Shown here: in pieces, positions 1-64,000 of the stretch | Layout of the letters: each line of letters starts with the position of its first letter | How positions within the stretch are numbered: the first letter of the stretch is position 1 | Origin: a virus | DNA length: 64,000 nucleotides | Reading direction: 5' to 3' (one strand) | IMG/VR virus record: IMGVR_UViG_3300045988_176782 | Coordinates: 96,001-160,000 of that record | The notes under the pieces: model-generated | Told to the model about the DNA's origin: nothing | Seen by the model: only the letters and a program-made list of their open reading frames with translations | The model's database searches: none | Made by a program: the position numbers and the translations under genes

Positions 1-272
1 TCTTCCGCGGTTTCATCAACAAAATCACTAACAAATTGCTTGAAAGTGTTTTGCATTTCTTTTAACTGTTTCTCCGTTGCCTTTGGCAGCTTCAACAGCC
101 AATCATCCAAGCAACAATCTTTGTGTTCGCCTAAATACTCATTGAAATAATACATAATATCGTCGTTGCACAAATATTTTTCCGGGTCTTTTGCCCAAGT
201 CATAGCTAAAAATTCTTTTGCATTTTCCCGAACAAAGAACTTATTGCCATCAATATTCCAAATCTTTTCCAT
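1..272 (-). CDS. hypothetical protein, partial (C-terminus beyond left edge)
   Basis: Open minus-strand frame from ATG at 272..270 (MEKIWNIDGNKFFVRENAKEF...) runs off the window; absent from ORF track because no stop is in the window. Confidence 0.5.
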   Translation of the reverse strand, partial: MEKIWNIDGNKFFVRENAKEFLAMTWAKDPEKYLCNDDIMYYFNEYLGEHKDCCLDDWLLKLPKATEKQLKEMQNTFKQFVSDFVDETAE

Positions 273-408
273 ATCCCTCAACTTCCTTTCTGCTCTCTTG
301 AGCATCTATAGAATATCACACTCCACCTAAAAAGTCAAACCAAAATTCCTTATGTTTAACATAACGAAAATCCACTCCTGTCCCTTTTGTCCATCCTTCT
401 TCCCATTT

Positions 409-437
409 TTGACAAATTCAAAATTTTCCTTTATAAT
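409..437 (+). promoter_or_regulatory. sigma70/SigA-type promoter
   Basis: TTGACA 409-414, 17-nt spacer, TATAAT 432-437; no credible ORF for ~190 nt downstream. Confidence 0.55.
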
Positions 438-630
438 AGAACCATCTTCTCCACCGAAGATAATCCTTTCCCCAACCCCCTTCTATACAACACCACGCGG
501 CGCGCAGCAATTTCCTAAATAAGCTGCAACTTCCCGCGCAAAAAGCTGGAATGAGCTGCATTTTCTTCCCGCCGCAAATTCTTTTCCCCAAAAATTTTCC
601 AACGAGCTGCAAATTTTCCTCTAAAAAAAT

Positions 631-659
631 TTGCCAAACACCAAAATTTCCTCTATAAT
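631..659 (+). promoter_or_regulatory. sigma70/SigA-type promoter
   Basis: TTGCCA-17-TATAAT followed by the conserved leader ACAAAGTGAGGGA, which can pair with TCCCTCGCTTT ~35 nt downstream. Confidence 0.6.
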
Positions 660-795
660 ATATCTACAAAGTGAGGGAACAAATCACCTCCTCAATTGCT
701 CTCCCTCGCTTTATAAATAAGAGAAGGAAAACTCTAAATCAAACCGGCCCCGCAATAAGCTGGGCGGGCGCATTAAGCGCCGCAAGGAGAATTAA

Positions 796-1308
796 ATGTC
801 TGTATCTGTTCGTGATGCTCTACGCGCTGAAGTCGTAGAGAAGCTAATGGGTTGCTACGAAAACGCTCAAAAGGTTGCCGGCGGCTTTGCCTTTATGTCT
901 GACAAGATGGACGAGGAAACTGGTCTATTCATTCCTGTGGTTGTAACCGTAACCGCAAAGAATACCGCTCCTACTGCTCGCAGTGAAGCTTATGACATTG
1001 ACAAAGCCGTAGCCGAATACGCCGCCAAGCCTGGTCGTCGTGTTGCTGACCCTGCTAAGATTGCTGAACGCGCTGCCGCTAAGGAAGCTGCTGCTTCCCG
1101 CAAGCAAGCTAATCTAAGCATTCTACGCAGCTGGGTTGCTGCCAATCCTGTTGATGGTCTGGCTGCCAAGGAAATCTATGACCAGATTCCTGAGCTGCAA
1201 CATATTCAGCTAATGCAAGTTGGTACTCTACTAACCTCTCTAGTTGAGGATGGTACACTAACTGTAAGTCTGAATGATAAGCGTAAGAAGATTTACCATA
1301 AGGCTTAA
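796..1308 (+). CDS. hypothetical protein (abundant early protein?)
   Basis: ORF track; AAGGAGA SD upstream; 10 of 13 Leu codons are CTA and none TTA/TTG, unlike most neighbours; terminator follows. Confidence 0.8.
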   Translation: MSVSVRDALRAEVVEKLMGCYENAQKVAGGFAFMSDKMDEETGLFIPVVVTVTAKNTAPTARSEAYDIDKAVAEYAAKPGRRVADPAKIAERAAAKEAAASRKQANLSILRSWVAANPVDGLAAKEIYDQIPELQHIQLMQVGTLLTSLVEDGTLTVSLNDKRKKIYHKA

Positions 1309-1321
1309 GACACAATGGAAG

Positions 1322-1348
1322 AGAAGCGCGAAAGCGCTTCTTTTTTTG
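1322..1348 (+). terminator. intrinsic terminator
   Basis: AGAAGCGC-GAAA-GCGCTTCT hairpin followed by T7. Confidence 0.8.
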
Positions 1349-1405
1349 TATTTTTATAATTTTTATATTATAATATAAAAAAATAAAAGGAGAAAAAAAT
1401 ACTAC

Positions 1406-1600
1406 ATGACAAACATAAATCGTAAAGTAATTTTTTCTCGTTGGATTAGAAACGCACTTCTTTTCCAGGGAGAAGAACTAATAGAGACTCAAATTAATCG
1501 CGACAATCCTTCGTTCCATGTATATATTTTTAAATATAGCGATACCTTAGATGAATCAATTAAGTACGCTCTTGCGCATAAAAAAGAATTTCAACTTTAA
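1406..1600 (+). CDS. hypothetical protein
   Basis: ORF track; AAAGGAG SD upstream. Confidence 0.6.
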   Translation: MTNINRKVIFSRWIRNALLFQGEELIETQINRDNPSFHVYIFKYSDTLDESIKYALAHKKEFQL

Positions 1601-1614
1601 GGAGCGAAACACAC

Positions 1615-1959
1615 ATGGCACAAACACAAACCGCTCCTATTTTAAAACATAACATAGATAAAAAACAATTCTTGGTTGCGCCCTACAATATGAATTTCTA
1701 CCAAATTCCGCAAGCTATTGCAGACAAGCTGAATCAAAAGCTGGGAAATTCATCCGCACAATTACGGCTAATGTATGTTCTTATCGGAACTAAAGAAGGT
1801 TTTGGTTTATCCTTAGAATGGTTATCACAGCGAACAAGTTTAGCCAAAACCAATATTGTGCGCACCAAGAAAGCTTTAATTGACGCGGGCCTACTATTGG
1901 AAAGCACAGATGGAACACACAATTTTTTAACAATTAATTATCAAAAAATTATGGAATAA
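1615..1959 (+). CDS. winged-helix/HTH DNA-binding protein (initiator or repressor candidate)
   Basis: ORF track; AAGGAG SD; C-terminal LSLEWLSQRTSLAKTNIVRTKKALIDAGLL looks like an HTH; lies directly upstream of the TATCAC-N2-TGATA array. Confidence 0.65.
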   Translation: MAQTQTAPILKHNIDKKQFLVAPYNMNFYQIPQAIADKLNQKLGNSSAQLRLMYVLIGTKEGFGLSLEWLSQRTSLAKTNIVRTKKALIDAGLLLESTDGTHNFLTINYQKIME

Positions 1960-1975
1960 AATTTGAAATTTCCAT

Positions 1976-2117
1976 TATCACCATGATTATAATCCTTTTC
2001 CGTTTTTATGAGAATATGATTATCACTGTGATACGGACTCGTATCACCATGATATTCTTATTATCACCATGATAACGTGCTCGTATCACAGTGATAATGG
2101 GAATTATCACCATGATA
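1976..2117. repeat. array of six 13-bp palindromic sites TATCAC-NN-TGATA (operator/iteron array)
   Basis: Sites start at 1976 (imperfect), 2021, 2042, 2062, 2084, 2105; the last five are spaced ~21 bp apart; each is an inverted repeat TATCA/TGATA. Confidence 0.8.
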
Positions 2118-2210
2118 TACGTAATATATAATATATATATAAACAAAGAGAGGATATATAATCTAACAAATATGTAATATATAATTATTTCGCGCTTGCG
2201 CGCGAAATTT

Positions 2211-2522
2211 ATGATTAATATTTCTGGAGAGAGCATAACAAAGATGAGATATGTTGAAGAAAAGTTGAAATTTATTAATAATATTATTGATGAGATTCTT
2301 CCAGCTGAAGCCGCTATAGAATACAAACTAGAAGTAAAAAAATGGATACGTAAAATGGCAAGCCTTGATTGGAACACAAATAATACTTTTAGTTATAAAA
2401 CTTTTATCGCGCCGCAAGTAAAAACTGAGCTTTATCCATATAAAGACGAGAATAGCGCGCTACAAGATATTATCACTGTTCTTGGCGGCAGAGTGTTTGA
2501 TTATTATCATAAGTGTAAATAA
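2211..2522 (+). CDS. hypothetical protein
   Basis: ORF track frame 2196..2522; first ATG at 2211. Confidence 0.55.
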   Translation: MINISGESITKMRYVEEKLKFINNIIDEILPAEAAIEYKLEVKKWIRKMASLDWNTNNTFSYKTFIAPQVKTELYPYKDENSALQDIITVLGGRVFDYYHKCK

Positions 2523-2528
2523 AAAAGA

Positions 2529-2562
2529 GGGAATTTCATTTTGAAATTCCCTTTTCTTTTTT
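2529..2562 (+). terminator. intrinsic terminator
   Basis: GGGAATTTCA / TGAAATTCCC 10-bp stem followed by a T-rich run. Confidence 0.8.
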
Positions 2563-2991
2563 CTTTTCTAATTTCATTTTGTTTCTTCCCGATAATACTC
2601 CGCGTTTAATTTCATTTTTGCTTTCCCTATAAGGTAGGCGGCGAGATTTTAATTTTATGTTTCCCTAAAAGTGGCTGTGAAGCTGCGAAAAGGTTCTTTC
2701 CCACCATTAATAGTATATAATAAATTTGTCAAATTTTCAAATTTTTATTTAACAAATTTTGAAATCCAAATATGAAAATCTCCACACCTTCGGTTGTGCA
2801 AAAAAAGGACACTATGAACATTGTTTCCAAGGAAAAAAAGGACACTATGGTAAATGAATTTTTATATTATATATAATGATATTTTTTTCTCATTTCCAAA
2901 GAAAAAATTTTTTAGTCTCATAAAAACTCCATAATAAAATAATCTCATTTTCTTACTTAATAATGAAGTAAGAAATAAATAGGAGGCTAAT

Positions 2992-3339
2992 ATGCTTATT
3001 TCAAAAGCACTTTATGAAAAATTACAAACAATAAATTCTATGTATGGCGCCGCGGCAACAGTGCAATTTTTATTTGCTTTAAACGAATATTATTTTAATA
3101 ACATTAAAACCACAGACAAAGTAATAATTGCATTAGGAATAGAAGAATTTTATGTTTCGCCTCAACAATTTACTAAAACAAACATAACAAATGAACAACT
3201 TTTATCTTTACTTTACGAAGGCAAAACTATGAAAGAAATTATAGAAGAAACAGGCTTGCCGCGCTCTACCGCCTACAGACGAATTAATAAAGTTAAGGAG
3301 ATGTTAAAACTTGACAATACCAATGGTAGTCTTGACTGA
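2992..3339 (+). CDS. HTH DNA-binding protein
   Basis: ORF track; TAGGAGG SD; C-terminal GKTMKEIIEETGLPRSTAYRRINKVK is HTH-like. Confidence 0.7.
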   Translation: MLISKALYEKLQTINSMYGAAATVQFLFALNEYYFNNIKTTDKVIIALGIEEFYVSPQQFTKTNITNEQLLSLLYEGKTMKEIIEETGLPRSTAYRRINKVKEMLKLDNTNGSLD

Positions 3340-3964
3340 TTATTTTTTAGAAAAAATTAATAAAGTAGCAAGTTATTATGGAGCAGAGAAAGCTTTATAT
3401 TACCTTAATGAGCTATATAATTATGCTTACTATGATATTTATCCACAAGATGTTTTTCTAAAAAATTAGTTAAATTTTAGAAAAGATTCTCTAATCATTG
3501 ACTCCTATAAAAAAGATGCTTTTACTAAACCCACCATTCCAACTGGCCGCATATTAGAATATAAAATTAAAGGTCTAACTCCCCAGGAAATTGCAGGTAA
3601 AGTTGGTTTATCATCATCTACTGTGCGTAAGCGGCTGAATGACTTTATGAATGAAAGTGCCATTAATAGAGTTATTATAGAGAAAAAACCCAATCCCATA
3701 GAAGAACCAGTTGAATCATTACCTGATGATTTTGTTTTTCCAGAAAACGAAGACCCGCGAATTACGACTGCGAAAGAAGCACTTTGGCTAAAACAACTAG
3801 GATACCGCTATCTCATTGCAAGTGAAGTAGAAGATTACTATGACCGTGGTTATACACCAATAGAAAATCTTAGAAAGTTTGGCTGGTATTACTTAAAACA
3901 AAATGGCTATGATGTAGATTGGCCAACAGAAAAGGATGATGAGGATTGGGCAAGTTTGACTTAA
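3323..3964 (+). CDS. HTH DNA-binding protein, paralog of 2992..3339 (1 in-frame TAG)
   Basis: ATG 3323; the frame stays open through TAG 3467 into ORF 3623..3964; HTH-like GLTPQEIAGKVGLSSSTVRKRL. Confidence 0.6.
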
Positions 3965-4701
3965 AGTAGATAGAAAAGGATAAAGAGCGCACGCGCCTAA
4001 TCCCGCAAGAAGAAGCATTTCTACATTATTCTACTGATGATTTACTATATGGGCTGCTTGCCTATAAAGCAAATTATGACATTGAAACAAAGACTCTTTT
4101 TCTTAAACAAGAAGACTTACCTGCCATTAAAAAAATGGTTGCAGGTTGGTTAGACTGTACAATTAGAACAATGGGCAATCACTTACACGATTTAATGGAT
4201 AAGGGCTATATAGAATATGACTAGTTAAATAAGAGATATATAATAAAAAACTACCACGAAAAATATTAGTAGGTTAATAATCATATGCTTTTTGTTTTAT
4301 TACAAAATATGCGGCCAAATACAATTAAAATATACAGTTATTTATTAAATAAATATATTTGGAAAAAATCAGAAGGGAAAGTTTTTTATTTTTCTATTAG
4401 TTCCTTATTAAAAGATTTGGGTTATGTAAATATCTATAATCGTCTTGAACGCGAATCAATAAAAGATATATTGTTTTTCTTAAATTTAATGGGCTTTATT
4501 ACAATTTCTCGTGTATATAAAATTACTAACGATGTATATATACCATACTATTCTTTAGATTTTGCTACAATAAATGCGGATGAACTCCAACATAAACATC
4601 TATCAGAAATTGACCCCAATTTGAATTTAGAGCAAAGAGTACGCATCTATGAGCTGCCAGAAGATGTCGCTGTGGTTGATGACGATGGTCTTATTGAATG
4701 A
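3946..4701 (+). CDS. winged-helix-like protein (4 in-frame TAG; start uncertain)
   Basis: Frame of ORF 4285..4701 is open upstream through TAG 3967, 4222, 4267, 4270; candidate starts are TTG 3946 or ATG 4135. Confidence 0.5.
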
Positions 4702-4768
4702 GACTTTGAGATTTTTTCTGTCATTTTTTGAAATTCTAATAATATCGCAACTCGGATTTTGTATATGA

Positions 4769-4869
4769 GAAATTCTGGAAGATAGATAAGAAATCTGAGA
4801 AGCGCCACACTAATGGAAAATGAAACATTAGCGGAAATCTGAGAAGCGCGCTAAGGAAATTCTGGAAGA
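4769..4869. repeat. interleaved short direct repeats
   Basis: GAAATTCTGGAAGAT at 4769 and 4855; GAAATCTGAGAAGCGC at 4790 and 4834; further GAAATTCT copies nearby. Confidence 0.7.
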
Positions 4870-5140
4870 TTAATCGGAAATTCTATCATAAACTCTTAAT
4901 AGAATAAATAGAAGAATTAAGAGAGTATATTTATAATAGTTCTTACGAGACGGCCGCCATTAAAATGGCGCCCGCTTTAAAAATGATGATTGATTGATTG
5001 AAGACACGATAAAACTAAATTTCATAGCTGCGGCCGCAGGAATTTTTCTGCCTTCTCCACCATCCCTATTATAATTCAAATTTGTCCATTTTTAAAATTT
5101 ATATTCCAATCTATTTTTTTCGGGAAAAGGTATCCCTGTA

Positions 5141-5500
5141 ATTTTTGAAATTCTAACCTTTCTGGAACACAGGAAAAAATCCGATGCAAAATTTTGAAGA
5201 AAAAAAGTAGCATCGTAGCTCCTTACAATCATACAGCAAAATTTTTTCTGGCCTCTCCCTACAAAAACGGAAATACTTACCATAATAAAATAACGGTATT
5301 TTTTCTCCTACTATGAGTTTGGCCGCGAAAGTTTGAAGTTCTCCAATTTTATTATGATTGAGGTATTTTCTCTTGGAAATGGTGTTGCGTGGATTTTTGA
5401 AATTTGAATGTTTCTAGAACACGGAAAAATATCCGATGCGGATTTTTGAAGAAAAAAATTTACTTCGGGGAGCTTAACAACCATACATAGGAATTTTGTT
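5141..5500. repeat. two ~110-bp imperfect direct repeats in non-coding DNA
   Basis: 5141-5248 and 5392-5500 share ATTTTTGAAATT..TTTCT.GAACAC.GGAAAAA.ATCCGATGC...TTTTGAAGAAAAAAA. Confidence 0.7.
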
Positions 5501-5875
5501 CAGTGATGGTCGTGAGGGAACGAGAGGTTAGAATATAAAAAGTATAGTGTAGAAAATTTTGATTAGAATGAAAATTTTATTTACACACCATCATTTTTCA
5601 AGACTTAGAATTGGAGACACAAATGAAAAAACACGGAAAAAATAAAGGGTTTCGCGCCTATGCTGCGATTTCAACTCCTCCCCTTCACTTCTCCCCTCCT
5701 CTCCCCTCCCCGTGTGAAAAAATCCAATCCCAATTTCAAAACGCACGGAACTCCGGTCGGACATCCGAATATAAATATATTATATCCTTTTTAATTCGTG
5801 TAAGAAGTACCTATCATCAAAATAAGTATGAGGGCCTCTCATATTTTTTTTATATTATAATTTCGGAGGCTTACT

Positions 5876-6262
5876 ATGGCTGTTAGTTTTACGCTACAAG
5901 ATATAAAAACCACTTTAGAATCTGTGCCATTGCTAAAAGTTGAAGAGCTTGGCCGTCAATATAAATGTAAAGAAGGCATTACCACTATCTTGTGTGGCCA
6001 TATGCCTCGTTATCTTTCTTTAGAAAAATTAGTTATTATTTGTAAAAAGATTAATCCTTATATAAATTGGTCTTTTCCTACAATGAAAGAAATTAATGAT
6101 TTTTTTTATACAATAAATACAGATGAATTAAACTATGAAGATAGAAAAACCATCTTGAAAATTCGCACTAATCCCAATCTTTCAACATATTTTGAACTTT
6201 GGGACTTATATGATACATTAAAAAATAAAAAAACGGAGTGTGATACCCAATGTTCCGTATAA
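5876..6262 (+). CDS. hypothetical protein
   Basis: ORF track; GGAGG SD upstream. Confidence 0.6.
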   Translation: MAVSFTLQDIKTTLESVPLLKVEELGRQYKCKEGITTILCGHMPRYLSLEKLVIICKKINPYINWSFPTMKEINDFFYTINTDELNYEDRKTILKIRTNPNLSTYFELWDLYDTLKNKKTECDTQCSV

Positions 6263-6441
6263 TTTCCGCCCCTTCTGATCCCGTTCCAACTTATGTTTGT
6301 GATACGAAAAATGATTTACCTCTTATACTTAAAGAACAATTTGATGGTAATATGATTGGTATAACGGTTTTGTGTTTAGAAGATAAAAATGTTTATATGA
6401 TGAATGGGGACAAAGAAAATCCAACTTGGATAGTATTGTGA
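6250..6441 (+). CDS. hypothetical protein
   Basis: ORF track; overlaps the previous stop (coupled). Confidence 0.55.
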   Translation: MFRIISAPSDPVPTYVCDTKNDLPLILKEQFDGNMIGITVLCLEDKNVYMMNGDKENPTWIVL

Positions 6442-6453
6442 GGTGCAAAATAA

Positions 6454-7035
6454 ATGTTAGATTTAATTACATATGCACTTCTAAAAGCAAAACAAGTTGA
6501 GGCCGCAACAGGCATACAAGGTGCAGAAATAAAGAAAGGAGAACTTATCTTTACTTTGTCTGATGGTTCGATTGTTTCTGCAGGCAAACTTTGGGATGAA
6601 AACTCCTCTCCTATTACCAATGTAAAATTTGAAGATTCTACTCTTATTGTAGAACATCTAAGCGGCGAAAAAGAAACCCTTAATTTACCCCAAAACGAAA
6701 TTAAGGGTGTAGAGTTGTAGGGCACAAATCTTATTTTTACTTTCTTTGATAATACGTAGTTGGTTGCGCCACTTTCTGGAAAACAAATTACCGCCGCAGA
6801 AATTAAAGACAACCACCTAATTTTTACTTTTTCAGATTCTTCAACCTTAGATGCTGGAGAACTTTTAGTTTCTTCTGTGGGTATTGACGATACAAAAATT
6901 TCTCCTTCAACTACCTATAGTAGCGAAAAAATTTAGGATATTATAAATTTTGAACTTATTTGTTGCGGCGACAGTATAGATGTAAATTCTTCTTTGGAAA
7001 ATCTTATTCCTGATGCAACTTCACGTCAATGGTGA
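6454..7035 (+). CDS. structural repeat protein (3 in-frame TAG)
   Basis: ORF 6454..6720 continues in frame through TAG 6718, 6757, 6934 to TGA 7033; internal repeats xLIFTxSDxS..AGxL occur three times. Confidence 0.65.
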
Positions 7036-7038
7036 TTT

Positions 7039-8169
7039 ATGTATTATAAGATAAAAGATGAATTTCTTTCTAACATCGCCGCAGCAATTAGAGAAAAATT
7101 AAACCTGCAAAAATAGCTAGAAATACAAGAATTTTCTCCTCTTATTCATTCTATTGGAGGAGAAACCTTTTTTGAAGTAGAAGGTCAAACTACATTTTTA
7201 GGCTGGGATGGTCTATAGAGGTATCGGCAAAATGCCACTTCTCCTTTCCCTTCTTCTCCCACTCCAAATTTTCTTCTCGTGGAAAAAGAAGTAGGAGATA
7301 ATTTTCTTCGTAGTAAAATCTATACTACAACCTCCGGAAAACACCTACTTTTTATTAAACTTCTCGCCGCCGCAACAATTACACTAAACATTAATGCTTC
7401 TTTTGTTGATTGGGGCGACGGCACACAAAGTACTACTCTATCCCATACCTATTCTACTGCCGGCGCATACACTATAAAATGTGATGGTACAACACTAAAG
7501 GCAAACTTCATTTCTCCTAACAGCATTTTATATGAGGCGCATTTTGCAAAAGGCTTAACCACCATACAACAAAATGCCTTTTCCAATCAAACTTTTCTCC
7601 AAATTCTAACGCTGCCTTCTTCTTGCACCAATATCGCTGCGGAAAATGTATTTAACGGTTGCGTTAGTTTAAATGCGTTAGTGTTTCCAGCTAATTGTTC
7701 TATTACAAAGTTAAATGCTGTAAAAGTTTAGAATATAATTTTGCCTTCTACAATTTCTGAACTACCTTCTTCCTACAACAATAGTAATCCCTCTCTAAAA
7801 CAAATTACTTTGCCTGAAGGTATAAAGGAAATTCCCGCCGCGTCCTTTTTGTATAATTATGGTTTGGAGCAAATTCATTTACCTTCTTCTTTGGTTTCTA
7901 TTGGCTCCAATGCCTTTAAAGGATGCGCGAATTTACAAAAATTGGAAATCCCGCAATCAATTACTACCTTAAGTGTTGATTGTTTTAGGGATTGCACTGG
8001 CTTACTTTCTATTAAATTAAAGTCTCCTACGCCTCCTATTCTCCAAAATGGGCTTGTGTTTGATAAGTCAGCTTGTCCCATTGTTGTGCCTAAAGGGACA
8101 CTTACTACCTACAAAAACGCAACAAATTGGATATTACTCCAAGACCGCTTAAAGGAGGCCGTGCAATGA
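7039..8169 (+). CDS. leucine-rich-repeat (BspA-like) protein (3 in-frame TAG)
   Basis: ATG 7039; TAG 7114, 7216, 7729 join ORFs 7279..7731 and 7741..8169; repeated motif I-P-x-S-[VI]-x-x-I-G-x-x-A-F-x-x-C. Confidence 0.7.
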
Positions 8170-8339
8170 TACAACAAAAAATATATTCAACAATTCCACT
8201 TATTTACGAAACTAAAAGTGACCGTAATATGTGGATTAAAAGCGAACTTTCTGGCGCACTTTATGTTATTGCCTATGACCCTATTCCAAAAAAATATAGC
8301 GAAACGGAGGAACCAATAAATGAGTCAACGAGTGATTGA
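8166..8339 (+). CDS. hypothetical protein
   Basis: ATGA overlap with the preceding stop; ORF track frame 8127..8339. Confidence 0.5.
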   Translation: MIQQKIYSTIPLIYETKSDRNMWIKSELSGALYVIAYDPIPKKYSETEEPINESTSD

Positions 8340-8985
8340 CCTTGCTAAAAAGATTTCTCCTCCTCTCCCTTGGGGTAATTAGGGTGAGGCAGGAGCGACA
8401 GATTTATTCTTAGATATAAGTGAATTTTATATGGCCGATCCGAATGGGAAAGCCATTGTTACTTTTACCCGTCAAGATGGACATACTTACATACACAAAT
8501 TTTAGTTAGAAAATAAAAACCTATTCATAACCTTAACTGCTACCGATACACAATTAGTGGGGAAATGTGAAGTTTAGATTAATTGGCTTTCTAAAGGGAA
8601 CCGATTAACTAAATCTTATAATTATAAAAGTTTTATTCTCCCCGCTGCGTCAGAAAAGCCCTTCCCATTAACAGAAGAAAGTGTTGCTGCTTTAGATAAT
8701 TTGCAATCTTATATTGAAGATGCCAAAAAAATTCTTGAAGAAGCTAAACTTAAAAAACAAATTATCTTCTGTGATGAACTTCCATTGGAAGGTTTGAGTG
8801 AGTTTGTCTATTTACTATCAAAAGATAAAGGATTATATTATTGGTCTGATGGCTGGTATTTGCTTAATCCTAAAAGTTCTGGCGGCGGTTTAGGAGATTA
8901 TGATTTTGTTTTTGGCGGCAATGCTGAAGGTCCCACAAATGAAAGTCAGTGGATTGGAGGTACTGCTAGCCAAGTAGACCCTTAA
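8320..8985 (+). CDS. structural protein (3 in-frame TAG)
   Basis: ATG 8320; TAG 8380, 8503, 8575 lead in frame into ORF 8701..8985. Confidence 0.6.
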
Positions 8986-9005
8986 TTCTTCATTGAGGTG
9001 ATATT

Positions 9006-10265
9006 ATGGCAATAAGTCTTAACACCAGAATTTGCCTACGCAATGATACGGCAGCTCGCTGGGTTGAAGTAAACCCTATTCTTAAAAAGGGCGAAATTGG
9101 CGTAGAAAATGATACTGGTAAGTTTAAAATTGGTAATGATGAAAGTAATTGGAACGACTTAGATTATGCCAATAGCGGCTCTGATGTATCTGTTGCCGCG
9201 CACTATGAAGGTGAAGCCGCAGAAGGCGAAACCGATGAAGCTGTTATTGCTCGTGTTATGGGCGCAACTGCCCCTGCAAATGACGACATTTTTGTTGTAA
9301 AACGTGTAATTAACGGCGAAAAGAAATCTTACACTTCTTACGTTTACAATGGCACTGCTTGGGCTGCGATGGATGGCAATTATAATGCTAATAATGTGTA
9401 TTTTGATGCTGATTTTGTCGCAACAGAAAAAGTTGGTACTATTACCATTCCCGCTTCTGGCAGCGCCACTGTAACAGCAGCAGGCAAAAATGTAAAAGAA
9501 GTATTGGCTTCTATTCTTGCGCAAGAAAAGAATCCTACTGTTACCCAACCCTCTGTTTCTGTTAATATAACTAATTCTACCAAAGCATTAGAAGTAGGCT
9601 CTAAAGTAATTCCTACCTATAAAGCTACTTTTAATGCTGGTTCTTATTCTTATGGCCCTGCTACTGGCATTACTGCAAAGACTTGGGAAATTACCAACTC
9701 TGTAACTGATGAAACATTAAATACTGCCGAAGGTTCTTTTGCAGAACTAACTGTGGCAGACAACACCAACTTCTCTATCACTGCTAAAGCAACCTATGAA
9801 GGTGGCGCAGTTCCCAAAACCAATATCGGCAATGAAAAACCCAATTTAGCTATCGCGGCTGGTTCCAAGAGCGCCGTTAGTTCTGCTAAAATTACTGGCT
9901 ATCGTAATTTCTTCTACGGTTTTGTAGCCTCTAGTTCTGCCGATGTCCCTGTTGATAGCGCGCTAGTTCGTAGTTTAACTGCTGGCGGCGCTTATAATGC
10001 AAAAAAATCCTTTACGATTAAAGCTGCAAACACTGCTGGCGCAAAGCGTATTGTTGTTGCGATTCCTGCTAACTCTACTCGTAGCGGCTTAATTTCTGTT
10101 TCTCTTGATAGCACTATGAATCTTGACATTACTGCTGAATATAATCAAATCGCTAATGTTAATGTTGAAGGCGCTAATGGTGCTACCGCAATTCCTTATA
10201 AGGTTTGGGTATATGAACCTGCTGAATTAGGCAGCGACCAAATTCAAACCATTACTTTAGGTTAA
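9006..10265 (+). CDS. tail-fibre-like protein
   Basis: ORF track; N-terminal motif TRIxLRNDT..W..NP.L.KGE.G.E.DTGKFKIGND...WNDL shared with four downstream genes; no TAG. Confidence 0.8.
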   Translation: MAISLNTRICLRNDTAARWVEVNPILKKGEIGVENDTGKFKIGNDESNWNDLDYANSGSDVSVAAHYEGEAAEGETDEAVIARVMGATAPANDDIFVVKRVINGEKKSYTSYVYNGTAWAAMDGNYNANNVYFDADFVATEKVGTITIPASGSATVTAAGKNVKEVLASILAQEKNPTVTQPSVSVNITNSTKALEVGSKVIPTYKATFNAGSYSYGPATGITAKTWEITNSVTDETLNTAEGSFAELTVADNTNFSITAKATYEGGAVPKTNIGNEKPNLAIAAGSKSAVSSAKITGYRNFFYGFVASSSADVPVDSALVRSLTAGGAYNAKKSFTIKAANTAGAKRIVVAIPANSTRSGLISVSLDSTMNLDITAEYNQIANVNVEGANGATAIPYKVWVYEPAELGSDQIQTITLG

Positions 10266-10279
10266 GGAGGTAAGTGAAA

Positions 10280-11881
10280 ATGGCTGAAATTAAAAAGGTA
10301 TTTAATGCGTCTTCCTTACCTATTGCGTTTTCTCGTGGTAATCCTATTCCAATTGACAAGAGTTCTGTATGGTACTCTAAAACGGATATGGAAAATTACG
10401 CTAAAACTGGCGCAACCGCTTATGTTGGTCAAATTTTAGCATTAGTTGATGACGTAAATAACACTTCCACTGCATACATTATCACCGATACTACTGGCAC
10501 TTTAAAGGAAGTAGGCAGTGCAACTATAGGTGATAATAAAACTATTGTATTAAACGAAGGTGCGCTTTCTTTAAAAAACTGGGGCGTTGAATATTACCGT
10601 TGGGTAGATGCAGTAGGAGAAGAAGGGCAAGAAGGCTATGTTGCTGGGCATCATGAAAAGCAAATCGTTGATGAAACTCACCCTTGGATTGCTGGCTTAG
10701 AGCCTAAAGCAATCGCAGGCATTGATGGCACTTTTGAAATTGCTTGGTATCAGCCTTCTACTACAACTGTTGAAGGTTTAAATTCTGCTATTGGTTCTTT
10801 GCAAACTTCTGTAAATGAAATTAATAGTGCATTAGGTAATGCTGAAACTGCAGGCACCATTCGCGGTGATATTAAAGCTAATAATGATGCTTTAACCACT
10901 AAGCTCGCTCTCGCCGGTGGCACTATGACTGGTGATATTATCCTAACCGACGGCGGTAAAGCTATTTCTGATACTGCTGTTGCTGGTTTAATCGCATCTG
11001 CTGGTCATATTAAGCGCACAATTGTAGAAGTTTTACCTGAAGCCTCTACGGCTAATGCCAATACCATTTATATGGTTAAGGATGCTACAGTTACTTCTGG
11101 CGACGCATATAATGATTATATGCTTATTGACGGGGCACTAGTCCAAGTCGGCGGCACAAGCGTTGATTTAAGTGGCTATGCTACTACAGAAGCAGTAAGT
11201 GAAGTTCAAACTGCTTTAAACAACCATAAAGCTGACACAACTCTACACATTACTAATGAGGAACGTTCTGCTTGGAATAATAAGGTTGATAAGGCAGAGG
11301 GAAAATCTCTTGTTGCAGATGAGCAAATCACCAAGTTATTTGGTCTTGCTAACATCAAAACGATTGGGAAGAACCTTTCTCTTTCTGAAGATGGTGTTCT
11401 TGCTGCATTAGCAGAACAATATACTCTTCCTGCTGCAACCGCTAGCGACCTTGGTGGTGTCAAGAAGGGTGATGGCCTTTCTATTACCACTGAAGGTGTT
11501 TTAGCCGTTCAACTTAACACAGAAAAAGCCAACGGTCTAACTGTCAGTGCGGATGGCCTTGAATTAGCTCTAGCTTCCAATACTACCGCGGGTGCAATGA
11601 GTGCTGCCGAACATGTAAAGTTAGCCAATTTGGTAGAAAATGCACAAGCAAATATCATTGAGGGTGCTTTATTAGGTACTGTTGCCGCAACAATTGATGA
11701 GAATAAGAATCTTGTTATTCCTGTTGCAACAGAAACCGCGCTTGGCCTTGTTAAAGGTAGTAAGGAAGATAATGAAATTACAATCCAAGGAAATGGCGAA
11801 ATGGAAGTTAATCGTCTTTCTGTTGGTAAGTTATTTGTTCCAGAAAATGAAGAGTTCATTATTAATGGTGGGAATGCTTAA
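10280..11881 (+). CDS. tail-fibre protein
   Basis: ORF track frame 10274..11881; AAGGAGG SD ~10 nt before ATG 10280; no TAG. Confidence 0.8.
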   Translation: MAEIKKVFNASSLPIAFSRGNPIPIDKSSVWYSKTDMENYAKTGATAYVGQILALVDDVNNTSTAYIITDTTGTLKEVGSATIGDNKTIVLNEGALSLKNWGVEYYRWVDAVGEEGQEGYVAGHHEKQIVDETHPWIAGLEPKAIAGIDGTFEIAWYQPSTTTVEGLNSAIGSLQTSVNEINSALGNAETAGTIRGDIKANNDALTTKLALAGGTMTGDIILTDGGKAISDTAVAGLIASAGHIKRTIVEVLPEASTANANTIYMVKDATVTSGDAYNDYMLIDGALVQVGGTSVDLSGYATTEAVSEVQTALNNHKADTTLHITNEERSAWNNKVDKAEGKSLVADEQITKLFGLANIKTIGKNLSLSEDGVLAALAEQYTLPAATASDLGGVKKGDGLSITTEGVLAVQLNTEKANGLTVSADGLELALASNTTAGAMSAAEHVKLANLVENAQANIIEGALLGTVAATIDENKNLVIPVATETALGLVKGSKEDNEITIQGNGEMEVNRLSVGKLFVPENEEFIINGGNA

Positions 11882-11944
11882 TTATTAAATTAATTATTCT
11901 CTTTTATAAAATACTTGCACATACACAACGAGGTGTAATTATTT

Positions 11945-13801
11945 ATGGCTGAACACATTTTAAATACACGGATTACTCTAAAGTATGATACTTATGAAAA
12001 TTGGCAAAAATCTACTTTAGTTCTGAAAGCTGGCGAAGTTGCAATCTGCGCAGTTCCAAGTGGTGTAACTGTTGAAGGCATCGCTAAGCCACCCGCCGTT
12101 CTTCAAAAAATTGGCGATGGTGTAAATGTCTTCAAAGATTTACCCTGGCTTCAAGCCGTTGCTTCTGATGTTCATACTTGGGCAAAAGCAGCGAGCAAAC
12201 CTACCTATAAAGCAGATGAAATTACTGGCTTAGACACTTACATTACTGGTCAGATTCAAGATACTGATACTCAATATACAATTGTTAAAGGCGACAACGA
12301 TTATACATATAAGTTAATGTCTCGTGCTAAGGGCGCAGAGAATTACTCTACTGAGGTCGCTACTTTATCCATTCCCGACCCCAGCGCGGATATTAATGTT
12401 CTTAAGGCCCTAGTTGGTGATACCGCAGTCGCTACTCAAATTAGCGAGGCTATTGCTGCTTTAAAACTAAGCGATACTTATGAGCAAAAGGGTGCTGCCG
12501 CAGCTGTAAAGACTGCTTTATTAGGCGACGCCGCGGAATCTTATAATACTTTAGGTAAGTTAGAAGATGCTGTAATTGCTGCGAAGGCCTCTGCCGATGA
12601 AAAAACTACTATGGCTGCCGTAGAAGCCAAAGACTATGCCACTAAGACAGAAGCCCAAGGCTACGCTACTGCTGTAGTTGGCGCGGCTGCAGATACCGTA
12701 GATAAGGACACTGTAAAGGGTGCCAAAGCTTATGCTAAGGGCCTTAATGATGCCACCAACACTCGCGTAGAAGCTCTAGAAACTGCCATTGGCGAAGGCG
12801 GCTCTGTTGATTCTCAAATTGATGCTAAGATTGCAGAACTGGATGCGGCAGAGGTTGCTGTTGGCACAGGTGAAATTATTGAGAAGATTTCTCAAACCGA
12901 CGGTAAGATTTCTGTAAGTAAGCGCGCTTTGGCTGCAGGCGATATTCCCACAATTGAACAGAATCAAGTGAATGGCCTTGCTGGCGCTCTGGCCGCAAAA
13001 CAAGATACCTTGGCCTTCCAAAGCGACAACTATGATAAAGAAACAAATAAGGCCATCACTAAGAGCGACTTAGACACAGCTATTGCGGGCTTGACAGGCG
13101 TAACTCACTTCAAGGGCGTAGTAGAGAATCTACCTGTTTCTGCTGAAAACGGCGATATTTACATCAAGACTGATGGCACTGAGCATATTTATGTAAAGCC
13201 TGATGCCGCGACAGAAGGCCGTTTTGAAGAACTGGGCGATCAAAATTCCCATATCAAGCACGGCACTGTTGTAGATAGCGATATTGCCGCTAATGCTGCT
13301 ATTGCTCAATCCAAGATTGCCGGTCTAACCGATGCCTTAGCCGCAAAGGCTAACACTGCTGACCTTGGTACCATGGCCGTAGAAACCGCCACAAATTATA
13401 TCAAGAAAACCGAAGCTTCTGGTTATGATGATATTCTAACCACTGCTGTTGCTGGCACAACTTACGAAACCAAGAAAGATGCTACAGCTAAGCTAACCGA
13501 AGCTAAGGGCTATGTTGATACTGAGCTTGGTAAGCTAGACCTTACAGAAGTTACTGCTGGCCAAGGCACAATCATTGGAGCGATTTCTCAAACCGATGGT
13601 CTTATTAGTGTATCTACTCGTGAATTAACTGCTGATGACATCCCTGTTTTAGCACAAAGCAAAATCACTGGTTTAGAGGCCGCTTTAAATGCGAAGGCAA
13701 ATGACGCTGATTTAGCAGCAATTGCAAAGAGCGGCTCTACTGATGATTTGATTCAAGGAACAGATACCTTAGTCTTTAATTGCGGCGGTGCGAATGCGTA
13801 A
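11945..13801 (+). CDS. tail-fibre protein (Ala/Thr-rich repetitive shaft)
   Basis: ORF track; N-terminal TRITLKYDTYENW...KIGDG motif; no TAG. Confidence 0.8.
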   Translation: MAEHILNTRITLKYDTYENWQKSTLVLKAGEVAICAVPSGVTVEGIAKPPAVLQKIGDGVNVFKDLPWLQAVASDVHTWAKAASKPTYKADEITGLDTYITGQIQDTDTQYTIVKGDNDYTYKLMSRAKGAENYSTEVATLSIPDPSADINVLKALVGDTAVATQISEAIAALKLSDTYEQKGAAAAVKTALLGDAAESYNTLGKLEDAVIAAKASADEKTTMAAVEAKDYATKTEAQGYATAVVGAAADTVDKDTVKGAKAYAKGLNDATNTRVEALETAIGEGGSVDSQIDAKIAELDAAEVAVGTGEIIEKISQTDGKISVSKRALAAGDIPTIEQNQVNGLAGALAAKQDTLAFQSDNYDKETNKAITKSDLDTAIAGLTGVTHFKGVVENLPVSAENGDIYIKTDGTEHIYVKPDAATEGRFEELGDQNSHIKHGTVVDSDIAANAAIAQSKIAGLTDALAAKANTADLGTMAVETATNYIKKTEASGYDDILTTAVAGTTYETKKDATAKLTEAKGYVDTELGKLDLTEVTAGQGTIIGAISQTDGLISVSTRELTADDIPVLAQSKITGLEAALNAKANDADLAAIAKSGSTDDLIQGTDTLVFNCGGANA

Positions 13802-13808
13802 TTAATAT

Positions 13809-13840
13809 GGGGAGGAATTTTCCTCCCCTTATTTTTTTTA
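13809..13840 (+). terminator. intrinsic terminator
   Basis: GGGGAGGAA / TTCCTCCCC hairpin followed by a T-run. Confidence 0.8.
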
Positions 13841-14292
13841 AAGTGAAGACTTATTGTTTATTTTTTATTATAATTATTAAAGTTTGAATTTAATAAAATT
13901 TGACTTTTATGGAAATTTAATATACACTAATTAAAAAAGAAAATGATAGACAATTGTAAATACAAATTTGATTTAAAAAAAATTTTCCCTTTGTAATTTA
14001 ATTAATTCTTTTGAGTCACTTAATAAGAAAATTAAATTCGTTAAATTAGTGAAGGAAAATATTTTAATCTTTAAAGTCTATCTTCTCCGTCAAAAACGGC
14101 AAATAAAGGATTTATAAAAAGTTTCTTTTATAGAAGAATTTATTAACAAACAAAATGTTCTATTAGAATGATTACTTATAAAATTTAATTAATTTTGGCT
14201 AGAAGAATTCTTCTTGCCGCATATTTGAGTTGAAAAAAGATACTCAAAACAAATACTCGTTCTGAAAGTGACGAACAAAAGGGGTAATTTGT

Positions 14293-15414
14293 ATGGCAGA
14301 AAAAATATTGCAAACAAGAATTTAGTTAAAATATGATACTGAAACCAACTGGAATAAAGCTACAAATTTTATTCCTAAAGCTGGCGAAATTATTTTATAT
14401 TCTGATGGCGGCGGTACTGGTATTCCTAAAATGAAAGTTGGGGATGGAAGTACAAAAGTTGGAAATTTAAAATTTCTTAAAGGAGATGGAGAATATCTAA
14501 CCTCTGTCCCTGCTGGGACTTGGACTTGGACTAATGGTACATCTGCAGGGCCTACTGCAAAATTAACTATTGACTCTAATGCAACAACTATCGGCGCAAT
14601 TCCAGCTGCTTCTTAGAGCCAAAGTGGTATAATTACAACAACTTCTCAAGTCATTTCTGGTAATAAAGCTATGTTAGGTAATTTTTCTGTTGGTAGCAGA
14701 ACTGATGCAAATTTATATACTTTAAATATTAGTCGTAAAAGTGCTTCTGATGCATCTTCTATGCTGTTTTAGGGCTATATTAATGAAACCGCAAACAATT
14801 TTCAAATGTGCATTTATCGTTATGGAATAGATAATACCGAAGCTTGGCGTTTAATTCTAAATTTTTTAAATGGAACAATTACAAGTGATTCTACTACTCC
14901 AATTACTCTTGGTTCTGCGGACATTCCTTGGACTGCTGTTTATGCTAAGAAATTTGTTGGTGGTGAAGCCACAACTTCCGTAGCAGGTTTGATGAGTGCA
15001 GAAGATAAAACTGCCCTTGATAGTTTAAGCGCTGTTTTTGGTGGCAGTTCTTCTAGTTCAGCTGGCACAAAAGGTCTTGTTCCTGCTCCTGCAAGTGGGC
15101 AACAAAATTATGTTTTACGTGGCAATGGCAGTTGGTCTCAATCTGTTGTTTCTACTACTGCGACACTAACTGCCAATGGCTGGTCTTCTTCTACACCACA
15201 CACTCAAATCATTAGTGTTAGCGGTATTACTACGAATTCTAAGGTAGTAATTGATGTTAATTTAAGCGGACAAAGTTCTGACAATATTTCTAGTATTCTT
15301 GAAAATTGGAGTAATGTTAATGATATTCAAACTAATAGTGGCGCATTAACAGCTTATTGCTATGGTGATGTTCCTACAGTTAATTTGCCAATTAATATTA
15401 TTGATATTAAGTGA
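14293..15414 (+). CDS. tail-fibre protein (3 in-frame TAG)
   Basis: ATG 14293 (MAEKILQTRI-TAG-LKYDT); TAG 14323, 14614, 14770 join ORFs 14431..14616 and 14806..15414. Confidence 0.7.
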
Positions 15415-15423
15415 GGTTAAGTT

Positions 15424-16539
15424 ATGGGACAATGTTTAATTACACGTCGTGGTGGAAAGACATCTGTAAATACTGACTTGCCTGCTTTAGATAATAATTA
15501 TCCTCAAGATGTTATAATTTGGGGAGGAGAAGCAAATGCTTCTTTTAAAGTTGTAATTAGTCGGGCCGGAACCGACACAAATTATGCCTATCAATGGTTT
15601 AAGGATGGTGCAGTAGTTGGGACTGCTGCAACATATTCAGAAACGACACCTACTGATTATGGTTCTCACACTATACAATGCGTTATAACTACCTCTTAGG
15701 GAATTATATCTTCTCGTATTGCCACTTATATTGTAAAGAATCCTAATTTCTTATATTCATACACTGGTAATATAACTACCGGTTCCAATAATACCTTCTA
15801 TCTTACTACAAGTGGCACCTTAAATATTGCTAATTATGGTAAAAATGAAGATGGAATGTTTGATATTTTTCTCCTTGGTGGCGGTGCAGGTGGAGCTGTT
15901 ACTGGCCTTGGTGGTGGCGGTTATTATACTATTACTTCAAAGAAGAAATTAGAAAAAAACACTAATTATCAGTTTATCATCGGTGCAGGCGGCGCGGCTG
16001 GTTCTTTAACTGCGGCAGGCGGTAATGGCGGCTCAACTACGACGACTATTAGCAATATTAATGAAGGAGCGGGCGGAAAAGCTGGCAACAGAGTTGACGC
16101 ATATATTAGTTGTACTTGCCAAAGTCCTAATGGCACAGCGGGTAATATTTACGAATATAGATATGGTTATAATCAAGATACAGGTGTTTATACTATTACA
16201 AATCGCAGTTCTGTAGGGAGCGGAAGTCGGACTTTAAATTTATTATACCCATTAAAACAAGTTTCTGCTTTATATAACGGCTCAGCTATTAATGTTTATC
16301 TCGCTCCAAATAAAATTGCTTATTGGTGTTATATTACAGAGCAAAAGACCATTTCTAGTAATAATGCAACTGCTGGTGCGGGCGGTTCAATAACATATAT
16401 ATTTGGAAGTAACTCTAATCTTCAGGTTAGCGGTCCAGGCGTGTTTAACAGCAATGCTGCTTTACGTTATGGCTAGGGCGGTAATAATAATATTTTAGCA
16501 GGTAAGAATGGACTAGCCGCGATTAGGTTTAGTTCATAA
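15424..16539 (+). CDS. Ig-like plus glycine-rich-domain structural protein (2 in-frame TAG)
   Basis: ORFs 15424..15699 and 15856..16476 are in one frame; TAG 15697 and 16474; stop TAA 16537. Confidence 0.7.
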
Positions 16540-16549
16540 GGAGTAAAAA

Positions 16550-17593
16550 ATGAGTTCTTGTTTATTAGTGCAAAGTCTTAAAGAAAAGAAAATCCCGCCT
16601 ACTTTATCACCTTATCAGCCTGCTAATGCCACAGCTTGGCAAGGTGATTCGGCAACTTTTTGGGTAGAAATCGCCACTCCTGGTGTCCCTGCGGAATATA
16701 CTTATCAATGGTACCGTGATGGAGCAAAATGGTCCGGAGCGACAAAAGCAAGCGTCAGTTGGAGTAGTGCATCTATTGGAGTGCATAGTATTTATTGTAT
16801 AATATCTAATGCCGCTGGAGAAGTAACAAGTCGTACAGCCACATTGACGGTAAAGAACCCCAATATGACTTACACCTACACTGGCGGCCATGAGAAGATC
16901 GACGACGGAAGCGGCAACTGGCGCATCAAGTTCAAAAGCAGCGGCACGTTGAAATTTACCAACCTTGGCAAGTGGGACGGCAAGCTGGACGTGTTCTGCG
17001 TGGGTGGAGGTTGCGCAGGTGGTAGCGGCTACTGGGACGCAGGCAACGGCTACGGTAAAGCTGGTAGTGGTGGGTACACCACAACCCAAAAAAGTGTCCA
17101 ATCAGCCGCAAATGTCTCTTATAACATTGTTATCGGTGCAGGTGGACAAAGTGCCTTTGCGTCTGGTGGAAACACTACCGCTTTTGGTGTGGCGGCTGGT
17201 GGCGGCACGAAGCTGGGAGGTGGCAGCGGCGGCGGCGCTTATGGTAACAGAGAAGTGAACAACGGCGGCTCGGACGGCGGCAATGGCGAACCGCAGAACG
17301 CCGCCAACATCGGCATTGACCATTGGGGTTCCCCCGGCAAGGGGCAGGGAACCACGACCCGCGAGTTCGGCGAATCCACCGGCACCCTCTACGCGGGCGG
17401 CGGCGGTGCTGGCGGAAACGGCTCCGCACAGGCCCATGGCGGCGCTGGCGGTGGCGGAAATGGCGCGTGGAATGGGCACCCACAAACAAGTGGCACGGAA
17501 AACACCGGTGGCGGTGGTGGTGGCATGTACTATGGCCTAACTGTCCTGGGCAAAGGTGGTAGTGGCATAGTCGTCATACGTAATCACCGATAA
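16550..17593 (+). CDS. Ig-like plus glycine-rich-domain structural protein, paralog of 15424..16539
   Basis: ORF track; the C-terminal ~240 codons are strikingly GC-rich compared with the rest of the window. Confidence 0.8.
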   Translation: MSSCLLVQSLKEKKIPPTLSPYQPANATAWQGDSATFWVEIATPGVPAEYTYQWYRDGAKWSGATKASVSWSSASIGVHSIYCIISNAAGEVTSRTATLTVKNPNMTYTYTGGHEKIDDGSGNWRIKFKSSGTLKFTNLGKWDGKLDVFCVGGGCAGGSGYWDAGNGYGKAGSGGYTTTQKSVQSAANVSYNIVIGAGGQSAFASGGNTTAFGVAAGGGTKLGGGSGGGAYGNREVNNGGSDGGNGEPQNAANIGIDHWGSPGKGQGTTTREFGESTGTLYAGGGGAGGNGSAQAHGGAGGGGNGAWNGHPQTSGTENTGGGGGGMYYGLTVLGKGGSGIVVIRNHR

Positions 17594-17617
17594 ATGGTGG
17601 TAAAGGAGTGTTTGTTT

Positions 17618-17890
17618 ATGAATTATAATTATGCTTTAATTTCTGACGGTGTTGTGCAAAATGTTATTTCGCTTTATCCAGGAAATGCGAAAGAATTTCC
17701 CACTGCAGTTCCTTTAGATGATTATCCAGTTGCAATTGGAGATACTTATGATGGAACTTATTTTTATCGTAATAATGAGCAATTAAAAACTGAAAAGCAA
17801 TGTTTTCAAGAAGAAAATACAAAACTTGTCGCGGCTTTTTCAGCTTTAGGCTTAGATTTTAATTCTATGGAGGAAACAACAAATGAGTGA
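17618..17890 (+). CDS. hypothetical protein
   Basis: ORF track frame 17594..17890; AAAGGAG SD precedes ATG 17618. Confidence 0.6.
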   Translation: MNYNYALISDGVVQNVISLYPGNAKEFPTAVPLDDYPVAIGDTYDGTYFYRNNEQLKTEKQCFQEENTKLVAAFSALGLDFNSMEETTNE

Positions 17891-18290
17891 TAATCGTTAT
17901 CTTGATGCTATTTTAGAATTATGCGAAGCTATGAAAAAAGCGGGTTTTTTCTTAACTGATGAGCAAGCATTAGAAGTACAAATTATCTATCCAATTTGGA
18001 CTTCTACTGGTACTTACGCAGTAGGGGATAGAGTGCGATATAATAACGCCCTTTATCGTTGCCTTATCGCTCATACCGCTCAAGAATCTTGGACTCCTGA
18101 AGCCGCAGCTAGTTTGTGGGCAAAAATCTTAACTGACCCAAGTGGTGGGATTTTACCTTGGGAGCAACCCGACAGCACTAATCCATACAAGAAGGGTGAT
18201 AAGGTTACTCATAATGGTAAAACTTGGATAAGCACAATTGATAATAATGTATGGGAACCAGGCGTTTATGGTTGGGAAGAAGTTCAATAA
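17883..18290 (+). CDS. carbohydrate-binding (CBM5/12-like) protein
   Basis: ORF track; YAVGDRVRYNNALYRCLIAHTAQESWTPEAAASLW resembles chitin-binding-type modules (recalled motif). Confidence 0.6.
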   Translation: MSDNRYLDAILELCEAMKKAGFFLTDEQALEVQIIYPIWTSTGTYAVGDRVRYNNALYRCLIAHTAQESWTPEAAASLWAKILTDPSGGILPWEQPDSTNPYKKGDKVTHNGKTWISTIDNNVWEPGVYGWEEVQ

Positions 18291-18292
18291 AT

Positions 18293-18321
18293 TTGATTTT
18301 TTATAAAATTTTCTTTATAAT
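18293..18321 (+). promoter_or_regulatory. sigma70/SigA-type promoter
   Basis: TTGATT-17-TATAAT. Confidence 0.6.
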
Positions 18322-18375
18322 ATAATTAAAGAAAAATGAAATTTATTAGCATTATTTACTTATTTTATTAAGTCA

Positions 18376-18410
18376 AACGCCGCAGCGTCTTGTTCATTCT
18401 GCGGCGTTTT
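18376..18410 (+). terminator. intrinsic terminator/attenuator in a 5' leader
   Basis: AACGCCGCAG / CTGCGGCGTT 10-bp stem then TTTT; lies between promoter 18293 and the tail-fibre gene start at 18486. Confidence 0.6.
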
Positions 18411-18485
18411 GGCATCTTTATTCTGAAAAGATGAATAAAGAAATTACCAATCGTCTGAAAAGACGACGATTAGGAGGTAATAATT

Positions 18486-20681
18486 ATGGCAAAACAACTT
18501 AACGCTCGTGTTCAAACTAAACGAGACACAGAACAAAATTGGAATTAGGCAATTAACTTTATTCCTAAAGATGGCGAAATTATTATTTATAAAGCTGATA
18601 CAACCGCGGAAGAGCTTCAAACTTTTTATGAAGCATATTTGGCGGAAGTTGAAGCACTAAAATTAATTACCAATACTTCCTCAACCGAATATCAAGAACA
18701 ATCTGTAAAAGTTTCTGAAGCTCTCGCCACCTATAATAATCGCTCTACACGAATTGTGCCGCGTTTTAAAGTAGGAAATGGAGAAAAATATTTAAAAGAT
18801 TTACCTTTTGTAAATGACCCATTTGTAATTAAGGAAGAAGGTAAAGGTCTTTCTGAATGTGATTATGATAAGCGTGCTCACGATATTATTGAGAACTTAA
18901 AGCAATTTGAAGATAATAATACCGGTGAAGTTTAGTATACTGACACAAAATATACTAACGGCGTCGGATTGGGGCTATTAGAGGATACAATTCCTTCAAC
19001 TTCTCAAACCCATACTTTCTACAATACTGGTATTGTTTCTATTCAAGAAAGCGCCATTAATGGTAACATTTCTGTAGCTCGTGGTAATTCCAGCACCGAT
19101 ACCACTGTAAGTGATATTGCAATTCACGGTTTAACTCAAACTGCTTATACTTTACCTGAAACTTTTGCTACAGCAAAAGCGGGCGAGCGCGCAATGACGG
19201 CATTGCAAAATGTCGCTACTCCTTTTGAACCAGTAAGCGTAAAAGATTTAACAATTCAAAAGTTGTTTGATTTAGGTTTCTTAAATACATCTTCTATTCC
19301 TGATTCTGCCGCATATTTACTTTCAGACGAAGGAAAAGCTAAAAAAATAGAAGAAATTCCAAGCTCCGAAAACGGTAGTATAAGTTATTTAATTTTTCTT
19401 GGCCTTTATCCATATGATGTCGCCGCACAAACAATGCTTCGTGGTACAGTTAATTTACAAAAAATGGATGAGGATGACAATCTAATTAACCTCTATGCGC
19501 CTGTAATTGGATTGGGCAAAATGGCTTATATTGATGAAGTTAATGCTTCCAATATTAACTTGGATACTTTGCCTATTATGACAGGTGTTAGGAAAGTTGA
19601 AACTACTGATGAAGATGGCAACATTACCGAAACAACTTATCTTTCTGGGCATAAAGGTTTGGTTCCGACTCCAACAGAAAACGATTATGGCAAAGTTCTA
19701 TTTAGCGATGGCTCTTGGCGACCAATTACAGATATTGCGATTAACATTGGTGATATTCCTTCTGGTTTAGCAACCGATAATGAAGGTAAAATTTATAATA
19801 ATGGTATATTAAATTTAAGTAGTGAAGAAAATATTATAAACTTTACTCAACTTCAATTAGATGAAGCTACTCAAAAATATCAATTAGTTTCCTATCAACT
19901 TGAAATTCCCGCAGCGGTATCTTGGACTTCAACACTTACGAGTGGAGAACAAATTGGCACTTTAACTATTAATAACGCTGAAAATATTTTATATGCTCCG
20001 GTTGCATCCGACAGAGTGGCAAAAGCAGGAGATACAATGACCGGACGATTAATTTCTCCTGCGATAGAAATTCGCAAAGACGCTTGGCCATAGCTTCTAT
20101 TAAGCAATGCTTCAGGTGGTCCTCGTGGAATGATGTATGTAGCAACCAGTGATGGTAGTGTGGGTAATTTATATCTTAGAGCATATTCTTCTGACACAGA
20201 ATATTCTCAAGCTTATTTAACAACTTCTGGAACTTTTTCCGCACCAAGTGTTGAAGGCGCAGTCTTTAACGATTACGCAGAATACCGTGCTTTAAAAGAC
20301 CCAATTGAATCCTACGAACCAGGTTATTGTATGACCTGCAATAGAGATGGAAAACTTTTCCGCACTTCTTCTCGTATGCAACATTGTGAAGGCATTACCT
20401 CTGATACTTTTGGTTTCTCTATTGGCCGCACAGATGAAGCTACTGTTCCTCTTGCAGTTGCAGGTCGCGTACTAGTATATACTTCTGAAGACCCCTCTAC
20501 TTACTATACTGGTCAAGCTGTTTGTGCTAGTAGGGGTGGCCGCGTTTCTAAAATGACAGATTCTGAAATTGCTCAAAATCCTGACCGTATTGTTGGAATA
20601 GTAAGTGAAGTTCCTACATATGAAACTTGGGGAACAAATAATGTTAAAGTTAATGGTAGAATTTGGATTACAGTAAAATAA
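18486..20681 (+). CDS. tail spike/appendage protein with C-terminal autoproteolytic-chaperone-like domain (3 in-frame TAG)
   Basis: ATG 18486; TAG 18546, 18933, 20091 join ORFs 18639.., 18969.., 20130..20681; C-terminus is shared with 20731..22188 (NDYAEYR...GIVSEVP...WG...GRIWI). Confidence 0.7.
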
Positions 20682-20730
20682 ATTTGCCTATAAACAAAAA
20701 TTATTGTAAAATAATTTTGGAGGATGAAAT

Positions 20731-22188
20731 ATGAAACAAGTAAATATTATTGTAAAGTCTTCTGTGCAAGAATAGGAAAAATTTATTGGAACTTATCCAG
20801 AAAAAAACCTATTAACAATTGATGCAGAAGGACAAATTATTCAAGATGATGTAATTACTCACGGTATAAAAATTGGTGATGGCGAAACCAAATGGGATGA
20901 TTTACCTTTCTTGAAGTTGCCGCCTGATATAGCGAATGATTGGAAAGTTTTAGCAGAAAGCGCGACCAATGGCCAACTTGTGACCTTACCTGATTTGAAT
21001 TTTGCATATTTATTAATTGACGCAGAAAAACTAGATAACGCACAGTATACTGAAATTGTAAATCAAATTGCTTCTCGTAATATTGGTTTATATTTAGCCG
21101 CGGCAGAATCAGAAAAATCATTATACCCTGATGGAAGTCAAATTCAAAATTATGCTCTCACAATCAACACAGACGAAGATAAACCATTCATAACTCAAGA
21201 CCCAAATGGTGCAACTGCCACAAATAGTATAGTAGATAGGTTTATTTTTAATACTTCAAATGAATCCAAGTATAATAAAATTGAAGTGAAATTAAAAGAT
21301 AGTGAAGCGCAAGAAAAAATTGAACAGCTTAAAGCTACGGTAGATGATAAATTTACTACTTTTTCTGAGCAAACTAAAAAAGATATTGAACAAGTAAAAA
21401 AAGATATTAAAGAATCCACCTATATTTTTGGTAGCAATAACATCCCCGAAGGAACCACAAGTGGCCTAATTCCTTTTCCTGAAGTAGAAAAACGAACAAA
21501 AGATTACTTCCTTTCTGGCGCAGGGACTTGGGAACAAATCATTCTTACCGCTGATAAAGTAAAATACACCACTCCGACTGGTAGCCAAACATATGTTAAA
21601 GATGTGTTAGATGATTTATTGAGCGGTGCTAGTCTAAGTTTTGCTCAAGGTAGCGCGACAGACCGTCAGGTATTTATTGTTGGCGCGACACAAGAAGGTT
21701 TGAATAATAAAAAAACTACATTAAAATATAGTCCAAGTGTGTATCTTGACTGTAAGGATAATGTACTATATGGCGGCGCTTGGAATGATATTGCTGAATT
21801 TAGGGAGTCTTTTGATTCTTATGTGGCAGGAAACTGTGTATATGAAACTGCACGAGGCAAATTGATGATTTCTGATAAGCGTATGATTCCAAATAGTTAT
21901 ATTGTATCTGACACTTATGGTTATGCTTTGGGTGAGAAAGATATTGATACAGTTCCTGTTACTATTGCCGGTAGAGTTTTGGCTTATTATTTAGAAGATA
22001 AAAATGAACTAAAAATTGGTGATGCTGTATGCAGCGGTCCAAATGGTGCAGTTTGTAAGATGAAGAAATGGGAAAAAATTTTACATCCTGAATGTATTAT
22101 TGGCTATGTAAGTGAAATTCCTCAATATGAGATTTGGGGCCAACATAATACTTCTGTGCGCAATCGTATTTGGATTAAGGTGAAGTAA
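20731..22188 (+). CDS. tail spike/appendage protein, paralogous C-terminal domain (1 in-frame TAG)
   Basis: ATG 20731 after GGAGGA SD; TAG 20773; continues into ORF 20911..22188. Confidence 0.7.
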
Positions 22189-22189
22189 T

Positions 22190-22882
22190 ATGGTAGAAAA
22201 AATTACAGCTTCTTGGTTTAATAGAATTATTGATGCCATTAAGCGTTTAAAGAATTTAGGATTTGCTTTTTCTACAGAAGGAGTCCCAAATAAAATTACC
22301 ATAAATTCAGATGGCACAACAGGAAAACTTTATACTCCTTCTGACTTTAGTGCGATTAATGCAATAATTCAACGAATGTCAACAGATGAATACTTACAGC
22401 AAACAAATAACGCTTCTTATCCTGCACAACAAATTTATTATAATACTGTTTCTGTCGGTAAGCGTGGGCAAAGACCGTTATTAGATTGGAAAAATCAATT
22501 AGATAGAACGGTTGATTCTTGGCAATATATTACTTGCTATCACGGAACTGCAAAAACGAATGGTGTAAATAGCGTTGCGTGCCAGCATGGGGCGAATAGT
22601 AATGGTGATAATACGAATGGTTATTGCCAAAGAGGATTAACTCCTTGTGACCATGGAACTAATCATGTTTGTAATACTAATTATAGTAGTCAAGGTAATA
22701 AAGGTTGGCATACTAAAACTTGCTCCAACGCCACCGTAAAAGATGGAAAAGGCAGCAACACCAATGGTATGTATTCCCCTAACGGCACAAATAGTAACGG
22801 TACTTTTGCTAACACTTGTCCTCACGGAGATTGTCAGCAAGGTATCGATATTAACATTCGTTATAAAACAACACAAGGATAA
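22190..22882 (+). CDS. Cys/His-repeat protein (candidate radical-SAM substrate)
   Basis: ORF track; starts 2 nt after the previous stop; C-terminal 110 aa carry 8 Cys in C-x-[HRQ]-G repeats (CYHG, CQHG, CQRG, CDHG, CPHG, CQQG) within N/S/T/G-rich spacers. Confidence 0.75.
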   Translation: MVEKITASWFNRIIDAIKRLKNLGFAFSTEGVPNKITINSDGTTGKLYTPSDFSAINAIIQRMSTDEYLQQTNNASYPAQQIYYNTVSVGKRGQRPLLDWKNQLDRTVDSWQYITCYHGTAKTNGVNSVACQHGANSNGDNTNGYCQRGLTPCDHGTNHVCNTNYSSQGNKGWHTKTCSNATVKDGKGSNTNGMYSPNGTNSNGTFANTCPHGDCQQGIDINIRYKTTQG

Positions 22883-22891
22883 AAGAAAAGA

Positions 22892-24232
22892 ATGAATAAA
22901 AATTTAAAGCATACTGTCTTAACTTTATTTCCTTCCGCAGTTTGTAATTTAAACTGTACATACTGCAACATTAGTAAAAATAAGGCTCTAATTGAAATTG
23001 ATAAAGAATTGAAAGATTTCTTTAACGACCCAGATTATATAATGCAACGAGTGCATAAGTATTTTGAACCTTGTGCTCTTACCACATTAGAAACCTGGGG
23101 CGGCGAACCTTTTCTCCATATGGATAGAATATATAAGGTATTGCCGCGACTTGTGGAAGATTATCCATATTTACAGAATTTCTTCAGTTCTACAAATTTT
23201 TCTTTTTCTACTTGGATAGAACAATTTTTTGGCCTGATGCACCAATTTAAGCAATGGCCAGACCGTCAATTTAATTACAAACTCCAAATTTCTTGTGATG
23301 GCCCAACTGAATTAAACGATTTGGGGCGCGGAAAAGGCACAACTTTAAAGTGCTTGGAAAATTATGCCAGATTGGTTGAGTCTTTAGAAAAGAGATTGCC
23401 TGCTAATATCAATCTTTCTATTGTTCCTAAGCCTACTTTAAATTTAGAAACAGTTCGTTTATTAAATACAAAAGAAAAAATTATAGAATATTACCAATTC
23501 TTTGAAGATTGTTTTATTAATTTAGTTAATAAGTTGGAATTTAATAATGTTCAAGCTTACACAAACACTCCGAATATGGGCGTTCCTTGTCCAGCAACAA
23601 AAGAGGACGGGTTATATTTTGCTAAGTTTGCGAAAAATTGTGCAGAAGTAAGCAAACACGCAAAGAAATACTTCAAATATTATACTAATGTGCGACCTTT
23701 TTCCATATATCAAAAACAAACGAAAAACCTAACTTTCTATCAATCCTGTATTGGTTGTGGTATGGGATATTCTAATATTGGACTTTTGCCGCAAGACAAA
23801 ATTTCAGTATGTAATGAAGGATTTGTTCAAACTGTAAAACAATATAATGAACTACGCTCTCAAGAGCAAGAAAGCGGCACAATTGAAAAGAAAACTCGTC
23901 AATCAAAAAATCAACATCATCTATGCTATAGTGATGATGAATATGAGAAGTTTGAAGAACAAATGTGTAATTTCTGTTATACTGCAAATACATCAGTTTT
24001 GGTTGGTTTATGCAATCAAATCACTCTTTTGGCTTTAAGCGGCCAGATTGATAAACAATATATACAGCAATCTAATGCTCTTCACGCCGCACAAGTTTTA
24101 GCAGGAGAATACTTTTGTTTAAAAGATAATTATGACATTACAGGATCTTTTTCTCTTGTTCCTGTAGGGTTAATTCGTTTATTATTAAATGGTGCTTTGC
24201 CATATTTGGAGAATAATGATGAAAACATTTAA
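22892..24232 (+). CDS. radical SAM enzyme with C-terminal Cys clusters (SPASM-like)
   Basis: ORF track; N-terminal CNLNCTYC (CxxxCxxC); later clusters CIGCG...C and CNFC...C. Confidence 0.85.
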   Translation: MNKNLKHTVLTLFPSAVCNLNCTYCNISKNKALIEIDKELKDFFNDPDYIMQRVHKYFEPCALTTLETWGGEPFLHMDRIYKVLPRLVEDYPYLQNFFSSTNFSFSTWIEQFFGLMHQFKQWPDRQFNYKLQISCDGPTELNDLGRGKGTTLKCLENYARLVESLEKRLPANINLSIVPKPTLNLETVRLLNTKEKIIEYYQFFEDCFINLVNKLEFNNVQAYTNTPNMGVPCPATKEDGLYFAKFAKNCAEVSKHAKKYFKYYTNVRPFSIYQKQTKNLTFYQSCIGCGMGYSNIGLLPQDKISVCNEGFVQTVKQYNELRSQEQESGTIEKKTRQSKNQHHLCYSDDEYEKFEEQMCNFCYTANTSVLVGLCNQITLLALSGQIDKQYIQQSNALHAAQVLAGEYFCLKDNYDITGSFSLVPVGLIRLLLNGALPYLENNDENI

Positions 24233-25616
24233 AGAAGAAAATAACGATTTTTTAAAGTTTTTGTTAAATGAAAGGTTTTTTAAGAATTGGAAGAAACCTT
24301 CAAATAATGGCAAAGACTTACATTCTATTTCTCAAATTGAGTTTTATATTACTAACCAGTGTAATCAACATTGTGAGTATTGTTATTTATATAATAATTA
24401 CAATATCTATCCAAAAGAAGCCACAGAAGCAAAAACAATTCTTAATAATCTAACTATGGTTTTTAATTGGCTTATTGAAAATAATTATTATATTCAAACT
24501 ATTGATTATTTTTCTGGCGAAATTTGGCATACTCAATTAGGATTGGACATTTTGGATTTGACCTTTAAAGCTTTACAAAATGGTTTGCAAGTTAAACGAA
24601 TAATGATTCCTACAAATGGCTCATTTATTATGAATGATGCGGTTAAACAGAAAATTCAAAACTATATCAATGCTTTCCAAGACCTTGGGACAAGTCTTCA
24701 ACTGTCTTTTTCCATTGATGGTAAAGTAATTGACAACTTGAATCGTCCACGTAATGACAGTTCTAAATTATATACTGACGAATTTTATAATAAAGTATTT
24801 GATTTTGCTTATCATAATGATTTTTTCTTCCATCCAATGGTTGCTGCTTATTCTATTGAAAAATGGAAAGAAAACTTCTATTGGTGGAAAGAAATGTGCC
24901 AAAAATATAATTGGTCAACTCATTATCGTGTAATGATGTTGGAAGTGCGCAATGATGACTGGACGGAAGAAAAGATTAAAACTTATTGTGATTTTCTTAC
25001 ATTTTTAATGGATGATTTTAGAGAAGAAAATCCTCAATATGCTTCAATAGAAAATTTTTCTGAATTTATCTTTGGTAAATATATAACACTAGAAGAAAAC
25101 TATACTTACCTTCCTTGGGTACTTGCGCTAACTTCCGATGTTTTTTCTTGTACAATACCGTGTCAATTATGTATTCGTTTAGGCGATTTAGCTTTGGCAC
25201 CTTGCCATAGAACAGCATACGATAAATTTATCTATGGCTATTTTCAAACTCAAAATGGTCGCATCGTAGACATTAAGGAAAATAATTTTTATCTTGCTGA
25301 ACGATTTCTTTATATGAGCAATATTTACGCTACTCCTCATTGCGATACTTGTGTGTATAATAAGTTCTGTATAAAGGGATGCGCAGGTTCACAGTATGAA
25401 AATACTGGAGATTTATTCTTCCCTATTCCCTCTGTATGCAAATTAGAAAAAGCAAAAATTAATACAGCAATTAACTATTATCAAAAGAATGGCATAATTG
25501 ATTACTACAAAAATCTTCCTATTGACCATTTTATGTATTCAAGTGCCTCAAGACTTTTAGGAGAAATTTATGCTATTCAAAAAGAAACCGAAACTTATTC
25601 AATCTCTAACTCTTGA
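24216..25616 (+). CDS. radical SAM/SPASM enzyme
   Basis: ORF track frame 24189..; GGAG SD before ATG 24216; CNQHCEYC (CxxxCxxC); C-terminal CDTCVYNKFCIKGCAG is SPASM-like. Confidence 0.85.
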   Translation: MMKTFKEENNDFLKFLLNERFFKNWKKPSNNGKDLHSISQIEFYITNQCNQHCEYCYLYNNYNIYPKEATEAKTILNNLTMVFNWLIENNYYIQTIDYFSGEIWHTQLGLDILDLTFKALQNGLQVKRIMIPTNGSFIMNDAVKQKIQNYINAFQDLGTSLQLSFSIDGKVIDNLNRPRNDSSKLYTDEFYNKVFDFAYHNDFFFHPMVAAYSIEKWKENFYWWKEMCQKYNWSTHYRVMMLEVRNDDWTEEKIKTYCDFLTFLMDDFREENPQYASIENFSEFIFGKYITLEENYTYLPWVLALTSDVFSCTIPCQLCIRLGDLALAPCHRTAYDKFIYGYFQTQNGRIVDIKENNFYLAERFLYMSNIYATPHCDTCVYNKFCIKGCAGSQYENTGDLFFPIPSVCKLEKAKINTAINYYQKNGIIDYYKNLPIDHFMYSSASRLLGEIYAIQKETETYSISNS

Positions 25617-25809
25617 ACAATCTTGTCAAGGACAATTAACTACTACGGCGGAAAAAGTAGATATATATAGTGATGATACTGTTGTTCGTTATTATACATA
25701 TTCTATTCGTCATTTTGATAATATTGATGGCATTACGCCGCTTAATTATGTAGGACAAAAAATTTATAATCAGTTAACTGGGTATAAAGAGGAATTGACG
25801 AATTCCTAA
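25570..25809 (+). CDS. hypothetical protein
   Basis: ORF track; overlaps the end of the rSAM gene. Confidence 0.45.
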   Translation: MLFKKKPKLIQSLTLEQSCQGQLTTTAEKVDIYSDDTVVRYYTYSIRHFDNIDGITPLNYVGQKIYNQLTGYKEELTNS

Positions 25810-25970
25810 AATCAAAATAGATGAGACGATATTATAGCAGTTAAGTTTATTATCCAATTCACGGGAAAGCGCTTAACAGTCGCAGAAGAAAAAATAAAAC
25901 TTCTCTTCTAGTGTCGGCTCAATTGATTTATCTACGGCGATTTTAACAGGTGGTAATTCCATTACGAATT

Positions 25971-26001
25971 AAGAGGACAATTTTGTCCTCTTATTTTTTT
26001 T
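25971..26001 (+). terminator. intrinsic terminator
   Basis: AAGAGGACAA / TTGTCCTCTT hairpin then T8. Confidence 0.85.
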
Positions 26002-26054
26002 ACAAAAAAGAAAATTTCGTGTATAATACAATTAACAAAGAAAGGAGCAAAGAT

Positions 26055-26369
26055 ATGAGACAAAAACATATAATTGAATTAGAACACGAAGATTTTCAAT
26101 ATTTATTAGAACATTGCGCAGAAAAGCTCTGGATATCTAAATCAAATAAAACATATTATCTTGTTATTCGCGGCTCTGAGCTGTGTCCGCATTGTCATCA
26201 AAGGACAGGTTATGGTGTTGTAGGAGAATATAATAAAATTGTTTGTCCGCAATGTGGTTTTGAGAGAACATTAATTGTATTAGATGATGGGAATGCAAAC
26301 GTAAATTTAGACCACATAAAGGCAAGTTCTTTGCTTATTTTCAAAGACAAAGGAGTACGTCATGAATGA
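26055..26369 (+). CDS. zinc-ribbon protein
   Basis: ORF track frame; AAAGGAG SD before ATG 26055; CPHC...CPQC. Confidence 0.6.
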   Translation: MRQKHIIELEHEDFQYLLEHCAEKLWISKSNKTYYLVIRGSELCPHCHQRTGYGVVGEYNKIVCPQCGFERTLIVLDDGNANVNLDHIKASSLLIFKDKGVRHE

Positions 26370-26817
26370 TTACCATATTACATTAAAACACGAAGATTTT
26401 ATGTATCTTCTTAAACATTGTACTTATCATCCAAAAGACAACTTGCAGCCTATAGTCGTCCTTGATAGTAATATTTGTCCAAATTGTGGGACTGAAGATG
26501 CCTGGCATTATGATAATAAGTCATTAACTGTCTCTTGCGCTTCTTGTGGGCATAACCGTACTAATATGTATCTTTCTGGAAGTGCGGTTCCCAGTAAAGA
26601 GGGCGGTGGCGGTGAAGTTGGATGGATGATTCCATCGGTAATTTTTCTTGATGAAAACGATGAAAAATATTTTAAGAAAATTTGTAAAAAAGCACGAAGG
26701 GAAGTATTTGTATGGAAAATCAAAAACCAACCCTCATTGTTATGGTCGGAGTTCCGGGAAGTGGTAAAGATTACCAAATTGAAAATAGTGAATTTCTTTA
26801 CGCAGATGGAGAAGTAA
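26362..26817 (+). CDS. zinc-ribbon protein, paralog of 26055..26369
   Basis: ORF track; shares the N-terminal HEDFxYLLxHC motif and CPNC...CASC; the 3' end overlaps the next gene by ~100 nt, so the true end is uncertain. Confidence 0.5.
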   Translation: MNDYHITLKHEDFMYLLKHCTYHPKDNLQPIVVLDSNICPNCGTEDAWHYDNKSLTVSCASCGHNRTNMYLSGSAVPSKEGGGGEVGWMIPSVIFLDENDEKYFKKICKKARREVFVWKIKNQPSLLWSEFREVVKITKLKIVNFFTQMEK

Positions 26818-27245
26818 AAAGAGAGGTCATAAGTCGCGACCTCGTGCGGTATGGGATGGTAAGGGAAGATGAAGAATATTTTTGTCGTGAAAAGGAAGTT
26901 TTTGAACAATATATTCTTCAAATTTCTAATGCTCTTTCAAATAATAAAATTGTAATTGCAAATGCCACTCAAGCTAATTATGGTAGCCGCAAAAAGCTTC
27001 TCCACGCTGTTGATGAAAAGTTTGGTCGCGATTACAATATTGTTATGTATTGTATTATTTGCGATTATGAAACTGCAGACCGTCGTAATAAGCAACGTGA
27101 AGGTAGAGCTGTTGTACCAAGCAAGGCTATGATGGAAATGTTTAATAATTTTTCTGTGCCAAATCTTAAAGAAGATGATAGGATTGAAAAAATTATCATT
27201 GAATGTTATGGTGCGTGTAGCATTATGCGGCGACAGAAAATTTAA
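26712..27245 (+). CDS. P-loop polynucleotide-kinase-like protein
   Basis: ORF track; GVPGSGKD Walker A, ISRDLVR, lid-like RRNKQREGRAVVP (resembles the T4 Pnk kinase domain, recalled). Confidence 0.7.
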   Translation: MENQKPTLIVMVGVPGSGKDYQIENSEFLYADGEVKREVISRDLVRYGMVREDEEYFCREKEVFEQYILQISNALSNNKIVIANATQANYGSRKKLLHAVDEKFGRDYNIVMYCIICDYETADRRNKQREGRAVVPSKAMMEMFNNFSVPNLKEDDRIEKIIIECYGACSIMRRQKI

Positions 27246-27263
27246 GGAAAGGAGAAAGAAGAT

Positions 27264-28055
27264 ATGAATCAAGTGTATTTTTCCTCGGATTTTCATCTGG
27301 GGCATTTGCGCGAATTTCTGTTTAAGCCTCGTGGTTTTTCTTGTATCGAAGAACACGACCGCAATATTATTGCAAATATCAATAAGGTTGTCGCAGAAGA
27401 CGATATTCTTTATATTCTTGGCGACCTTATGTTAAACGATAACGACAAGGGAATAGAATATCTAAAGCAAATTAAATGCCAAGATGTCCGTGTTGTGCTT
27501 GGCAATCACGATACGGATAATCGTAAGACTTTGTATGAATCGCTTCCTAACTTTACTATTCTTGGTTATGCTCATCCATTTAAATATAAGAAGTGGCGTT
27601 TTATGCTTTCTCATTATCCAATGGCTACAGCAAATTATGATGATGATGAAAAGCCTTATTTGAAGGTGCATAATATTTGCGGCCATAGCCATACCAAGAA
27701 TCGCTTTGACGATAAGACTGGCTCTTATCATGTGGAGTTGGATGCGCACGAAAATTTCCCTGTGAGTATTGATGAAATTATTTCTGATATTAAAAATCGT
27801 AAAGAAATTCAAAAAGTAGATACAATTATCCCTTACGAATGTTATACTACACACGAACACAGCCCTTTCCGTTTTGATGGTAATTGTCCTCATTGTGGCC
27901 AGCCACTTATGATTAATAGATTAAATCTACACGATATGGAAGTATGCCTTGACTCTTATAAGGGATATTCTTATCGTTTTAATGGACATTTTGTATGTGA
28001 AAATTGCGGAAAAGAAGTTAATGAATTTCAAACTTATTGGGGTGAGTTAAAGTGA
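27264..28055 (+). CDS. calcineurin-like metallophosphoesterase with C-terminal zinc ribbon
   Basis: ORF track; DFHLGH, GDL, GNHD, GHSH motifs in order; CPHC...CENC tail. Confidence 0.85.
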   Translation: MNQVYFSSDFHLGHLREFLFKPRGFSCIEEHDRNIIANINKVVAEDDILYILGDLMLNDNDKGIEYLKQIKCQDVRVVLGNHDTDNRKTLYESLPNFTILGYAHPFKYKKWRFMLSHYPMATANYDDDEKPYLKVHNICGHSHTKNRFDDKTGSYHVELDAHENFPVSIDEIISDIKNRKEIQKVDTIIPYECYTTHEHSPFRFDGNCPHCGQPLMINRLNLHDMEVCLDSYKGYSYRFNGHFVCENCGKEVNEFQTYWGELK

Positions 28056-28342
28056 AGCGGCGAAAGAAAACGGTTGGAACAAAAGTTTCTTCAGAAATTA
28101 AAACGCTATATAATAATATTATTAGAACCCATATTGTTTTATTGCACAAAACGAATAAATATGAATATTATTTTAGTCAAATATTTAATGATGCGCAATT
28201 ATTAGAACTATTAAGCTTATTTAACAAGCATGGATTCCAATCCACCGCGACTCGTATTGCGTCAGTTCAAGGAACAAGTTGTAATAATTGGTTATTTCAC
28301 ATTACTTGGGAGAAAGGAAAAATTGATTTATGCTTAGAATGA
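28052..28342 (+). CDS. small protein, tandem paralog family member 1
   Basis: ORF track; shares the C-terminal L..L...GF/Y motif. Confidence 0.55.
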   Translation: MKRRKKTVGTKVSSEIKTLYNNIIRTHIVLLHKTNKYEYYFSQIFNDAQLLELLSLFNKHGFQSTATRIASVQGTSCNNWLFHITWEKGKIDLCLE

Positions 28343-28623
28343 CTGCACATGACGCTTATAATGAAGCAACGAGACAAGAAGATGGTTTTTTCTCTACTTT
28401 ATATGAAGCTATTCAAGACAAAATTCTTGAAGCTACAAAAAAGAAGCAATTGCAAATGACTACACCTATTTATGCTTCTTTGGAAGAACTTTTTGAAGCT
28501 TTAAATATGCTTGAAAATGATGGATTTCAAACAACTGTTAGAATTATTAAATACGATGAAAAGCAACTTCCATATGTTGAAACAAGTGTTAGCGTTAATT
28601 GGTGTAATGAATTCCGTGATTAA
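28330..28623 (+). CDS. small protein, tandem paralog family member 2
   Basis: ORF track; TAHDAYNEA...LEELFEALNMLENDGFQTTV. Confidence 0.55.
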   Translation: MLRMTAHDAYNEATRQEDGFFSTLYEAIQDKILEATKKKQLQMTTPIYASLEELFEALNMLENDGFQTTVRIIKYDEKQLPYVETSVSVNWCNEFRD

Positions 28624-28643
28624 AACAAATTGGAGATTAATCT

Positions 28644-28916
28644 ATGAAACTACCAACAGCACAAGAAGCACGGGCGTGGAGTAATTATAAGTATGACGAC
28701 CCGTTTATGTATATCTTAACAAAAATTTATGATGCGATTTCTAAACATCAGACTTCTACATTAATTATTTTTTCAAATAAATACGCAAATGATGAATTAA
28801 TGACACTTTATGTTGCTAATTTAGAACACAATGGTTATTCTGCATTTTACAGTAAATGGGAAGGTTTATATCACTTATATATTAATTGGTATGGAGAAGA
28901 AAATGATACAATTTAA
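28644..28916 (+). CDS. small protein, tandem paralog family member 3
   Basis: ORF track; PTAQEARAWS...LMTLYVANLEHNGYSAF. Confidence 0.55.
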   Translation: MKLPTAQEARAWSNYKYDDPFMYILTKIYDAISKHQTSTLIIFSNKYANDELMTLYVANLEHNGYSAFYSKWEGLYHLYINWYGEENDTI

Positions 28917-29169
28917 ACCAGCGATATATGCTCGTCAAGCAACATTAGAAGCCTTAAAAGTTGAAGAACTTGCAAAAGAAATTCAAAACAATATTAGTGC
29001 TGCTGCGAAAGCGGGCCAATGGAAAACCTGTTGTATTAATCCTAATTTTGGAACTGAAGTATGGATTTATCTAAGACGCTGTTTAGAGGCCCAAGATTAC
29101 ATTGTTGGTGAAATTGCAAAAGATTATGAACTTGTTGGTCTTGAAATTAAATGGATGGTATATAAATGA
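28903..29169 (+). CDS. small protein, tandem paralog family member 4
   Basis: ORF track frame 28831..; GGAGAAG SD before ATG 28903. Confidence 0.5.
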   Translation: MIQFKPAIYARQATLEALKVEELAKEIQNNISAAAKAGQWKTCCINPNFGTEVWIYLRRCLEAQDYIVGEIAKDYELVGLEIKWMVYK

Positions 29170-29474
29170 ATTGCATTGAAGAAATTTTGGGCCACGATTT
29201 AATGACTGCCGATGAGGCTTATCATTCCACAATATTTGATTGTAGTTTAGAAACATTAATATCCATTGTAGATAAACAAATTCGCGCAGCAGTAGAAATG
29301 CGGTTAGATCATGTTAAAATTGATATGTCAAACTTTTATAGCTGTGAAATTGAAAGGATGTATTATATACTTAATGAATATGGTTATGAAGTAAAAACAG
29401 ATAGTTCTTACAATCTTATTATTACTTGGAATAATAAACATTTTGACAAGGATTATGGTGAAGATGATGATTAA
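29166..29474 (+). CDS. small protein, tandem paralog family member 5
   Basis: ORF track; MTADEAYHS...IERMYYILNEYGYEV. Confidence 0.55.
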   Translation: MNCIEEILGHDLMTADEAYHSTIFDCSLETLISIVDKQIRAAVEMRLDHVKIDMSNFYSCEIERMYYILNEYGYEVKTDSSYNLIITWNNKHFDKDYGEDDD

Positions 29475-29718
29475 TGCAGACCAAGCAAGAGAATTAACCA
29501 AAGAAAGAAAAACTGTAGAACTTGACCGCTTTTTAAAAGCAGTAGAGGAAGCAGTTATCGCTACTGCAAACATAGGCGGACATATCTGTTATGTGGATAT
29601 TAATAAATATGAGTATAATCTTATTAGTTATGCGCCAGAAGTATTGCAAAATTTAGGTTATGAAGCAAATTTTGAATCTGATCATCAACAAACGACTTGC
29701 TTGGTGGTGAAGTGGTAA
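29464..29718 (+). CDS. small protein, tandem paralog family member 6
   Basis: ORF track frame 29443..; ATGATG at 29464; INADQAREL...VLQNLGYEA. Confidence 0.5.
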   Translation: MMINADQARELTKERKTVELDRFLKAVEEAVIATANIGGHICYVDINKYEYNLISYAPEVLQNLGYEANFESDHQQTTCLVVKW

Positions 29719-29924
29719 TGGATAGCTTAGATAAGCGCTTTTCTAAAGAAGAATTGAATTATCTTGATGTTTTTCTTTCAGACAAAAATAGTCCTGAAGA
29801 AATTCTTCAGAAACTTAAAGAACTTAGCATTTCTCCCCTAAATCCTAATGGTACTTTTAAAACTTTTTTCACTCTCACTGAAGAAATTATTAATGCTTTT
29901 CATCATAATAAAATTGACAATTAA
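29718..29924 (+). CDS. hypothetical protein
   Basis: ORF track frame 29697..; ATG 29718 overlaps the previous stop. Confidence 0.5.
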   Translation: MDSLDKRFSKEELNYLDVFLSDKNSPEEILQKLKELSISPLNPNGTFKTFFTLTEEIINAFHHNKIDN

Positions 29925-29942
29925 TAAATTTTCATATATAAT
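29914..29942 (+). promoter_or_regulatory. sigma70/SigA-type promoter
   Basis: TTGACA-17-TATAAT. Confidence 0.65.
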
Positions 29943-29965
29943 TTTCTTGTAAGGAGTTGAGAGTT

Positions 29966-30124
29966 ATGACTTATGAAGAATTTGTCTTATGTAAAGTGCC
30001 AAATATTATTTCTTGTGAAAATTGCCCATATTATTCAAGTATGTGTCCACCTGTTAATTGTTTAAATGATTTTGAAAGTGAAGGCATAATTTGTGAAAGG
30101 TGGCTTGCTTTAAATGAAAAATGA
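29966..30124 (+). CDS. small Cys-rich protein (52 aa)
   Basis: AAGGAG SD then ATG 29966; below the ORF-track size cut-off. Confidence 0.4.
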   Translation: MTYEEFVLCKVPNIISCENCPYYSSMCPPVNCLNDFESEGIICERWLALNEK

Positions 30125-30264
30125 AAAACTACCTGTAAAGCCCTGGGAAGAAGTTTATCAAAAAATGCGGCGGCAATGGCCAGAAGGTTTTAAGCCCGCT
30201 ACAAAAATTGAAACCGATAAACGCAAAAAGCCACCCAAGCACAAGAAAAGAGAGGAAGAAAATT

Positions 30265-30624
30265 ATGAAGGATGATAAATTTTGGTGGGATTTATCTGGA
30301 TTAGCAAAGCGGCAATATAAGCAGGAACGCCTTAAGGAAGGCATTAGTGAATATGATTGTTGGGATTTGGATGATTATTTAATTCATATTATTATTGTTG
30401 GGTTAAAAAAACTTGCAAATACAACTATTAGCTATCCTGGATTCGCGCCATATGAGACTCATGAAAAATGGGTAGAATATCTTCAAGACTTAAGCAAAAG
30501 ATTCCAAGAGTATTCTGAAATTGATTCTTTTGACTATTATCCTGACCGTGCAGACGAGTTAGTTGAAAAGCGTAATCAACTCTTTTTGGAGTTAAGTAAA
30601 GTTTTTCCTATGTTATGGAATTAA
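30265..30624 (+). CDS. hypothetical protein
   Basis: ORF track frame 30208..; internal ATG 30265 is preceded by GAGAGGAAG. Confidence 0.55.
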   Translation: MKDDKFWWDLSGLAKRQYKQERLKEGISEYDCWDLDDYLIHIIIVGLKKLANTTISYPGFAPYETHEKWVEYLQDLSKRFQEYSEIDSFDYYPDRADELVEKRNQLFLELSKVFPMLWN

Positions 30625-30639
30625 AAGGAGAATTGAATA

Positions 30640-31548
30640 ATGATTTGGTTTATTTTAGCAGTATTGGCATTAATTGCGGCGATTATTATTGCTATTCTAC
30701 GATATCAAGGAGCGAGCATCATTACTTTTGGGGCAGCGTTCCTATTCGGGATTTTATCAATTATTGCAAGTGTGCCTGCGGGTCATGTAGGTGTTGTATC
30801 TACTTTTGGTAAAGTAGATGAAAATGCTCGTGAAGCTGGTTTGTATGTAAAGGCGCCTTGGAGCTTTGTTACTCAAATGAGTATTCAAGAACAGCGTTAT
30901 GCTTTTGATACTGTAGCTTATAGCTCTGATATTCAAGAGGCCGCGGTTAAGGGCAGTGTTAATTATATCATTGATAAAACTGCCGCCGTCAATCTATATC
31001 GCACAGTTGGTGTAAATTATCTTGAGAAATTAATTGCTCCTCGTGTTGCGGAAAGTTTGAAAGACGTATTTTCTCATTATCGGGCGGAAGAGTTAATTAG
31101 TCAACGTGATTCTATCTCTAAAGCTATTTGCGAAAAAATGAATAAAGAATTAGAAGTATATGGTATCACAATTGTTGGATTACAAATTGAAGACATTGAT
31201 TATTCCGATCTTTTTACTTCTGCGATTGAAGCTAAACAGGTTGCGACTCAAGAGAAGTTGCGCGCTCAAACTGAGCAAGAACGTGTAACGATGGAAAAGG
31301 AAGCTCAACTTGCTCGTGATAAAGCACAAGCCGAGACTGATGCAGAGATTAAGCGTATTAATGCCCAAGCAGAAGCAGACCGTGTAAAGATGCTTGCAGA
31401 TGCAGAGGCAGAAGCTAATAAGAAAATTAGTGAATCTTTAACTGAAGACCTTATTAAGTATACCCAAATTTCCAATTGGAATGGTGTTATGCCTACGACA
31501 GTTGTTAATGGTAATAATACTATGCCTTTACTGTCTATTGGTGAATAA
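30640..31548 (+). CDS. SPFH/band-7 (prohibitin-like) membrane protein
   Basis: ORF track; N-terminal TM helix then VPAGHVGVVSTFGKV...; coiled-coil Ala/Glu-rich tail. Confidence 0.8.
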   Translation: MIWFILAVLALIAAIIIAILRYQGASIITFGAAFLFGILSIIASVPAGHVGVVSTFGKVDENAREAGLYVKAPWSFVTQMSIQEQRYAFDTVAYSSDIQEAAVKGSVNYIIDKTAAVNLYRTVGVNYLEKLIAPRVAESLKDVFSHYRAEELISQRDSISKAICEKMNKELEVYGITIVGLQIEDIDYSDLFTSAIEAKQVATQEKLRAQTEQERVTMEKEAQLARDKAQAETDAEIKRINAQAEADRVKMLADAEAEANKKISESLTEDLIKYTQISNWNGVMPTTVVNGNNTMPLLSIGE

Positions 31549-31555
31549 AAATTTT

Positions 31556-31584
31556 GGAGTGCGAAAGCACTCTTCTTTTTTTTT
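31556..31584 (+). terminator. intrinsic terminator
   Basis: GAGTGC-GAAA-GCACTC hairpin followed by a T-run. Confidence 0.8.
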
Positions 31585-31611
31585 GACAAAAATAAAAAAT
31601 TTTTATATAAT
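31583..31611 (+). promoter_or_regulatory. sigma70/SigA-type promoter
   Basis: TTGACA-17-TATAAT. Confidence 0.7.
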
Positions 31612-31637
31612 ATAATTATCAAGAAAGGAGAGAAACT

Positions 31638-31943
31638 ATGATAACGGTTCAAACAGGCAAAGAATACTTTAAACATATTCAAGGAAAACAACTTCAAATT
31701 TGTGAATGTTGGACTTGCCGCAATTTTGAAGGCGAAAACAAATGGTGTGGCCATAAAGGTATTGAAGTGAATTATAATACTGTTAAGGCCGATTGTGAAT
31801 ATTTTGACATAAAGGAATATTGCGGCGATTGTAAATTTTTCTTAAAGCGCTTTTCTTGTATTAAATATCCACATTGCACCATTCAAACTACCGATCACGC
31901 TTGTAAAAAATTTAAACCTAAGGATAAGGAGATTTATGTTTAA
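31638..31943 (+). CDS. Cys-rich protein
   Basis: ORF track; AAAGGAG SD. Confidence 0.55.
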   Translation: MITVQTGKEYFKHIQGKQLQICECWTCRNFEGENKWCGHKGIEVNYNTVKADCEYFDIKEYCGDCKFFLKRFSCIKYPHCTIQTTDHACKKFKPKDKEIYV

Positions 31944-32133
31944 CTACGAAACGGAAGAAGCTATTCCACTAACAGATTATACCAATTATGATTCTGAAAC
32001 TACCAATAATATATGCTCTTGTTGTCTCCAATATGACCAATGTTCTGGTGATATAGATTATGGTTGGTGTGATAAGGAAGAAATCTTAACCAGATGGGAC
32101 GCAAAAGCTTGTAAGTCTTATAGAAAATTGTGA
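31936..32133 (+). CDS. Cys-rich protein
   Basis: ORF track; overlapping start. Confidence 0.5.
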   Translation: MFNYETEEAIPLTDYTNYDSETTNNICSCCLQYDQCSGDIDYGWCDKEEILTRWDAKACKSYRKL

Positions 32134-32142
32134 GTTGATACT

Positions 32143-32355
32143 ATGCGCGCCGATTTTAAAGACCGTAATAGTCATATGCGTTTTTATTCTGACATTATGA
32201 ATAAACAACGCACATATTTATTAGATTCTCATTTTGAAAATGTAAATGGTTCTCGTTTTGTTTTACTAACACGAGACAAAAAACAATTAAAAGATTTTTT
32301 TCATAGATGTATTGAAATTATAGAAAAGGATGAAGCAAATGACAAAATTCTTTAA
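32143..32355 (+). CDS. hypothetical protein
   Basis: ORF track. Confidence 0.5.
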   Translation: MRADFKDRNSHMRFYSDIMNKQRTYLLDSHFENVNGSRFVLLTRDKKQLKDFFHRCIEIIEKDEANDKIL

Positions 32356-32803
32356 AACTTGGTGGAAAGTTATTGTATGGGTTTTTGTTGCAGTTCTTTT
32401 GCTAATTCTTTCCTCCTCTGCTAAAGGTGAAACGTTATATTGTACCGCTTCTTCACTCAATGGTCGCGCCTCGCCGTCAATAAATGCACGAGTAGAAGCC
32501 CATTTTGAATATGGAGACAAGTTAGAGGTTATCGGATATAATGTTAATTGGATTGAAGTTGAAGGCGGCGAAACAGGAACTGTTTTTGTGAATGCCAAAT
32601 ATGTTGCTTCTTCTTTAGAAAAAGTAAAATACCAAAATACTTCTGGCGGTCGTGTTATTATTCGTGAAGAGCCAGACGGAAAGAAAACAAATGATTGGAT
32701 TAAAGCGGGAAAGAAAATTACCATTTCTGTCGAATTAGATGGATGGGGTTATATTGCTGACCGAGGATGGGTTAATTTGAGTTATTTTAGTGAGGTGGAA
32801 TAA
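32330..32803 (+). CDS. membrane-anchored protein with two SH3b-like domains
   Basis: ORF track; N-terminal TM helix; LNGRASPSINARVEAHFEYGDKLEV and GGRVIIREEPDGKK...GWGYI repeats. Confidence 0.65.
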   Translation: MKQMTKFFKTWWKVIVWVFVAVLLLILSSSAKGETLYCTASSLNGRASPSINARVEAHFEYGDKLEVIGYNVNWIEVEGGETGTVFVNAKYVASSLEKVKYQNTSGGRVIIREEPDGKKTNDWIKAGKKITISVELDGWGYIADRGWVNLSYFSEVE

Positions 32804-32904
32804 TGGGTAATTTTGGGTGGATTTTGTGTGCTGGTTTTATTTTATTGTTTATTGCCTATTTATTTATTGATGATAATGATAGTAGGAGGCCGCCGAAGAT
32901 TTAA
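32803..32904 (+). CDS. small membrane peptide (33 aa)
   Basis: ATG overlaps the previous stop; hydrophobic MGNFGWILCAGFILLFIAYLFI; below the ORF-track cut-off. Confidence 0.35.
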   Translation: MGNFGWILCAGFILLFIAYLFIDDNDSRRPPKI

Positions 32905-33324
32905 ATGTTTTGGTATATTATTGGTAGTTTGATTATAATTTATGTGGGTTTTACAATTTTTTCTGATAAATATTCAGGCTGGGTAACGAATACTGCTTTA
33001 TTTGCTTTTGCTATTATTGGGATAGTTGCGCTATGTTCGTTTTGGTCTTTAATTAGTTCAGCAATTCATGAAGAAACTCATCCTGATTTAAATACATACA
33101 CTATTTCAATAATTGAAAAAATTCCTGTTTATGCTACAGATGGTTTATTGGTTTATCGTACAGCTAATGACACAAAAGATGTTTCTGCAGATAGTTATAT
33201 ATTTGCAGATGTAGAAAAACCTTATTTAGAAAAGACAATTTATTCTTATAACTCTTTTTTCGTTATGTCTTGGATGAGCACAATAACTAAAACTGTTTGC
33301 TATTTGCCAGAGAAAGGAATTTAA
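32905..33324 (+). CDS. membrane protein
   Basis: ORF track; two N-terminal TM helices. Confidence 0.55.
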   Translation: MFWYIIGSLIIIYVGFTIFSDKYSGWVTNTALFAFAIIGIVALCSFWSLISSAIHEETHPDLNTYTISIIEKIPVYATDGLLVYRTANDTKDVSADSYIFADVEKPYLEKTIYSYNSFFVMSWMSTITKTVCYLPEKGI

Positions 33325-33325
33325 T

Positions 33326-33736
33326 ATGTTCTGGATTATTCTTTTTGTATGTTTAACTATTGCGTTAATTACAATAGATATTTGCACTCATGGACGTAGT
33401 GAGGATTTTTTACAATTCTGTTTTCTAGTGTTTTCTTTACTTATTGGAACTCTTGCAATAATGTATAGCCTTGAAGTGCATCCACCCGCAGGCCAATGCG
33501 AAATTGCAGAAATTACTAGAATTAAAGTCATTAGTGTTGAAGGCGCAATTTTAGCTGAAGATGGCAATATTTATAAAGAAATTGATCGTTGGGAATATAC
33601 CAATGAAGCGAAGCCATATGTAATTAATTATAAATACAAATTTAGCGATTTCTGGCATTTACCGTGGTATAGTGATTGGAGCGAAATGGTTTTATATGTG
33701 CCGATGCAAACAACAGAAGATAGTTTAGCTGTGTAA
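33326..33736 (+). CDS. membrane protein, similar layout to 32905..33324
   Basis: ORF track; two N-terminal TM helices. Confidence 0.55.
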   Translation: MFWIILFVCLTIALITIDICTHGRSEDFLQFCFLVFSLLIGTLAIMYSLEVHPPAGQCEIAEITRIKVISVEGAILAEDGNIYKEIDRWEYTNEAKPYVINYKYKFSDFWHLPWYSDWSEMVLYVPMQTTEDSLAV

Positions 33737-33758
33737 TTATTACACAGCTTATTTTTTT
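33727..33758 (+). terminator. intrinsic terminator
   Basis: AGCTGTGTAAT / ATTACACAGCT hairpin then T-run. Confidence 0.8.
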
Positions 33759-33785
33759 GACAAAAAGAAAAAATTTATATATAAT
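33757..33785 (+). promoter_or_regulatory. sigma70/SigA-type promoter
   Basis: TTGACA-17-TATAAT then ATATACAGAAAGTGAGG. Confidence 0.7.
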
Positions 33786-33804
33786 ATATACAGAAAGTGA
33801 GGTT

Positions 33805-34062
33805 ATGAAAGATATGAAGTATTATTGTGTTGATGAAAATTCTTTGGAGTATTTACAGAGTGGCCTGGGAATTTTAGTAAAGATTACTGATGCTAATAAT
33901 CAAAAGACTTGTAATTATGGATACGGGGTTTTTGATGTTCAAACACACAATGTATTTATGTTTAAGGAAGTTTTCAGGAAAAACCACAAGAGTTTTATTC
34001 AACTAAATTTGAAGAAGAGGACTAAGCTATGGAACGAATTATTACAGCGGCAGTTAAATTAA
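33805..34062 (+). CDS. hypothetical protein
   Basis: ORF track frame 33757..; GTGAGG SD before ATG 33805. Confidence 0.5.
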   Translation: MKDMKYYCVDENSLEYLQSGLGILVKITDANNQKTCNYGYGVFDVQTHNVFMFKEVFRKNHKSFIQLNLKKRTKLWNELLQRQLN

Positions 34063-34331
34063 GTGTAAAAGGTGAAGAAAAATTCGTTCCTTGCCATCGT
34101 CATAGTGATGCCTACTTTATTTGTAAAGAATTTGGTATTAAATATGATGCTGATTCTACTGTTGAGGGTTTTATAGCTTATGACGAAGAATTTGATAAAC
34201 CTACTCGTTTTGTTAATAGAGTAGAAGCGCTCCTAATTGCTGAAAAAGCAAATCAACTACGAAAAGATGATTTAGATTATTTTGGTTATAAAAGAAATGG
34301 TAATGCACTGTTTTCGGAGGATTTGTGGTAA
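34029..34331 (+). CDS. hypothetical protein
   Basis: ORF track. Confidence 0.55.
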   Translation: MERIITAAVKLSVKGEEKFVPCHRHSDAYFICKEFGIKYDADSTVEGFIAYDEEFDKPTRFVNRVEALLIAEKANQLRKDDLDYFGYKRNGNALFSEDLW

Positions 34332-34759
34332 TGGGAGAAGAAGTAATTCATTTACCTTTAAAGGAAATTGACCCATTATGTCGTAGAGCTATAATTTTAT
34401 TTAACTTACTTGGACTAAAAACTCAATATTGTTGTTCTGGACATACAGATAAAGAATATTTAAATCGTTGGTATATTATTTTTGATGAATGTGTAACTGA
34501 TGACCAAATTTCCGCGTTTCAAATGGATATGTTTCATTATACTCATAAAAGTTTTCCTTTAATAAAAACTTGGACAGTAAATAGTAATACCAATCAGCCT
34601 TGTATGCGTTGGATGTGGACAGAAAATACGAATAAATTCGCGATAGAAAACCAACGGATAGCTTATTGGAAAATAAAGAACTTACAATTATTAGTTGTTT
34701 TAAGAAATAGACTTGGCGGCTTAAAACATATGGATAAACTTAAAATATTTTGTGATTAA
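34331..34759 (+). CDS. hypothetical protein
   Basis: ORF track frame 34325..; TAATG overlap with the previous stop. Confidence 0.55.
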   Translation: MGEEVIHLPLKEIDPLCRRAIILFNLLGLKTQYCCSGHTDKEYLNRWYIIFDECVTDDQISAFQMDMFHYTHKSFPLIKTWTVNSNTNQPCMRWMWTENTNKFAIENQRIAYWKIKNLQLLVVLRNRLGGLKHMDKLKIFCD

Positions 34760-34771
34760 GAGAAGAGAGCT

Positions 34772-34981
34772 ATGGATAATGAAATTAAAACAACTTGTCC
34801 AATTTGCGGTCAAGCCGCGGGACAACCATTAGTGCTTTTAAAGAATCTTCATCATACTCAAGTTTTATATACAATAGATTGCCAACCTCTTTGTTCTTGT
34901 AAGTGGTGCGGCGCCATTTTTGTCGGAACAAATGATATGAATGAAAAATTAAAAACTATGATAAAAATTGACGTAAATTAA
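34772..34981 (+). CDS. zinc-ribbon protein
   Basis: ORF track; CPICG...CKWCG. Confidence 0.5.
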   Translation: MDNEIKTTCPICGQAAGQPLVLLKNLHHTQVLYTIDCQPLCSCKWCGAIFVGTNDMNEKLKTMIKIDVN

Positions 34982-34996
34982 AATTTAATATATAAT
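34968..34996 (+). promoter_or_regulatory. sigma70/SigA-type promoter
   Basis: TTGACG-17-TATAAT. Confidence 0.65.
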
Positions 34997-35026
34997 ATAT
35001 CCATAAGCTAATAAAGGAGTGGTGTT

Positions 35027-35227
35027 ATGGACTTAATCGGAAATGAAGGAATTGCCTATTTCCATAAAATAAAAGACCCAAATAATCATCATGGAGAATT
35101 AATTCGTTGTGATTTTTGTGGTGAAGTGTCCGAAATTTACACTGAAATTTGTCCATTTTGCCACAGACGATTTGTAAATAAGAAAGATAAAACACTTTAT
35201 ATTTTTGGAGAGGAAAAGGAGAAATAA
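35027..35227 (+). CDS. zinc-ribbon protein
   Basis: ORF track; AAAGGAG SD; CDFCG...CPFCH. Confidence 0.5.
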   Translation: MDLIGNEGIAYFHKIKDPNNHHGELIRCDFCGEVSEIYTEICPFCHRRFVNKKDKTLYIFGEEKEK

Positions 35228-35228
35228 T

Positions 35229-35816
35229 ATGAATTTCAATACTACTAATATGTTTAACGGAATGTTCGGTAAGATTGCTTCTGGTATGTGCCGGCTTAGT
35301 ATGAGCGGCGAGATGGCAATCAAGACTTCTCAGGGTTATAAGACTTATGATGTAGAAACTGGTCATCTAACTAATTGTGATAGCTTTGTTTTTGATATTG
35401 GTGAAGATTTTTTCTTTCTAATTCCTACTAACCATCTTGAAAAGGGCGATGTTATTCTTGCTGGTGGCAAGCCGCGTTGTGTAATTGAGGTAAAGAATAA
35501 CGAAATTAAGACCTTCTGCTATGAAGATTCTACTATTTCTACCATTGTTCCTGAGCATCATGTGTTTATGGGCAAGACTTATTTCTATGGTAAAATTGTT
35601 TCTCTCTTTAATCTTGGTGGCAAGGATAAGGGTATGAAGAATATGATGAAGTATTATATGATGTCTAAAATGTTTAGGGGTGACAATCCTTCTTCTGACC
35701 CTATGAGTAATATGTTGCCTATGATGATGTTTATGAATAGTAATATGGGTGATATGTTTGATGGCATTGGAGAAATGTTTGACTTCTCTAATGATTCTAC
35801 CGAAGAAGATAAGTAA
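35229..35816 (+). CDS. hypothetical protein with Met-rich C-terminus
   Basis: ORF track frame 35205..; AAAGGAG SD before ATG 35229. Confidence 0.6.
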   Translation: MNFNTTNMFNGMFGKIASGMCRLSMSGEMAIKTSQGYKTYDVETGHLTNCDSFVFDIGEDFFFLIPTNHLEKGDVILAGGKPRCVIEVKNNEIKTFCYEDSTISTIVPEHHVFMGKTYFYGKIVSLFNLGGKDKGMKNMMKYYMMSKMFRGDNPSSDPMSNMLPMMMFMNSNMGDMFDGIGEMFDFSNDSTEEDK

Positions 35817-35827
35817 GGAGTGATATT

Positions 35828-36706
35828 GTGGGAAGCGGAAATTGGACCTCAATGGCTTATACCTCTAAAATGGCAGAGAGAGGTATTAAGACTACACTTA
35901 ATTCTGCAACTATGTCTGCCGTTGCTGACCTTAGTAGTATATCAACTTTACAATATTATACTCAACGCACTATTAGCGACAGACTTAATCCATATCAAGT
36001 AATGCGTGAATGTGTAGATTCAAGTGAGCATCCTAATACAATTCCGGTGCTCCTTGCACTTGACGTAACTGGGTCAATGGGCCAAACAGCAAATGCTTGC
36101 GCCGCCAAGCTAAACGAAATTATGGAACTACTTTATCGTCAAATTACAGATGTTGAATTTATGATTTGTGCTCTTGGCGACCTTTCTTATGATTCTGCAC
36201 CTTTTCAAGCAGGTCAGTTTGAAAGTGATATTCGTATTTCTGACCAATTAGACTTAGTTTATTTTGAAGCTGGTGGCGGTGGTAATCGCTTTGAGAGTTA
36301 TACATTGCCTTGGTATTTTGGGCTACATAATACTTCTCTTGATTGTTGGAAACGCAATAAGAAGGGTATTATTATTACGATGGGCGATGAACCTTTGAAT
36401 CCATACATGCCTCATCTAGAGTTAAATGTTTGCCTTGGTTGCCATGAGCAATCAGATATTAATACTAAAGAATTGTATCAAGCCGCACGAGAAAAGTTTG
36501 ATATTTATCATCTTTCCATTGACGAAAGAACTAGCTCTTATAATTATCATAAAAATGATGCAGATAAGATTTGGCGGCAAGTTTTAGGTGAAAATTATCG
36601 TGTAACTAATCTTGATAACCTATCTCAAACTATTTCTGATATTATTATTAATGCAAAAACCGATATGAATACTGTCGTATCTTCCGCTGACGGTATTAGT
36701 TGGTAA
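35828..36706 (+). CDS. von Willebrand factor A (vWA) domain protein
   Basis: ORF track (GTG start after AAGGAG); MIDAS-like LALDVTGSMG. Confidence 0.7.
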   Translation: MGSGNWTSMAYTSKMAERGIKTTLNSATMSAVADLSSISTLQYYTQRTISDRLNPYQVMRECVDSSEHPNTIPVLLALDVTGSMGQTANACAAKLNEIMELLYRQITDVEFMICALGDLSYDSAPFQAGQFESDIRISDQLDLVYFEAGGGGNRFESYTLPWYFGLHNTSLDCWKRNKKGIIITMGDEPLNPYMPHLELNVCLGCHEQSDINTKELYQAAREKFDIYHLSIDERTSSYNYHKNDADKIWRQVLGENYRVTNLDNLSQTISDIIINAKTDMNTVVSSADGISW

Positions 36707-36719
36707 GAAAGGAGAAAGT

Positions 36720-37853
36720 ATGAAGCGTTTTCAGGCAGTAATAGATTGCGGTTTTGGTGACGCAGGAAAAGGCTTAGTTTCTCGTTGGCTTGCAAAGCAA
36801 GCATTTGAGCGTAAAGAAAAAACTTTAACTGTATTTTTTAGTGGCGGTTGCCAACGCGCCCATACCACTATTGAAGGCGTTTTTCATACTTTACCTGCTG
36901 GGTTATTTTTTGACAGTGATATTCTATATAGCGAAATGTTTGTCATTGACCCTATCGCTATTTATTTAGAATATGAAAGTTGGAAGCAAAGTTTCGGGCC
37001 ATTTATTGAACCAAAACTTTATGTAAGCCCACATTGTCGTGTGGTTACTCCTTTTGATGTCTGGAATAATCGTCTAAAAGAAACTCGTCGTGGCGCGCAA
37101 AAACATGGCAGTTGCGGTATGGGCATTTTTGAAACCGTATTTAGAGATAAGAGTTTATTTGAATTAAAAGCCAGAGACCTTTCCAACCCTTGGAAACTTT
37201 GGGAACAACTAAAGAAAATTGAAGAACTTTATAGCAATTCTTGCAGTGATATGGTCTATAATGCCCACAACTTTATGAAGGCCGCGGAATGGTTTACTAA
37301 AAATGTAGAGCAATTTGAAACATATGAAGTATTAAAAAAATATGATACCATTATTTTTGAAGGAAGCCAAGGTTTGTTGCTTTCTCAAACTAATGTGGAT
37401 TTCTTTCCATACTTAACTCCTGCCTCTACCGGTGTTGATAATATTGAACATTGGTTCAATTTAGGCGCGGCGGAAGAAAAAGAAATCTACTATGTTTCTC
37501 GCTCTTATATGACACGACACGGTGCTGGGCCTTTTCCAACAGAATGTAAGAAGAAAGATATTAATCCCACAATTGTTGATTCTACTAATATTCCTAATAA
37601 ATGGCAAAATAATTTGCGTTTTGGATACTATGATGTAAAACTTATTGGTGATGCTATTGTTAAGGATACTTGTAGAATTACGAACAATAAGGTAAAATTT
37701 AATATGGTATTTACGCAACTTAACTATACTAATGGCAAAGTAAGATGCGGCAAGAATGACGATTTGGATATTAATAATGATTTATTTTTCTTTCTCAATT
37801 TTGACCATCTATATGGTTCTTGGGATAAAGAAAATGTAGAAAGGATTATGTAA
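36720..37853 (+). CDS. divergent adenylosuccinate-synthetase (PurA) family protein
   Basis: ORF track; GFGDAGKG and GGCQRAHT line up with PurA GDEGKGK and GGHNAGHT (recalled). Confidence 0.7.
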   Translation: MKRFQAVIDCGFGDAGKGLVSRWLAKQAFERKEKTLTVFFSGGCQRAHTTIEGVFHTLPAGLFFDSDILYSEMFVIDPIAIYLEYESWKQSFGPFIEPKLYVSPHCRVVTPFDVWNNRLKETRRGAQKHGSCGMGIFETVFRDKSLFELKARDLSNPWKLWEQLKKIEELYSNSCSDMVYNAHNFMKAAEWFTKNVEQFETYEVLKKYDTIIFEGSQGLLLSQTNVDFFPYLTPASTGVDNIEHWFNLGAAEEKEIYYVSRSYMTRHGAGPFPTECKKKDINPTIVDSTNIPNKWQNNLRFGYYDVKLIGDAIVKDTCRITNNKVKFNMVFTQLNYTNGKVRCGKNDDLDINNDLFFFLNFDHLYGSWDKENVERIM

Positions 37854-37855
37854 TT

Positions 37856-37987
37856 ATGATTTATTCTAAGGAAACTCGTATTGGTATGCTACAATATCGT
37901 ATTTCTCTTCTAATGCGTGATGAAGTAAAGAACTTCAATCTTCTGCGTAAGACACGTCGTGAATTGCGCAAGCTACAAGAGTCGTAA
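37856..37987 (+). CDS. small protein (43 aa)
   Basis: ATG 3 nt after the previous stop; below the ORF-track cut-off. Confidence 0.35.
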   Translation: MIYSKETRIGMLQYRISLLMRDEVKNFNLLRKTRRELRKLQES

Positions 37988-37994
37988 ATATTTG

Positions 37995-38019
37995 CCTCCT
38001 ACTATCGTAGGAGGTTTTT
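37995..38019 (+). terminator. intrinsic terminator
   Basis: CCTCCTAC-TATC-GTAGGAGG then T5. Confidence 0.85.
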
Positions 38020-38046
38020 GACTTTTTAGAAAAAATTTTATATAAT
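38018..38046 (+). promoter_or_regulatory. sigma70/SigA-type promoter
   Basis: TTGACT-17-TATAAT. Confidence 0.65.
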
Positions 38047-38068
38047 ATATTAGTAAGGAGTTGAGATA

Positions 38069-38203
38069 ATGATTTGGTTTCTATGCGGTTTAGTATGTGG
38101 AATTTTTGTTGGGATAAAAATGTCAGGAGATGTGATTGCAAATTATTATCCTGATATTTACGATGATTTATACAATAGAATGACGAGGGATACAAAGAAA
38201 TGA
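38069..38203 (+). CDS. small membrane protein (44 aa)
   Basis: AAGGAG SD; MIWFLCGLVCGIFVGI hydrophobic start; below the ORF-track cut-off. Confidence 0.4.
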   Translation: MIWFLCGLVCGIFVGIKMSGDVIANYYPDIYDDLYNRMTRDTKK

Positions 38204-38391
38204 CAATTAGAAGTCGCGAAGAAATGCTTGGTGAAGTTGATATGCTTAGAGGAAATATTAATCGTATTTGTGTTAGTGATAATGTAGAAGAAATTTCCCA
38301 AATGTATCATTATGCTTTAATGCGTCTTGAAGAAATTATGAAATATAATGTACGGCGAGTTGTAGAAAGGAAGAAGAATATTGAAGACTAA
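38200..38391 (+). CDS. hypothetical protein
   Basis: ORF track; ATGA overlap. Confidence 0.5.
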   Translation: MTIRSREEMLGEVDMLRGNINRICVSDNVEEISQMYHYALMRLEEIMKYNVRRVVERKKNIED

Positions 38392-38824
38392 GAAAATTTA
38401 TCTTGCCACTCCTGTTGGTGACCCTACAGAAATAAATATTCGCAGGAATGCAGAACAAGTTAAAAAAATTCTTGAATCTAAAGGGTTTGAGGTATATGCC
38501 CCCTGGCAGATGCATATACCGCGGGCGTGGGATTATCCAAATCAGGAATGGGGTTTAATGGTATTTACGGCTGATTTACAGCATTTGCAAGAATGCGATA
38601 TTGTAGTTGTATTGTCCTATGGTCGTATTGGCACAGCAGGGACGGCTTGGGAACAAGGCTTTGCTTATGCAAAGGGCAAAAAGATTCTTGTTGTAGAGAT
38701 AACTAATCATATTCAAAGTCTTATGGTTATTAATGGCGCTAATGCTGTGATTAAATTCAAAGACCTTAATTCTTATGATTTTGAAAAATTCCCCTACTGC
38801 CGCACTTTAACGGAGCAAAAATAA
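38381..38824 (+). CDS. nucleoside 2-deoxyribosyltransferase-like protein
   Basis: ORF track; KIYLATP...YAPW...GTAWEQGFAYAKGKKILVV resembles the NDT fold (recalled). Confidence 0.6.
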   Translation: MKTKKIYLATPVGDPTEINIRRNAEQVKKILESKGFEVYAPWQMHIPRAWDYPNQEWGLMVFTADLQHLQECDIVVVLSYGRIGTAGTAWEQGFAYAKGKKILVVEITNHIQSLMVINGANAVIKFKDLNSYDFEKFPYCRTLTEQK

Positions 38825-39462
38825 TGAATACAAAAATTACTTTAAAGAAAATTATTGGTCACCTCAGAACTATCCATCTCCATCGCAAATGGGTTAGGTA
38901 TTTCTGTTTTAAATTTGGCTTATACAAACAAGGGTTATTGCACGATTTAAGCAAATATTCTCCAACTGAATTTTGGGAAAGTATTCGTTACTATTCTGGC
39001 ACTGATAGCCCGATTAATGCCGCTAAGAAAGATAAAGGATATTCTGATGCTTGGCTTCATCATCGTGGTCGCAATATGCATCACTATGTTGCGTGGATTG
39101 ATAACTTTGATAAAGGCGGAACTCCAATTCCTATGCCATATAAGTATATGATGGAGTTAATTGCTGACTATCTTGGTGCGGGCGCAGCATATAACAAGAT
39201 TAAGTCTAAAAAGGATATTAATGAAATTTTCTATCGTAATGAGTATAAATGGTGGGAGCGAAATAAAGAGGGCCAAGTTATTAATCTAGTTACTAAAGAT
39301 TGGATTGAATACTATTTAAAAAACTTTTGTATGAATTCTACTTTCCTGCAAGAGGAGCGTTGGCAAGCTTATCGTAAAACTGGTCGCGTAGCAGATGAAA
39401 TTATATATGAAAATCGTTGTACGGAAGAATTTCATAAACTAAAAGAAATCCTTAACGCCTGA
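38824..39462 (+). CDS. His-rich protein with HD-like motifs
   Basis: ORF track; LLHDLSKY...WLHHRGRNMHHY. Confidence 0.55.
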   Translation: MNTKITLKKIIGHLRTIHLHRKWVRYFCFKFGLYKQGLLHDLSKYSPTEFWESIRYYSGTDSPINAAKKDKGYSDAWLHHRGRNMHHYVAWIDNFDKGGTPIPMPYKYMMELIADYLGAGAAYNKIKSKKDINEIFYRNEYKWWERNKEGQVINLVTKDWIEYYLKNFCMNSTFLQEERWQAYRKTGRVADEIIYENRCTEEFHKLKEILNA

Positions 39463-39482
39463 AATAGGGCGTTTTATTTTTT
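39454..39482 (+). terminator. intrinsic terminator
   Basis: AACGCC / GGCGTT hairpin then T-run. Confidence 0.65.
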
Positions 39483-39535
39483 ACTTTTTTAAAAAATCTT
39501 GTTATAATAACTTATAAATGAAAGGAAGTAAGAGA

Positions 39536-39967
39536 ATGAATAAACGCGATACGCATATGTTTGAGTTGGCAAAATCGGAGAGCTTGTTGTCGGATTATAA
39601 GGGTTATAGTAATGTAAAAATTGGTTGTGTTGTAAGTTATAATGGCTCCATTATCGCACGAGGCCACAACACCGATAAGACCTCAACAATTCAATCTCGT
39701 TACAACTGTTTAAGATACGCTGAAAGTCCTACCCGATATTTTGCCGCAAAGGGACACGCGGAAATTCTTGCTCTTACTAAAATTAAGTATTTAGATATTG
39801 ATTTTTCTAAAGTAAAGGTATTTGTATACCGAGAAACTAAAAATGGAAAGCCAGCTATGGCGCGACCTTGTCCTTCGTGTATGGGTTTTATTAAAGAATT
39901 GGGCATTAAAAAGATTTACTACACTACTGATTGTGGCTTTGCCTATGAAGAGCTTAAATATGATTGA
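39536..39967 (+). CDS. dCMP/cytidine deaminase family protein
   Basis: ORF track frame 39518..; HAEILAL and PCPSCMGFI zinc motifs. Confidence 0.85.
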   Translation: MNKRDTHMFELAKSESLLSDYKGYSNVKIGCVVSYNGSIIARGHNTDKTSTIQSRYNCLRYAESPTRYFAAKGHAEILALTKIKYLDIDFSKVKVFVYRETKNGKPAMARPCPSCMGFIKELGIKKIYYTTDCGFAYEELKYD

Positions 39968-40322
39968 TAGAGAAGATTTTAAAAATTATATTGATGGATT
40001 AGAAAGATATTATCGCAAAACAGAACCAGTTCTTGACTTACTGCGCAACACAGAAGATTTTGATGAACTATATTCTTCTGCCATTCAGTTACTGGCTCAA
40101 TTGGTGGCATATGGTTCTTCCATTAATCCTAAATGGGTTTTAGATGATTTAGAGTATTTTATCTACGAATTAGATTACGGTCGAGAGTATGAGCCGGGCA
40201 TGATTACAGACGAACAATATCCAGGCAATATTGTTGATTTTTCCGATGCTGACCATTTATATGACTATTTAGTTTGGAGAGAACAAAATGCAAGTCTTTA
40301 TATCCCTTCCAATGAAAGATAA
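39960..40322 (+). CDS. hypothetical protein
   Basis: ORF track frame 39822..; ATG 39960 overlaps the deaminase stop. Confidence 0.55.
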   Translation: MIDREDFKNYIDGLERYYRKTEPVLDLLRNTEDFDELYSSAIQLLAQLVAYGSSINPKWVLDDLEYFIYELDYGREYEPGMITDEQYPGNIVDFSDADHLYDYLVWREQNASLYIPSNER

Positions 40323-40587
40323 AACGGAAGAAGAAATTAAAAATAATTTAAAAAATGCATTAGAAGAAGTGCGCTCTCTTACTTCTTCTTCTATGGAGCT
40401 ATTAGATACTTATATTAATTTAGGGCCAGAAGCAGACGGCTTTGATTATATTGCAGAAAGCATTAAACTTATGAAAAAGGCAGATGCAATATATTTTTAT
40501 GATAATTGGAAAGAAAGCAAGGGCTGTTTAATTGAACGAGTAGTTGCGGAACTTTATTGTCCAGATAAAATTATTCAAAAAAAATAA
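40288..40587 (+). CDS. DUF4406-like protein (nucleoside deoxyribosyltransferase-like fold)
   Basis: ORF track; ADAIYFYDNWKESKGCLIE motif (recalled). Confidence 0.5.
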   Translation: MQVFISLPMKDKTEEEIKNNLKNALEEVRSLTSSSMELLDTYINLGPEADGFDYIAESIKLMKKADAIYFYDNWKESKGCLIERVVAELYCPDKIIQKK

Positions 40588-40605
40588 GAGGGCCGAAGCC
40601 CTCTT
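40586..40605. terminator. bidirectional intrinsic terminator between convergent genes
   Basis: AAGAGGGC-CGAA-GCCCTCTT flanked by A-run and T-run. Confidence 0.8.
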
Positions 40606-40606
40606 A

Positions 40607-40897
40607 TTAAAGTTTTTCTATTCTATGAATTAGTGAATTTTTCCAGTCTTCTAATTCTTCAAGTGCAATAGATGCAATAGAATCTGGTTCTTCTTTTGTT
40701 TTTTCCATAATTGCTTCAATTACAGCCTTTGTTTCTTTATAGTCTTTAGTTAGTCTGCCCGCTGCAGTTGTTATAAAGAACTTCATAATATCAGCCATTT
40801 CTGGTTCATTTTTTAGTTCTTCTGCATAATCTAATAACATAGCCGCGTCTTTAGTGTGGTCATTTAATATTTTATACAAATGTCCTAAAACTTTCAT
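40607..40897 (-). CDS. hypothetical helical protein
   Basis: ORF track. Confidence 0.6.
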   Translation of the reverse strand: MKVLGHLYKILNDHTKDAAMLLDYAEELKNEPEMADIMKFFITTAAGRLTKDYKETKAVIEAIMEKTKEEPDSIASIALEELEDWKNSLIHRIEKL

Positions 40898-41325
40898 AAT
40901 TGTGCCCTCACTCTATAAACAGTTAATGCAGCATTAGTATATGTCGCAGCCAAGCCAGTATTTACAACTGTGAGAGTCTTTGGCATATTATTAGAAACAG
41001 CGCAGCAATTAGGCTGAACTTTAACTAAGGTAGCAAAAGAAAGATTTCCAATATCTGTTGCGGCGGTAGAATAAAATGTTGCCTCTGCTCCAGGATAAAC
41101 CGTGCCATCAACTTCTAATTGAGCAGTAACGTTGCCAGCAGTAGAGCCTGTTATGGCAGCATCAGCGTTAAAAATTACAAGATAATAGCCAGTTCCAGTT
41201 AAAGCAGTAGATGCGCTACCAGCAGTATGACGAACAAACTGACAAGCAGAAATAGCAGTATTATTGAAAGTTAGGGTTTCATTAACTGCAACTGCTTGGG
41301 AGGTATTGGTGTAGGTATTTAACAT
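40894..41325 (-). CDS. jelly-roll protein (BclA C-terminal / C1q-like?)
   Basis: ORF track; the pattern GYYLVIFNADA...AQLEVDGTVYPGAE...LTVVNTG...NAALTVYRV resembles BclA-CTD/C1q folds (recalled). Confidence 0.55.
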   Translation of the reverse strand: MLNTYTNTSQAVAVNETLTFNNTAISACQFVRHTAGSASTALTGTGYYLVIFNADAAITGSTAGNVTAQLEVDGTVYPGAEATFYSTAATDIGNLSFATLVKVQPNCCAVSNNMPKTLTVVNTGLAATYTNAALTVYRVRAQL

Positions 41326-41339
41326 TTTACCTCACCTCG

Positions 41340-42107
41340 TTAACCATTATAAGTATTATAGGTTCCACCGCAGCCGCCTTGAGAGTTGCATACACCGTAA
41401 GAAGGAATTGCACGAGGTTTAAGGATATTAACAAGATACTGAGTTTGGTTATATTGACTGATTTGGTTATTAGCTTCAACAAGGTCACGGTCACGGTCAG
41501 CAAGACGGTCGCGCAGGTCTTGGATAGTGTTTTGAGTAATTAAGCCACGAGTAAGTTCGCCTTCTTGGTGAATTGCGGTAGTAATTTCACAAGTATTGCG
41601 ATAGTCTTCGGCGGCGAGGTTAGAGATTAGCTGTTTATTTTCACAGCAGCATTGAGCCTGTTGCGCGGCGAGCTGAGCAATAGAGCCTTGAATGCCATTA
41701 AAGCCAGAACATAAATCACGGCCAACTTGATTAAAGCCTTGTAGGCTAGCAATGTTAGCACTATTAAAGCCTTGAAGCATATTGGTATTGGTGGTATTAA
41801 AGCTCTGGAGATTGCTGGTATTTACAGTGCTAAAGCCTTGGCACAGAGACTGTGCGATGTCATTTAGCTGATTGTCTAAAGACTGATAGTTTAGGCCATC
41901 ATACAGTTCTCCGCGAGTTAACGCGCCTTGAAGTGCGGCGTTTCCGTCGCCCCAGCCATTTCCAAACATACGGAAAGCATACATCCAAATAAGATAAACG
42001 AAAGGGTTATTCCAGAGTCCATTCATACCGTAATCATCGCAATTACGATTTCCCATCATTGCTGCGATGTCAGCAGGAGACATACCGTTTTCTAACATAT
42101 AGAACAC
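41340..42107 (-). CDS. Asn/Gln-rich repeat protein with Cys cluster
   Basis: ORF track; repeats LQ[GS]FN..N; CCC motif; C-terminal CNSQGGCGG. Confidence 0.6.
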   Translation of the reverse strand: MFYMLENGMSPADIAAMMGNRNCDDYGMNGLWNNPFVYLIWMYAFRMFGNGWGDGNAALQGALTRGELYDGLNYQSLDNQLNDIAQSLCQGFSTVNTSNLQSFNTTNTNMLQGFNSANIASLQGFNQVGRDLCSGFNGIQGSIAQLAAQQAQCCCENKQLISNLAAEDYRNTCEITTAIHQEGELTRGLITQNTIQDLRDRLADRDRDLVEANNQISQYNQTQYLVNILKPRAIPSYGVCNSQGGCGGTYNTYNG

Positions 42108-42120
42108 CTCTTATAATATA

Positions 42121-42339
42121 TTAAAAGCCTGAGCGTAAGCTATTAATGAAACTCATACCTTGATTAATTTCTTCCTCACTAATTCCTTGCGCACGAGCTT
42201 GCTATTGAAGTTGGGATAACATATTATTGTTCAGTTTGGGAAGCCAAGCTTTAAATTGTTCTGGATTTATTTTAGGTTTCCCATTCTGTGGGAGTTGGTT
42301 TGCGGGCACTGGCATTGGATATTGGCTATACTGCATCAT
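42121..42339 (-). CDS. small protein (1 in-frame TAG)
   Basis: AGGAGG SD, ATGATG at 42339; TAG at 42204..42202; TAA at 42123..42121; 73 codons. Confidence 0.55.
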
Positions 42340-42691
42340 TATTATTATTGCCTCCTAATAAAGTTTTTAACTTCTGTTCCAGCGCATTAACGCGAGCTTC
42401 TAAGTCAGAAGTTTCATTGTTGGTAGTTTGTGTTTGTGTTTGTGTTTGCGGTCCTTCATTGTAGGGCGCAATTCTGTATGCTAAAAAGCTTGGAACGCCA
42501 TTCTACATGGATTTAATATAAAGTAAGTTTTCACCTAAACAAAGTGCTAATGTGATTCCTGCACCGGCGGGAATATTCGCAACCTCAAGACTATTTTGGA
42601 TTACATATACATTTCCATTAGGTTGCGGGAACATTGGTTGTTGCTATGGAGCATAATAGGGTGCGTTATTGCCAACATAAGGATAACCCAT
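42272..42691 (-). CDS. small protein (2-3 in-frame TAG; 3' end ambiguous)
   Basis: GGGAGG SD, ATG 42691; TAG at 42646..42644 and 42505..42503; a third TAG at 42328..42326 coincides with the next gene start; first TAA ends at 42272. Confidence 0.5.
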
Positions 42692-42824
42692 TATACCACC
42701 TCCCTTCATAGTATAAGTGAAAATAACGATGGGAAAACAAAAACTAATGATAAAATCGCATATTACATTAAAATATCTGAAATTATTACAAAATTATTGT
42801 AAATATGAAGATTTTGTAATAAAT

Positions 42825-42853
42825 TTGATTTATTTAAAATTTTTATCTATAAT
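42825..42853 (+). promoter_or_regulatory. sigma70/SigA-type promoter
   Basis: TTGATT-17-TATAAT. Confidence 0.6.
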
Positions 42854-42886
42854 ATCAATATTAGAAATACGCGAGGTGAAATTTAT

Positions 42887-43228
42887 ATGGTGACGCGAGC
42901 AATTTTAGTATGGCCCAATGATAGTGGTATTACAAGTACAAAATCACGAATATTTGACCATTCAGACCCAGAAAACTTTTCATATAGTGCGGCTTTGGTG
43001 GCTTTTGTTTTAACTCGTAAAAAGGATATTAAAGGTGGCACGATGTTTTTAGATGATGCGCCTTCTTTTGAAGGGGCAAAAGCGATTGTTGAGGCTGAAC
43101 TTAAAAAAGTTGTTTATGCCAAGCAGGCGCTAACAGCAGATCAAATTTCTGCAATTCAACTTTTAGAACAATTTGGAATTGAAACTTATTACAATCCCGG
43201 AATTGTGTTAGCAGGAGAGGAATTATAA
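42887..43228 (+). CDS. hypothetical protein
   Basis: ORF track; GAGGTG SD. Confidence 0.55.
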   Translation: MVTRAILVWPNDSGITSTKSRIFDHSDPENFSYSAALVAFVLTRKKDIKGGTMFLDDAPSFEGAKAIVEAELKKVVYAKQALTADQISAIQLLEQFGIETYYNPGIVLAGEEL

Positions 43229-43656
43229 TGGATTATCAACAAATTATTATTCTTGTTATTGGTGCGCTCTTTTTGGGCGGTTTAGGTGTTTGTTTTTATT
43301 TAGGGAAGGATTATTTAAAGTATCATAATATCTTTGCCCCTGTTCTTAAAGGTTTAGTTTCTGCCGCAAAAGCTTTAAGCGGCGCTGTTCCTGATAACCA
43401 GACTTTAAAAATCATTGCTTTTGTTATGAATGCAGCACTGGATGGCGCGCAAAGGGCGGAAGAACTGTGGCTAAATGGTGAGCTTGATAAAGAACAGCGT
43501 AATCATTATGCAAAACTTTATATTGCTGATATGTTGGAAAAGGCTGGTATTGACGTTAATGATAATATAAGTGCAATGATTGATGGTTTTATCGCAGTTG
43601 CTTGTGCAATTTTCCCACACGGTCAGACACCAAAGACCAAAGAAGAAGAAAAGTAA
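43228..43656 (+). CDS. holin-like membrane protein (LL-H-type?)
   Basis: ORF track; one N-terminal TM helix then an amphipathic region; sits at the head of the lysis cassette. Confidence 0.55.
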   Translation: MDYQQIIILVIGALFLGGLGVCFYLGKDYLKYHNIFAPVLKGLVSAAKALSGAVPDNQTLKIIAFVMNAALDGAQRAEELWLNGELDKEQRNHYAKLYIADMLEKAGIDVNDNISAMIDGFIAVACAIFPHGQTPKTKEEEK

Positions 43657-43683
43657 GAGGCATTAGTGCCTCTTATTTTTTTT
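43655..43683 (+). terminator. intrinsic terminator
   Basis: AAGAGGCA-TTAG-TGCCTCTT then T-run. Confidence 0.85.
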
Positions 43684-43743
43684 ATAAAAAACCAAAGCAT
43701 AATAATTTTCTCTCTTCACTTACAAAATGAAGGAGGGATAAAT

Positions 43744-44397
43744 ATGTCTAAACAGCAAATCCCAATCAATGACCTTTTACAATATTTGGATGAACAAGAA
43801 GAAAATAATACTATTTCTTGTGGCTGGACAATTATTGATTATATTTATGGCCATTATAATTTATTAAGTAAAAGAAATATACACACTCCAACGGCCTGGA
43901 TTTTTTCTAACTGGTGTTTTGGAAACCATGGAACAATTTCAGAATACACTATCTTTATGCCCGGTATGTTAGTAAGAAAGCCAGGTTTATTTGGCGTTAT
44001 ACACGAAGGGAAAAATCTTCATAAACGAGAACAAACTTCCAATCTTTGGGTCTATTATACAGATACAAAATTTGGAACAATTCTTGATGTTCCTTTTTAC
44101 GCGCCGGAATGGGAACAATGGGGAACAATGAGCCAGATTTATGATTATTCTATTTATAAGCCTCAAAAGAATTTTTATATGTTAGGTAAGCGCAAACTCT
44201 CCATTGGAGACCATGGACTGGATGTTTTAATTTTGCAAATTGCACTTTTAAATTTTGGAGAATAGGTAAAGGTAAATGATGATTATGATTTTGCCACTAA
44301 AACCGCTATTGAAAATATTTAGAAGTGTTTTTCTTTACCTGTTAATGGTATTGTGGATATTGATGATAATTTATTATCTTACTTACATAAGGAGTAA
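43744..44397 (+). CDS. protein with C-terminal peptidoglycan-binding (PG_binding_1-like) domain (2 in-frame TAG)
   Basis: GGAGGG SD, ATG 43744; TAG 44263 and 44320; C-terminus GDHGLDVLILQIALLNFGE-TAG-VKVNDDYDFATKTAIENI-TAG-KCFSLPVNGIVD. Confidence 0.65.
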
Positions 44398-44399
44398 AT

Positions 44400-45032
44400 A
44401 TGAATATAACAGTTAAGTTATATAATGATAAAAATATTAAATTCTATGGCTCTAATCAAATTACAATAGATTTAGAGGAATATTTGGTTGGATGTGTCGC
44501 GGCAGAAATAGGAAATGCACCACTTGAAGCTTGTAAGTCTTAGGCTGTGGCAAGCAGAACTTTTGCTCTAAATGCAATTAAAAGTAAAGGTTATATCACA
44601 GATAAAAGTTCTTCTGACCAAGCTTTCAGAAGTGAGCGTTTAACGGGTTATCCTAATGTAATTTAGGCCGTTAAAGATACCGAAGGAGAAGTTTTATATT
44701 ACAATGATAAACTCGCTAAAGCCTATTACTCTGCTTCTAATGGCGGCTATATGATTAGTGCAAAAACACGATGGGGTGGCGACCTGCCTTATTCTGTAAG
44801 TGGCGTTGATAAATACGATGATGGTAAAGGCAATGGCCACGGAGTTTAGTTGAGTTAGATTGGCGCGAAAAATCGTGCAAAAGCCGGTTTTGAATATAAG
44901 TAGATTTTAAGTTTTTATTATCCTGGGACAAATATTCATAAAATTGAAGAACAATCATATGAAATTAAAATCCCAATAACTTCTGAATTATATAAAAATC
45001 TCTCAACTGCTGAGGTTGAAATGAGGAGGTGA
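44400..45032 (+). CDS. SpoIID/LytB-domain protein (5 in-frame TAG)
   Basis: ATG 44400; one open frame to TGA 45030 with TAG at 44541, 44664, 44847, 44856, 44901; motifs EACKS-x-AVASRTFAL and GHGV-x-LS-x-IGA. Confidence 0.8.
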
Positions 45033-45040
45033 TGCCTCTT

Positions 45041-45840
45041 ATGACTACAAACGAACAAAAAATTATAAATTGGGCAGAGTCCAAAGTCGGTTGTGGTTAT
45101 GTATCGTTTGGGGAGCAACAGGATATGTATTAACAAAAACGAAGTTGCAAGAGTTAATCGCTCAGTACCCTCAATATGTTTCTGAATCAAAAAATAGTAA
45201 GTATCTTGGAAAGGCTGTATATGATTGCGCGTCGCTGGTTCGTTATGCTATGAAACAAATTGGCATTTCTATGGTAAGCGGCGCAACCAGCCAATGGAAG
45301 AAAACCAAATGGGCTCGTAAAGGCACAATTGATTAGCTTCCTAAAGATTAGGTTGCTTGCCTGTATCGTTGGACAGGCTCAGTTATGCAACATACTGGCA
45401 TCTATCTTGGCAATGGCTATGTAATTGACGCCCGTGGTAGTAGTGCTGGAGTTATTAAGTCTAAGCTTTCTTCTTATCCTTGGACCCACTTTGGGCAGCC
45501 GCAAGGACTAATTAAAAAAAAACAAACTAACGAGGTGATAAGCGTGAATTATCAAGCAAAAGTAGTAGCAGACAGTGGCTCAACAGTTCGTATGCGTTCT
45601 GCTCCTTCTAAAGAAGCTAGTGTTTCTGCCACCATTGCTCTTGGGGCAATTGTTGATGTTGTTGAAGAAGCAGAAGGTTGGTGCGGCATTGTATATAATG
45701 GGCAGAAAGGCTATATGATGAGCCAATTCCTTGAAAAAACTAAAAGCGAGGAGGGGTTATATTATGTCCGAATTAAATGCGGAAGTCAAAGTGAAGCAGA
45801 ACAATTAGCAAACCTCTTACGACAAGCAACAACAAACTGA
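45041..45840 (+). CDS. NlpC/P60 endopeptidase with C-terminal SH3b (endolysin); needs a -1 frame change near 45107-45110; 2 in-frame TAG
   Basis: ATG 45041 gives MTTNEQKIINWAESKVGCGYV (frame 2), and the motif continues as WGATGYV in ORF 45070..45336 (frame 1); TAG 45334 and 45349 join ORF 45385..45840. Confidence 0.65.
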
Positions 45841-46150
45841 AGAAGGAAAGCATTTCTGGCGTAATTTGTTCGCACGAGCAAACGAATTTAGTAAAAAAAT
45901 TGCATTAATAGATACTTTTTCTTACATTGCTTTAATTATTTTGCTATTAATTATAATGTGGATTAGACCTGATTTGGCGATGTATTGTGTTCAAATTGTG
46001 CCTTATCTTACAACCACAGTAGTATCTTTGCGTCTTGCTTATGCGGGAAAAGCTTCTGTGGAAAACTGGAAGAAAATTTCTGCATCTGTTCAAACCCTTG
46101 ATACTTCCGCCGATTTTAACGCGGAAGCAAAGGACGAAGAAAATACTTAG
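45764..46150 (+). CDS. membrane protein (second holin-like candidate; 1 in-frame TAG)
   Basis: GAGGAGGGG SD, ATG 45764, TAG 45806, continues into ORF 45866..46150; two TM helices. Confidence 0.55.
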
Positions 46151-46158
46151 GGCTAAAA

Positions 46159-46188
46159 TTTGATTTTTTTAAAAATTTAATCTATAAT
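46159..46188 (+). promoter_or_regulatory. sigma70/SigA-type promoter
   Basis: TTGATT-18-TATAAT then a leader hairpin TTTACAAAG...CTTTGTAAA and a T-run. Confidence 0.6.
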
Positions 46189-46257
46189 ATATTTACAAAG
46201 TGAGGGAAGGAATTCTCTCCTTTGTAAATGTTTTTTTATGAAAGAAGGATATAATAT

Positions 46258-46557
46258 ATGAAGTATTATTCTGAACAACTATCTAAGTTCTATGACACTG
46301 CCGAAGCCTGTGAGGCCGCAGAAGTAGAAGCTAAGTCTGCTCAAGAAGCCAAGAAGGCGGCGGAAAATGATGCTAAGGCCCAATTACAGATTCAACAAGA
46401 TACTGTAAATGCAATTCGTGAGCAATATAATGCTCTTGGCAAGCACTATAATGAAGAATACACTAAGCTAAGTAAGATGCTAAGTGCCTATTCTCGTAAG
46501 TATGGCTATGTGCCTAAGGGTTTTAGTACCTTAGATATGTTGTTTGATTTGCTGTAA
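46258..46557 (+). CDS. coiled-coil protein
   Basis: ORF track; GAAGGA SD; CTA/AAG-rich codon style. Confidence 0.6.
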   Translation: MKYYSEQLSKFYDTAEACEAAEVEAKSAQEAKKAAENDAKAQLQIQQDTVNAIREQYNALGKHYNEEYTKLSKMLSAYSRKYGYVPKGFSTLDMLFDLL

Positions 46558-46579
46558 GAAAATTTTATAGAATTAAATT

Positions 46580-46608
46580 TTGACAAAAATAAAAATTTAA
46601 TCTATAAT
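46580..46608 (+). promoter_or_regulatory. sigma70/SigA-type promoter driving the suppressor-tRNA transcript
   Basis: TTGACA-17-TATAAT then ATATACAGAAAGTGAGAG. Confidence 0.7.
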
Positions 46609-46741
46609 ATATACAGAAAGTGAGAGAGAAATCTTTCACCAGACTGGCGATAGGAGTGGTGCTTATGAAACACGCTTTTACTCTGACTGGAGATAAAACT
46701 CCACCTCGCTATAAAGGGGAGAAGTAATTCTCCCCATACGA

Positions 46742-46831
46742 TGGCCCTTAGTTGAATGGTGACAACAGCTGACTCTAAATCAGTAAGTGGGGTTGACCCC
46801 GCAGGTCTTGGTTCGAATCCAAGAGGGCTAA
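46742..46831 (+). tRNA. suppressor tRNA, anticodon CTA (reads UAG)
   Basis: Hand fold: acceptor TGGCCCT/AGGGCTA (U1:A72, G2:U71), D arm GTTG-AATGGTGA-CAAC, anticodon arm GCTGA-CTCTAAA-TCAGT, 22-nt variable arm with GGGG/CCCC stem, T arm CTTGG-TTCGAAT-CCAAG; no encoded CCA. Confidence 0.8.
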
Positions 46832-46978
46832 GGTATCAAATGGTCTGCCTTCTCGTGGCGATACTGACTGAAATAACGAAAGGCCTTTACAATGAAAGGG
46901 AGCATTAGAGTAATTAACTAATGAGTAATGTGCCCCATACACAAGCTTTCATATTGTTTATAATATGGGGTGAATTTT

Positions 46979-47815
46979 ATGGGATATATTTATAAAATTA
47001 CTAATGATATTAATGGAAAAGTTTATATTGGTAAAACATTAAATACGGTTGAAGCAAGATGGAAAGAACATTGTTATGATAAAGACCGGAGAAAAGTAGA
47101 AAATCGTCCGCTTTATTAGGCAATGAATAAATATGGTCTTCAGCATTTTTCTATTGAGACTGTAGAAGAATGTAAAACTAATTTAGAAGAACGAGAAGTT
47201 TATTGGATTAAATATTATAATTCTTATATTGGTTGGCCAAATAGCAATGGTTATAACGCTACTTTAGGTGGAGATGGAAAACAATATATTAATTATGATA
47301 TGATTCGTGAATTAGCAAATACAGAAAAAACTTAGGTTGAAATTGCTGCTATTGTTGGATGTAATGTTGATACTGTGGCAAAAGTTTATTTATAGGATAA
47401 TCAAGAAAATTATAATTATAATAAACGGATTAGTATCGCTGTTTATCAGAAAGATAAAGATGGTAATATTATTGCAGAGTATCCAACAATAAAATCCGCC
47501 GCAGAAGCAACCTTAACTAGTCCAAGTCATATTGGACAATGTTGTGCTGGGAAACGAAAAACTTGTGGTGGTTATTATTGGGAATATGTTAATACTAAAG
47601 AAGGTTAGACACGGCGAGCAATTAGTAATTAGCCTAAAGTAAATATCCCGCGTGAAATATTAAAATCATTAATAAGAGAACATCCTATGGAAGAAATTGG
47701 CCGTATATATGAATGTTCTGCAGCATCAATTAGACGATGTTGCGAACGGCTAAATCTTCCACGAACTAAAAAAGAAATCAATTCTTATTCTGATGAAGAA
47801 TGGTTTAAAATATAA
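46979..47815 (+). mobile_element. free-standing GIY-YIG homing endonuclease gene (5 in-frame TAG)
   Basis: MGYIYKITNDINGKVYIGKT...RWKEH...YWIKYYNS (GIY-YIG motifs); TAG 47117, 47333 and three more join the frame to TAA 47813; C-terminal HTH-like region. Confidence 0.8.
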
Positions 47816-47888
47816 AGTTGTTATGGTGTGAAAATCCAACCCATCAAGCCTCTTAATAATGCTCAAACCGATGGGAGTTTCATAGCTT

Positions 47889-47958
47889 AAGACGCATACA
47901 GCCAATTATTAATGTAAGTTTTTATTAGAAATAAAATAATACAAATAATTCGCGTCTT
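47889..47958 (+). repeat. hairpin-family element c
   Basis: AAGACGC ... GCGTCTT closing stem; 5' box CATACAGCCAA. Confidence 0.6.
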
Positions 47959-47986
47959 GTATTCATTTTCTTCTTTTCTTTTTTAA

Positions 47987-48050
47987 AAGACATATACAGC
48001 AAAAGATTTTACATCGCATAATAGTTGGCTGATTACCTACAATGTGTCTT
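47987..48050 (+). repeat. hairpin-family element h
   Basis: AAGACA ... TGTCTT closing stem; 5' box ATATACAGCAAAA. Confidence 0.55.
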
Positions 48051-48059
48051 GAAAAAAAT

Positions 48060-48088
48060 TTGACAAAAATAAAAAATTAAATTATAAT
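48060..48088 (+). promoter_or_regulatory. sigma70/SigA-type promoter driving the ~600-nt RNA
   Basis: TTGACA-17-TATAAT. Confidence 0.7.
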
Positions 48089-48100
48089 AAATCCATAATA

Positions 48101-56170: not shown

Positions 56171-56245
56171 TGCTCAATAGCTTAACGGTAGAGCAGCGAT
56201 TTCATAAGTCGTTAGATATAGGTTCAAATCCTATTTGAGCAACCA
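56171..56245 (+). tRNA. tRNA with CAT anticodon (Met or Ile2)
   Basis: Acceptor TGCTCAA/TTGAGCA, anticodon loop TTCATAA, T arm ATAGG-TTCAAAT-CCTAT, encoded CCA. Confidence 0.8.
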
Positions 56246-56372
56246 AGCGCTACACAGATTCCCACTAAACTACCACTGGCGTCTCAGACCCAATAGGAGA
56301 GCGGCGATATGTAGCTTGCGGAAGCGCTATATAAGAAGCGAAGTAAGTGGTGGGCGGTTTACCGCCCGATAT

Positions 56373-56446
56373 GCGGGTGTAGCTCAATGGTAGAATTCTA
56401 GCCTTCCAAGCTGGTTACGTGGGTTCGATTCCCATTACTCGCTCCA
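56373..56446 (+). tRNA. tRNA-Gly (TCC)
   Basis: Anticodon arm CTAGC-CTTCCAA-GCTGG, T arm GTGGG-TTCGATT-CCCAT, encoded CCA. Confidence 0.8.
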
Positions 56447-56709
56447 ATTGATTTCAAGTAGAACAAGTTAGCTTCTTGTGAAAGAAATCTGCGCTATGAC
56501 TACGGAAGACAGCGAGTCAGGGTTTGTAGAATTTTCCATACAATTCTACCGTGAACCAGTTCAATTACTGTTGCTCTGCTCTGCGACTGCGTGAAGGTCG
56601 GTTAAAAAGGTGAAGCGGGTTATTACTGCTTCCAAGAGGAGTAAGCGGGAGATGGGCGCAAAGTCTGCGGTGAGTCTAAATCCGTGCTAGCAAAATAGAC
56701 CAATATTAT
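56447..56709 (+). ncRNA. structured spacer RNA (~260 nt), unassigned
   Basis: No ORF; richer in G+C than surrounding DNA; hairpins incl. GTAGAATT/AATTCTAC (8 bp). Confidence 0.4.
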
Positions 56710-56784
56710 GGCTCCGTAGTCAAGCGGTTAAGACGCTGGGTTTTCATCCCAGAGACGCGAGTTCGACTCTCGCCGGAGCTACCA
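56710..56784 (+). tRNA. tRNA-Glu (TTC)
   Basis: Acceptor GGCTCCG/CGGAGCT, anticodon arm CTGGG-TTTTCAT-CCCAG, encoded CCA. Confidence 0.9.
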
Positions 56785-56789
56785 TAGTA

Positions 56790-56888
56790 AAGACACAGGT
56801 TAAACAGCAATACTTATAGTGGTTAATAAAATTTTTGTTGTATAAAATTTTTAATGGGTTCAAATCCCACAAAAGAACCCTGCGTCTT
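56790..56888 (+). repeat. hairpin-family element d (contains a T-arm-like GGGTTCAAATCCC)
   Basis: AAGAC ... GTCTT closing stem; box AAACAGCAATA; followed by GTTTTTT. Confidence 0.5.
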
Positions 56889-56895
56889 GTTTTTT

Positions 56896-56986
56896 GGAAA
56901 GGTGGCTGAGTTGGTTTAAAGTGACAGATTGCTAATCTGTTGAGGGATTTTCCCCTCCGGAGGTTCAAATCCTCTCCTTTCCGCCA
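56896..56986 (+). tRNA. tRNA-Ser (GCT), class II
   Basis: Acceptor GGAAAGG/CCTTTCC, anticodon arm ACAGA-TTGCTAA-TCTGT, long variable arm, encoded CCA. Confidence 0.9.
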
Positions 56987-56989
56987 TAT

Positions 56990-57068
56990 GTGCGCGAGTA
57001 ACCGAATTGGCATAGGTACTGGTCTAAGAAGCCAGGTTTTATGAGTTTAAGTCTCACCTTGCACACCA
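56990..57068 (+). tRNA. tRNA-like gene, apparent anticodon AAG, class-I body
   Basis: Acceptor GTGCGCG/CTTGCAC (one mismatch), anticodon arm CTGGT-CTAAGAA-GCCAG, atypical T loop TTTAAGT, A73, encoded CCA. Confidence 0.5.
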
Positions 57069-57071
57069 TTT

Positions 57072-57130
57072 AAGATACTAATAACGATTATTATTTTCTT
57101 TACAGTTTTTAAAGAACAAGAATGTGTCTT
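57072..57130 (+). repeat. hairpin-family element g
   Basis: AAGATAC ... GTGTCTT closing stem (one G:U). Confidence 0.45.
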
Positions 57131-57136
57131 GATTAT

Positions 57137-57211
57137 GGGGCAGTGACGCAATGGTAGCGTGTTAGCTTTGCAAGCTGAAAGTTGAGGGTTCAAATCCCTT
57201 CTGCTCCACCA
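57137..57211 (+). tRNA. tRNA-Ala (TGC)
   Basis: Acceptor GGGGCAG/CTGCTCC with G3:U70, anticodon arm TTAGC-TTTGCAA-GCTGA, A73, encoded CCA. Confidence 0.9.
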
Positions 57212-57331
57212 GACGTGCCAGTTTCTCCGATGGCCGTATAACTTAGAAATAAGTGAAGCAGAAAGTAGCTATTTTGCATCGGAAAGCAAGTCTCCTTATT
57301 CCTTGCCATACATAAAAGAATAAGGACGCGT

Positions 57332-57408
57332 GCGCTGATAGCCCAATTGGCAGAGGCAATAGACTTAGGATCTATTCAGTGAGAGTTCAAATCTCTCTTG
57401 GCGTACCA
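57332..57408 (+). tRNA. tRNA with anticodon TAG (reads CUA/CUG Leu codons) on a class-I body
   Basis: Anticodon arm ATAGA-CTTAGGA-TCTAT (perfect), 5-nt variable loop TCAGT, T arm GAGAG-TTCAAAT-CTCTC, A73, encoded CCA. Confidence 0.7.
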
Positions 57409-57411
57409 TTT

Positions 57412-57475
57412 AAGACAGTTACAGCAAATCCTCAAAAGATGCGATTGTTAAAATTACGTTATTATTTACTGTCTT
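57412..57475 (+). repeat. hairpin-family element e
   Basis: AAGACAGT ... ACTGTCTT 8-bp closing stem; box TTACAGCAAAT. Confidence 0.6.
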
Positions 57476-57482
57476 GCTATTT

Positions 57483-57546
57483 CGGGATATAGTGCGATGT
57501 GCTGATAACATGCAAGTCGCGGATTCAAATCCCGCCCCTGTAACCA
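57483..57546 (+). other. tRNA-like 3' fragment / long hairpin ending in CCA
   Basis: T-arm-like GCGGA-TTCAAAT-CCCGC and ...CCCTGTA-A-CCA, but no matching 5' acceptor strand; alternative long hairpin CGGGAT...ATCCCG with CTGATAA loop. Confidence 0.3.
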
Positions 57547-57547
57547 T

Positions 57548-57623
57548 CGGGGAATACGTCAATTGGCAGACGGCTTGCTTTGGGAGCAAGCAGCTCTCAG
57601 TTCAAATCTGAGTTCTCCGACCA
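57548..57623 (+). tRNA. tRNA-Pro (TGG)
   Basis: Acceptor CGGGGAA/TTCTCCG, anticodon arm CTTGC-TTTGGGA-GCAAG, encoded CCA. Confidence 0.9.
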
Positions 57624-57676
57624 GAGGAATTTATAATCCTTTTTCATAACAAATGGGAGAATTTCTCCCATCTCCT

Positions 57677-57747
57677 TGGCCGCAAGTAGAGAAATGTTAT
57701 CTCACCGTTTTAACGGAGTAGGCGGTTCAATTCCGCCCTCGGCCATT
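57677..57747 (+). other. tRNA-shaped RNA with a mini-hairpin in place of the anticodon arm
   Basis: D arm GAGA-AATGTTA-TCTC and T arm GGCGG-TTCAATT-CCGCC are clear; acceptor pairs 5 of 7; the anticodon position is CCGT-TTTA-ACGG (4-nt loop). Confidence 0.35.
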
Positions 57748-57876
57748 AGTCGCCCTGGCACAGGGAGAAATGTGTTGCTCGGTAGGAGGGCATCCGCGGA
57801 GAATATACTATCCTACACAAAACAAAATGGGACTGATGCAGGTCCCACTTATAAGGGGAAGTTCCCCTTTTAATAT

Positions 57877-57962
57877 GGAGGAGTGGCGGAATGACGAGAC
57901 GCAGTTGACTCAAAATCAACCACGAAGAAACACTGAGAGTTCAAATCTCTTCTCCTCTACCA
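57877..57962 (+). tRNA. tRNA-Leu (CAA), class II
   Basis: Acceptor GGAGGAG/CTCCTCT, anticodon arm GTTGA-CTCAAAA-TCAAC, long variable arm, A73, encoded CCA. Confidence 0.9.
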
Positions 57963-57968
57963 GGCCTT

Positions 57969-58042
57969 AAGACAGATCAGCAATTTATTTAGATGAATGC
58001 ATTTTTCACCTCCAAGGTAGGCTCTTGGTTGTATCCTGTCTT
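57969..58042 (+). repeat. hairpin-family element f
   Basis: AAGACAG ... CTGTCTT closing stem; box ATCAGCAATTT; followed by GTTTTT. Confidence 0.6.
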
Positions 58043-58071
58043 GTTTTTATTTCATATGAAAGGAACTAATT

Positions 58072-58311
58072 ATGATTAGAGCAAATATTGAATTAATTAC
58101 TGCTACTGACATGCGAAGTTTTATTTCTTGTGTTAATAGCGATGGCACCGCAGACAAGTATACTCTTGAGAATTTTGATGGCAGTTATCGTGCTGATGCA
58201 CGTTCTATGTTAGGTGTTGCCTACGCGACCGCGGAATTTGATAGTTTATTTCTTGTTAATAGAATTCATGATGGTGTTTTTCCAAAAGGTATTGATAAAT
58301 TTCGTAAGTGA
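58072..58311 (+). CDS. hypothetical protein
   Basis: ORF track; AAAGGAA SD. Confidence 0.5.
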   Translation: MIRANIELITATDMRSFISCVNSDGTADKYTLENFDGSYRADARSMLGVAYATAEFDSLFLVNRIHDGVFPKGIDKFRK

Positions 58312-58341
58312 AGTCGTAATGTAATATTACGACTTTATTTT
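58312..58341 (+). terminator. intrinsic terminator
   Basis: AGTCGTAAT / ATTACGACT hairpin then T-run. Confidence 0.8.
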
Positions 58342-58370
58342 TTGACAAAAGTAAATTTTTCTTTTATAAT
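58342..58370 (+). promoter_or_regulatory. sigma70/SigA-type promoter
   Basis: TTGACA-17-TATAAT. Confidence 0.7.
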
Positions 58371-58391
58371 AAAAGAAAAGGAGATAAAAAC

Positions 58392-58664
58392 ATGATAAAA
58401 AGTGTGCCTATTAAATATGAAGAAAGTATTGAAGTGCAACGTTTATTTCATAAGTATAATGCATTGCTTGCAGTTTTGGCTTATATGAATGATAATAGTT
58501 CTAAATATACAGATTTTTTAGATAAAAAAGTGAATGAAGCTACCGAGTTATATATTGAATTAGAACAAGCAAAAGATAAATATGGCATGCGATATAAGCC
58601 ACAAGGTGATTGGCAACATTATACTTTTGACTTTGATAATAATGTTATTATATATGAGGATTAA
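58392..58664 (+). CDS. hypothetical protein
   Basis: ORF track; AAGGAG SD. Confidence 0.5.
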   Translation: MIKSVPIKYEESIEVQRLFHKYNALLAVLAYMNDNSSKYTDFLDKKVNEATELYIELEQAKDKYGMRYKPQGDWQHYTFDFDNNVIIYED

Positions 58665-59969
58665 ATGAAAAAGTCTTATTTAGATTTAATTGCAACTTTA
58701 TATTCAGAACCTGATTTACGAAGTTGTAGAAACATTACCTTATAGGTTTGCGATGATTGCTGTTTAAAATGTTCATATTGCTATCAAATTCATAAAAGCC
58801 ACAATTATATGACAAAAGAGACTGCAAAAGCCATTATTGATTTACTATTTAGAATGTATGATGAAGATAAGCCAGACGCATTTATCAATCATACAACTCA
58901 TGGTATAATTCTTGATTTTATCGGTGGCGAGCCTCTAATGAACGTTGAAATTATGGAATTTGCTACTGAATACTTTATTGACCAATGTTTGCAAAAAAAT
59001 CACGAGTGGCTTTATAATTTTCGCACAAGTTTTGCAACAAATGGTATTCTTTATTTTGAACCAAAAGTATAGGCATATTTACAAAAATTTCACAATTTTA
59101 TTTCTATGACCGTTAGTATTGATGGCCCAAAAGAAATTCATGATATTTGCCGTCTTGACCGTGATGGTAATGGTAGTTTTGAACGAGCAAGTACCGCGGC
59201 GCACCATTATTGGGAATATTATGGAAAAGATGTCGGGGGACGAGATGAAACTAAAGTTACCATTGCTCCAGACAATTTATCTCAATTAAATAAAATTGTA
59301 GATTATTTCTTAAATGAAGGCGTTACAGTGATTAATGCCAATCCAGTTTATGAAGTAGAATGGACAGTAGAATAGGCAAAAATATATTATAATGAATTAA
59401 AAAAATTAGCAAATAAATTGTTATTAAATTTAGAAATTAAATGTAGTATTTTTGATAGCCATTAGAACGTCCCCTTGCCTATTAGTGATAATACGAACTG
59501 GTGCGGCGGTGATGGACATATGTTAGCTTTTGACCCGCACGGAAATGCTTATCCTTGTTTGAGATATATGGAAAGCTCTTTAGGTGGAGAAGTTGAGCCT
59601 TTAATTATTGGTGATACTAATGGTATTTATAATACGCCAGAAAGTCAAGAAATTAGGTGTAAACTTTGTACATTAACTCGTAGTAATTAGTCTACGGAAG
59701 AATGTACGCATTGTTCAATCGCCGCGGGCTGCTCTTGGTGCAGTGCTTGGAATTATCAGCAATTTAAAAAGATCGGTAAGCGTAGCACGAATATTTGTTG
59801 GATGCACCGAGCCGCAGCATTGGCCAATGTCTATTATTGGAATCTTAAATACCGTTTAGAAGAAAATGAAAAAAGATTCCCAATTTATCTTGAACAAAAA
59901 TATGCTTTGTAGATAATACCCTCTGAAGAATATGATTTGTTGCTTTCACTTTCTCAATGGGGAGAGTGA
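58665..59969 (+). CDS. radical SAM/SPASM enzyme (6 in-frame TAG)
   Basis: ATG 58665; one frame through TAG 58743, 59070, 59373, 59463, 59688, 59910 to TGA 59967, joining ORFs 58809.., 59106.., 59475..; CCLKCSYC (CxxxCxxC); C-terminal CTHCSIAAGCSWC. Confidence 0.75.
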
Positions 59970-59974
59970 TATTT

Positions 59975-60517
59975 ATGAGCTGGCTAAAAGGAGATAAAAT
60001 TACAGCAGAGGATTTCATTGCTATTAAAGAAAAAGTTAAAAACGAATTAGCTCGGCGAAATGCAGAAGGAAGTGTAGCAAACTATGCAACGAGCTATACT
60101 GATATGCCTGTATAGAAAGGGAAAATAAAAGTTAGCCATATTACAGAAATTGTTGAACCATTGAGTCATATTAATAATGTAGATTATGATTTAAATAAAC
60201 CAATTACAATAAAATCTTTAACTACAATTCAAACAATGTTAAATAGTTTAACCACAGCAGAAAAGGCTGCATCAACATTAGAAGCAACCGGGTGTAAAGC
60301 TTCCTGCACTGGTTTATGTTATACATCTTGTTCAGAAACGTGTCGTTCTTGTGGAGATAGTTGCAGTCAAAATTGTGATACTGGATGCAATTGGACTTGT
60401 AAAGGGTCATGCCGCAATACTTGTTCTGGACGCTGCAAAGGTAGCTGTGGAACTACTTGCCAATTGGGCTGTTCTAACAATTGCAAAGGAAGCAGTGTAG
60501 GTGGCTGTTCTGCATAA
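59975..60517 (+). CDS. protein with C-terminal CxxxC-repeat domain (1 in-frame TAG)
   Basis: ATG 59975, TAG 60113, continues into ORF 60161..60517; the last ~75 aa have Cys at nearly every 4th residue (CKASCTGLCYTSCSETCRSCGDSCSQNCDTGCNWTCKGSC...). Confidence 0.7.
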
Positions 60518-60754
60518 AATATACAGTAAATTAAATAAATATTAAGTGCTATAATGATCGAACAAAAATTTATTCCTTTAATAATTCAATATAATATATT
60601 CAATATATTAAATACTAAATTGCTTGTATTATTAGATTTGATTTTCCTAACCACAAAACCGTTGCTTTAGAATCTATTATAAAATAAGGCATAGAATAAT
60701 TTCCTAATTTTAACCTAAAACAAATTTAATCTAGGAGCTTCGTTGCTCCTACTT

Positions 60755-60828
60755 GCCGAAATAGCATAATGGTAGTGCAAGGCTCTTGTAAAGCTTAGAT
60801 TTCAGTTCAATTCTGAATTTCGGCTCCA
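60755..60828 (+). tRNA. tRNA-Thr (TGT)
   Basis: Acceptor GCCGAAA/TTTCGGC, anticodon arm AGGCT-CTTGTAA-AGCTT, T arm TTCAG-TTCAATT-CTGAA, encoded CCA. Confidence 0.9.
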
Positions 60829-61270
60829 TTTAACCAGACTGAGAGTTAGAGGTAAATACCTGCTCGTGATGATTTTAAATGTAATCATGAAAACCTCATA
60901 AAATATGGCACGCAGAGAGCTAGGCTCTACAATGGAAACGCTATACGAGATAGGAGACCCCTTACAGACGTAACAGTGTATGCCAAGATGCCGCGGCATA
61001 AGGTGCAATTCCTGAGTAATTGGTGTCGGCAAGTCCGAGCTGTTTTAAAGGAGCGGGCAGAGCGCAAAAATATGATGGGACAACTGCTTACCTCATATTT
61101 TGCTCAGTAGGCGGTCGTGCCGCAGGAAGGCCCACAGGTATGTGGAGTATAGCAAGTCGGGGAGTTAGATGCAAGCCAGAATTGGGTTAGAACCGACAGG
61201 GAGAATAATTCTCTAACAGAGTAAAGGTATGGATGCGGCAATGAGACGCGACCTTTACTCTTTTTATTTT
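60829..61270 (+). ncRNA. structured non-coding RNA (~440 nt), unassigned
   Basis: No ORF on the + strand; G+C-enriched; long-range pair GTTAGAG (60845) / CTCTAAC (61213); ends in terminator AGAGTAAAGGT...ACCTTTACTCT plus T-run; directly follows tRNA-Thr. Confidence 0.55.
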
Positions 61271-61275
61271 AAAAT

Positions 61276-61304
61276 TTGACTTTTCTAAAATTTTCTCCTA
61301 TAAT
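61276..61304 (+). promoter_or_regulatory. sigma70/SigA-type promoter
   Basis: TTGACT-17-TATAAT. Confidence 0.65.
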
Positions 61305-61365
61305 ATGTCTATAAAAGATAAGCAATAGCTCTATTGCTTCCAAAATGAAAAGGAGAAAAGAAAAC

Positions 61366-62853
61366 ATGAATAATCTACTAAATTCCCTAAAGCAAGAAAC
61401 CAACTATACCTACACCACCAATGGCGCAGTAGCGCACAAATCTACCCTAAACAAAGTCCTTGATCTATTTGCCCTTGGCGGCGCTTATCGTGTAAAGAGT
61501 GACAATGACGTTATTCTTCTCTTTAAAGAAGCATATGACGAGAATCCTGAACTCGCGCTAAAGTGCTTGTTCTTTATTCGTGATATTCGCGGCAATGGTT
61601 ATGGTGAACGTCGCTTTTTCCGTGTATGCCTTCATTGGCTTGCTACACAACATCCCGAAGTTGTGAAGCGAAATATTAACTATATTCCATTTGTTGGCCG
61701 TTATGACGACCTCTATGCTATAATGGATACTCCTTGTATGCTGGATGCTTTTACTTTCTTTGATCGCCAACTGCGACTTGATATGGAATGCCAAACTCCC
61801 AGTTTATGTGCAAAGTGGATTTGGTCAATGAATTGTTCTTCTGCCGAACATAAGAAATATGGTAAGGCACTTGCAGATTATATGCGTTTAACTCCTAAGC
61901 AATATCGTAAGATGCTTACTGGTTTGCGCGCGAAGATTAAGATTGTTGAAACTCTAATGTCTCAGAATCGTTGGGATGAAATTCAATTTGATAAATTACC
62001 TTCTAAGGCCGGCTTTAAGTATCGTAATGCTTTTGCAAAGAACGATTACACTAAAGAACGCTATGAAGCCTTTATGAAGTCTAAGACCACTAAGGTAAAT
62101 GCAAAAACCTTATTCCCCTATGAAGTCGTAAAGCAAGCTATTAACGCTGATTGGCAAGATGAACTAACCTGCAATACTCTTGAGAAGTATTGGGAGAATC
62201 TTGCTGACTATTTCAATAATGCTACTTTTAATGCTCTGGCCATTGTTGATACTTCTGGTTCTATGCGTAGTGGTGCTGCTTCCGCCGCGCCTATTGATGT
62301 GGCAATTTCTCTTGGTATGTATTGTGCGGAAAAAGCTAATGGTCCTTTTAAGAATCATTATATCAGTTTTTCCTCTAAGCCTCAATTGATTGAAATTAAG
62401 GGTGTCAATTTTGTTGACAAGGTTCAGCGTATTTACCAAACTAATCTTTGTGAAAATACTAACATTGAAGCTACTTTTGATCTTCTTTTAAATAATATTG
62501 TGAAGTATAATTTAAATGAAGAAGATATTCCAGAGTATCTTGTAATTATTTCCGATATGCAGTGGGACGAAGGGGTTTGTGAAATTCGCGGGCGATACTA
62601 TATGCCTGCGGCGAATCCTCAAACTTTAATTGACCAAATTAAAGAAAAGTGGAAAAGTGTCGGAATAAGGATGCCTAAATTAATTTTCTGGAATGTCAAC
62701 GCAAAACATCCTGTCATCCCTGCTCTTGATGGAAATTACAGTTATATCAGCGGCTTTAGCCCCGCGATTTTTGAACAAATTATGACCGGTAAAACCGGCG
62801 TAGAACTAATGCTTGAAGCACTAAGTTCTGAACGTTATAAAGACATTCATTAA
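61366..62853 (+). CDS. helical N-domain plus vWA protein (DUF2828-like; TROVE/Ro60-like layout?)
   Basis: ORF track frame 61345..; AAGGAG SD before ATG 61366; N-terminus TTNGAVAHKSTLNKVLDLFALGG; MIDAS-like VDTSGSM. Confidence 0.7.
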   Translation: MNNLLNSLKQETNYTYTTNGAVAHKSTLNKVLDLFALGGAYRVKSDNDVILLFKEAYDENPELALKCLFFIRDIRGNGYGERRFFRVCLHWLATQHPEVVKRNINYIPFVGRYDDLYAIMDTPCMLDAFTFFDRQLRLDMECQTPSLCAKWIWSMNCSSAEHKKYGKALADYMRLTPKQYRKMLTGLRAKIKIVETLMSQNRWDEIQFDKLPSKAGFKYRNAFAKNDYTKERYEAFMKSKTTKVNAKTLFPYEVVKQAINADWQDELTCNTLEKYWENLADYFNNATFNALAIVDTSGSMRSGAASAAPIDVAISLGMYCAEKANGPFKNHYISFSSKPQLIEIKGVNFVDKVQRIYQTNLCENTNIEATFDLLLNNIVKYNLNEEDIPEYLVIISDMQWDEGVCEIRGRYYMPAANPQTLIDQIKEKWKSVGIRMPKLIFWNVNAKHPVIPALDGNYSYISGFSPAIFEQIMTGKTGVELMLEALSSERYKDIH

Positions 62854-62879
62854 GAGAGCTTAGGCTCTCTTATTTTTTT
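62852..62879 (+). terminator. intrinsic terminator
   Basis: AAGAGAGC-TTAG-GCTCTCTT then T-run. Confidence 0.85.
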
Positions 62880-62894
62880 AGGTGGTGAAACTTT

Positions 62895-64000
62895 ATGAGT
62901 GGAGGATTTTCTGGCGTTGGCGGCTATGCTGTTATTCTAACTCCAGAAGGCGCATCGCTATATGGCGGCGGAAATGCAAGTTTTGAAGCACTTGTCACTG
63001 CTGCAACAGGCCAAATAGATATTGAGGCAACAACATAGGAAATTCTTGCTATTTTATATTAGCAATATGAAGAACAAACAATAATAGAAAGGAATATACG
63101 GGCAGCTTATGGCAATGAAACTATTGAAAATATTATAAAATCCTTACGCGGAGAAACTTCTAAAGTAATGAGCGGCACACCAGAAATGATACAAAATCTT
63201 AAGCAAAATTTGGCCGACTGGCAGAACAAAGAAAAGAGTCGTAAAGAAACAATCGCCCAAATTCGTGGAGATTCTGAACATTATTATCAAGTTTATAATA
63301 CTTTAGTAGACGGATTAGTTGCCTTAGCTAATCAATTAACTAATATGGATGAAAAAGCATTACGAACTGGTCCTGGTATCATTGAAACATTAATTCATAA
63401 ATGGGAAAATTCTTCCAGTCAATTAGAGCAAGAAGCCGCGAAAATGGCGCAATCTTTTTCCAAATTAGATTTAGATAATGAATCATTTATTAAAGATATG
63501 AATAGTACCTTTGACAAAATTAGAGAGACAATTAACAAAGAAGACATGGCCTATTCTTATGACCCTACTTCTAATACCACTGAACTTAAAAATCCAGAAT
63601 TAACCGCGGCTATTTAGGAATTACTTGCCTTTCAAGAAAAAATCCGCAGTGATATAGATAAAAAAAGTAAACGCAGTAAAAAGAAAAAACAAAGACTTCT
63701 TGCTATGTGGAATAATATTAAATTTGCCAATTGGAATGCAAGAACCAGTAAACTTGGTCAGGCATTAAATCAAAAAGGTAAAAACGACCCAATGATAATT
63801 TTAAATAGTTTAAGGCAAAAAGTCTATGATGTGGCTAAATAGCAATTAGAGGAAAACACTGGACGAAAAGCCACAGATAAAGAGCAACAAAAACTTCGTT
63901 CTTCAATTACAGAAATTCAAACTAAAGCTGTCAATGAGCTAAGTGAACAAACTAAAGACTATGCAGTACGGCAACTTATTTCACTTGTATTTGGCGACCA
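62895..64000 (+). CDS. large coiled-coil protein, partial (at least 4 in-frame TAG)
   Basis: ATG 62895 after GGTGGTGA; the frame stays open through TAG 63036, 63060, 63615, 63840 to the window edge and includes ORF 63168..63617. Confidence 0.6.

What the first reader, a model, noticed from the sequence alone, without database searches (positions are those of the whole stretch)
3323..64000. TAG is read as a sense codon throughout the window, most likely as Gln
At least 50 in-frame TAG codons link adjacent same-frame ORF-track fragments into full-length genes on both strands. Examples are 14323/14614/14770, 18546/18933/20091, 44541/44664/44847/44856/44901 and 58743/59070/59373/59463/59688/59910. 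Minus-strand examples are 42646..42644, 42505..42503 and 42204..42202. Every merged gene ends in TAA or TGA. TAG falls on conserved Gln positions. In the SpoIID-like gene, EACKS-TAG-AVASRTFAL matches the recalled consensus ALKAQAVAARTYA, and GHGV-TAG-LS-TAG-IGA matches GHGxGxSQxGA. In the PG-binding domain, AIENI-TAG-K matches the consensus FQ. In a fibre N-terminus, RI-TAG-LKYDT matches RIQLRxDT-type motifs. Recoding affects early-looking HTH genes as well as late genes. In contrast, 4.8 kb of presumably abundant fibre genes (9006-13801) contain no TAG.
Basis: partly seen in the sequence, partly recalled or inferred. Interest (0 to 1): 0.7.

Follow-up and report, generated by a model that had tools for sequence, protein, structure and literature searches.

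The report
Phage reads TAG as glutamine
This stretch of a large gut-type bacteriophage genome uses the stop codon TAG as a glutamine codon in its fibre, lysis and some other genes and carries its own TAG-reading tRNA; this kind of recoding is already well documented in gut phages, so the finding is correct but not new.

Summary
The observation and the interpretation both hold. I count 52 in-frame TAG codons in 18 credible genes, on both strands. No gene ends in TAG (53 TAA, 27 TGA). Pfam domains and full-length homologs run straight across the TAGs. Of 73 inter-TAG segments, 68 score best as coding in the merged frame, and many have no start codon of their own.

TAG means Gln. In 13 TAG columns of three families, Gln scores +23 bits and the next residue, Glu, scores -13. 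At the DNA level, 17 of 23 variable TAG sites carry CAA or CAG in related phages.

The likely decoder is a phage tRNA with anticodon CUA at 46742-46831. It lacks an encoded CCA. A minimal HDV-like ("theta") ribozyme candidate follows it directly at 46832-46885.

Recoding is mosaic. Nucleotide-metabolism and RNA-repair blocks (22.2-42.1 kb, 49.0-55.1 kb) are TAG-free. So are fibre genes with raised G+C, and one of these (16550-17593) was clearly acquired from a standard-code, high-G+C phage.

This is genetic code 15, already described for gut phages, and public pipelines already translate the relatives that way. The less ordinary parts are side findings. The suppressor belongs to a widespread tRNA family with a long extra arm and a Gln-like acceptor end. 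It recurs next to a GIY-YIG homing endonuclease gene.

The parts
3311..3964 (+). HTH (sigma-70 region 4 / wHTH-like) protein gene, 1 in-frame TAG (3467)
   Evidence: ORF map. Pfam HTH_24 and Sigma70_r4_2 map to residues 82-115, downstream of the TAG. Both segments score as coding in frame, and the next in-frame start is 51 codons after the TAG.
3946..4701 (+). Unknown protein gene, 4 in-frame TAGs (3967, 4222, 4267, 4270)
   Evidence: In a relative, three of these sites are TAG and one is CAA.
6454..8985 (+). Three structural or fibre-region genes (6454-7035, 7039-8169, 8320-8985) with 3 TAGs each
   Evidence: The TAGs are conserved in two relatives, and 6718 is CAA in one of them.
9006..13801 (+). 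Three TAG-free tail-fibre genes (9006-10265, 10274-11881, 11945-13801), G+C 41-45%
   Evidence: PHROG tail-fibre N-terminal hits. 0 TAG among 38 Gln codons, P about 1e-4. G+C is raised relative to the neighbours.
14293..16539 (+). Fibre-like genes 14293-15414 (TAG 14323, 14614, 14770) and 15424-16539 (TAG 15697, 16474)
   Evidence: Site 16474 is CAA, CAG or GGN in relatives.
16550..17593 (+). TAG-free gene of foreign origin (G+C 54.8%, GC3 51%)
   Evidence: Relatives at 64-84% amino-acid identity sit on roughly 40-kb viral contigs of 49-60% G+C that are fully coding under the standard code.
18486..22188 (+). Two large fibre genes with a shared C-terminal domain: 18486-20681 (TAG 18546, 18933, 20091) and 20731-22188 (TAG 20773)
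22190..42107 (.). TAG-free block. It includes a radical SAM gene, a phosphoesterase, adenylosuccinate synthetase, nucleoside deoxyribosyltransferase, DUF5662 and others.
   Evidence: 0 TAG among 208 Gln codons, P about 2e-22.
42121..42709 (-). Two overlapping minus-strand genes: 42272-42709 (TAG 42646, 42505, 42328) and 42121-42339 (TAG 42204)
   Evidence: Both are conserved in relatives. Site 42505 is TAG or CAG, and site 42204 is TAG or AAC.
43666..45840 (+). Lysis cassette: PG_binding_1 protein (TAG 44263, 44320), SpoIID-like protein 44400-45032 (5 TAGs), and NlpC/P60+SH3 protein 45070-45840 (TAG 45334, 45349)
   Evidence: Pfam domains span the TAGs.
46742..46831 (+). Amber suppressor tRNA, anticodon CUA, 90 nt. 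It has a 22-nt extra arm, U1-A72, G2.U71, G3-C70 and A73, and no encoded CCA.
   Evidence: ARAGORN. Rfam tRNA 58.9 bits. Diverged syntenic alleles in relatives show 8-12 compensatory stem changes. A family of 11 distinct members gives a consensus cloverleaf with 14 of 21 pairs covarying.
46832..46885 (+). Candidate minimal HDV-like (theta) ribozyme, with G1 directly after tRNA base 73. P1 GGTATC/GATACT (G1.U), P2 GGTCT/AGGCC, P3 GCC/GGC, L3 TTCTCGT, P1.1 GA, J4/2 CGAA.
   Evidence: My own descriptor gives 1 hit in the window, 0 in 10 shuffles and 0 in 1.16 Mb of related loci. Of 44 IMG/VR matches to the core, 26 fit the full fold with covarying P1 and P2. The Rfam HDV models do not hit it.
46970..47815 (+). 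GIY-YIG homing endonuclease gene, 5 in-frame TAGs. It is part of a window-specific insertion at 46777-47824.
   Evidence: Pfam GIY-YIG and I-HmuI NUMOD-like. Absent from 93-96% identical relatives. Homologs lie just downstream of the same tRNA family on unrelated contigs.
49028..55139 (+). TAG-free block: YqeY-domain protein (49028-49498), RNA ligase (49515-50843), Form_Nir_trans-like protein, ICEA-like protein and N6/N4 DNA methylase
   Evidence: Pfam. 0 TAG among 47 Gln codons, P about 1e-5. The YqeY and RNA ligase genes keep their position near the suppressor tRNA in relatives.
58665..60517 (+). Radical SAM/SPASM-type enzyme gene (6 TAGs) and an adjacent Cys-rich protein gene 59957-60517 (TAG 60113)
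   Evidence: Pfam. PDB 5wgg at E 7e-17. All six TAG sites are CAA or CAG in one or both relatives.
62895..64000 (+). Unknown protein gene that runs off the window, 4 TAGs (63036, 63060, 63615, 63840)
   Evidence: Site 63060 is CAA or CAG in relatives.

Best explanation
The window comes from a phage of roughly 165 kb that uses genetic code 15 in part of its genes: TAG encodes glutamine, and only TAA and TGA terminate.

Shown here:
- TAG is in frame in 18 genes.
- It sits on Gln positions.
- It interchanges with CAA and CAG in relatives.
- It is never needed as a terminator.
- The phage encodes a structurally sound, conserved tRNA with anticodon CUA.

Inferred steps:
- The tRNA (46742-46831) is transcribed without CCA.
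- Its 3' end is released by self-cleavage of the adjoining minimal HDV-like ribozyme (46832-46885).
- The host CCA-adding enzyme completes it.
- A host enzyme loads it with Gln. The tRNA family's acceptor end fits this: pair 1:72 is weak or mismatched, G2 and G3-C70 are present, and base 73 is usually G. Together with C34 and U35 these are the features E. coli GlnRS is known to read.

Genes without TAG can be translated in the unmodified host. These are the nucleotide-metabolism genes and the RNA/tRNA-repair genes, including YqeY and RNA ligase. Genes with TAG need the suppressor. These are the fibre, lysis, homing-endonuclease and radical SAM genes. As proposed by Borges et al., the code difference would therefore delay or gate their expression.

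Some TAG-free fibre genes are simply recent imports from standard-code phages.
For: TAG is sense:
- Pfam domains span TAGs.
- Database homologs match the merged genes at full length (210 aa for 210; 419-441 for 434).
- Coding potential supports the merged frame in 68 of 73 segments, and several segments have no start codon.
- Terminators are 53 TAA, 27 TGA and 0 TAG.
- The TAGs are conserved across independent assemblies.

TAG is Gln:
- PDB SpoIID alignments and the PG_binding_1 FQ motif.
- 13-column log-odds give Gln +23.3 bits against -12.9 for the runner-up.
- 17 of 23 variable sites show CAA or CAG, and 13 sites do so in the reverse direction. P is about 1e-19.

Decoder:
- tRNA(CUA) found by ARAGORN and Rfam.
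- The syntenic alleles are diverged but keep the cloverleaf through compensatory changes.
- In the 11-member family, pair 1:72 is never G-C and base 73 is G in 9 of 11.

Ribozyme.

Mosaic.

Published precedent:
- Code 15 phages: bioRxiv 10.1101/2021.08.26.457843.
- Proteomic proof that TAG is read as Q in crAss-like phages: PMC9523058.
- Theta ribozymes next to CCA-less suppressor tRNAs: PMC10879173.
- phAss-1: PMC10607447.
Against: - No protein-level evidence exists for this phage.
- The tRNA has a 22-nt extra arm, a feature of Ser, Leu and Tyr tRNAs rather than Gln tRNAs. The window's copy also has A73 rather than G73.
- Three of the 13 profile columns clearly prefer another residue: Gly at 44847, Thr at 45334 and His/Asp at 59373.
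- Fibre genes at 9006-13801 and 16550-17593 are late-type yet TAG-free, and an HTH gene has a TAG. An early/late split is therefore not clean.
- The Rfam HDV models do not detect the ribozyme, and I wrote its descriptor after seeing the candidate.
- The host, and therefore whether it has GlnRS, is unknown.
- Only 64 kb of about 165 kb was examined, so other suppressors, release factors or synthetases may exist elsewhere in the genome.
Confidence: 0.9

Rival explanations
1. TAG is sense but is decoded as Ser, Leu or Tyr, because the suppressor tRNA has the long extra arm typical of those tRNAs. SerRS and LeuRS ignore the anticodon, and tRNA-Tyr needs one base change to read TAG.
For: - The extra arm is 22 nt.
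- The window copy has A73, as Leu and Tyr tRNAs do.
- The anticodon loop CUCUAAA is the same as in the classic Tyr and Ser amber suppressors (own knowledge).
- One close homolog has Tyr at one TAG column.
Against: - Profile columns give Ser -36, Leu -33 and Tyr -43 bits against Gln +23.
- Relatives replace TAG by CAA or CAG, not by TCN, TTR, CTN or TAY.
- The D arm is class-I-like (4-bp stem, 8-nt loop), unlike the window's own Ser and Leu tRNAs.
- Pair 1:72 is never G-C in the family.
Confidence: 0.04
2. TAG is still a stop. The fragments are independent short genes, or the genes are decaying pseudogenes of a defective prophage.
For: Under table 11 the fragments are listed as separate ORFs.
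Against: - Many fragments lack any in-frame start, yet coding signal continues in the same frame.
- Single Pfam domains cross TAGs.
- Only TAG, never TAA or TGA, interrupts 5412 codons.
- The sites are conserved or swapped with Gln codons in relatives.
- A cognate suppressor tRNA is present.
Confidence: 0.01
3. The TAGs are sequencing or assembly errors.
For: None found.
Against: The same TAG positions recur in independent assemblies from ENA, Logan and IMG/VR samples. 21 sites are TAG in every aligned relative.
Confidence: 0.005
4. Dual meaning. TAG is read as Gln only partially or only late, and acts as a real terminator early in infection. Recoded genes would then yield truncated products until the suppressor accumulates. 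This is the regulatory version of the main model, not a true alternative.
For: - The distribution is mosaic, with blocks fully TAG-free.
- The model is proposed in bioRxiv 10.1101/2021.08.26.457843.
- The host is presumably standard-code.
Against: - No gene in the window needs TAG as its terminator.
- The only TAG aligned with a TAA in a relative (5884) lies in an ORF that does not look coding.
- Timing cannot be read from sequence.
Confidence: 0.4

Closest known systems
Genetic code 15 (TAG to Gln) in gut bacteriophages: crAss-like, Lak, Jade, Sapphire, Garnet and Amethyst clades (Borges et al., bioRxiv 10.1101/2021.08.26.457843), with proteomic validation (Peters et al., PMC9523058)
   Same: - In-frame TAG sits at Gln positions.
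- A phage-encoded tRNA(CUA) is present.
- Recoding is concentrated in structural and lysis genes, with other modules left standard-code compatible.
- Low G+C and large genome: relatives are 165-168 kb, within the size range given for Jade and Sapphire.
- No synthetase was seen in the window.
   Different: - Clade membership was not tested, because no terminase lies in the window.
- Some late-type fibre genes are TAG-free, while an HTH gene and a homing endonuclease gene are recoded.
- The suppressor has a long extra arm.
phAss-1 / 'Phassvirus' TAG-recoded phages of presumed Clostridia hosts (PMC10607447)
   Same: A gut phage predicted to infect Bacillota, with TAG read as Gln in many genes, tRNA-Sup-CTA genes and no dedicated synthetase.
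   Different: - Genome size differs (136 kb).
- No nucleotide match to GenBank phages was found for this window.
- The phAss-1 suppressors were typed as Gln isotype by tRNAscan-SE, which I could not run here.
Theta ribozymes: minimal HDV-like ribozymes at the 3' end of phage tRNAs, one fifth of them suppressor tRNAs (Kienbeck et al., PMC10879173)
   Same: - The nested P1/P1.1/P2/P3 fold has G1.U and a J4/2 cytosine.
- The cleavage site is at the tRNA 3' end.
- The associated tRNA lacks CCA.
- An RNA ligase gene lies nearby.
- The phage is of code 15 type.
   Different: - Identified with my own descriptor, not the authors'.
- No cleavage assay was done.
- Most sequence relatives found in IMG/VR are not next to a detectable tRNA.
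- Whether the window's RNA ligase is of the DRB0094 family was not tested.
E. coli amber suppressors charged by GlnRS: supE tRNA-Gln(CUA), mischarging mutants of su+3 tRNA-Tyr, and tRNA-fMet(CUA) (own knowledge of the classical literature)
   Same: A CUA anticodon is combined with a weak or broken 1:72 pair and usually G73. In E. coli, this combination directs glutaminylation of otherwise unrelated tRNA bodies, including a long-arm tRNA (su+3).
   Different: - Those are laboratory mutants in E. coli.
- Here the host is unknown and may make Gln-tRNA by the GluRS/GatCAB route.
- No charging data exist.
Free-standing GIY-YIG homing endonuclease in a phage tRNA gene region (T4 SegB; own knowledge)
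   Same: A GIY-YIG gene lies next to a tRNA gene, it is present or absent among close relatives, and homology breaks inside the tRNA gene.
   Different: The target site and activity are unknown. Here the partner is specifically the suppressor tRNA, and the pairing recurs on unrelated contigs.

Membership tests
Genetic code 15 (TAG=Gln) phage | In-frame TAG inside conserved protein-coding genes, with homology continuing across the TAG | tested here: met
   Pfam SpoIID, NlpC/P60, GIY-YIG, Radical_SAM and PG_binding_1 hits span TAGs. Homologs match at full length. Coding potential supports the merged frame.
Genetic code 15 (TAG=Gln) phage | TAG columns are enriched for Gln in homologs, and TAG interchanges with CAA/CAG in relatives | tested here: met
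   Gln +23.3 bits over 13 columns. 17 of 23 variable sites show CAA or CAG. P is about 1e-19.
Genetic code 15 (TAG=Gln) phage | TAG is not used as a terminator; TAA and TGA are retained | tested here: met
   53 TAA, 27 TGA and 0 TAG among 80 genes. The single TAG/TAA correspondence (5884) lies in a non-credible ORF.
Genetic code 15 (TAG=Gln) phage | Phage-encoded suppressor tRNA with anticodon CUA (present in about 40% of such phages) | tested here: met
   46742-46831. Syntenic alleles occur in relatives.
Genetic code 15 (TAG=Gln) phage | Gln found at TAG positions in the protein (mass spectrometry) | not testable with these tools
   No proteomic data are available.
Genetic code 15 (TAG=Gln) phage | Recoding concentrated in structural and lysis genes, with other modules standard-code compatible | tested here: inconclusive
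   The lysis cassette and many fibre genes are recoded, and the metabolic and RNA-repair blocks are TAG-free. However, four fibre-region genes are TAG-free, and HTH, HEG and radical SAM genes are recoded.
Theta (minimal HDV-like) ribozyme, tRNA-associated | Nested double-pseudoknot topology: P1 with G1.U, P1.1, P2, P3, and a catalytic C at the start of J4/2 | tested here: met
   The descriptor hits only at 46832-46885, with 0 hits in shuffles and 0 in 1.16 Mb of loci. P1 and P2 covary in 11 sequence relatives.
Theta (minimal HDV-like) ribozyme, tRNA-associated | Cleavage site within 5 nt of a tRNA 3' end, and a tRNA without encoded CCA | tested here: met
   G1 is at 46832 and the tRNA discriminator base is at 46831. 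The next bases are GGT, not CCA.
Theta (minimal HDV-like) ribozyme, tRNA-associated | Match to a curated HDV-like covariance model | tested here: not met
   No HDV-family hit in Rfam 15, even at E up to 10, on 46550-48150. Minimal variants may not be modelled there.
Theta (minimal HDV-like) ribozyme, tRNA-associated | Self-scission in vitro | not testable with these tools
   An experiment is needed.
Bacterial tRNA-Gln (isotype) | U1-A72, G2-C71, G3-C70 and G73 in the acceptor end | tested here: inconclusive
   The window copy has U1-A72, G2.U71, G3-C70 and A73. In the family, 1:72 is UA, AU, GU or a mismatch and never GC, and base 73 is G in 9 of 11.
Bacterial tRNA-Gln (isotype) | Short (4-5 nt) variable loop; class I tRNA | tested here: not met
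   The extra arm is 22 nt in the window copy and 21-26 nt in all family members.
Bacterial tRNA-Gln (isotype) | Highest score with an isotype-specific covariance model (tRNAscan-SE) | not testable with these tools
   No isotype models are available. Pairwise identity to reference tRNAs is uninformative.
Class II tRNA (Ser/Leu/Tyr) | Long extra arm together with a 3-bp D stem, a large D loop and G1-C72 | tested here: not met
   The extra arm is present, but the D stem has 4 bp with an 8-nt loop and 1:72 is U-A. The window's own tRNA-Leu(CAA) and tRNA-Ser(GCT) provide the contrast.

The most novel reading that the evidence does not exclude
The suppressor may belong to a tRNA class that I could not find described. 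It is an amber suppressor with a class-I D arm, a 21-26-nt extra arm, a 1:72 pair that is never G-C, and usually G73. It is spread over many unrelated viral contigs, often as a cassette with a GIY-YIG homing endonuclease. In this window it also carries a 3' self-cleaving ribozyme, and in close relatives it carries a group I intron in the anticodon loop.

If so, the ability to read TAG as Gln would travel between phages as a selfish mobile module. The extra arm would be a functional element. It might block mischarging, or it might serve as a handle for a phage factor such as the conserved neighbouring YqeY (GatB-tail-like) protein.
Probability: 0.3. Interest if true: 0.6.

Novelty: new member of a known kind. 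Interest (0 to 1): 0.35.

Why it matters
For annotation, the window must be translated with table 15. Table 11 shatters 18 genes, including the whole lysis cassette.

Biologically it adds one more lineage to the known TAG-to-Gln phages. This one is large and probably infects Bacillota.

Three details sharpen open questions about how phages impose a code change on a standard-code host:
- The decoder is a long-arm tRNA whose acceptor end looks built for glutaminylation.
- It appears to be matured by its own ribozyme.
- It is physically linked to a homing endonuclease (or, in relatives, a group I intron), which suggests the code-change device itself is mobile.

The TAG-free, high-G+C fibre gene shows that recoded phages still import genes from standard-code phages. 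The TAG content of a gene can therefore reflect its history as well as its expression time.

Tried and rejected
- Raw ORF coverage as a test of the code. Rejected because treating TAA as sense gives even higher coverage.
- Close database homologs as evidence for Gln. Rejected as circular. They are code-15 translations, since their genes do not translate to the listed protein under table 11. I used only homologs of 60% identity or less, PDB chains and DNA-level codons.
- GenBank phage collection. No nucleotide match. Only distant protein hits of the DUF2828 gene to Bacillus Tsamsa-like phages.
- Host identification through genome contigs, using the tRNA 3' half and the SpoIID protein. Nothing found.
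- TAG as a genuine terminator. The one case where a relative has TAA at the aligned codon (5884) lies in an ORF with no coding signal, in a repeat-rich non-coding stretch.
- Ancestry of the suppressor tRNA.
- YqeY as a general partner of this tRNA family. It is syntenic only within this phage clade and was not seen on the short unrelated contigs. It stays speculative.
- Rfam search for an HDV-type ribozyme. No hit. The fold was supported instead by a descriptor and by covariation.
- PHROG annotation of most recoded genes. Uninformative.

Full report
**What is there.** The window has 35.7% G+C. It is mostly plus-strand coding and looks like phage DNA. It holds tail-fibre genes, a lysis cassette, a homing endonuclease gene and an array of about 15 tRNA genes. 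Related contigs in IMG/VR are 165,650 and 168,232 bp long.

I built an ORF map that treats only TAA and TGA as stops. After removing ORFs that overlap RNA genes or show no coding signal, 18 genes (5412 codons) contain 52 in-frame TAGs. One correction is needed. TAG 42204 is not in the same gene as 42646 and 42505. It belongs to a separate overlapping ORF, 42121-42339, which is conserved in relatives.

**Is TAG really read through?** Four independent lines say yes.
- Single Pfam domains cross TAGs: SpoIID across two, NlpC/P60 across two, and GIY-YIG, Radical_SAM and PG_binding_1 as well.
- Database homologs match the merged proteins end to end.
- I trained a codon-usage score on 29 TAG-free genes. 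It picks the merged frame as the best of three in 68 of 73 inter-TAG segments. Many segments have no in-frame ATG, GTG or TTG, or have one only dozens of codons downstream. The fragments therefore cannot be independent genes.
- None of 80 credible genes ends in TAG: 53 end in TAA and 27 in TGA.

Only TAG interrupts the genes, never TAA or TGA. The same TAGs recur in independent assemblies from other samples. Pseudogenes and assembly errors are thus excluded. Raw ORF coverage is not a valid test in this A+T-rich sequence, because treating TAA as sense raises it even more.

**Which amino acid?** The nearest database homologs show Q at the TAG positions. Those entries are themselves code-15 translations, since their genes do not translate to the listed protein under table 11. 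I set them aside.

Independent evidence comes from several sources.
- In the three solved SpoIID structures, TAG 44541 and TAG 44856 align with Gln.
- In PDB PG_binding_1 domains, TAG 44320 aligns with the Q of the FQ motif.
- Among homologs of 60% identity or less, the SpoIID columns are Gln in 81/82 and 79/79 sequences.
- In the same set, three radical SAM columns are Gln in 69/93, 121/142 and 95/131.
- Summed over 13 columns in three families, the log-odds are Gln +23.3 bits, Glu -12.9, Leu -32.9, Ser -36.4 and Tyr -42.6.
- At the DNA level, 44 window TAG sites could be aligned to related phage loci. 21 are TAG in every relative. Of the 23 that vary, 17 show CAA or CAG, and each other codon appears at a single site.
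- In the reverse direction, the window has CAA or CAG at 13 sites where a relative has TAG.
- All six TAGs of the radical SAM gene are CAA or CAG in one or both of two relatives.
- With Gln at about 4% of codons, 17 of 23 has a binomial P near 1e-19.

Not every TAG sits on an ancestral Gln. TAG 44847 replaces a conserved Gly, TAG 45334 a Thr, and TAG 59373 a His/Asp. TAG accounts for 21% of Gln-type codons in the recoded genes.

**The decoder.** A 90-nt tRNA with anticodon CUA lies at 46742-46831, between the lysis cassette and a GIY-YIG endonuclease gene. ARAGORN's label "Pyl" only reflects the anticodon.

The tRNA is unusual. It has a 22-nt extra arm with a 6-bp stem. Its D arm is class-I-like, with a 4-bp stem and an 8-nt loop. 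The acceptor end has U1-A72, G2.U71, G3-C70 and A73, and no CCA is encoded.

Relatives carry a CUA tRNA at the same position, but the sequences are so diverged that blastn finds nothing. The forms are:
- a 97-nt form with U1xU72, G73 and CCA (L006);
- a G+C-rich 86-93-nt form (L009, L045, L049);
- a form split by a group I intron in the anticodon loop, in the closest relatives (L001 exons 14013-14046 and 14300-14356; Rfam Intron_gpI 45.9 bits).

Between these alleles, 8-12 of 21 stem pairs differ by compensatory double changes. The gene is therefore under selection as a tRNA.

A scan of IMG/VR for the window's anticodon arm found ten further distinct CUA tRNAs on unrelated viral contigs. All have a 21-26-nt extra arm. 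RNAalifold returns a cloverleaf with 14 of 21 covarying pairs. Pair 1:72 is UA, AU, GU or a mismatch and never G-C. Base 73 is G in 9 of 11.

From established E. coli work (own knowledge), three features are what GlnRS reads: a weak or broken 1:72 pair, G73, and C34-U35. These are enough to turn unrelated CUA tRNAs into Gln acceptors. Examples are the su+3 tRNA-Tyr mischarging mutants and tRNA-fMet(CUA). This fits the Gln assignment. It remains an inference, because the host and its Gln-tRNA pathway are unknown.

**Maturation.** The 54 nt directly after the tRNA's base 73 (46832-46885) thread onto the minimal HDV-like fold:
- P1 GGUAUC/GAUACU with the G1.U wobble
- J1/2 AAAU
- P2 GGUCU/AGGCC
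- P3 GCC/GGC
- L3 UUCUCGU
- P1.1 GA
- J4/2 CGAA

A generic descriptor of that topology hits only this site in the window. It gives no hits in ten shuffles or in 1.16 Mb of related loci. A scan of IMG/VR for the P3/L3 core returned 44 matches. Of these, 26 satisfy the whole fold, with P1 pairs 2-5 and all of P2 covarying.

This matches the "theta ribozymes" that Kienbeck et al. found at the 3' ends of CCA-less phage tRNAs. A fifth of those tRNAs were amber suppressors, and the phages were enriched in RNA ligase genes (PMC10879173). An RNA ligase gene lies 2.6 kb downstream here.

Three caveats apply. I wrote the descriptor after seeing the candidate. The Rfam HDV models do not hit it. Most sequence relatives are not next to a detectable tRNA.

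**Mosaic distribution.** Three blocks have no TAG:
- 22190-42107, with 208 Gln codons (P about 2e-22 under the 21% share). It holds a radical SAM gene, a phosphoesterase, adenylosuccinate synthetase, nucleoside deoxyribosyltransferase and others.
- 49028-55139, with 47 Gln codons (P about 1e-5). It holds the YqeY-domain protein, RNA ligase and methylase genes.
- the fibre genes 9006-13801, with 38 Gln codons (P about 1e-4).

The first two blocks fit the published idea that genes needed before the suppressor acts stay standard-code compatible (bioRxiv 10.1101/2021.08.26.457843). The fibre genes do not fit that idea.

Gene 16550-17593 has 54.8% G+C. Its relatives (64-84% amino-acid identity) sit on roughly 40-kb contigs of 49-60% G+C that are fully coding under the standard code. 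It is a recent import. Genes 9006-13801 have 41-45% G+C against 35-37% for their TAG-containing neighbours.

**Mobile context.** Homology to the 93-96% identical relatives breaks at 46776/46777, inside the anticodon loop. That is exactly where their intron sits. Homology resumes at 47825. The window-specific insert thus carries the tRNA 3' half, the ribozyme and the GIY-YIG gene, which itself has five TAGs. Homologs of that endonuclease lie 0.1-1.3 kb downstream, on the same strand, of long-arm CUA tRNAs on at least four unrelated contig groups. The suppressor therefore seems to travel with a homing endonuclease.

**Comparison and verdict.** This is genetic code 15 as described for gut phages (Borges et al.; Peters et al., PMC9523058; phAss-1, PMC10607447). 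Public pipelines already translate the relatives that way. The long-arm suppressor family, its ribozyme and its link to a homing endonuclease are the parts that might repay further work. I found no paper describing the extra arm, which is not proof that none exists.

Noticed in passing
window 48109-48684 (+) and 47840-47876 (+): A full-length ROOL RNA (295.8 bits; gathering score 99.1) is preceded by an abiF RNA motif (49.9 bits). Both lie between the suppressor tRNA/HEG and the YqeY gene. Both are conserved at the same place in relatives L001, L009 and L043.
   Followed up: partly
L001 14013-14356 (also L074 7483-7826): In the closest relatives, the suppressor tRNA(CUA) gene is split by a 253-nt group I intron (RF00028, 45.9 bits, E 1e-10) between CUCU and AAA of the anticodon loop. 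The window's allele has no intron, and its homology to those relatives breaks at exactly that point.
   Followed up: yes
L118, L124/L131/L136, L130/L134, L133 (IMG/VR contigs) and window 46742-47815: Long-extra-arm CUA tRNAs recur on unrelated viral contigs. A GIY-YIG endonuclease homologous to the window's (38-46% identity) lies 0.1-1.3 kb downstream on the same strand. This looks like a mobile suppressor-tRNA cassette.
   Followed up: partly
L124, L130, L133: about 10-70 nt downstream of the CUA tRNA: A conserved element (GGGAAGC...GAGAYAAGGA..CCTA.CATCC.GCC) lies between the tRNA and the endonuclease gene. It is not the HDV-like fold and Rfam does not recognise it.
   Followed up: no
window 16550-17593: A gene with 54.8% G+C (GC3 51%) sits in a 35.7% G+C genome. 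Its close relatives lie on high-G+C, standard-code viral contigs of about 40 kb. This is clear horizontal acquisition of a fibre or receptor-binding-region gene.
   Followed up: yes
window 49028-49498 and 49515-50843: A YqeY-domain protein (the fold of the tRNA-binding tail of GatB; Pfam E 9e-25) and an RNA ligase (PF09414) keep their position near the suppressor tRNA across relatives down to about 45-50% identity. A role in charging or repair of the suppressor is conceivable but untested.
   Followed up: partly
window 55903-56018 (+) and 56992-57068 (+): Two odd tRNA-like genes sit in the array. One has a 43-nt insertion in the anticodon loop (read as Phe-AAA with an 'intron') and no CCA. The other is a 77-nt non-class-II tRNA read as Leu(AAG), with a mismatch in the acceptor stem. 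The first recurs in relatives L008 and L009.
   Followed up: no
window 58665-60517: A radical SAM/SPASM-type enzyme (best solved relative PDB 5wgg, E 7e-17) lies next to a 186-aa protein whose C-terminal half is a dense run of CxxxC repeats. This looks like a maturase-substrate pair.
   Followed up: no
window 61345-62853; L133 5545-5654: The DUF2828+DUF7788 protein is about 40% identical to proteins of roughly 165-kb Bacillus phages (Tsamsa, PBC2, Thrax). Homologs also lie near long-arm suppressor tRNAs in L118 and L128. L133 shows a sub-threshold Y RNA-like (YrlA) hit plus cow-rumen-3 and cow-rumen-4 RNAs in its tRNA region.
   Followed up: no
window 2021-2127 and 4701-5876: Operator-like palindromes TATCAC(N)GTGATA are repeated at 2021-2064 and 2084-2127. 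A 134-nt direct repeat (5112-5245 / 5364-5497, 72% identical) lies in a stretch with no convincing gene.
   Followed up: no
L045/L046 (relative with 70% identical SpoIID gene): This relative's SpoIID gene has no TAG at all (real CAA/CAG codons), yet the phage still carries a CUA tRNA at the syntenic site. The extent of recoding therefore varies gene by gene among relatives.
   Followed up: partly

Follow-up and report, generated by a model that had tools for sequence, protein, structure and literature searches.

In bacteria, radical-SAM enzymes are well known to mature ribosomal peptides; cases in which they mature whole proteins, such as QhpC and HxsA, are only beginning to appear. The closest known architecture to the locus described here is, by analogy, that of the bacterial antiphage system HXS (HxsD-HxsB-HxsC-HxsA), which consists of two radical-SAM (rSAM) enzymes, a small protein and a repeat effector of ~214 aa (Li et al., Nat Commun 2026; PMC13128918). 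The function of HXS depends on maturation, HxsA carries a signal peptide and a peptidoglycan-binding domain, and 99.7% of the examples occur in Pseudomonadota (PMC13128918). The triceptide (three-residue cyclophane) synthases ChlB, HaaB, HtkB and GrrM/OscB are rSAM/SPASM enzymes that act iteratively on aromatic/His-X-X motifs of Gly/Asn-rich repeat precursors (PMC11499958).

The window, i.e., the whole stretch of 64,000 nucleotides that was analysed, comes from a large gut phage and contains a four-gene cassette, A-B-C-D. The genes were real according to an ORF check, and no published description of the cassette was found in the literature. It is probably a phage-borne, RiPP-like cassette that matures a repeat protein of ~230 aa made on the ribosome. 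Its features were as follows.

22190–22534, plus strand: A, N-terminal leader-like domain (residues 1–115, up to the boundary Cys116), conserved across clades by alignment and HMM matches
22535–22849, plus strand: A, low-complexity core (residues 116–220), predicted to be disordered by AF2 (pLDDT 21–34)
22850–22882, plus strand: A, conserved C-terminal tail IDINIRYKTTQG and stop codon, 98.5% identity among close relatives
22892–24232, plus strand: B, radical-SAM enzyme with a twitch-like auxiliary region, 446 aa, from family matches, AF2 model and Foldseek
24219–25616, plus strand: C, radical-SAM/SPASM enzyme, 465 aa from 24219 (ORF open from 24189), from motifs and PDB sequence match
25570–25809, plus strand: D, small accessory protein, 79 aa, from a family HMM match

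The genes were tightly spaced or overlapping. A (22190–22882, 230 aa) started one base past the upstream stop (TAA, 22186–22188), as the original prediction had placed it; the gap between A and B was 9 nt, and B/C and C/D overlapped. The start of C was most likely 24219, within the end of B, since the resulting length of 465 aa matched that of a 98%-identical homologue (P0017). No curated family model among those scanned was reached at its cut-off by any of the four proteins.

As in HXS, the cassette has two adjacent rSAM genes (one SPASM), a small partner and, instead of a short peptide, a putative repeat-protein substrate of ~200 aa, and the short-period His/Ser-type repeats of HXS resemble the repeats of A-like proteins. 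The gene order was different (D-B-C-A in HXS, A-B-C-D here). The cassette also differed in its carrier, a phage with related contigs in Firmicutes bins, and in A, which had a novel N-domain, no signal peptide and hypervariable cores. Against the HXS families (TIGR03979/03978/03977/03976), only C gave a match, to HxsB at 22.8 bits versus 370, and the HxsC, HxsD and HxsA models did not match B, D-family members or A-like proteins. PADLOC returned weak viperin-core matches only. The arrangement had been presented as one with no known described example, which was not upheld: HXS (PMC13128918) and the CXXX-repeat rSAM system are described relatives in kind.

The core of A was rich in N, G, T and S, with Gly at a recurring spacing of 5. 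Six C-x-[HRQ]-G units were located at residues 116, 131, 146, 153, 210 and 215, a count beyond chance that was reached in 0 of 20,000 shuffles of the core. Eight units had been claimed; the number eight applied to the Cys residues overall, two of which (161 and 178) lay outside the units. The His units in the window protein were H-G-[TAD], not H-x-S. Pairwise identity among close relatives was 93% in the N-domain and 60% in the hypervariable stretch (residues 150–180). Cys116, 131, 210 and 215 were invariant down to 50% identity, and relatives within the window lineage contained up to about 20 Cys. The AF2 model of A had a mean pLDDT of 38.7 and no fold, with two helices at moderate pLDDT in the N-domain. 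Neither A nor 20 diverse A-like N-domains matched PHROG, Pfam or PDB.

Common to the A-like proteins were the N-domain of ~100 aa and the boundary Cys, followed by a low-complexity core of hypervariable sequence and by a conserved tail, which had the motif [VI][VI]D[IV]xN throughout the main clade. The Cys-rich core was specific to the window lineage. Other clades had N/S/G pentads, CXXX repeats (L010, a member of the A family), or aromatic or F/Y/H-rich cores, and some relatives had His-x-Ser-type repeats, for instance L003 with its HSSG runs. The Cys/His unit was hence not what the family conserves: cores were almost Cys-free in L007 and L003, for example, though the enzymes were 40–46% identical. 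H-G-x, W-S-Q and Y/F-x-N motifs occurred in many A-like cores. Aromatic/His-X-X motifs were likewise present in many, yet many repeats had neither an aromatic residue nor His.

The cluster motif of B, CNLNCTYC, occupied residues 18–25 (C18-x3-C22-x2-C25), and that of C, CNQHCEYC, was accompanied by CDTCVYNKFCIKGCAG; both motifs were present as predicted. The three cluster Cys were invariant in the 25-sequence alignment of each family, of which the C family comprised ~540 clusters. SPASM-type Cys clusters had been assigned to both enzymes, and the assignment was retained for C but not for B. With the SPASM pattern defined as CX9-15GX4C, a gap, CX2CX5CX3C, a gap and a final C, seven Cys of C were invariant in 25 homologues (C309, C327, C373, C376, C382, C386 and C405, query numbering), so that SPASM membership followed from the motif, the TIGR04085 HMM giving 20.5 versus a cut-off of 27. 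In the B family, only four extra Cys were conserved (C154, C289, C307 and C409), including a twitch-like CGxG...C element, and no conserved CX2CX5CX3C block was found in the alignment; B is thus outside canonical SPASM (TIGR04085). The AF2 model of B had an rSAM fold (pLDDT 85.4), and its closest structural neighbours in Foldseek were CteB (the best, TM 0.46–0.50), TigE and EpeE. The best PDB sequence match was the ChlB rSAM domain for B (E = 1.5e-4, generic rSAM core only) and CteB (5wgg) for C (E = 8e-7).

Both enzymes belonged to the radical SAM superfamily (PF04055) by their motifs, with Pfam scores of 26.5 and 17.8 bits against a gathering score of 29.5. The rSAM/SPASM HMM search that the original prediction had proposed gave NCBIfam matches that were almost all peptide maturases (among them PapB, SCIFF, QhpD, HxsB and GrrM); the exceptions were a weak viperin match in the core rSAM region of C and scattered matches to a few housekeeping rSAM families. 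These matches support a place for B and C among the peptide-modifying rSAM/SPASM enzymes rather than the housekeeping families. The scores were far under the curated cut-offs (at most 31 bits versus 180 or more), and the chemistry is therefore not readable from homology.

The best full-length NCBIfam model for each enzyme was PapB (NF047865), which aligned over nearly its whole length at 27.3 bits with B and 23.7 bits with C (cut-off 340). The SCIFF/CteB maturase model (TIGR03974) matched C at 28 bits (cut-off 425), in the SPASM region only. Membership of B or C in either family was rejected on these scores. The PapB model and CteB matches and the repeated Cys of the window substrate nevertheless resemble the thioether maturases (PapB ranthipeptide, CteB/SCIFF and sactipeptide synthases). 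The differences were scores about tenfold or more under the cut-offs, the lack of a detected RRE, a 230-aa precursor with a folded-looking N-domain of 100 aa, and homologous cassettes serving almost Cys-free cores. No Pfam, NCBIfam or PHROG match pointed to an RRE in B, C or D, and there was no room for one before the cluster motif (B residue 18, C residue ~48).

The triceptide synthases were similar in that ChlB provided the best PDB match of B and in the motifs of many A-like cores. Membership (XyeB TIGR04496, GrrM TIGR04261, YhhB NF041707) was rejected at 19.6 bits or less versus cut-offs of 310–450. The likeness to proteusins (NHLP-leader, rSAM epimerases) was in a structured leader of ~80–100 aa, in a core that is long and of low complexity, and in rSAM modification that is iterative, and the epimerase EpeE was among the structural neighbours of B. 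NHLP/Nif11 similarity was not found in Pfam for 20 diverse N-domains or in NCBIfam for three A-like proteins, and no other proteusin tailoring genes accompanied the cassette. No leader protease, exporter or transporter was present in the A-B-C-D unit.

D had been overlooked by the original prediction. It is the short form of a family of ~100–130 aa whose genes lie 3' of C across the main clade. A family HMM from which the window sequence had been left out recognised it (E = 7.8e-10), and D had no match in any library searched.

The precursor-plus-maturase arrangement was well supported by the survey of related genomes, in which the repeat protein was linked to the enzymes as anticipated. B was directly upstream of C in 69/69 related loci with enough upstream DNA (IMG/VR and GTDB, 21–97% identity), and an A-like protein, recognised by HMM through the shared N-domain, adjoined about 60 of 67 B-C pairs. 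The enzymes formed hundreds of clusters at 90% identity. The locus corresponds to the general RiPP definition, with a precursor gene beside modifying enzymes, a conserved leader and a variable core. Gene linkage by itself is no proof that A is the substrate.

In the mechanism proposed here, the conserved N-domain of A, ~100 aa up to the boundary Cys, would be the recognition (leader-like) element. B and C would use 5'-deoxyadenosyl radical chemistry to introduce several modifications in the unstructured, hypervariable core, and D may assist one of the enzymes as a partner or chaperone, in the way that HxsD assists HxsC. In the Cys-rich window lineage, the most likely products would be Cys-derived thioether cross-links of the sactionine or ranthionine type. 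Because relatives have almost Cys-free cores, thioether chemistry cannot be assumed for the whole family. Cys-poor relatives would have to employ Cys-independent chemistry, which might be epimerisation or the cross-linking of His or aromatic residues through C-C, C-N or C-O bonds. The diversity of cores between clades (N/S/G pentads, CXXX, F/Y/H-rich) makes a single shared reaction hard to name.

The cassette was an accessory module. A sibling phage had an additional A-B-C-D copy among tRNA/RNA-repair genes, with its insertion point at window position ~61.3 kb, and in other phages the cassette adjoined genes for YcaO, tRNAs or RNA repair. Its presence/absence polymorphism and its multiple copies in a genome, both typical of accessory conflict genes, are consistent with a matured A that is released or directed to the envelope as an effector, for example in superinfection exclusion or in inter-phage or inter-bacterial competition; HxsA, which blocks phage DNA entry, would be the analogue. 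The four-part architecture shared with HXS (PMC13128918), the hypervariable cores and the His-x-Ser-type repeats of some relatives also point in this direction. However, A was devoid of a signal peptide, the bins with related contigs were Firmicutes, which are without a periplasm, and the HXS and PADLOC searches gave nothing beyond the weak matches above. Moreover, in-frame TAG codons, which were found in the A-like genes of many phages, sometimes with TAG-free B and C, suggest late and not early expression. An effector role is accordingly possible but doubtful.

The surroundings of the cassette in the window were relevant to a second destination of A.

18459–20681, plus strand: fibre/appendage-like gene 1, about 731 aa, with TAG at 18471, 18546, 18933 and 20091 as sense
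20728–22188, plus strand: fibre/appendage-like gene 2, 485 aa, one in-frame TAG, stop one base before A
25970–25993, plus strand: terminator-like hairpin, 10-bp stem and T-run, from a consensus scan
25999–26027, plus strand: promoter-like site, best in the region, from a consensus scan
46742–46831, plus strand: suppressor tRNA, anticodon CTA (reads TAG)
58665–60517, plus strand: second rSAM and repeat-protein pair, with a CXXX-repeat-type maturase at 58665–59969 (six in-frame TAG) and its target at about 59957–60517

The phage reads TAG as sense, and the CTA tRNA provides the genetic-code context for the upstream genes as well as for related cassettes. The two upstream genes, described earlier as tail spikes, are therefore longer fibre/appendage-like genes. 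The C-terminal ~130 aa of gene 1 were homologous to the C-terminus of gene 2, and both genes shared an N-terminal motif with fibre-like ORFs, that of gene 1 being common to the ORF at 14272–15414. Against the phi29 pre-neck appendage protein gp12 (6qz9), the C-terminal domain of gene 2 gave a weak alignment (E = 0.026). This match and the shared N-terminal motif give a spike identity weak backing only.

In the window lineage, A followed the two fibre/appendage-like genes at stop+2, an arrangement kept down to 52% B identity, and the cassette closed the fibre operon. The consensus scan found no terminator-like site between the fibre gene and A and a strong one after D; positions 25970–26027 are the probable end of a fibre-plus-cassette transcription unit. 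The cassette would be made late in infection, as the last part of this operon in the window lineage. Window A had no in-frame TAG, so late expression rests on the operon context and on relatives, in which in-frame TAG in many A-like genes fits such timing. The matured A could be part of the virion, as a fibre, a whisker or an accessory for receptor binding, and radical cross-links would then harden its repeats against gut proteases. Fibre C-terminal-domain homologues lay within 7 kb of cassettes in several other clades (L007, L026, and the L038 and L050 groups), and conserved ends with a hypervariable middle resemble host-range proteins. This assignment to a virion module held for gene context in the window lineage but not elsewhere, where the accessory cassette stood beside YcaO, tRNA or RNA-repair genes; L003, L004 and L006 had YcaO and no structural neighbours. 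In addition, A matched no structural family in PHROG, Pfam or PDB, AF2 gave no fold, and gene context was its sole tie to the fibre genes. A place in the virion is hence rather unlikely for A. It is more speculative still, and improbable, that the rSAM pair cross-links a hypervariable repeat protein at the end of the fibre operon and that the protease-resistant product joins the virion host-interaction apparatus of large gut phages.

An action of B and C on a nucleotide, tRNA or other metabolite (viperin-like or housekeeping), with A as an unrelated low-complexity neighbour, is very improbable, since the weak viperin matches of C (NF038283, 31 bits; PADLOC pVip, E = 2e-7) covered the generic rSAM core only, C has a full SPASM domain that viperins do not have, and the A-B-C linkage persisted across clades with wholly different A cores and neighbours, abundant as tRNA and RNA-repair genes are in these genomes.

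The second pair in the window resembled the CXXX-repeat system (TIGR04115/04114/04116/04117), whose chemistry is, to our knowledge, also uncharacterised. Its maturase scored 330 bits with TIGR04115 (cut-off 350), and the pair gave a TIGR04117 match at E = 5e-5. The target had an N-domain of ~110 aa, weakly resembling the A family, and about 18 C-x-x-x repeats. Like the cassette, the CXXX-repeat system places a repeat-rich Cys target beside an rSAM/SPASM maturase; unlike the cassette, it has a single maturase and not a pair. B and C were rejected as CXXX-repeat maturases, as neither matched TIGR04115.

With the maturation of A by B and C as the preferred reading, the maturation logic found here is spread widely, as an accessory module, among large gut phages that recode TAG. 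None of the four families (two of enzymes, one of precursors and one of helpers) has curated annotation. The divergent cores, combined with enzymes that are 40–50% identical between clades, make the family naturally suited to studies of rSAM chemistry that tolerates different substrates. If cross-linking in the virion is true, A would be the first virion protein to be matured by radical-SAM enzymes and would offer a new route to host-range diversification. Whether in the virion, at the envelope or released, the product would form a new class of modified proteins that phages make in the human gut, and, as seen from the window, one phage can hold two or three such rSAM-repeat systems.

The interval was occupied by four tightly packed plus-strand genes encoding a putative substrate (A), two radical-SAM enzymes (B and C) and a small accessory protein (D):

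22190-22882, + strand: A, 230 aa, starting one base past the TAA of the preceding gene
22892-24232, + strand: B, radical-SAM enzyme of 446 aa containing CNLNCTYC
open from 24189, ending at 25616, + strand: C, containing CNQHCEYC and a full SPASM block
25570-25809, + strand: D, 79 aa, overlapping the end of C

The start of C was most likely at 24219, as in its 98%-identical homologue P0017, which would give a protein of 465 aa. The last ~115 residues of A were rich in N, G, T and S and contained eight cysteines, six of which lay within C-x-[HRQ]-G units. Six such units were reached in 0/20000 shuffles of the core. The original prediction stands with corrections: the C-terminus of A was built of repeat units, although six were counted rather than the eight reported, and A, B and C were recovered together with a fourth gene, D, which had been overlooked. 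Both enzymes had been described as SPASM-type. Across 25 aligned homologues, the canonical seven-Cys SPASM motif was found in C only, whereas B kept only four further cysteines, including a twitch-like CGxG...C element.

The enzymes were compared with the HMMs of radical-SAM/SPASM subfamilies. None of the curated NCBIfam models was reached by B or C (best scores no higher than 31 bits, cut-offs of at least 180), and almost all of these sub-threshold matches were peptide-modifying radical-SAM/SPASM maturases. The PapB model aligned along its whole length with each of the two enzymes. The best PDB sequence match of C was CteB, and that of B was the triceptide synthase ChlB, in the radical-SAM core only. 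The predicted structure of B (pLDDT 85.4) was nearest to CteB, TigE and the epimerase EpeE, with a TM of about 0.5. Hence, B and C belong among the peptide or protein modifiers, and their chemistry is not readable from homology. PADLOC returned only weak viperin-core matches. The possibility that B and C were recent paralogues was rejected, because their profile-profile match was confined to the radical-SAM core.

The linkage of the genes was evaluated in 70 fetched loci (designated L), comprising IMG/VR viral contigs and GTDB bins of Oscillospiraceae, Lachnospiraceae, Clostridium, Roseburia and Bacilli. Both enzyme families were large and uncharacterised, with 380 clusters at 90% identity for B and 541 for C (E<=1e-3); their members were mostly 40-50% identical and came from contigs as long as 361 kb. 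B was directly upstream of C in every locus having upstream DNA, and the gene preceding B almost always encoded an A-like protein. According to an HMM of the A N-domain, whose detections included clades left out of model building, an A-like protein adjoined ~60 of 67 B-C pairs. A D-family protein lay 3' of C throughout the main clade, and a D HMM built without the window sequence matched the window D (E=7.8e-10). The N-domain search with the window subfamily retrieved only five real relatives from the representative library. Nothing was found in 50,697 GenBank phages by blastn with the DNA or by tblastn with B and the C-terminal domain of the upstream fibre-like genes. The cassette proteins had no informative names in the source databases. 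No description of an A-B-C-D cassette was found in the literature on phage-encoded radical-SAM or RiPP systems, with subscription journals mostly outside coverage.

Four elements were common to all members of the A family: an N-domain of ~100 aa, a nearly invariant boundary cysteine at its end (usually in [IV][KR]CRN), a low-complexity core ranging from about 60 to 330 residues and a short conserved tail, which took the form [VI][VI]D[IV]xN in the main clade. Among close relatives, identity was 93% in the N-domain, 98.5% in the tail and 80% in the core, and only 60% over residues 150-180. The cores were highly divergent between clades. Cores made of x-S-N-G-x pentads had almost no cysteine in L007 and L003 and some in L018; the L022 core was composed of W-S-Q-G nonamers, and those of the L038 and L050 groups were rich in F, Y, H, N and S. 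A glycine spacing of 5 was common and not universal; a strict pentapeptide repeat was rejected as the family hallmark, since the spacing was 9 or 3 in some cores. Relatives within the window lineage had up to about 20 cysteines. Because the cores differ between clades and some are nearly Cys-free, Cys-richness is a trait of the window lineage and not of the family. The A-family protein of L010 (4273-5610) contained about 20 in-frame TAG codons, and its core mixed CXXX repeats with HTHGTNSNACNNSSHSQGG-type decamers. This core would link the A family to the CXXX-repeat targets. The N-domain had no relative in Pfam or the PDB. The AF2 model of A consisted of two moderately confident N-terminal helices with the rest disordered, and with a mean pLDDT of 38.7 it could not support a fold search.

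The genetic code and the genes upstream of A were explored with the following features:

46742-46831: suppressor tRNA with anticodon CTA, 90 nt, long variable arm
18459-20681, + strand: fibre/appendage-like gene 1, about 731 aa with TAG read as sense
20728-22188: fibre/appendage-like gene 2, 485 aa with TAG read as sense

In-frame TAG occurred in many plus-strand genes of the window, including 18459-20681, 14272-15414 and 58665-59969. TAG recoding by the phage is evident from the suppressor tRNA and the abundance of in-frame TAG codons, and standard ORF calls consequently split several genes. In L026, a TAG was aligned with Gln in the repeat units. A full-length ROOL RNA (48109-48684; Rfam RF03087, 296 bits) and an abiF RNA motif (47840-47876; RF03085, 50 bits) were located just downstream of the suppressor tRNA.

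The two upstream genes, originally called tail-spike genes, had a ~130-aa C-terminal domain in common, which gave a weak alignment (E=0.026) to the autochaperone region of the phi29 pre-neck appendage protein. Annotation as PHROG tail proteins failed, with no tail match at E<=0.001. Hence, "fibre/appendage-like" appears a reasonable but weakly evidenced label. A consensus scan gave no terminator-like site between these genes and A. About 160 nt past D lay a hairpin of 10 bp with a T-run, followed by the best promoter-like match of the region (consensus scans only). Two adjoining Gly_rich_2 (PF21722) proteins with Ig-like N-terminal parts were encoded within the fibre block (15421-17593), and the same Gly_rich_2 genes, together with CBM_5_12 genes, were present upstream of the cassette in L073 and L074.

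In the window lineage, the cassette followed the two fibre-like genes with A at stop+2, an arrangement kept down to 52% B identity. In several other clades, homologues of the fibre C-terminal domain occurred no more than 7 kb from the cassette. The neighbours in other phages were a YcaO of ~600 aa and small genes of unknown function. This YcaO was found beside the cassette in about nine distinct loci (L004 8671-10470, L006 2805-4607, L003 ~12063-13802, L010, L019, L026, L039, L063). It was of the E. coli type and passed the generic YcaO kinase-domain model. Its nearest model was that of the YcaO accessory factor in ribosomal protein S12 methylthiolation rather than a SagD-type cyclodehydratase. 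With this limited number of loci and no YcaO in the 64-kb window, an obligatory partnership was rejected.

The sibling phage IMGVR_UViG_3300045988_173030 (L029), whose flanking DNA was about 78-95% identical to the window, carried a ~4.1-kb insertion (L029 5019-9151) at window position ~61.3 kb. The insertion held a second A-B-C-D cassette, absent from the window, whose enzymes shared 44% (B) and 52% (C) identity with their window counterparts. Its site contained tRNA and RNA-repair genes and adjoined the CXXX system and a tRNA-Thr gene. Two cassettes were also present on other contigs.

Recoding has been associated with late genes. In-frame TAG was present in many A-like genes, in some cases without TAG in their B and C (L004, L011, L012, L016, L019 and L056). 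The TAG codons in A-like genes, together with this association, suggest that A is produced late in infection. The loci with TAG in A alone hint that translation of the enzymes is possible ahead of the code switch, and that of the substrate only afterwards.

Other genes of note in the window (36720-37853, 49515-50843, 61345-62853 and 55229-57962, listed jointly) included a PurZ/PurA-like adenylosuccinate-synthetase homologue (PHROG 1211), an RNA ligase (PHROG 968), a Ro/TROVE-like RNA-binding protein (PHROG 850) and an array of about 12 tRNA genes. These genes are suggestive of possible DNA-base modification and of an RNA-repair module.

By architecture, the bacterial antiphage system HXS is the closest described system to A-B-C-D. 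HXS consists of HxsD, HxsB, HxsC and the 214-aa effector HxsA with His-x-Ser repeats; HxsA is matured by the two radical-SAM enzymes, of which HxsC has HxsD as its partner, and prevents the entry of phage DNA (PMC13128918). The cassette was not a member of the HXS family by any model, its gene order, carrier and predicted hosts all differed, and A, unlike HxsA, had no signal peptide. A separate radical-SAM and repeat-target pair was encoded in the window:

58665-59969, + strand: CXXX-type maturase, TIGR04115 330 bits, just below the cut-off of 350, six in-frame TAG
within 58665-60517, 3' of the maturase: CXXX target protein, ~110-aa N-domain and about 18 C-x-x-x repeats

This pair was conserved in the sibling phages L029, L071 and L072, and the N-domain of its target resembled that of A at borderline significance only.

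Conserved linkage and the peptide-modifier class of the enzymes give good support to the reading of A-B-C as one precursor with two maturases. Cys-centred chemistry is plausible for the window lineage only, and the gene context leads to the hypothesis that the putative substrate A is a virion protein. The cassette would represent radical-SAM maturation of a ribosomal repeat protein, which is known in kind, by new families of enzyme, substrate and helper that are borne by phages.

Follow-up and report, generated by a model that had tools for sequence, protein, structure and literature searches.

A suppressor tRNA(CUA) from a TAG-recoding phage carries an extra arm that may present the glutamine anticodon

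Phages that use genetic code 15, such as crAss-like, Lak and Agate phages, carry tRNA(CUA)s together with in-frame TAG codons that lie in genes for structural and lysis proteins and align to Gln, and no phage synthetase is encoded nearby, so that charging by the host is presumed; the locus described here shares all of this (bioRxiv 10.1101/2021.08.26.457843; PMC9523058; PMC10607447). The tRNAs in those papers are of Gln isotype, and neither a long arm nor a second anticodon-like loop is mentioned in them. How host enzymes come to accept the suppressors of recoded phages was left as an open question (bioRxiv 10.1101/2021.08.26.457843). GlnRS takes identity from the anticodon (U35, G36) and the acceptor end (PMC9976931), phage tRNA(CUA)s have been described as substrates of E. 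coli GlnRS (PMC12636597), and recognition by bacterial GatCAB follows the rule of U1:A72 and no extra tRNA-Glu-type D-loop base (PMC2811023, PMC9976931). In an engineered system, a pseudo-anticodon in the variable arm enhanced aminoacylation (PMC7590224).

Here we analyse a tRNA(CUA) locus in a 64,000-nt stretch of viral DNA (positions 96,001 to 160,000 of IMG/VR record IMGVR_UViG_3300045988_176782; hereafter the window). We consider it probable that this tRNA is a Gln amber suppressor and that its extra arm, acting as a pseudo-anticodon arm, presents a host enzyme with Gln identity. The features of the locus are as follows.

46580..46608, + strand: sigma-70-type promoter, TTGACA-17 nt-TATAAT, matching 12/12 consensus positions
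46609..46741, + strand: structured 5' leader of the tRNA transcript, three to four hairpins
46665..46727, + strand: possible 20-codon ORF MKHAFTLTGDKTPPRYKGEK in the leader, read from the sequence, with AGGAG 8 nt 5' of the ATG
46742..46831, + strand: tRNA(CUA), 90 nt (ARAGORN; Rfam RF00005; covariation in 14 homologues)
46744..47822, + strand: swapped cassette of tRNA, ribozyme candidate and GIY-YIG gene, replaced in the relatives L037 and L038
46775..46777, + strand: anticodon CUA, complementary to UAG, in the 7-nt loop CUCUAAA with U33 (ARAGORN, Rfam)
46785..46806, + strand: 22-nt variable region AAGUGGGGUUGACCCCGCAGGU, made up of A44 A45, a 6-bp hairpin, then AGGU
46793..46796, + strand: extra-arm loop UUGA, a putative pseudo-anticodon UUG (Gln) plus an A37-like base (family motif)
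46832..46885, + strand: candidate HDV-like (theta-type) self-cleaving ribozyme, matched by a nested double-pseudoknot descriptor, with predicted cleavage 5' of G46832
46886..46978, + strand: conserved structured 5' UTR of the endonuclease gene, a pattern common to the loci L001, L003, L005 and L007
46979..47815, + strand: GIY-YIG homing-endonuclease-like gene (Pfam PF01541 plus a NUMOD-like domain) with five in-frame TAGs
49049..49498, + strand: YqeY-like gene (Pfam PF09424, E = 8e-25; PDB YqeY entries 8xjg and 1ng6)
49515..50843, + strand: DRB0094-type RNA ligase-like protein (Pfam PF09414; best match TIGR02306, below cut-off)

ARAGORN and Rfam RF00005 returned identical ends for the tRNA (46742-46831, +), the latter at 58.9 bits (gathering score 29; E = 3.5e-10 window-wide), and the minimum free energy (MFE) fold was the same cloverleaf. 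The 7-bp acceptor stem includes U1:A72, G2.U71 and G3:C70, a 4-bp D stem (GUUG/CAAC) closes a D loop of 8 nt, the T arm is CUUGG-UUCGAAU-CCAAG, and the discriminator is A73 at 46831, with no CCA encoded. Within the variable region, 46787-46792 pairs with 46797-46802 around the loop UUGA, and the three outer pairs of this hairpin are kept across the family of long-arm CUA tRNAs. Compensatory changes were many in the acceptor, D and T stems of 14 distinct homologues, with both-sided changes at 14 stem pairs; cells were paired in 92.8% of cases, compared with 32-47% when the partners were slid, and none of 500 shuffles reached the observed values. The initial annotation of this DNA had placed a tRNA at 46742-46831 with anticodon CUA, U1:A72, A73, no CCA and a 22-nt variable region, and each of these is present as described. 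The ARAGORN search proposed there recovered the tRNA with CUA, and the RF00005 fold, in which a different anticodon might have appeared, keeps CUA. We rejected assignments to tRNA-Sec or tRNA-Pyl: the labels 'Pyl' and 'SeC' given by ARAGORN are anticodon-based only, and the folds are 7/5 with class-I D-arms.

The promoter, which had previously been recognised as the tRNA's own and of consensus sequence, holds at all 12 positions. Nine perfect TTGACA-17-TATAAT sites occur in the window, all on the + strand, where 0.13 would be expected by chance, and the one upstream of the tRNA is retained in L037 and L038. The leader behind it (about 130 nt, earlier given as about 125 nt) is structured, as had been claimed, with an MFE of -42.2 kcal/mol (z = -4.1; 0/200 shuffles as stable), and its last hairpin, GGGGAGAAG-UAAU-UCUCCCC, lies immediately 5' of the tRNA. 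An Rfam scan of the leader and the downstream spacer returned no family above noise. The leader is ~93-97% identical in L037 and L038 despite a different tRNA behind it, and coding by the 20-codon ORF is doubtful because both differences found there in these relatives are non-synonymous.

Directly after A73 (46831), G46832 opens a candidate ribozyme, which had been absent from the initial annotation. The descriptor, rebuilt from delimited published theta examples with the layout of PMC10879173, matched once in the window over both strands (P1, P1.1, P2 and P3; 128 kb), and ten shuffles of the window gave one match. When relaxed, it gave 10 matches in 612 kb, six of them adjoining tRNA 3' ends. 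Among the tRNA-adjoining matches P1, P3 and L3 are homologous, and P2 covaries among the homologous ribozymes (GGUCU/AGGCC, UUAUAGGA/UCCUAUAA, GUCCC/GGGAC and UUCCU/AGGAA). C46877, where J4/2 starts, is the putative catalytic residue. While fit and position come directly from these computations, self-cleavage is predicted from the sequence; a ribozyme whose first base follows A73 would account for the absence of CCA. In domain order (P1-J1/2-P2-P3-L3-P3'-P1'-P1.1-L4-J4/2-P2') the candidate agrees with published theta ribozymes, as it does in having its cleavage site no more than 1 nt from the 3' end of a CCA-less suppressor tRNA in a code 15 phage; it likewise shares with them a DRB0094-type RNA ligase gene in the genome, genes of this type being 140-fold enriched in theta-ribozyme phages (PMC10879173). 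The candidate differs from the published consensus in a P1 of 6 bp rather than 7, a P1.1 of UC/GA rather than CC/GG and hence with a U-A pair, a longer L4 (9 nt), and CGAA rather than CUAA in J4/2 (PMC10879173). Neither the tRNA nor the ribozyme sequence of the window is among the published theta entries listed in the accessible part of that paper.

The tRNA, the ribozyme candidate and the GIY-YIG gene together form a swappable cassette, which the initial annotation did not include. Its flanks are ~93-97% identical to L037 and L038, where promoter and leader are kept and different CUA tRNA cassettes stand behind them; the cassette with the suppressor is hot-swappable, the promoter and leader in front of it being fixed. 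The replacement RNA in L038 has an 8/4-like fold of the allo-tRNA kind. Suppressor versions among otherwise ~93%-identical phages include ribozyme-tailed, intron-split and allo-tRNA-like forms, which points to strong diversifying pressure on the suppressor gene. The GIY-YIG gene is syntenic with a long-arm CUA tRNA in many loci, and in its 5' UTR CCCCAUA would pair, by eye, with a UAUGGGG that overlaps the Shine-Dalgarno sequence. An abiF RNA motif and RNA-repair-type genes also lie near the tRNA locus. The cultured-phage database held no DNA match for the locus or the 20 kb around it and, by tblastn, no match for the SpoIID-like protein of the window. An anticodon-arm pattern had no exact match in bacterial and archaeal genomes, and this search therefore gave no prophage and no host lead.

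The amino acid inserted at TAG was read from protein alignments, which the initial annotation had already taken to point to Gln, and the alignments analysed here agree. The radical-SAM maturase gene (58665-59969) contains six in-frame TAGs, three of which fall on positions that are Q in 119-120 of 120 homologues (50-93% identity), and the remaining three are Q in the nearest relatives. Two TAGs of the SpoIID-like protein coincide with a conserved Q, in KAQA and in MSQ, and one with the conserved G of GHGVGMSQ, which we treat as a tolerated or lineage-specific substitution. Between the window and the ~93%-identical L037 and L038, 32 TAGs are common; where a window TAG is replaced in these relatives, the codon there is CAA in six cases, CAG in three and TGG in one (CAA or CAG in 9/10). 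Readthrough of TAG lengthens ORFs, and multiple TAGs lie inside Pfam-supported genes. Computed from these alignments and exchanges, in-frame TAG corresponds to Gln, and the best explanation is that the phage reads it so in a large number of genes, among them late, structural and lysis genes.

The extra-arm loop points to the same amino acid. In family searches that left the arm unconstrained, 36/37 distinct long-arm CUA tRNAs from phages had YUGA in the arm, as did 5/109 other long-arm tRNAs (0/25 with UCA, 5/84 of the rest), an enrichment with a Fisher p of 1.3e-27, although the sequences are related and Fisher tests therefore overstate their independence. The 37 tRNAs form 24 clusters at 90% identity, seven at 80% and a single one at 70%. 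Many of the arm loops are 7-nt copies of tRNA-Gln anticodon loops (CUCUGAA, UUCUGAG, CUUUGAA), and many members have a second arm that forms a complete 5-bp stem, with a loop of 7 nt and flexible linkers; the arm loop of the window tRNA falls short of 7 nt, with only 4 nt, or 6 should its closing pair open. Arm stems differ across lineages, with at least five stem sequences, and the acceptor, D arm and T arm diverge, while the loop triplet stays constant. A prediction set beforehand, that long-arm UCA suppressors would show the Trp anticodon, was borne out by UCCAA in 24/25 of them, compared with 0/121 other long-arm tRNAs (p = 1.3e-26, again among related sequences). The opal arm loops are often the exact tRNA-Trp loop CUCCAAA, and the acceptor ends of this family are Trp-type (A1:U72 in 19/25, G73 in 21/25). 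Arm loops in both families thus copy a sense anticodon, UUGA in the window, with YUGA (CUA) and UCCAA (UCA) reciprocally absent. Conservation of the loop motif and its isotype-specificity come from computation on these sequences, and they bear on the earlier claim that the tRNA by itself does not reveal the inserted amino acid: this was arguably wrong, as the arm loop holds the Gln anticodon UUG followed by A. Short class-I CUA suppressors that lack the arm occur in phages of these kinds as well, so the arm can be dispensed with.

Elsewhere in the tRNA, the acceptor end is Gln-like and the D-arm class-I-like. The E. coli Gln identity set includes G73 and G2:C71. In the long-arm CUA family, the first acceptor pair is weak or mismatched in 35/37 tRNAs (U1:A72 in the window; A:U, A.C, U.U or G.U in other members), position 2:71 is G:C in seven and G.U in seven of the 14 homologues (G.U in the window, beside G3:C70), and of the 37 discriminators 22 are G, 14 are A and one is U, the window having A73 and not the G73 of the Gln set. 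The true anticodon has U35 but A36 rather than G36, and U-U-G-A is found only in the extra-arm loop. The Gln-like acceptor end, claimed earlier, is supported, and in one family subgroup the acceptor stem and discriminator agree with the phages' own tRNA-Gln(UUG) at 14/15 positions. The comparison with other tRNAs proposed in the initial annotation, carried out here on phage tRNAs, gave a divided answer: by segment similarity against 78 other phage tRNAs the acceptor is closest to Gln, the anticodon stem is closest to Tyr, and a generic class-I type is seen in both the D and the T arm. The D-arm is class-I-like across the family (4-bp stem, 7-10-nt loop), not the class-II 3-bp stem with enlarged loop, and the unpaired bases of the extra arm number 2 on the 5' side and 4-6 on the 3' side, where Ser, Leu and Tyr tRNAs from these phages have 1-3. 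Ser and Tyr tRNAs also rank among those least like this tRNA in acceptor, D and T arms, which together with the traits of D-arm and linkers contradicts the earlier description of the arm as typical of class-II Ser, Leu or Tyr tRNAs. With regard to the two origins offered there, a Gln-type tRNA that gained an arm fits better, while a retargeted class-II tRNA is disfavoured by the Gln alignments and the class-I D-arm.

We propose the following route, in which transcription, processing, the charging enzyme and the use of the extra arm by that enzyme are what we infer. A host-type sigma-70 promoter would give a transcript of leader, tRNA and ribozyme, the ~130-nt leader being presumably removed by RNase P. 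The theta ribozyme, from the base after A73, would cut the tRNA 3' end, the cyclic phosphate at the cut end would be healed, and CCA would then be added, an addition needed because no CCA is encoded. Gln identity would come from two sources, namely the Gln-type acceptor end with its weak first pair U1:A72, and the extra-arm loop showing the Gln anticodon UUG then A, so that the pseudo-anticodon arm would supply the determinants lost at position 36 of CUA. The charging host enzyme would be GlnRS, or a non-discriminating GluRS followed by GatCAB, and the real CUA arm would decode UAG on the ribosome. GlnRS and TrpRS lean heavily on the anticodon, which a suppressor by definition alters. Geometry is a problem for this route: GlnRS and GluRS are monomers with one anticodon-binding domain, whose distance to the active site is about that of the real anticodon, and the variable arm leaves the core elsewhere, so that an enzyme would reach it only if the arms exchange or the tRNA bends. 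We see about an even chance that the reading is general, that is, that phage suppressors carry a second, non-decoding arm (YUG(A) for Gln in amber suppressors, CUCCAAA for Trp in opal suppressors) that the synthetase reads, maybe by arm exchange, while the ribosome reads the stop anticodon.

Several other explanations were weighed. An ordinary Gln-type suppressor might be charged via its acceptor end and C34/U35 alone, with the arm as a tolerated relic, for example of an anticodon-arm duplication, that has no role in identity. In line with this, related phage loci contain short class-I CUA suppressors whose acceptor end is of the same kind, GlnRS readily charges amber suppressors (PMC9976931, PMC12636597), and the long-arm CUA tRNAs form a single cluster at 70% identity, which makes common descent possible. 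However, the loop triplet is kept while stem, acceptor, D and T arms diverge into seven clusters at 80%, and the opal family independently keeps the Trp loop in 24/25; because isotype-specificity persists in both families, a neutral relic is disfavoured, and we regard it as fairly unlikely. We judge it unlikely that the arm is instead a handle for something other than a synthetase, whether a phage protein (YqeY-like, RNA ligase), a modification enzyme, or a decoy or shield against host nucleases that cleave anticodon or variable loops of tRNAs. A YqeY-like gene does lie 2.2 kb 3' of the tRNA, a docking model places the homologous GatB tail near the variable loop of tRNA-Gln (PMC2811023), Deinococcus YqeY raises the affinity of GlnRS for tRNA (PMC1865053), and there are known defence systems that cleave tRNA-Tyr in its variable loop (PMC13096335); the nearby abiF RNA motif and RNA-repair-type genes would suit such a role as well. 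Against it, Deinococcus YqeY acted in cis only (PMC1865053), and co-occurrence of YqeY with the arm is not demonstrable outside the window lineage: its relatives were found in three viral contigs only, two of them from near-identical phages, and none was seen in the short flanks of other tRNA loci, so that a functional link between YqeY and the arm is speculation. Moreover, the motif tracks the amino acid (Gln or Trp) as an anticodon would, for which an anticodon-reading enzyme is the simplest explanation.

Descent from a class-II tRNA (Tyr, Leu or Ser) turned suppressor, which would insert that residue or a mixture at TAG, receives almost no credence from us. The long arm and A73 do recall bacterial tRNA-Tyr and tRNA-Leu, and the anticodon stem matches phage tRNA-Tyr(GUA) at 9/10 positions, with a loop that differs from it only at 34; but the TAG sites are Gln and not Tyr, Leu or Ser, the first pair is U1:A72 and not G1:C72, the D-arm is class-I-like, the arm linkers and the Tyr and Ser bodies are unlike, and most family members have G73. 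Very unlikely, too, is a two-headed tRNA whose arms exchange under the D stem, which would be charged via the UUG arm and would decode UAG as well as CAA and CAG, giving Gln either way. It draws on the symmetric layout of D stem, A26, arm 1, AA, arm 2 and an AGGU resembling a class-I variable loop, and on the full 5-bp, 7-nt second arm with flexible linkers in many members; yet this is topological reasoning only, and the second arm of the window has a 4-nt loop. The two-headed tRNA is in any case a special case of the pseudo-anticodon explanation, not a true alternative to it.

If the pseudo-anticodon explanation is true in its general form, phages would have a natural, widespread and previously undescribed way of separating what a tRNA is charged with from what it decodes, and with it a general mechanism for switching their genetic code. 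A natural pseudo-anticodon arm would give a concrete answer to the question of how suppressors are charged, with a motif that is short, isotype-specific and easily mutated. The inserted amino acid would become readable from the tRNA sequence, which would improve code prediction for metagenomic phages and account for tRNAs to which gene finders now give the labels Pyl, SeC or undetermined. In the full-text literature searched, coverage of which is incomplete, no suppressor tRNA with a natural anticodon-like variable arm was described, so that earlier publication is possible; the sole precedent found for a pseudo-anticodon arm is engineered (PMC7590224).

Related systems are known. Mischarging mutants of su+3 tRNA-Tyr were long-arm amber suppressors turned Gln acceptors. 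A long-arm amber tRNA-Ser likewise became a Gln acceptor after changes at 1:72 and 3:70 (PMC9976931), so that a long arm is no block to GlnRS. Suppressors of this sort accept Gln when their first acceptor pairs have been weakened or altered, and weak or mismatched first pairs are likewise seen in the family described here. In contrast to the window tRNA, they were laboratory mutants of true class-II tRNAs, with arms that lack an anticodon-like loop. An anticodon-loop hairpin read by the anticodon-binding domain of a synthetase is also known from the thrS operator and the yeast HisRS mRNA (PMC9976931; PMC6542539), but these mRNA mimics repress translation, whereas the mimic in the window sits inside a decoding tRNA. 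Allo-tRNAs are, similarly, unusual long-arm tRNAs from rumen bacteria and phages, some of them nonsense suppressors (Mukai et al. 2017, PMC5389517); they are mostly of Ser or Ala identity with no pseudo-anticodon reported, while the window tRNA has a canonical 7/5 acceptor/T arrangement. The engineered pseudo-anticodon tRNA is also an amber suppressor, and its long variable arm carries at its tip a copied sense anticodon loop, designed to draw in the synthetase that matches (PMC7590224). That system is synthetic, of His identity, built on an allo-tRNA chassis and in need of a synthetase fused to a second anticodon-binding domain, while the window tRNA is natural, of Gln type (Trp in its opal counterparts), and would need to be charged by an unmodified host enzyme. 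If the pseudo-anticodon explanation is correct, the phage tRNAs would provide ready-made parts for genetic-code engineering, following an idea already built by hand (PMC7590224).

The window (35.7% G+C, nearly all genes on the plus strand) carries a 90-nt tRNA on which ARAGORN and Rfam concur and whose cloverleaf is also the thermodynamic fold. It belongs to the following group of features.

46580-46608 (+), promoter, perfect TTGACA-17-TATAAT
46742-46831 (+), tRNA(CUA)
Acceptor stem of the tRNA, UGGCCCU/AGGGCUA, giving U1:A72, G2.U71 and G3:C70
D arm, GUUG-AAUGGUGA-CAAC
Anticodon arm, GCUGA-CUCUAAA-UCAGU, with the anticodon CUA at 46775-46777
46785-46806, variable region of 22 nt, AA-GUGGGG-UUGA-CCCCGC-AGGU
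T arm, CUUGG-UUCGAAU-CCAAG
3' end, discriminator A73, CCA not encoded
46832-46885, candidate ribozyme
46979-47815 (+), GIY-YIG gene, homing-endonuclease-like, with five in-frame TAGs

The initial annotation had read a tRNA(CUA) with U1:A72, A73, no CCA and a 22-nt arm from the sequence, and these calls held, the ARAGORN run that it suggested recovering the CUA anticodon. Its consensus promoter and structured leader were also borne out: the promoter is one of nine perfect TTGACA-17-TATAAT sites in the window, all on the plus strand, against 0.13 expected by chance, and the 133 nt from the -10 box to the tRNA fold far better than shuffled sequences (z = -4.1). The leader matched no Rfam family. 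Further promoters of the perfect class stand upstream of a ROOL RNA (48060), a YqeY-like gene (48877) and a tRNA array (55119). The ROOL RNA is full-length (RF03087, 295.8 bits; 48109-48684), lies directly behind its promoter (48060-48088) and is also found in L037 and L038, two fetched loci closely related to the window. A tRNA-like gene at 55903-56018 (Rfam 48 bits; ARAGORN calls it only when introns are allowed) combines normal acceptor, D and T arms with ∼43 extra bases forming two additional hairpins, and is conserved in L037 (15806-15922) and L038 (15041-15156). Another, at 56992-57065, is tRNA-Leu(AAG)-like (Rfam 39.5 bits), has one acceptor-stem mismatch and is missed by default ARAGORN.

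Many ORFs of the window are broken by TAG alone. In the radical-SAM peptide maturase gene (58665-59969), three of the six in-frame TAGs fall in columns occupied by Q in 119-120 of 120 full-length homologues (50-93% identity), and the remaining three in columns that hold Q in the nearest relatives. The five TAGs of the SpoIID-like lysis protein (44400-45032) align to Q, E, G, Q and D in SpoIID proteins of known structure; both Q-aligned TAGs coincide with the conserved Q of KAQA and MSQ, and the TAG at 44847 aligns to the conserved G of GHGVGMSQ, not to Q. L037 and L038 (∼93% DNA identity) have 32 TAGs in common with the window and replace others by CAA (six), CAG (three) and TGG (one, upstream of a likely internal start). 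Given that TAG to CAA takes two base changes, this substitution pattern is the expectation under synonymy. The maturase columns and the TAG/CAA/CAG exchanges thus confirm the earlier view that protein alignments point to Gln, and in-frame TAG corresponds to glutamine in this phage. The maturase is of the radical-SAM 'CXXX-repeat' type, and the product of the next gene ends in a long CXXX-repeat run (58665-60517 for both); two more radical-SAM/SPASM-like genes lie at 22892-24232 and 24189-25616.

Homologues of the tRNA were sought by exact-pattern scans of viral and metagenome contigs anchored on the anticodon arm, and by a looser pattern with the variable region unconstrained, which found many more. 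Among the 14 close homologues, compensatory changes are abundant across the acceptor, D and T stems. Of 37 distinct long-arm CUA tRNAs (those with a long variable region), 16 open the acceptor stem with U:A, eight with A.C, five with A:U, six with G.U, U.U, U.C or U.G, and only two, both Leu- or Tyr-like, with G:C; 22 have G as the discriminator and 14 have A. The acceptor stem of one subgroup, UGGGGUG/CACCCUA-G, shares 14 of its 15 positions with the tRNA-Gln(UUG) that the phages themselves encode. The initial annotation had called the arm typical of class-II Ser, Leu and Tyr tRNAs and had left two origins, a Gln tRNA that gained an arm or a class-II tRNA retargeted to UAG. The D arm conforms to class I, the unpaired bases flanking the extra arm (two before, four to six after) differ from those in the Ser, Leu and Tyr tRNAs that these loci encode, and a comparison of acceptor, D and T arms places Tyr and Ser tRNAs with the least similar. 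A retargeted class-II tRNA is therefore very unlikely, and the first origin fits better: tRNA(CUA) resembles a Gln-type tRNA body of class I to which a hairpin was added.

Every one of the 14 close homologues has Y-U-G-A (UUGA or CUGA) in the loop of this hairpin; the two anticodons for glutamine are UUG and CUG, and position 37 is usually A. In the broad set, YUGA occurs in the arm of 36 of 37 long-arm CUA tRNAs, and YUG lies inside the predicted hairpin loop in 33, compared with YUGA in 5 of 109 other long-arm tRNAs from the same loci (Fisher p = 1.3e-27, which counts related sequences as independent; clustering of the CUA set gives 24 groups at 90% identity and seven at 80%). Many arm loops, borne on stems quite different in sequence, reproduce all 7 nt of a tRNA-Gln anticodon loop (CUCUGAA, UUCUGAG, CUUUGAA). 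The window has a compact form, UUGA closed by G:C. In the GlnRS complex, 32.38 and 33.37 pairs extend the anticodon stem and only bases 34-36 splay out, so that the short window loop is not obviously incompatible with it.

We predicted beforehand that, if the arm mimics a sense anticodon, CCA should appear there in the long-arm opal suppressors of phages that read TGA as Trp. A scan for UCA tRNAs with long variable regions found 25 distinct sequences, all with CCA in the arm; UCCAA was in the hairpin loop of 24 of them and in none of 121 other long-arm tRNAs (p = 1.3e-26, again with related sequences counted as independent). Their commonest loop, CUCCAAA, is the tRNA-Trp anticodon loop, and at the acceptor end, too, they resemble tRNA-Trp (A1:U72 in 19, G73 in 21). 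Among the suppressors, amber ones bear the Gln motif and opal ones the Trp motif, the reverse never being seen; no other observation speaks as strongly for a connection between the arm and amino-acid identity. The opal family (at least 25 distinct members on viral contigs; loci L076-L078 and L079 onward) is labeled SeC by ARAGORN. One viral locus holds a long-arm tRNA-Ile(UAU) whose arm carries GAUAA, resembling the tRNA-Ile(GAU) anticodon loop; this single example may be a further pseudo-anticodon.

GlnRS identity resides in the acceptor end and the anticodon, where U35 and G36 are important and mutation costs up to 1e5-fold, and the main identity element for B. subtilis GluRS is modified U34 (PMC9976931). 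The anticodon CUA has neither G36 nor U34. We propose that the extra arm would act as a pseudo-anticodon, supplying the Gln determinants missing from CUA. A long arm does not prevent Gln charging, given that an amber tRNA-Ser became a Gln acceptor after 1:72 and 3:70 changes (PMC9976931), and phage tRNA(CUA)s have been described as E. coli GlnRS substrates (PMC12636597). In a synthetic system of His identity, a pseudo-anticodon built into the variable arm improved aminoacylation (PMC7590224). The weak point of the proposal is geometry: the variable arm exits the core far from the true anticodon, and the synthetase of the engineered pseudo-anticodon system has a second, fused anticodon-binding domain (PMC7590224), whereas GlnRS and GluRS have only one. 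The elements follow the order D stem, A26, CUA arm, AA, pseudo arm, AGGU and T stem, with AGGU resembling an ordinary class-I variable loop, and in many family members the pseudo arm has a full 5-bp stem, a 7-nt loop and flexible linkers. As a way around the geometry, the CUA arm and pseudo arm might swap position under the D stem. Here we infer every functional step, from transcription, processing and self-cleavage to charging and use of the arm.

Sigma-70 promoters, strong Shine-Dalgarno sequences, the SpoIID-type lysis gene, the ROOL RNA and the RNA ligase relatives point to a Bacillota host; the nearest cultured relatives of the ligase (44% identity) are in 160-169-kb Bacillus and Lysinibacillus phages. 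Many Bacillota use ND-GluRS and GatCAB instead of GlnRS. The U1:A72 of the window suits both routes alike (PMC9976931, PMC2811023), and the mismatched first pairs of other family members seem to fit GlnRS better. The YqeY-like gene, with its own consensus promoter, lies 2.2 kb downstream of tRNA(CUA). The GatB tail, a paralogue of YqeY, is placed near the variable loop by a docking model (PMC2811023), and in Deinococcus YqeY raises GlnRS affinity for tRNA, in cis only (PMC1865053). A link between the YqeY-like protein and the suppressor tRNA is suggestive; co-occurrence of YqeY with long-arm tRNAs was demonstrated in the window lineage only.

In recoded gut phages, minimal HDV-like 'theta' ribozymes have cleavage sites abutting phage tRNA 3' ends, especially those of CCA-less amber suppressors (PMC10879173). 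The tables of that paper give examples with their domains marked, from which we reconstructed a descriptor, and we scanned both strands of the window with it. The only match, 46832-46885 (GGUAUC-AAAU-GGUCU-GCC-U-UC-UCGU-GGC-GAUACU-GA-CUGAAAUAA-CGAA-AGGCC, domains hyphenated), begins one base past A73; ten whole-window shuffles gave one match. A slightly relaxed descriptor found ten matches in 612 kb of fetched loci, six of which abut tRNA 3' ends (CUA, Leu-CAA and Cys), having P1, P3 and L3 in common with the window copy and a covarying P2. A candidate theta-type ribozyme is thus well supported by fold and position, and its self-cleavage is predicted. Its place directly 3' of A73 would account for the absent CCA, and cleavage would leave a 3' end in need of repair and CCA addition. 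The window encodes a DRB0094-like RNA ligase (49515-50843), of a class reported to be enriched in theta-ribozyme phages (PMC10879173), and a P-loop kinase (26712-27245; AAA_33, weak Pnkp and PSTK similarity) that adjoins a metallophosphoesterase (27264-28055). Together they resemble an RNA end-healing-and-sealing set that could process the cyclic-phosphate ends from the ribozyme; that they take part in suppressor tRNA end repair is conjecture. In a 166-kb viral contig (L002), a 72-nt tRNA with the ochre anticodon UUA (4060-4131) lies 130 nt downstream of a long-arm CUA tRNA and ribozyme. Elsewhere in the window, a homologue of adenylosuccinate synthetase (PF00709, E = 2e-32) is short, its 377 aa being typical of phage PurZ (2-aminoadenine synthesis), and has a deaminase-like gene nearby (36720-37853, 39518-39967); the phage DNA might be modified.

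Promoter and leader are retained in L037 and L038, whose flanks match the window at ∼93-97% identity, but both have the segment 46744-47822 (tRNA, ribozyme and GIY-YIG gene) replaced. L037 carries a long-arm CUA tRNA (7449-7806) with A1.C72, G2.U71, G73, an encoded CCA and UUCUG in the arm, its anticodon loop split by a ∼230-nt group I intron (7492-7724; RF00028, 45.9 bits against a gathering score of 50, E = 1.6e-10 in a local search). The suppressor slot of L038 holds a 91-nt RNA (7721-7811), called a tRNA by neither ARAGORN nor Rfam, with the loop CUCUAAA (CUA), U1.U72, G73, CCA and an arm, AAAUGGCAUUGAACCGCCUAA, that again includes UUGA. Its cloverleaf fold (5-bp D stem with 4-nt loop, 6-bp anticodon stem, 4-bp T stem) shares the 8/4-like architecture of allo-tRNAs. 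One site therefore hosts three scaffolds that share the anticodon CUA, weak pairing at the first position and a Gln-like arm loop. In distant loci, a long-arm tRNA lies between the same upstream gene and a GIY-YIG gene, so the endonuclease may mobilize the cassette. T4 offers an analogy, with SegB located among its tRNA genes (see also PMC13096335). The GIY-YIG 5' UTR (46886-46978) has a conserved pattern common to four fetched loci (L001, L003, L005, L007), in which CCCCAUA could pair with a UAUGGGG overlapping the ribosome-binding site, resembling phage homing-endonuclease genes with translational control. Just past the gene, at the right edge of the cassette, an abiF RNA motif (RF03085, 49.9 bits; 47840-47876), kept in L037 and L038, might be a decoy for an abortive-infection system.

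Our literature search, which lacked many subscription papers, found no earlier description of a natural variable arm copying a sense anticodon loop, in Gln or Trp suppressors, or of a three-way cassette polymorphism. Code-15 phage amber suppressor tRNAs and theta ribozymes are already known, whereas the sense-anticodon-copying arm of the Gln and Trp suppressor families and the three-way cassette polymorphism are, as far as we searched, new.

Follow-up and report, generated by a model that had tools for sequence, protein, structure and literature searches.

A probable phage copy of the three-gene CXXX-repeat radical-SAM peptide modification system

Why does a phage carry a gene for a radical-SAM/SPASM enzyme directly beside one for a protein with Cys at nearly every fourth position of its C-terminal tail, and what might the first do to the second? 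The initial annotation of the window (the whole stretch of viral DNA analysed here, 64 kb) had described a two-gene pair and proposed a dedicated modification system. The enzyme/target pair is real, and a third gene just upstream (58392..58664) had been overlooked, as had a predicted terminator and promoter of the unit. The core claim of a dedicated system stands as well; what had been missed is that this type of system is already catalogued. We consider it probable that 58311..60517 holds a self-contained phage version of the three-gene CXXX-repeat radical-SAM peptide modification system. On the plus strand the cassette encodes, in order, a 90-aa small protein, a 434-aa radical-SAM/SPASM enzyme (rSAM3) and a 180-aa Cys-repeat target, with the following features.

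58311..58343, + strand: predicted intrinsic terminator for the gene upstream, recognised by direct reading of the sequence
58342..58370, + strand: predicted sigma-70-type promoter, perfect consensus (TTGACA, 17 nt, TATAAT)
58392..58664, + strand: small partner protein, 90 aa, without TAG; TIGR04116 match, conserved linkage
58665..59969, + strand: radical-SAM/SPASM enzyme rSAM3, 434 codons; ATG 58665, TGA 59967-59969
58758..58781, + strand: CX3CX2C motif (C32, C36, C39) of the radical-SAM [4Fe-4S] cluster; 98% conserved in 66 standard-code homologues
59502..59798, + strand: SPASM region, Cys 280, 298, 347, 350, 356, 359 and 378; 98-100% conserved
59975..60517, + strand: target gene, 180 aa; ATG 59975, TAA 60515-60517; one TAG, codon 47
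59975..60292, + strand: target N-domain, residues 1-106, from the family alignment; TAG at 60113
60293..60508, + strand: CXXX-repeat tail, residues 107-178, presumed substrate region; 18 Cys

Enzyme, target and small partner

Codon reading of the enzyme gene recovers the six in-frame TAGs first claimed for it, at codons 27, 136, 237, 267, 342 and 416 (positions 58743, 59070, 59373, 59463, 59688 and 59910). The reported CCLKCSYC lies at residues 32-39 and includes the CX3CX2C motif, and the reported C-terminal sequence, CTHCSIAAGCSWC, spans residues 347-359. By comparison with the known SPASM family, the seven SPASM Cys residues are expected to bind two auxiliary Fe-S clusters. Against the NCBIfam model TIGR04115, named "radical SAM peptide maturase, CXXX-repeat target family", rSAM3 scores 330.1 bits (E = 2.2e-98, profile 2-359 of 359), which is 20 bits under the curated cutoff of 350 and 190 bits above the next family. 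TIGR04115 is the sole family at E ≤ 1e-60 for rSAM3 and for the relatives scored, whose values run from 586 bits (L046-type) through 350-359 (P0034, P0056, P0116, L005) and 326-327 (P0022, P0023) to 274-302 (L072, L020, L014). Relatives at 54-62% identity exceed the curated cutoff and, judged by these scores, the TIGR04115-type enzymes here are one continuous family that straddles it.

After TIGR04115, rSAM3 best matches the families of PapB (E = 2.5e-40), the SCIFF maturase (E = 1.3e-23) and QhpD (E = 7.8e-23); sactisynthase families score much lower. rSAM3 is related to these ranthipeptide maturases but is no member, falling below the cutoffs with 138.7 vs 340 bits for PapB (NF047865), 83.6 vs 425 for the SCIFF maturase (TIGR03974) and 80.8 vs 453 for QhpD (TIGR03906). 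Its PHROG match is phrog_1802 (E = 1e-49), and it has 3,349 homologues at E ≤ 1e-20. The nearest solved structure is CteB 5wgg (query 21-304 vs chain 96-371). Alignments enter both CteB and the SCIFF maturase model at residue 96 and the query at residue 21, showing that rSAM3 lacks an N-terminal RRE.

On the homologue alignment, TAG is a Gln codon in these genes; the alignment favours Gln over Ser, Leu or Tyr, which the long variable arm of the suppressor tRNA had suggested. rSAM3 has the most TAG codons of any gene in the window, and among the remaining genes with TAG are tail-like and amidase-like ones. Recoded stop codons are a mark of late genes for structure and lysis (bioRxiv 10.1101/2021.08.26.457843). 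The six TAGs of the enzyme gene and the one of the target gene would delay translation until the phage suppressor tRNA is active, so that enzyme and target would be made late in infection together with fibre and lysis proteins.

The target starts with an ATG at 59975, in agreement with the 180-aa protein originally placed 5 nt after the enzyme stop. Its tail does have Cys at nearly every fourth position, the count being 18 in 72 residues instead of the "at least 17" first given. The tail opens with the family-invariant GCKASCTGLC, and its Cys spacings are 4,4,4,4,3,4,4,4,4,4,4,4,4,4,4,4,8, so that 15/17 are exactly 4; none of 100,000 shuffled tails reached 15 such spacings, and the run is the sole one of its kind in all six frames of the window. 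The middle position of the repeat is 46% Gly, the tail is otherwise Ser/Thr-rich, and it is predicted to be non-helical. The family pattern of the N-domain is ITAxxFxxLKxxVKxExxRR..GSV..Y, in which E24, R27 and R28 are invariant. An AF2 model built on a 20-sequence alignment (overall pLDDT 48.7) predicts helices at residues 11-29, 53-67 and 82-99 (pLDDT 50-73) and leaves the tail, at about 30, unmodelled. Searches with the target gave no significant sequence or profile match in the PDB and no fold match in BFVD. The target falls below two curated cutoffs, with 17.6 vs 20 bits for TIGR04114 (E = 0.0038) and 23.4 vs 50 for TIGR04117 (E = 4.8e-5); PF27846, 'tSAM_targ_Cxxx_rpt', is precomputed on the orthologue P0001 (96% identical) and on 13 other homologues. 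The family comprises 1,664 target clusters.

The small-protein gene ends in a TAA that is followed immediately by the ATG of the enzyme gene. The small protein matches TIGR04116, whose model name is 'CXXX repeat peptide modification system protein', at E = 0.0015 (18.7 bits, cutoff 50, profile 4-89 of 90). Only 2 of 27 diverse phage small proteins match this model at E ≤ 0.01, on which ground the protein is not called a clear member. With an iterated profile, a homologue of conserved size and position was found in 90/96 target-seeded loci, and in the loci inspected its gene is directly upstream of the enzyme gene. AF2 predicts a fold of beta1, a long alpha-hairpin and beta2-beta3 (pLDDT 86). 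This beta-alpha-alpha-beta-beta arrangement is not a winged helix with a three-stranded sheet followed by helices. We rejected a PqqD-like RRE on the fold and profile searches: Foldseek against the PDB returned only generic helical hairpins for the small protein (best E = 0.6), and a profile of the 27 small proteins found no match among PDB sequences.

The predicted terminator consists of a 10-bp stem, AAGTCGTAAT / ATTACGACTT, with a 5-nt loop, followed by TATTTTTT; the promoter-finding scan of the region did not list it. It is predicted to insulate the 5' side of the cassette. The predicted promoter, a consensus match only, agrees with the consensus at 12/12 positions, is the top-scoring site in 57900..61400 and lies 22 nt upstream of the small-protein start codon. 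A conserved non-coding stretch downstream gave no Rfam match at E ≤ 1. In the window the cassette sits between a tRNA array and a Ro-like gene, 35 kb from the fibre module and, with a consensus promoter and terminator of its own, it looks from the sequence like a mobile accessory cassette.

The window holds another locus with rSAM genes (22892..24232 and 24189..25616), 35.8 kb upstream of the cassette, in keeping with the 36 kb originally stated. The two loci had been taken to reinforce each other, which is not supported because their enzymes are of different lineages. The match of rSAM3 to one of the first-locus enzymes is not significant, and rSAM3 is 23% identical to the other over the core (E = 9e-5). 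Aligning the three enzymes thus gives superfamily-level similarity only; recent paralogy is ruled out and, by these comparisons, rSAM3 and the first-locus enzymes are different rSAM/SPASM lineages. The suggested N-terminal echo of the first repeat protein (g22190) was not borne out either, the target N-domain giving an hhalign probability of 6%. As g22190 has two relatives in IMG/VR, both near-identical, no deeper profile can be built and the first locus gives no independent evidence.

Linkage and genomic setting in relatives

We assembled 96 target-seeded loci, in which the enzyme was searched within 6 kb, and 80 enzyme-seeded loci, in which a Cys run (CxxxC/CxxC, at least 7 Cys) was searched within 2.5 kb of the enzyme. 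The enzyme is near the target in 92/96 loci, which bears out the proposal of a dedicated pair as opposed to chance neighbours, as does the existence of curated models for exactly an enzyme and a CXXX-repeat protein. Three of the four remaining loci are cut by the end of a contig. A Cys run is near the enzyme in 68/80 enzyme-seeded loci. The initial annotation had reasoned that an enzyme occurring without such neighbours would count against the pairing; within 6 kb of the enzyme this is seen solely in one sub-lineage (L107/L109/L120), which has the enzyme and the small protein and no Cys run. The linkage between enzyme and target persists despite changes of gene order (76 loci run target-small-rSAM and 13 small-rSAM-target, and the genes are co-directional in every locus but one), and the trio travels together across roughly 170 phage and prophage loci. 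All 8 GTDB matches are in anaerobic gut Firmicutes-type genomes, and an intact copy of the cassette is present in a prophage of the cultured host Gemmiger formicilis DFI.6.10 (locus L090; NZ_JANGCG010000001.1, about 406-419 kb). No relatives were found in cultured phages; in INPHARED only unannotated faecal contigs have the pair.

In relatives, gene order indicates that the cassette occupies baseplate/tail-fibre modules, and overall it is found here chiefly as a feature of phage tail modules. In 31/88 loci the end of a fibre gene falls no more than 150 nt from the target start, and the fibres adjoining targets have a C-terminal domain in common with the window genes g18486 and g20731. The L046-type gene order runs YqbQ/CHAP, Sheath_initiator, Baseplate_J, Mu Gp48 and then the target, and L005 and L020 have endolysins just downstream. 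The family also has giant members of 957-1,785 aa, in which hundreds of CxxxC residues are fused to Flg_new or beta-rich domains and which adjoin rSAM orthologues, a Phage_fiber_rpt fibre, an LRR protein and a T4-type portal. Accessory genes, too, classically accumulate between fibre and lysis genes, so synteny alone is no proof of virion incorporation. The PHROG assignment of targets to 'tail fiber' was set aside as support for a structural role, being too thin (2/22 members, with 17/22 in an unannotated family). PHROG and Pfam searches with a recurrent 'fourth gene' and the upstream fibres mostly gave no match, and one upstream fibre has a weak match to the Peptidase_G2 IMC domain (E = 1e-4).

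Possible chemistry and fate of the product

Arguing from analogy, we lean toward a model in which the enzyme and the small protein, the latter replacing an RRE, act repeatedly along the tail to produce a ladder of thioether cross-links. The small protein would help the enzyme as an RRE does elsewhere, a 5'-deoxyadenosyl radical would abstract a hydrogen atom, and the sulfur of a Cys would be joined to a carbon of a nearby residue; repetition along the tail would build the ladder. The reaction is modelled on that of the nearest characterised relatives, PapB, CteB and QhpD. PapB, the SCIFF maturase and QhpD are all formers of ranthionine (S-C-beta / S-C-gamma) bonds (PMC11002830). It counts against the model that the tail offers no fixed acceptor comparable to the Asp in PapB substrates; at the donor-to-acceptor distance of PapB (+4), the acceptor in the tail would be the next Cys. 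A literature search returned no experimental work on the CXXX-repeat system, on TIGR04114-04117 or on a phage pair of SPASM enzyme and Cys-rich target, and the chemistry is pure analogy because no characterised family member was found there. Such systems were reportedly defined by Haft and Basu in 2011.

As to the product, we see an even chance that it is a protein of the tail-fibre/baseplate region of the virion, a cross-linked stalk, and not a secreted antibiotic peptide. Once cross-linked, the tail would form a stalk that varies in length, is insensitive to redox state and resists proteases, which would suit phages of strict anaerobes, where disulfides are unreliable and an oxygen-sensitive enzyme is able to work. 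Tails in the family range from 6 to 122 Cys, and such stalks would sometimes extend over hundreds of residues within giant adhesin-like fibres. It is conceivable, and we put it forward tentatively, that the phages infecting anaerobic gut Firmicutes use a radical-SAM enzyme from their own genomes to build a thioether-cross-linked Cys-ladder stalk into a tail-fibre/baseplate protein.

The same genes could instead form a RiPP-type pathway, in which the 180-aa protein is a precursor with the N-domain as a long leader and the cross-linked tail becomes a bioactive peptide set free when the host lyses. The curated enzyme family is named 'peptide maturase', its nearest characterised relatives make RiPPs, L080-type loci have a second substrate-like protein that is pure CxxxC repeat without the N-domain, and the cassette of the window appears autonomous and far from the fibre genes. 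Against this, the annotated neighbourhoods contain no leader peptidase or other protease, no exporter and no immunity gene; the N-domain of about 105 residues, with its invariant residues, is better conserved than the Cys tail that would be the core, the reverse of a typical leader and core; repeat number varies 20-fold; the giant members are fused to adhesin/fibre-type domains; and the cassette also occurs in large, apparently virulent phages (165-kb contig). We think a RiPP-type precursor unlikely; its product would act, for example, as a bacteriocin, a signal or a host-modulating factor, and the cassette would be an accessory set unrelated to the virion.

Equally doubtful, in our judgement, is a different reaction by the same trio, such as the oxidative conversion of Cys into formylglycine or dehydroalanine (anSME-like), the formation of C-C or C-O links, epimerisation, or intermolecular links between fibre subunits. 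The range of reactions catalysed by SPASM enzymes is wide, the matches of rSAM3 also include anSME (4k37) and cyclophane-forming maturases, and no member of the family has been characterised in the literature that we found. The tail, moreover, is without a fixed acceptor residue, with no conserved Asp, Glu, Asn or Thr position. However, PapB, the SCIFF maturase and QhpD, thioether formers all, outrank anSME by many orders of magnitude, and the periodicity of Cys is the one invariant feature of the substrate, which fits Cys as the reactive donor.

A metallothionein- or Csp-like tail that binds Cu, Zn or Fe-S without covalent modification, the rSAM enzyme acting on another substrate or merely co-occurring, is very improbable: 18 thiols in 72 residues would avidly bind soft metals, DUF326 and PDB Ccsp chains give matches (E = 0.037, 14.5 vs 20.4 bits; E = 2.6-5) and at L052 targets are present while no enzyme lies within 6 kb, but all of the metal-protein matches are statistically insignificant, the Cys of Csp lie on alpha-helices where this Gly/Ser/Thr-rich tail is predicted to form none, and the linkage (92/96 and 68/80) holds across gene orders and phage types. 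Within the cross-linking model, thiols left after modification may bind metal.

Comparison with known systems

The closest likeness is to the system of TIGR04115, TIGR04116, TIGR04114, TIGR04117 and PF27846, whose three components agree with those here in kind, size and adjacency, as does the Cys at every fourth position of the target. As the trio is already catalogued, finding the locus is no discovery on its own. The enzyme, small protein and target of the window differ from the curated system in that all score below its cutoffs; that family is defined in silico only, and the model names that we saw carry no phage or tail-module setting.

PapB/freyrasin and CteB/thermocellin resemble the pair in that an rSAM/SPASM enzyme acts on a Cys-rich substrate, and PapB installs six repeated thioether rings. 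However, PapB and CteB have an N-terminal RRE, which the enzyme of the window lacks, and they act on short peptides in which the acceptors (Asp, Glu, Thr) are defined, whereas the target here is 180 aa with an N-domain predicted to fold. QhpD, which acts on QhpC of quinohemoprotein amine dehydrogenase, is an rSAM/SPASM enzyme that forms Cys-Asp and Cys-Glu thioethers in a protein subunit that stays in its assembly. It offers the best precedent for the cross-linking of a structural protein by an rSAM enzyme, although the similarity is distant, the substrate and cellular context are other, and QhpD has no repeat architecture. In thuricin CD and thurincin H, periodic CxxxC/CxxC donor Cys are cross-linked by an rSAM/SPASM enzyme; sactipeptides, however, join 3-4 Cys to a Cys-free hairpin strand, whereas here there are 18 (up to 122) and no Cys-free partner. 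The cytosolic copper-storage proteins Csp/Ccsp (Pfam DUF326) have the CxxxC periodicity in common with the tail, but Csp are helical bundles without a maturase.

If the proposed reading is true, the trio would represent a new class of post-translational modification of virions and, for a RiPP-type maturase in a virus, the first role that is structural and not antibiotic. It would also reveal how extracellular parts are kept stable without disulfides in phages of strict anaerobes. For enzymologists it would offer a processive, many-site thioether-forming system on a protein, and it would provide a genetically encoded route to rigid, redox-proof peptide rods. The 'chainmail' of the HK97 capsid is made by autocatalytic isopeptide cross-links; unlike HK97, the system proposed here would use a dedicated, phage-encoded radical enzyme on a tail-associated protein. 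Should the structural reading hold, this would be another phage that, like HK97, hardens its particle by covalent bonds.

Enzyme, partner and target genes of the cassette

The window is phage-like, with nearly all transcription on the + strand and many ORFs that are broken by TAG alone and close with TAA or TGA. The initial annotation had paired a radical SAM/SPASM gene with a CxxxC-repeat protein here, and when both genes are read with TAG as sense the pair and its quoted motifs are present. A 90-aa gene that this annotation overlooked also belongs to the cassette, the features of which are as follows.

58311..58343, +, terminator: 10-bp hairpin with T-run, after the upstream gene
58342..58370, +, putative promoter: perfect consensus match (TTGACA, 17 nt, TATAAT)
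58392..58664, +, small protein gene: 90 aa, directly upstream of the enzyme gene
58665..59969, +, enzyme gene (radical SAM/SPASM): 434 aa, six TAG, stop TGA
59975..60517, +, target gene (Cys-repeat protein): 180 aa, one TAG, stop TAA, start 5 nt after the enzyme gene

Residues 32–39 of the enzyme are CCLKCSYC and residues 347–359 are CTHCSIAAGCSWC. C32, C36 and C39 (CX3CX2C) are 98–100% conserved, as are the seven SPASM Cys residues (280, 298, 347, 350, 356, 359 and 378). Residues 107–178 of the target contain 18 Cys with 15 of the 17 spacings exactly 4, which none of 100,000 shuffles attains, and this is the sole run of its kind in the six frames of the 64 kb.

The enzyme matches NCBIfam TIGR04115, "radical SAM peptide maturase, CXXX-repeat target family", over model positions 2–359 of 359 (E = 2.2e-98) at 330.1 bits, the curated cutoff being 350; the next-ranked families are PapB (2.5e-40), SCIFF maturase (1.3e-23) and QhpD (7.8e-23). 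Relatives lie on both sides of the cutoff, at 586 bits for the enzyme of the L046-type loci (a large group), 350–359 for P0034, P0056, P0116 and L005, and 274–302 for L072, L020 and L014. TIGR04115 is the sole family at E ≤ 1e-60 for each scored relative, and together these enzymes form one continuous family; a 62%-identical homologue already bears the family name in one JGI record. The target tail matches TIGR04117 (4.8e-5) and TIGR04114 (0.0038), each under its cutoff, and Pfam PF27846 "tSAM_targ_Cxxx_rpt" is found on the target's 96%-identical orthologue and 13 other homologues. The small protein matches TIGR04116, "CXXX repeat peptide modification system protein", only weakly (E = 0.0015, 18.7 bits, cutoff 50), yet the match spans positions 4–89 of 90. 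The cassette is a genuine, well-linked enzyme, partner and substrate unit of a family already defined in silico, for which we found no experimentally characterised member in the literature.

The nearest solved structure to the enzyme is CteB (5wgg, E = 1.1e-16), residues 96–371 of which align with query residues 21–304. The SCIFF model too aligns from its position 96, so the enzyme lacks the N-terminal leader-binding domain of these relatives. We infer that the small protein, modelled at pLDDT 86 as β1, a long α-hairpin and β2-β3, substitutes for this absent recognition domain. A PqqD-type element is not recognisable in it: the fold has no significant match in the PDB (best E = 0.6), and a 27-member profile gave no match either. 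At two loci (L180, 484..2643; L181, 9608..11578), inteins (Hint/PT-HINT) interrupt enzyme orthologues of 42–45% identity where conservation is highest: the inserts are close to residue 359, with which the Cys series of the SPASM motif CX2CX5CX2C ends, and immediately ahead of residue 39 of CX3CX2C.

Linkage and target diversity across relatives

A target-seeded search returned 99 relatives in IMG/VR and 8 in GTDB genomes. The enzyme lies within 6 kb of the target in 92 of the 96 loci examined, and three of the other four are cut by a contig end; the small protein was detected by iterated profile in 90 of the 96. Seventy-six loci have the order target-small-enzyme and 13 the order of the window, small-enzyme-target; the genes are co-directional in all loci but one. 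When the search was seeded with the enzyme, 480 relatives were found in IMG/VR, and in 68 of the best 80 the same strand encodes a run of at least seven Cys (CxxxC/CxxC spacing) no more than 2.5 kb away; a shorter, interrupted run that escaped the search pattern is present in at least one other locus. The CxxxCTGLC start motif is present in only 37 of these best 80; the CXXX targets of the enzyme family therefore extend beyond this N-domain family. The enzyme-target linkage is real, as the initial annotation had proposed, and the intact enzyme, the conserved small partner and the Cys-periodic target constitute a conserved unit.

Among the loci with full flanks, only L052 (5296..6606) lacks an rSAM gene within 6 kb; two tandem target copies, the first apparently degraded, lie there in a structural region. 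A TAG-recoded lineage (L107, L109, L120 and the truncated L103–L106, L112 and L119), with enzymes 53–58% identical to that of the window, has no Cys run within 6 kb of the small protein and enzyme. These two genes are preceded by a fibre of 640 aa and a 136-aa protein whose sequence reads as tandem carbohydrate-binding-like repeats, and behind the enzyme comes a conserved Lys/Glu-rich protein of 112 aa.

The target N-domain comprises ~105 conserved residues, with E24, R27 and R28 invariant, and is predicted as three or four helices (pLDDT 50–73). The tail, which opens with the family-invariant G-C-K-A-S-C-T-G-L-C, is left unmodelled by AlphaFold (pLDDT about 30), and no solved protein resembling it was found. 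Across 70 distinct homologues the tails contain 6 to 122 Cys, spaced by 4 in 1,374 cases and by 3 in 359, and the positions between them are mostly Ser/Thr, then Gly, then Gly/Ser/Thr. An exhaustive profile search gave 1,664 target-family representatives, mostly of 160–270 aa with a few of 957–1,803 aa. One giant, P0142, joins a Flg_new domain to about 700 residues of CxxxC and has as its neighbours an intein-split enzyme orthologue of 45% identity, one more giant with Flg_new, a T4-type portal and an LRR protein; another, P0223, is near a Phage_fiber_rpt/CBM fibre and an intein-bearing enzyme orthologue with the small protein upstream of it. In L046 (6523..7192) and about 30 sister loci, the target frame runs on past its TAA for about 190 aa with 47–50 extra Cys, with a perfect AAGGAGG after the stop and no canonical in-frame start codon. 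The counterpart in L080 (about 6620..7320) has its own SD and ATG and encodes a pure CxxxC protein of 60 Cys without the N-domain.

TAG recoding and genomic setting

The meaning of TAG was assessed by aligning the enzyme to 66 distinct full-length homologues, all from standard-code loci. Gln occupies TAG codon 27 in 60 of them, codon 136 in 42 and codon 342 in 61, and the remaining three TAG codons fall in variable columns; by this alignment TAG encodes glutamine, as in genetic code 15. The window contains a suppressor tRNA:

46742..46831, suppressor tRNA, anticodon CTA: 90 nt, long variable arm, first pair U1-A72

Long variable arms usually mark Ser, Leu or Tyr tRNAs, and this suppressor sits oddly with the glutamine assignment. 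Just downstream of it and a GIY-YIG-like gene (46979..47815) are two RNAs, abiF (47840..47876, 49.9 bits) and ROOL (48109..48684, 295.8 bits), the latter full-length (1–574 of 574). TAG is present in 19 of the 70 tabulated window ORFs, among which the enzyme gene has the most (six, versus ten CAA/CAG); others include tail-like proteins, both fibres and an amidase-like protein. Across phage clades, Borges et al. describe recoded stops as a hallmark of the structural and lysis genes of late infection, and they propose that the recoding postpones translation of those genes (bioRxiv 10.1101/2021.08.26.457843). By this logic, the enzyme and target would be made late in infection.

The ATG of the enzyme gene abuts the stop codon of the small-protein gene, and the cassette appears insulated by the hairpin/T-run and the putative consensus promoter. 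It is flanked by a tRNA array and a Ro-like gene, at a distance of 35 kb from the fibre genes, and looks like an autonomous accessory cassette. The array directly upstream (55229..57962) comprises 11 ARAGORN calls; two extra tRNA matches come from Rfam only, one of which, of 116 nt (55903..56018), may contain an intron. Between tRNA-Thr (60755..60828) and the Ro/TROVE-like gene (61345..62853; DUF2828 and DUF7788, phrog_850 'RNA-binding protein') is a non-coding stretch (60829..61262, +) with a GC content of 0.49 versus 0.14–0.30 in its flanks, ending in a hairpin and U-run. Its DNA is 89–93% identical in phages whose adjoining targets share only 47–57%. It has no Rfam match at E ≤ 1 and an MFE z-score of only -1.4; we consider it a candidate large non-coding RNA, which may be the Y-RNA-like partner of the Ro-like protein.

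Among relatives, the target start codon is no more than 150 nt from the end of an upstream fibre gene in 31 of the 88 loci with enough upstream sequence, and these fibres share the C-terminal domain of the window genes g18486 and g20731; one matches the Peptidase_G2 intramolecular-chaperone (IMC) domain weakly. L046-type loci have YqbQ-like/CHAP, sheath initiator, Baseplate_J and Mu Gp48-like genes upstream of the target, and L005 and L020 have endolysins close downstream. The support from PHROG is thin, with 17 of 22 target homologues assigned to the unannotated phrog_6085 and only 2 of 22 to a "tail fiber" family. The window's phage has a 95% match to a 165.6-kb IMG/VR contig, and no enzyme-target pair was found in the cultured phages of INPHARED. 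All GTDB matches are in anaerobic gut Firmicutes-type genomes (Ruminococcus, Gemmiger formicilis, Blautia, Erysipelotrichaceae, Clostridia, Eubacteriales and a "Mollicutes" MAG). One, L090, is in the cultured isolate Gemmiger formicilis DFI.6.10 (NZ_JANGCG010000001.1, about 406–419 kb), where the target, small protein and enzyme are all intact and arranged as in phage locus L014; it is presumably a prophage and offers a possible experimental system.

The initial annotation had also likened the target to the Cys-rich protein of another rSAM locus in the window. That locus (18486..25616) consists of the fibre-like g18486 and g20731, with an IMC-like C-terminal domain, a 230-aa Cys/His/Asn/Gly-rich protein (22190..22882) and two divergent rSAM/SPASM genes without TAG. 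The proposed N-terminal echo (KITAEDFIAIK, KITASWFNRII) has an hhalign probability of 6%; the other protein has only two near-identical relatives, hence no profile could be built. The cassette enzyme shows no significant similarity to the enzyme at 22892..24232 and 23% identity over the core to that at 24189..25616 (E = 9e-5). The two loci therefore lend each other no support by homology. The other locus fills the slot directly behind two fibres with the IMC-like domain, which the CXXX target holds in 31 relatives, and looks like a positional analogue of the cassette with different enzymes and substrate.

A possible cross-linked stalk

The synteny, the fusions, the varying number of repeats and the lack of any protease or exporter gene near the cassette suggest that the modified target would be a virion-associated stalk and not a secreted peptide. 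That the CXXX system makes an enzyme-cross-linked virion stalk in phages is a tentative reading, which we consider rather less than probable; if true, it would represent a new type of virion modification. A thioether withstands the reducing gut, where a disulfide does not, and anaerobic hosts permit an oxygen-sensitive enzyme to work; both rationales fit but prove nothing. The gene family itself is already defined in silico, and its interest is in what the system does in phages. PapB, CteB and QhpD all make S-Cβ or S-Cγ thioethers, in the case of QhpD within a protein subunit (PMC11002830). By analogy with these nearest characterised relatives, the enzyme may install many thioether links along the target, and the disordered Gly/Ser/Thr/Cys tail would become a covalent ladder. 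Two points weaken this reading: the copy in the window resembles a self-standing accessory cassette, and the tail has no fixed acceptor residue. The +4 register of PapB, applied to it, would make the next Cys the acceptor.
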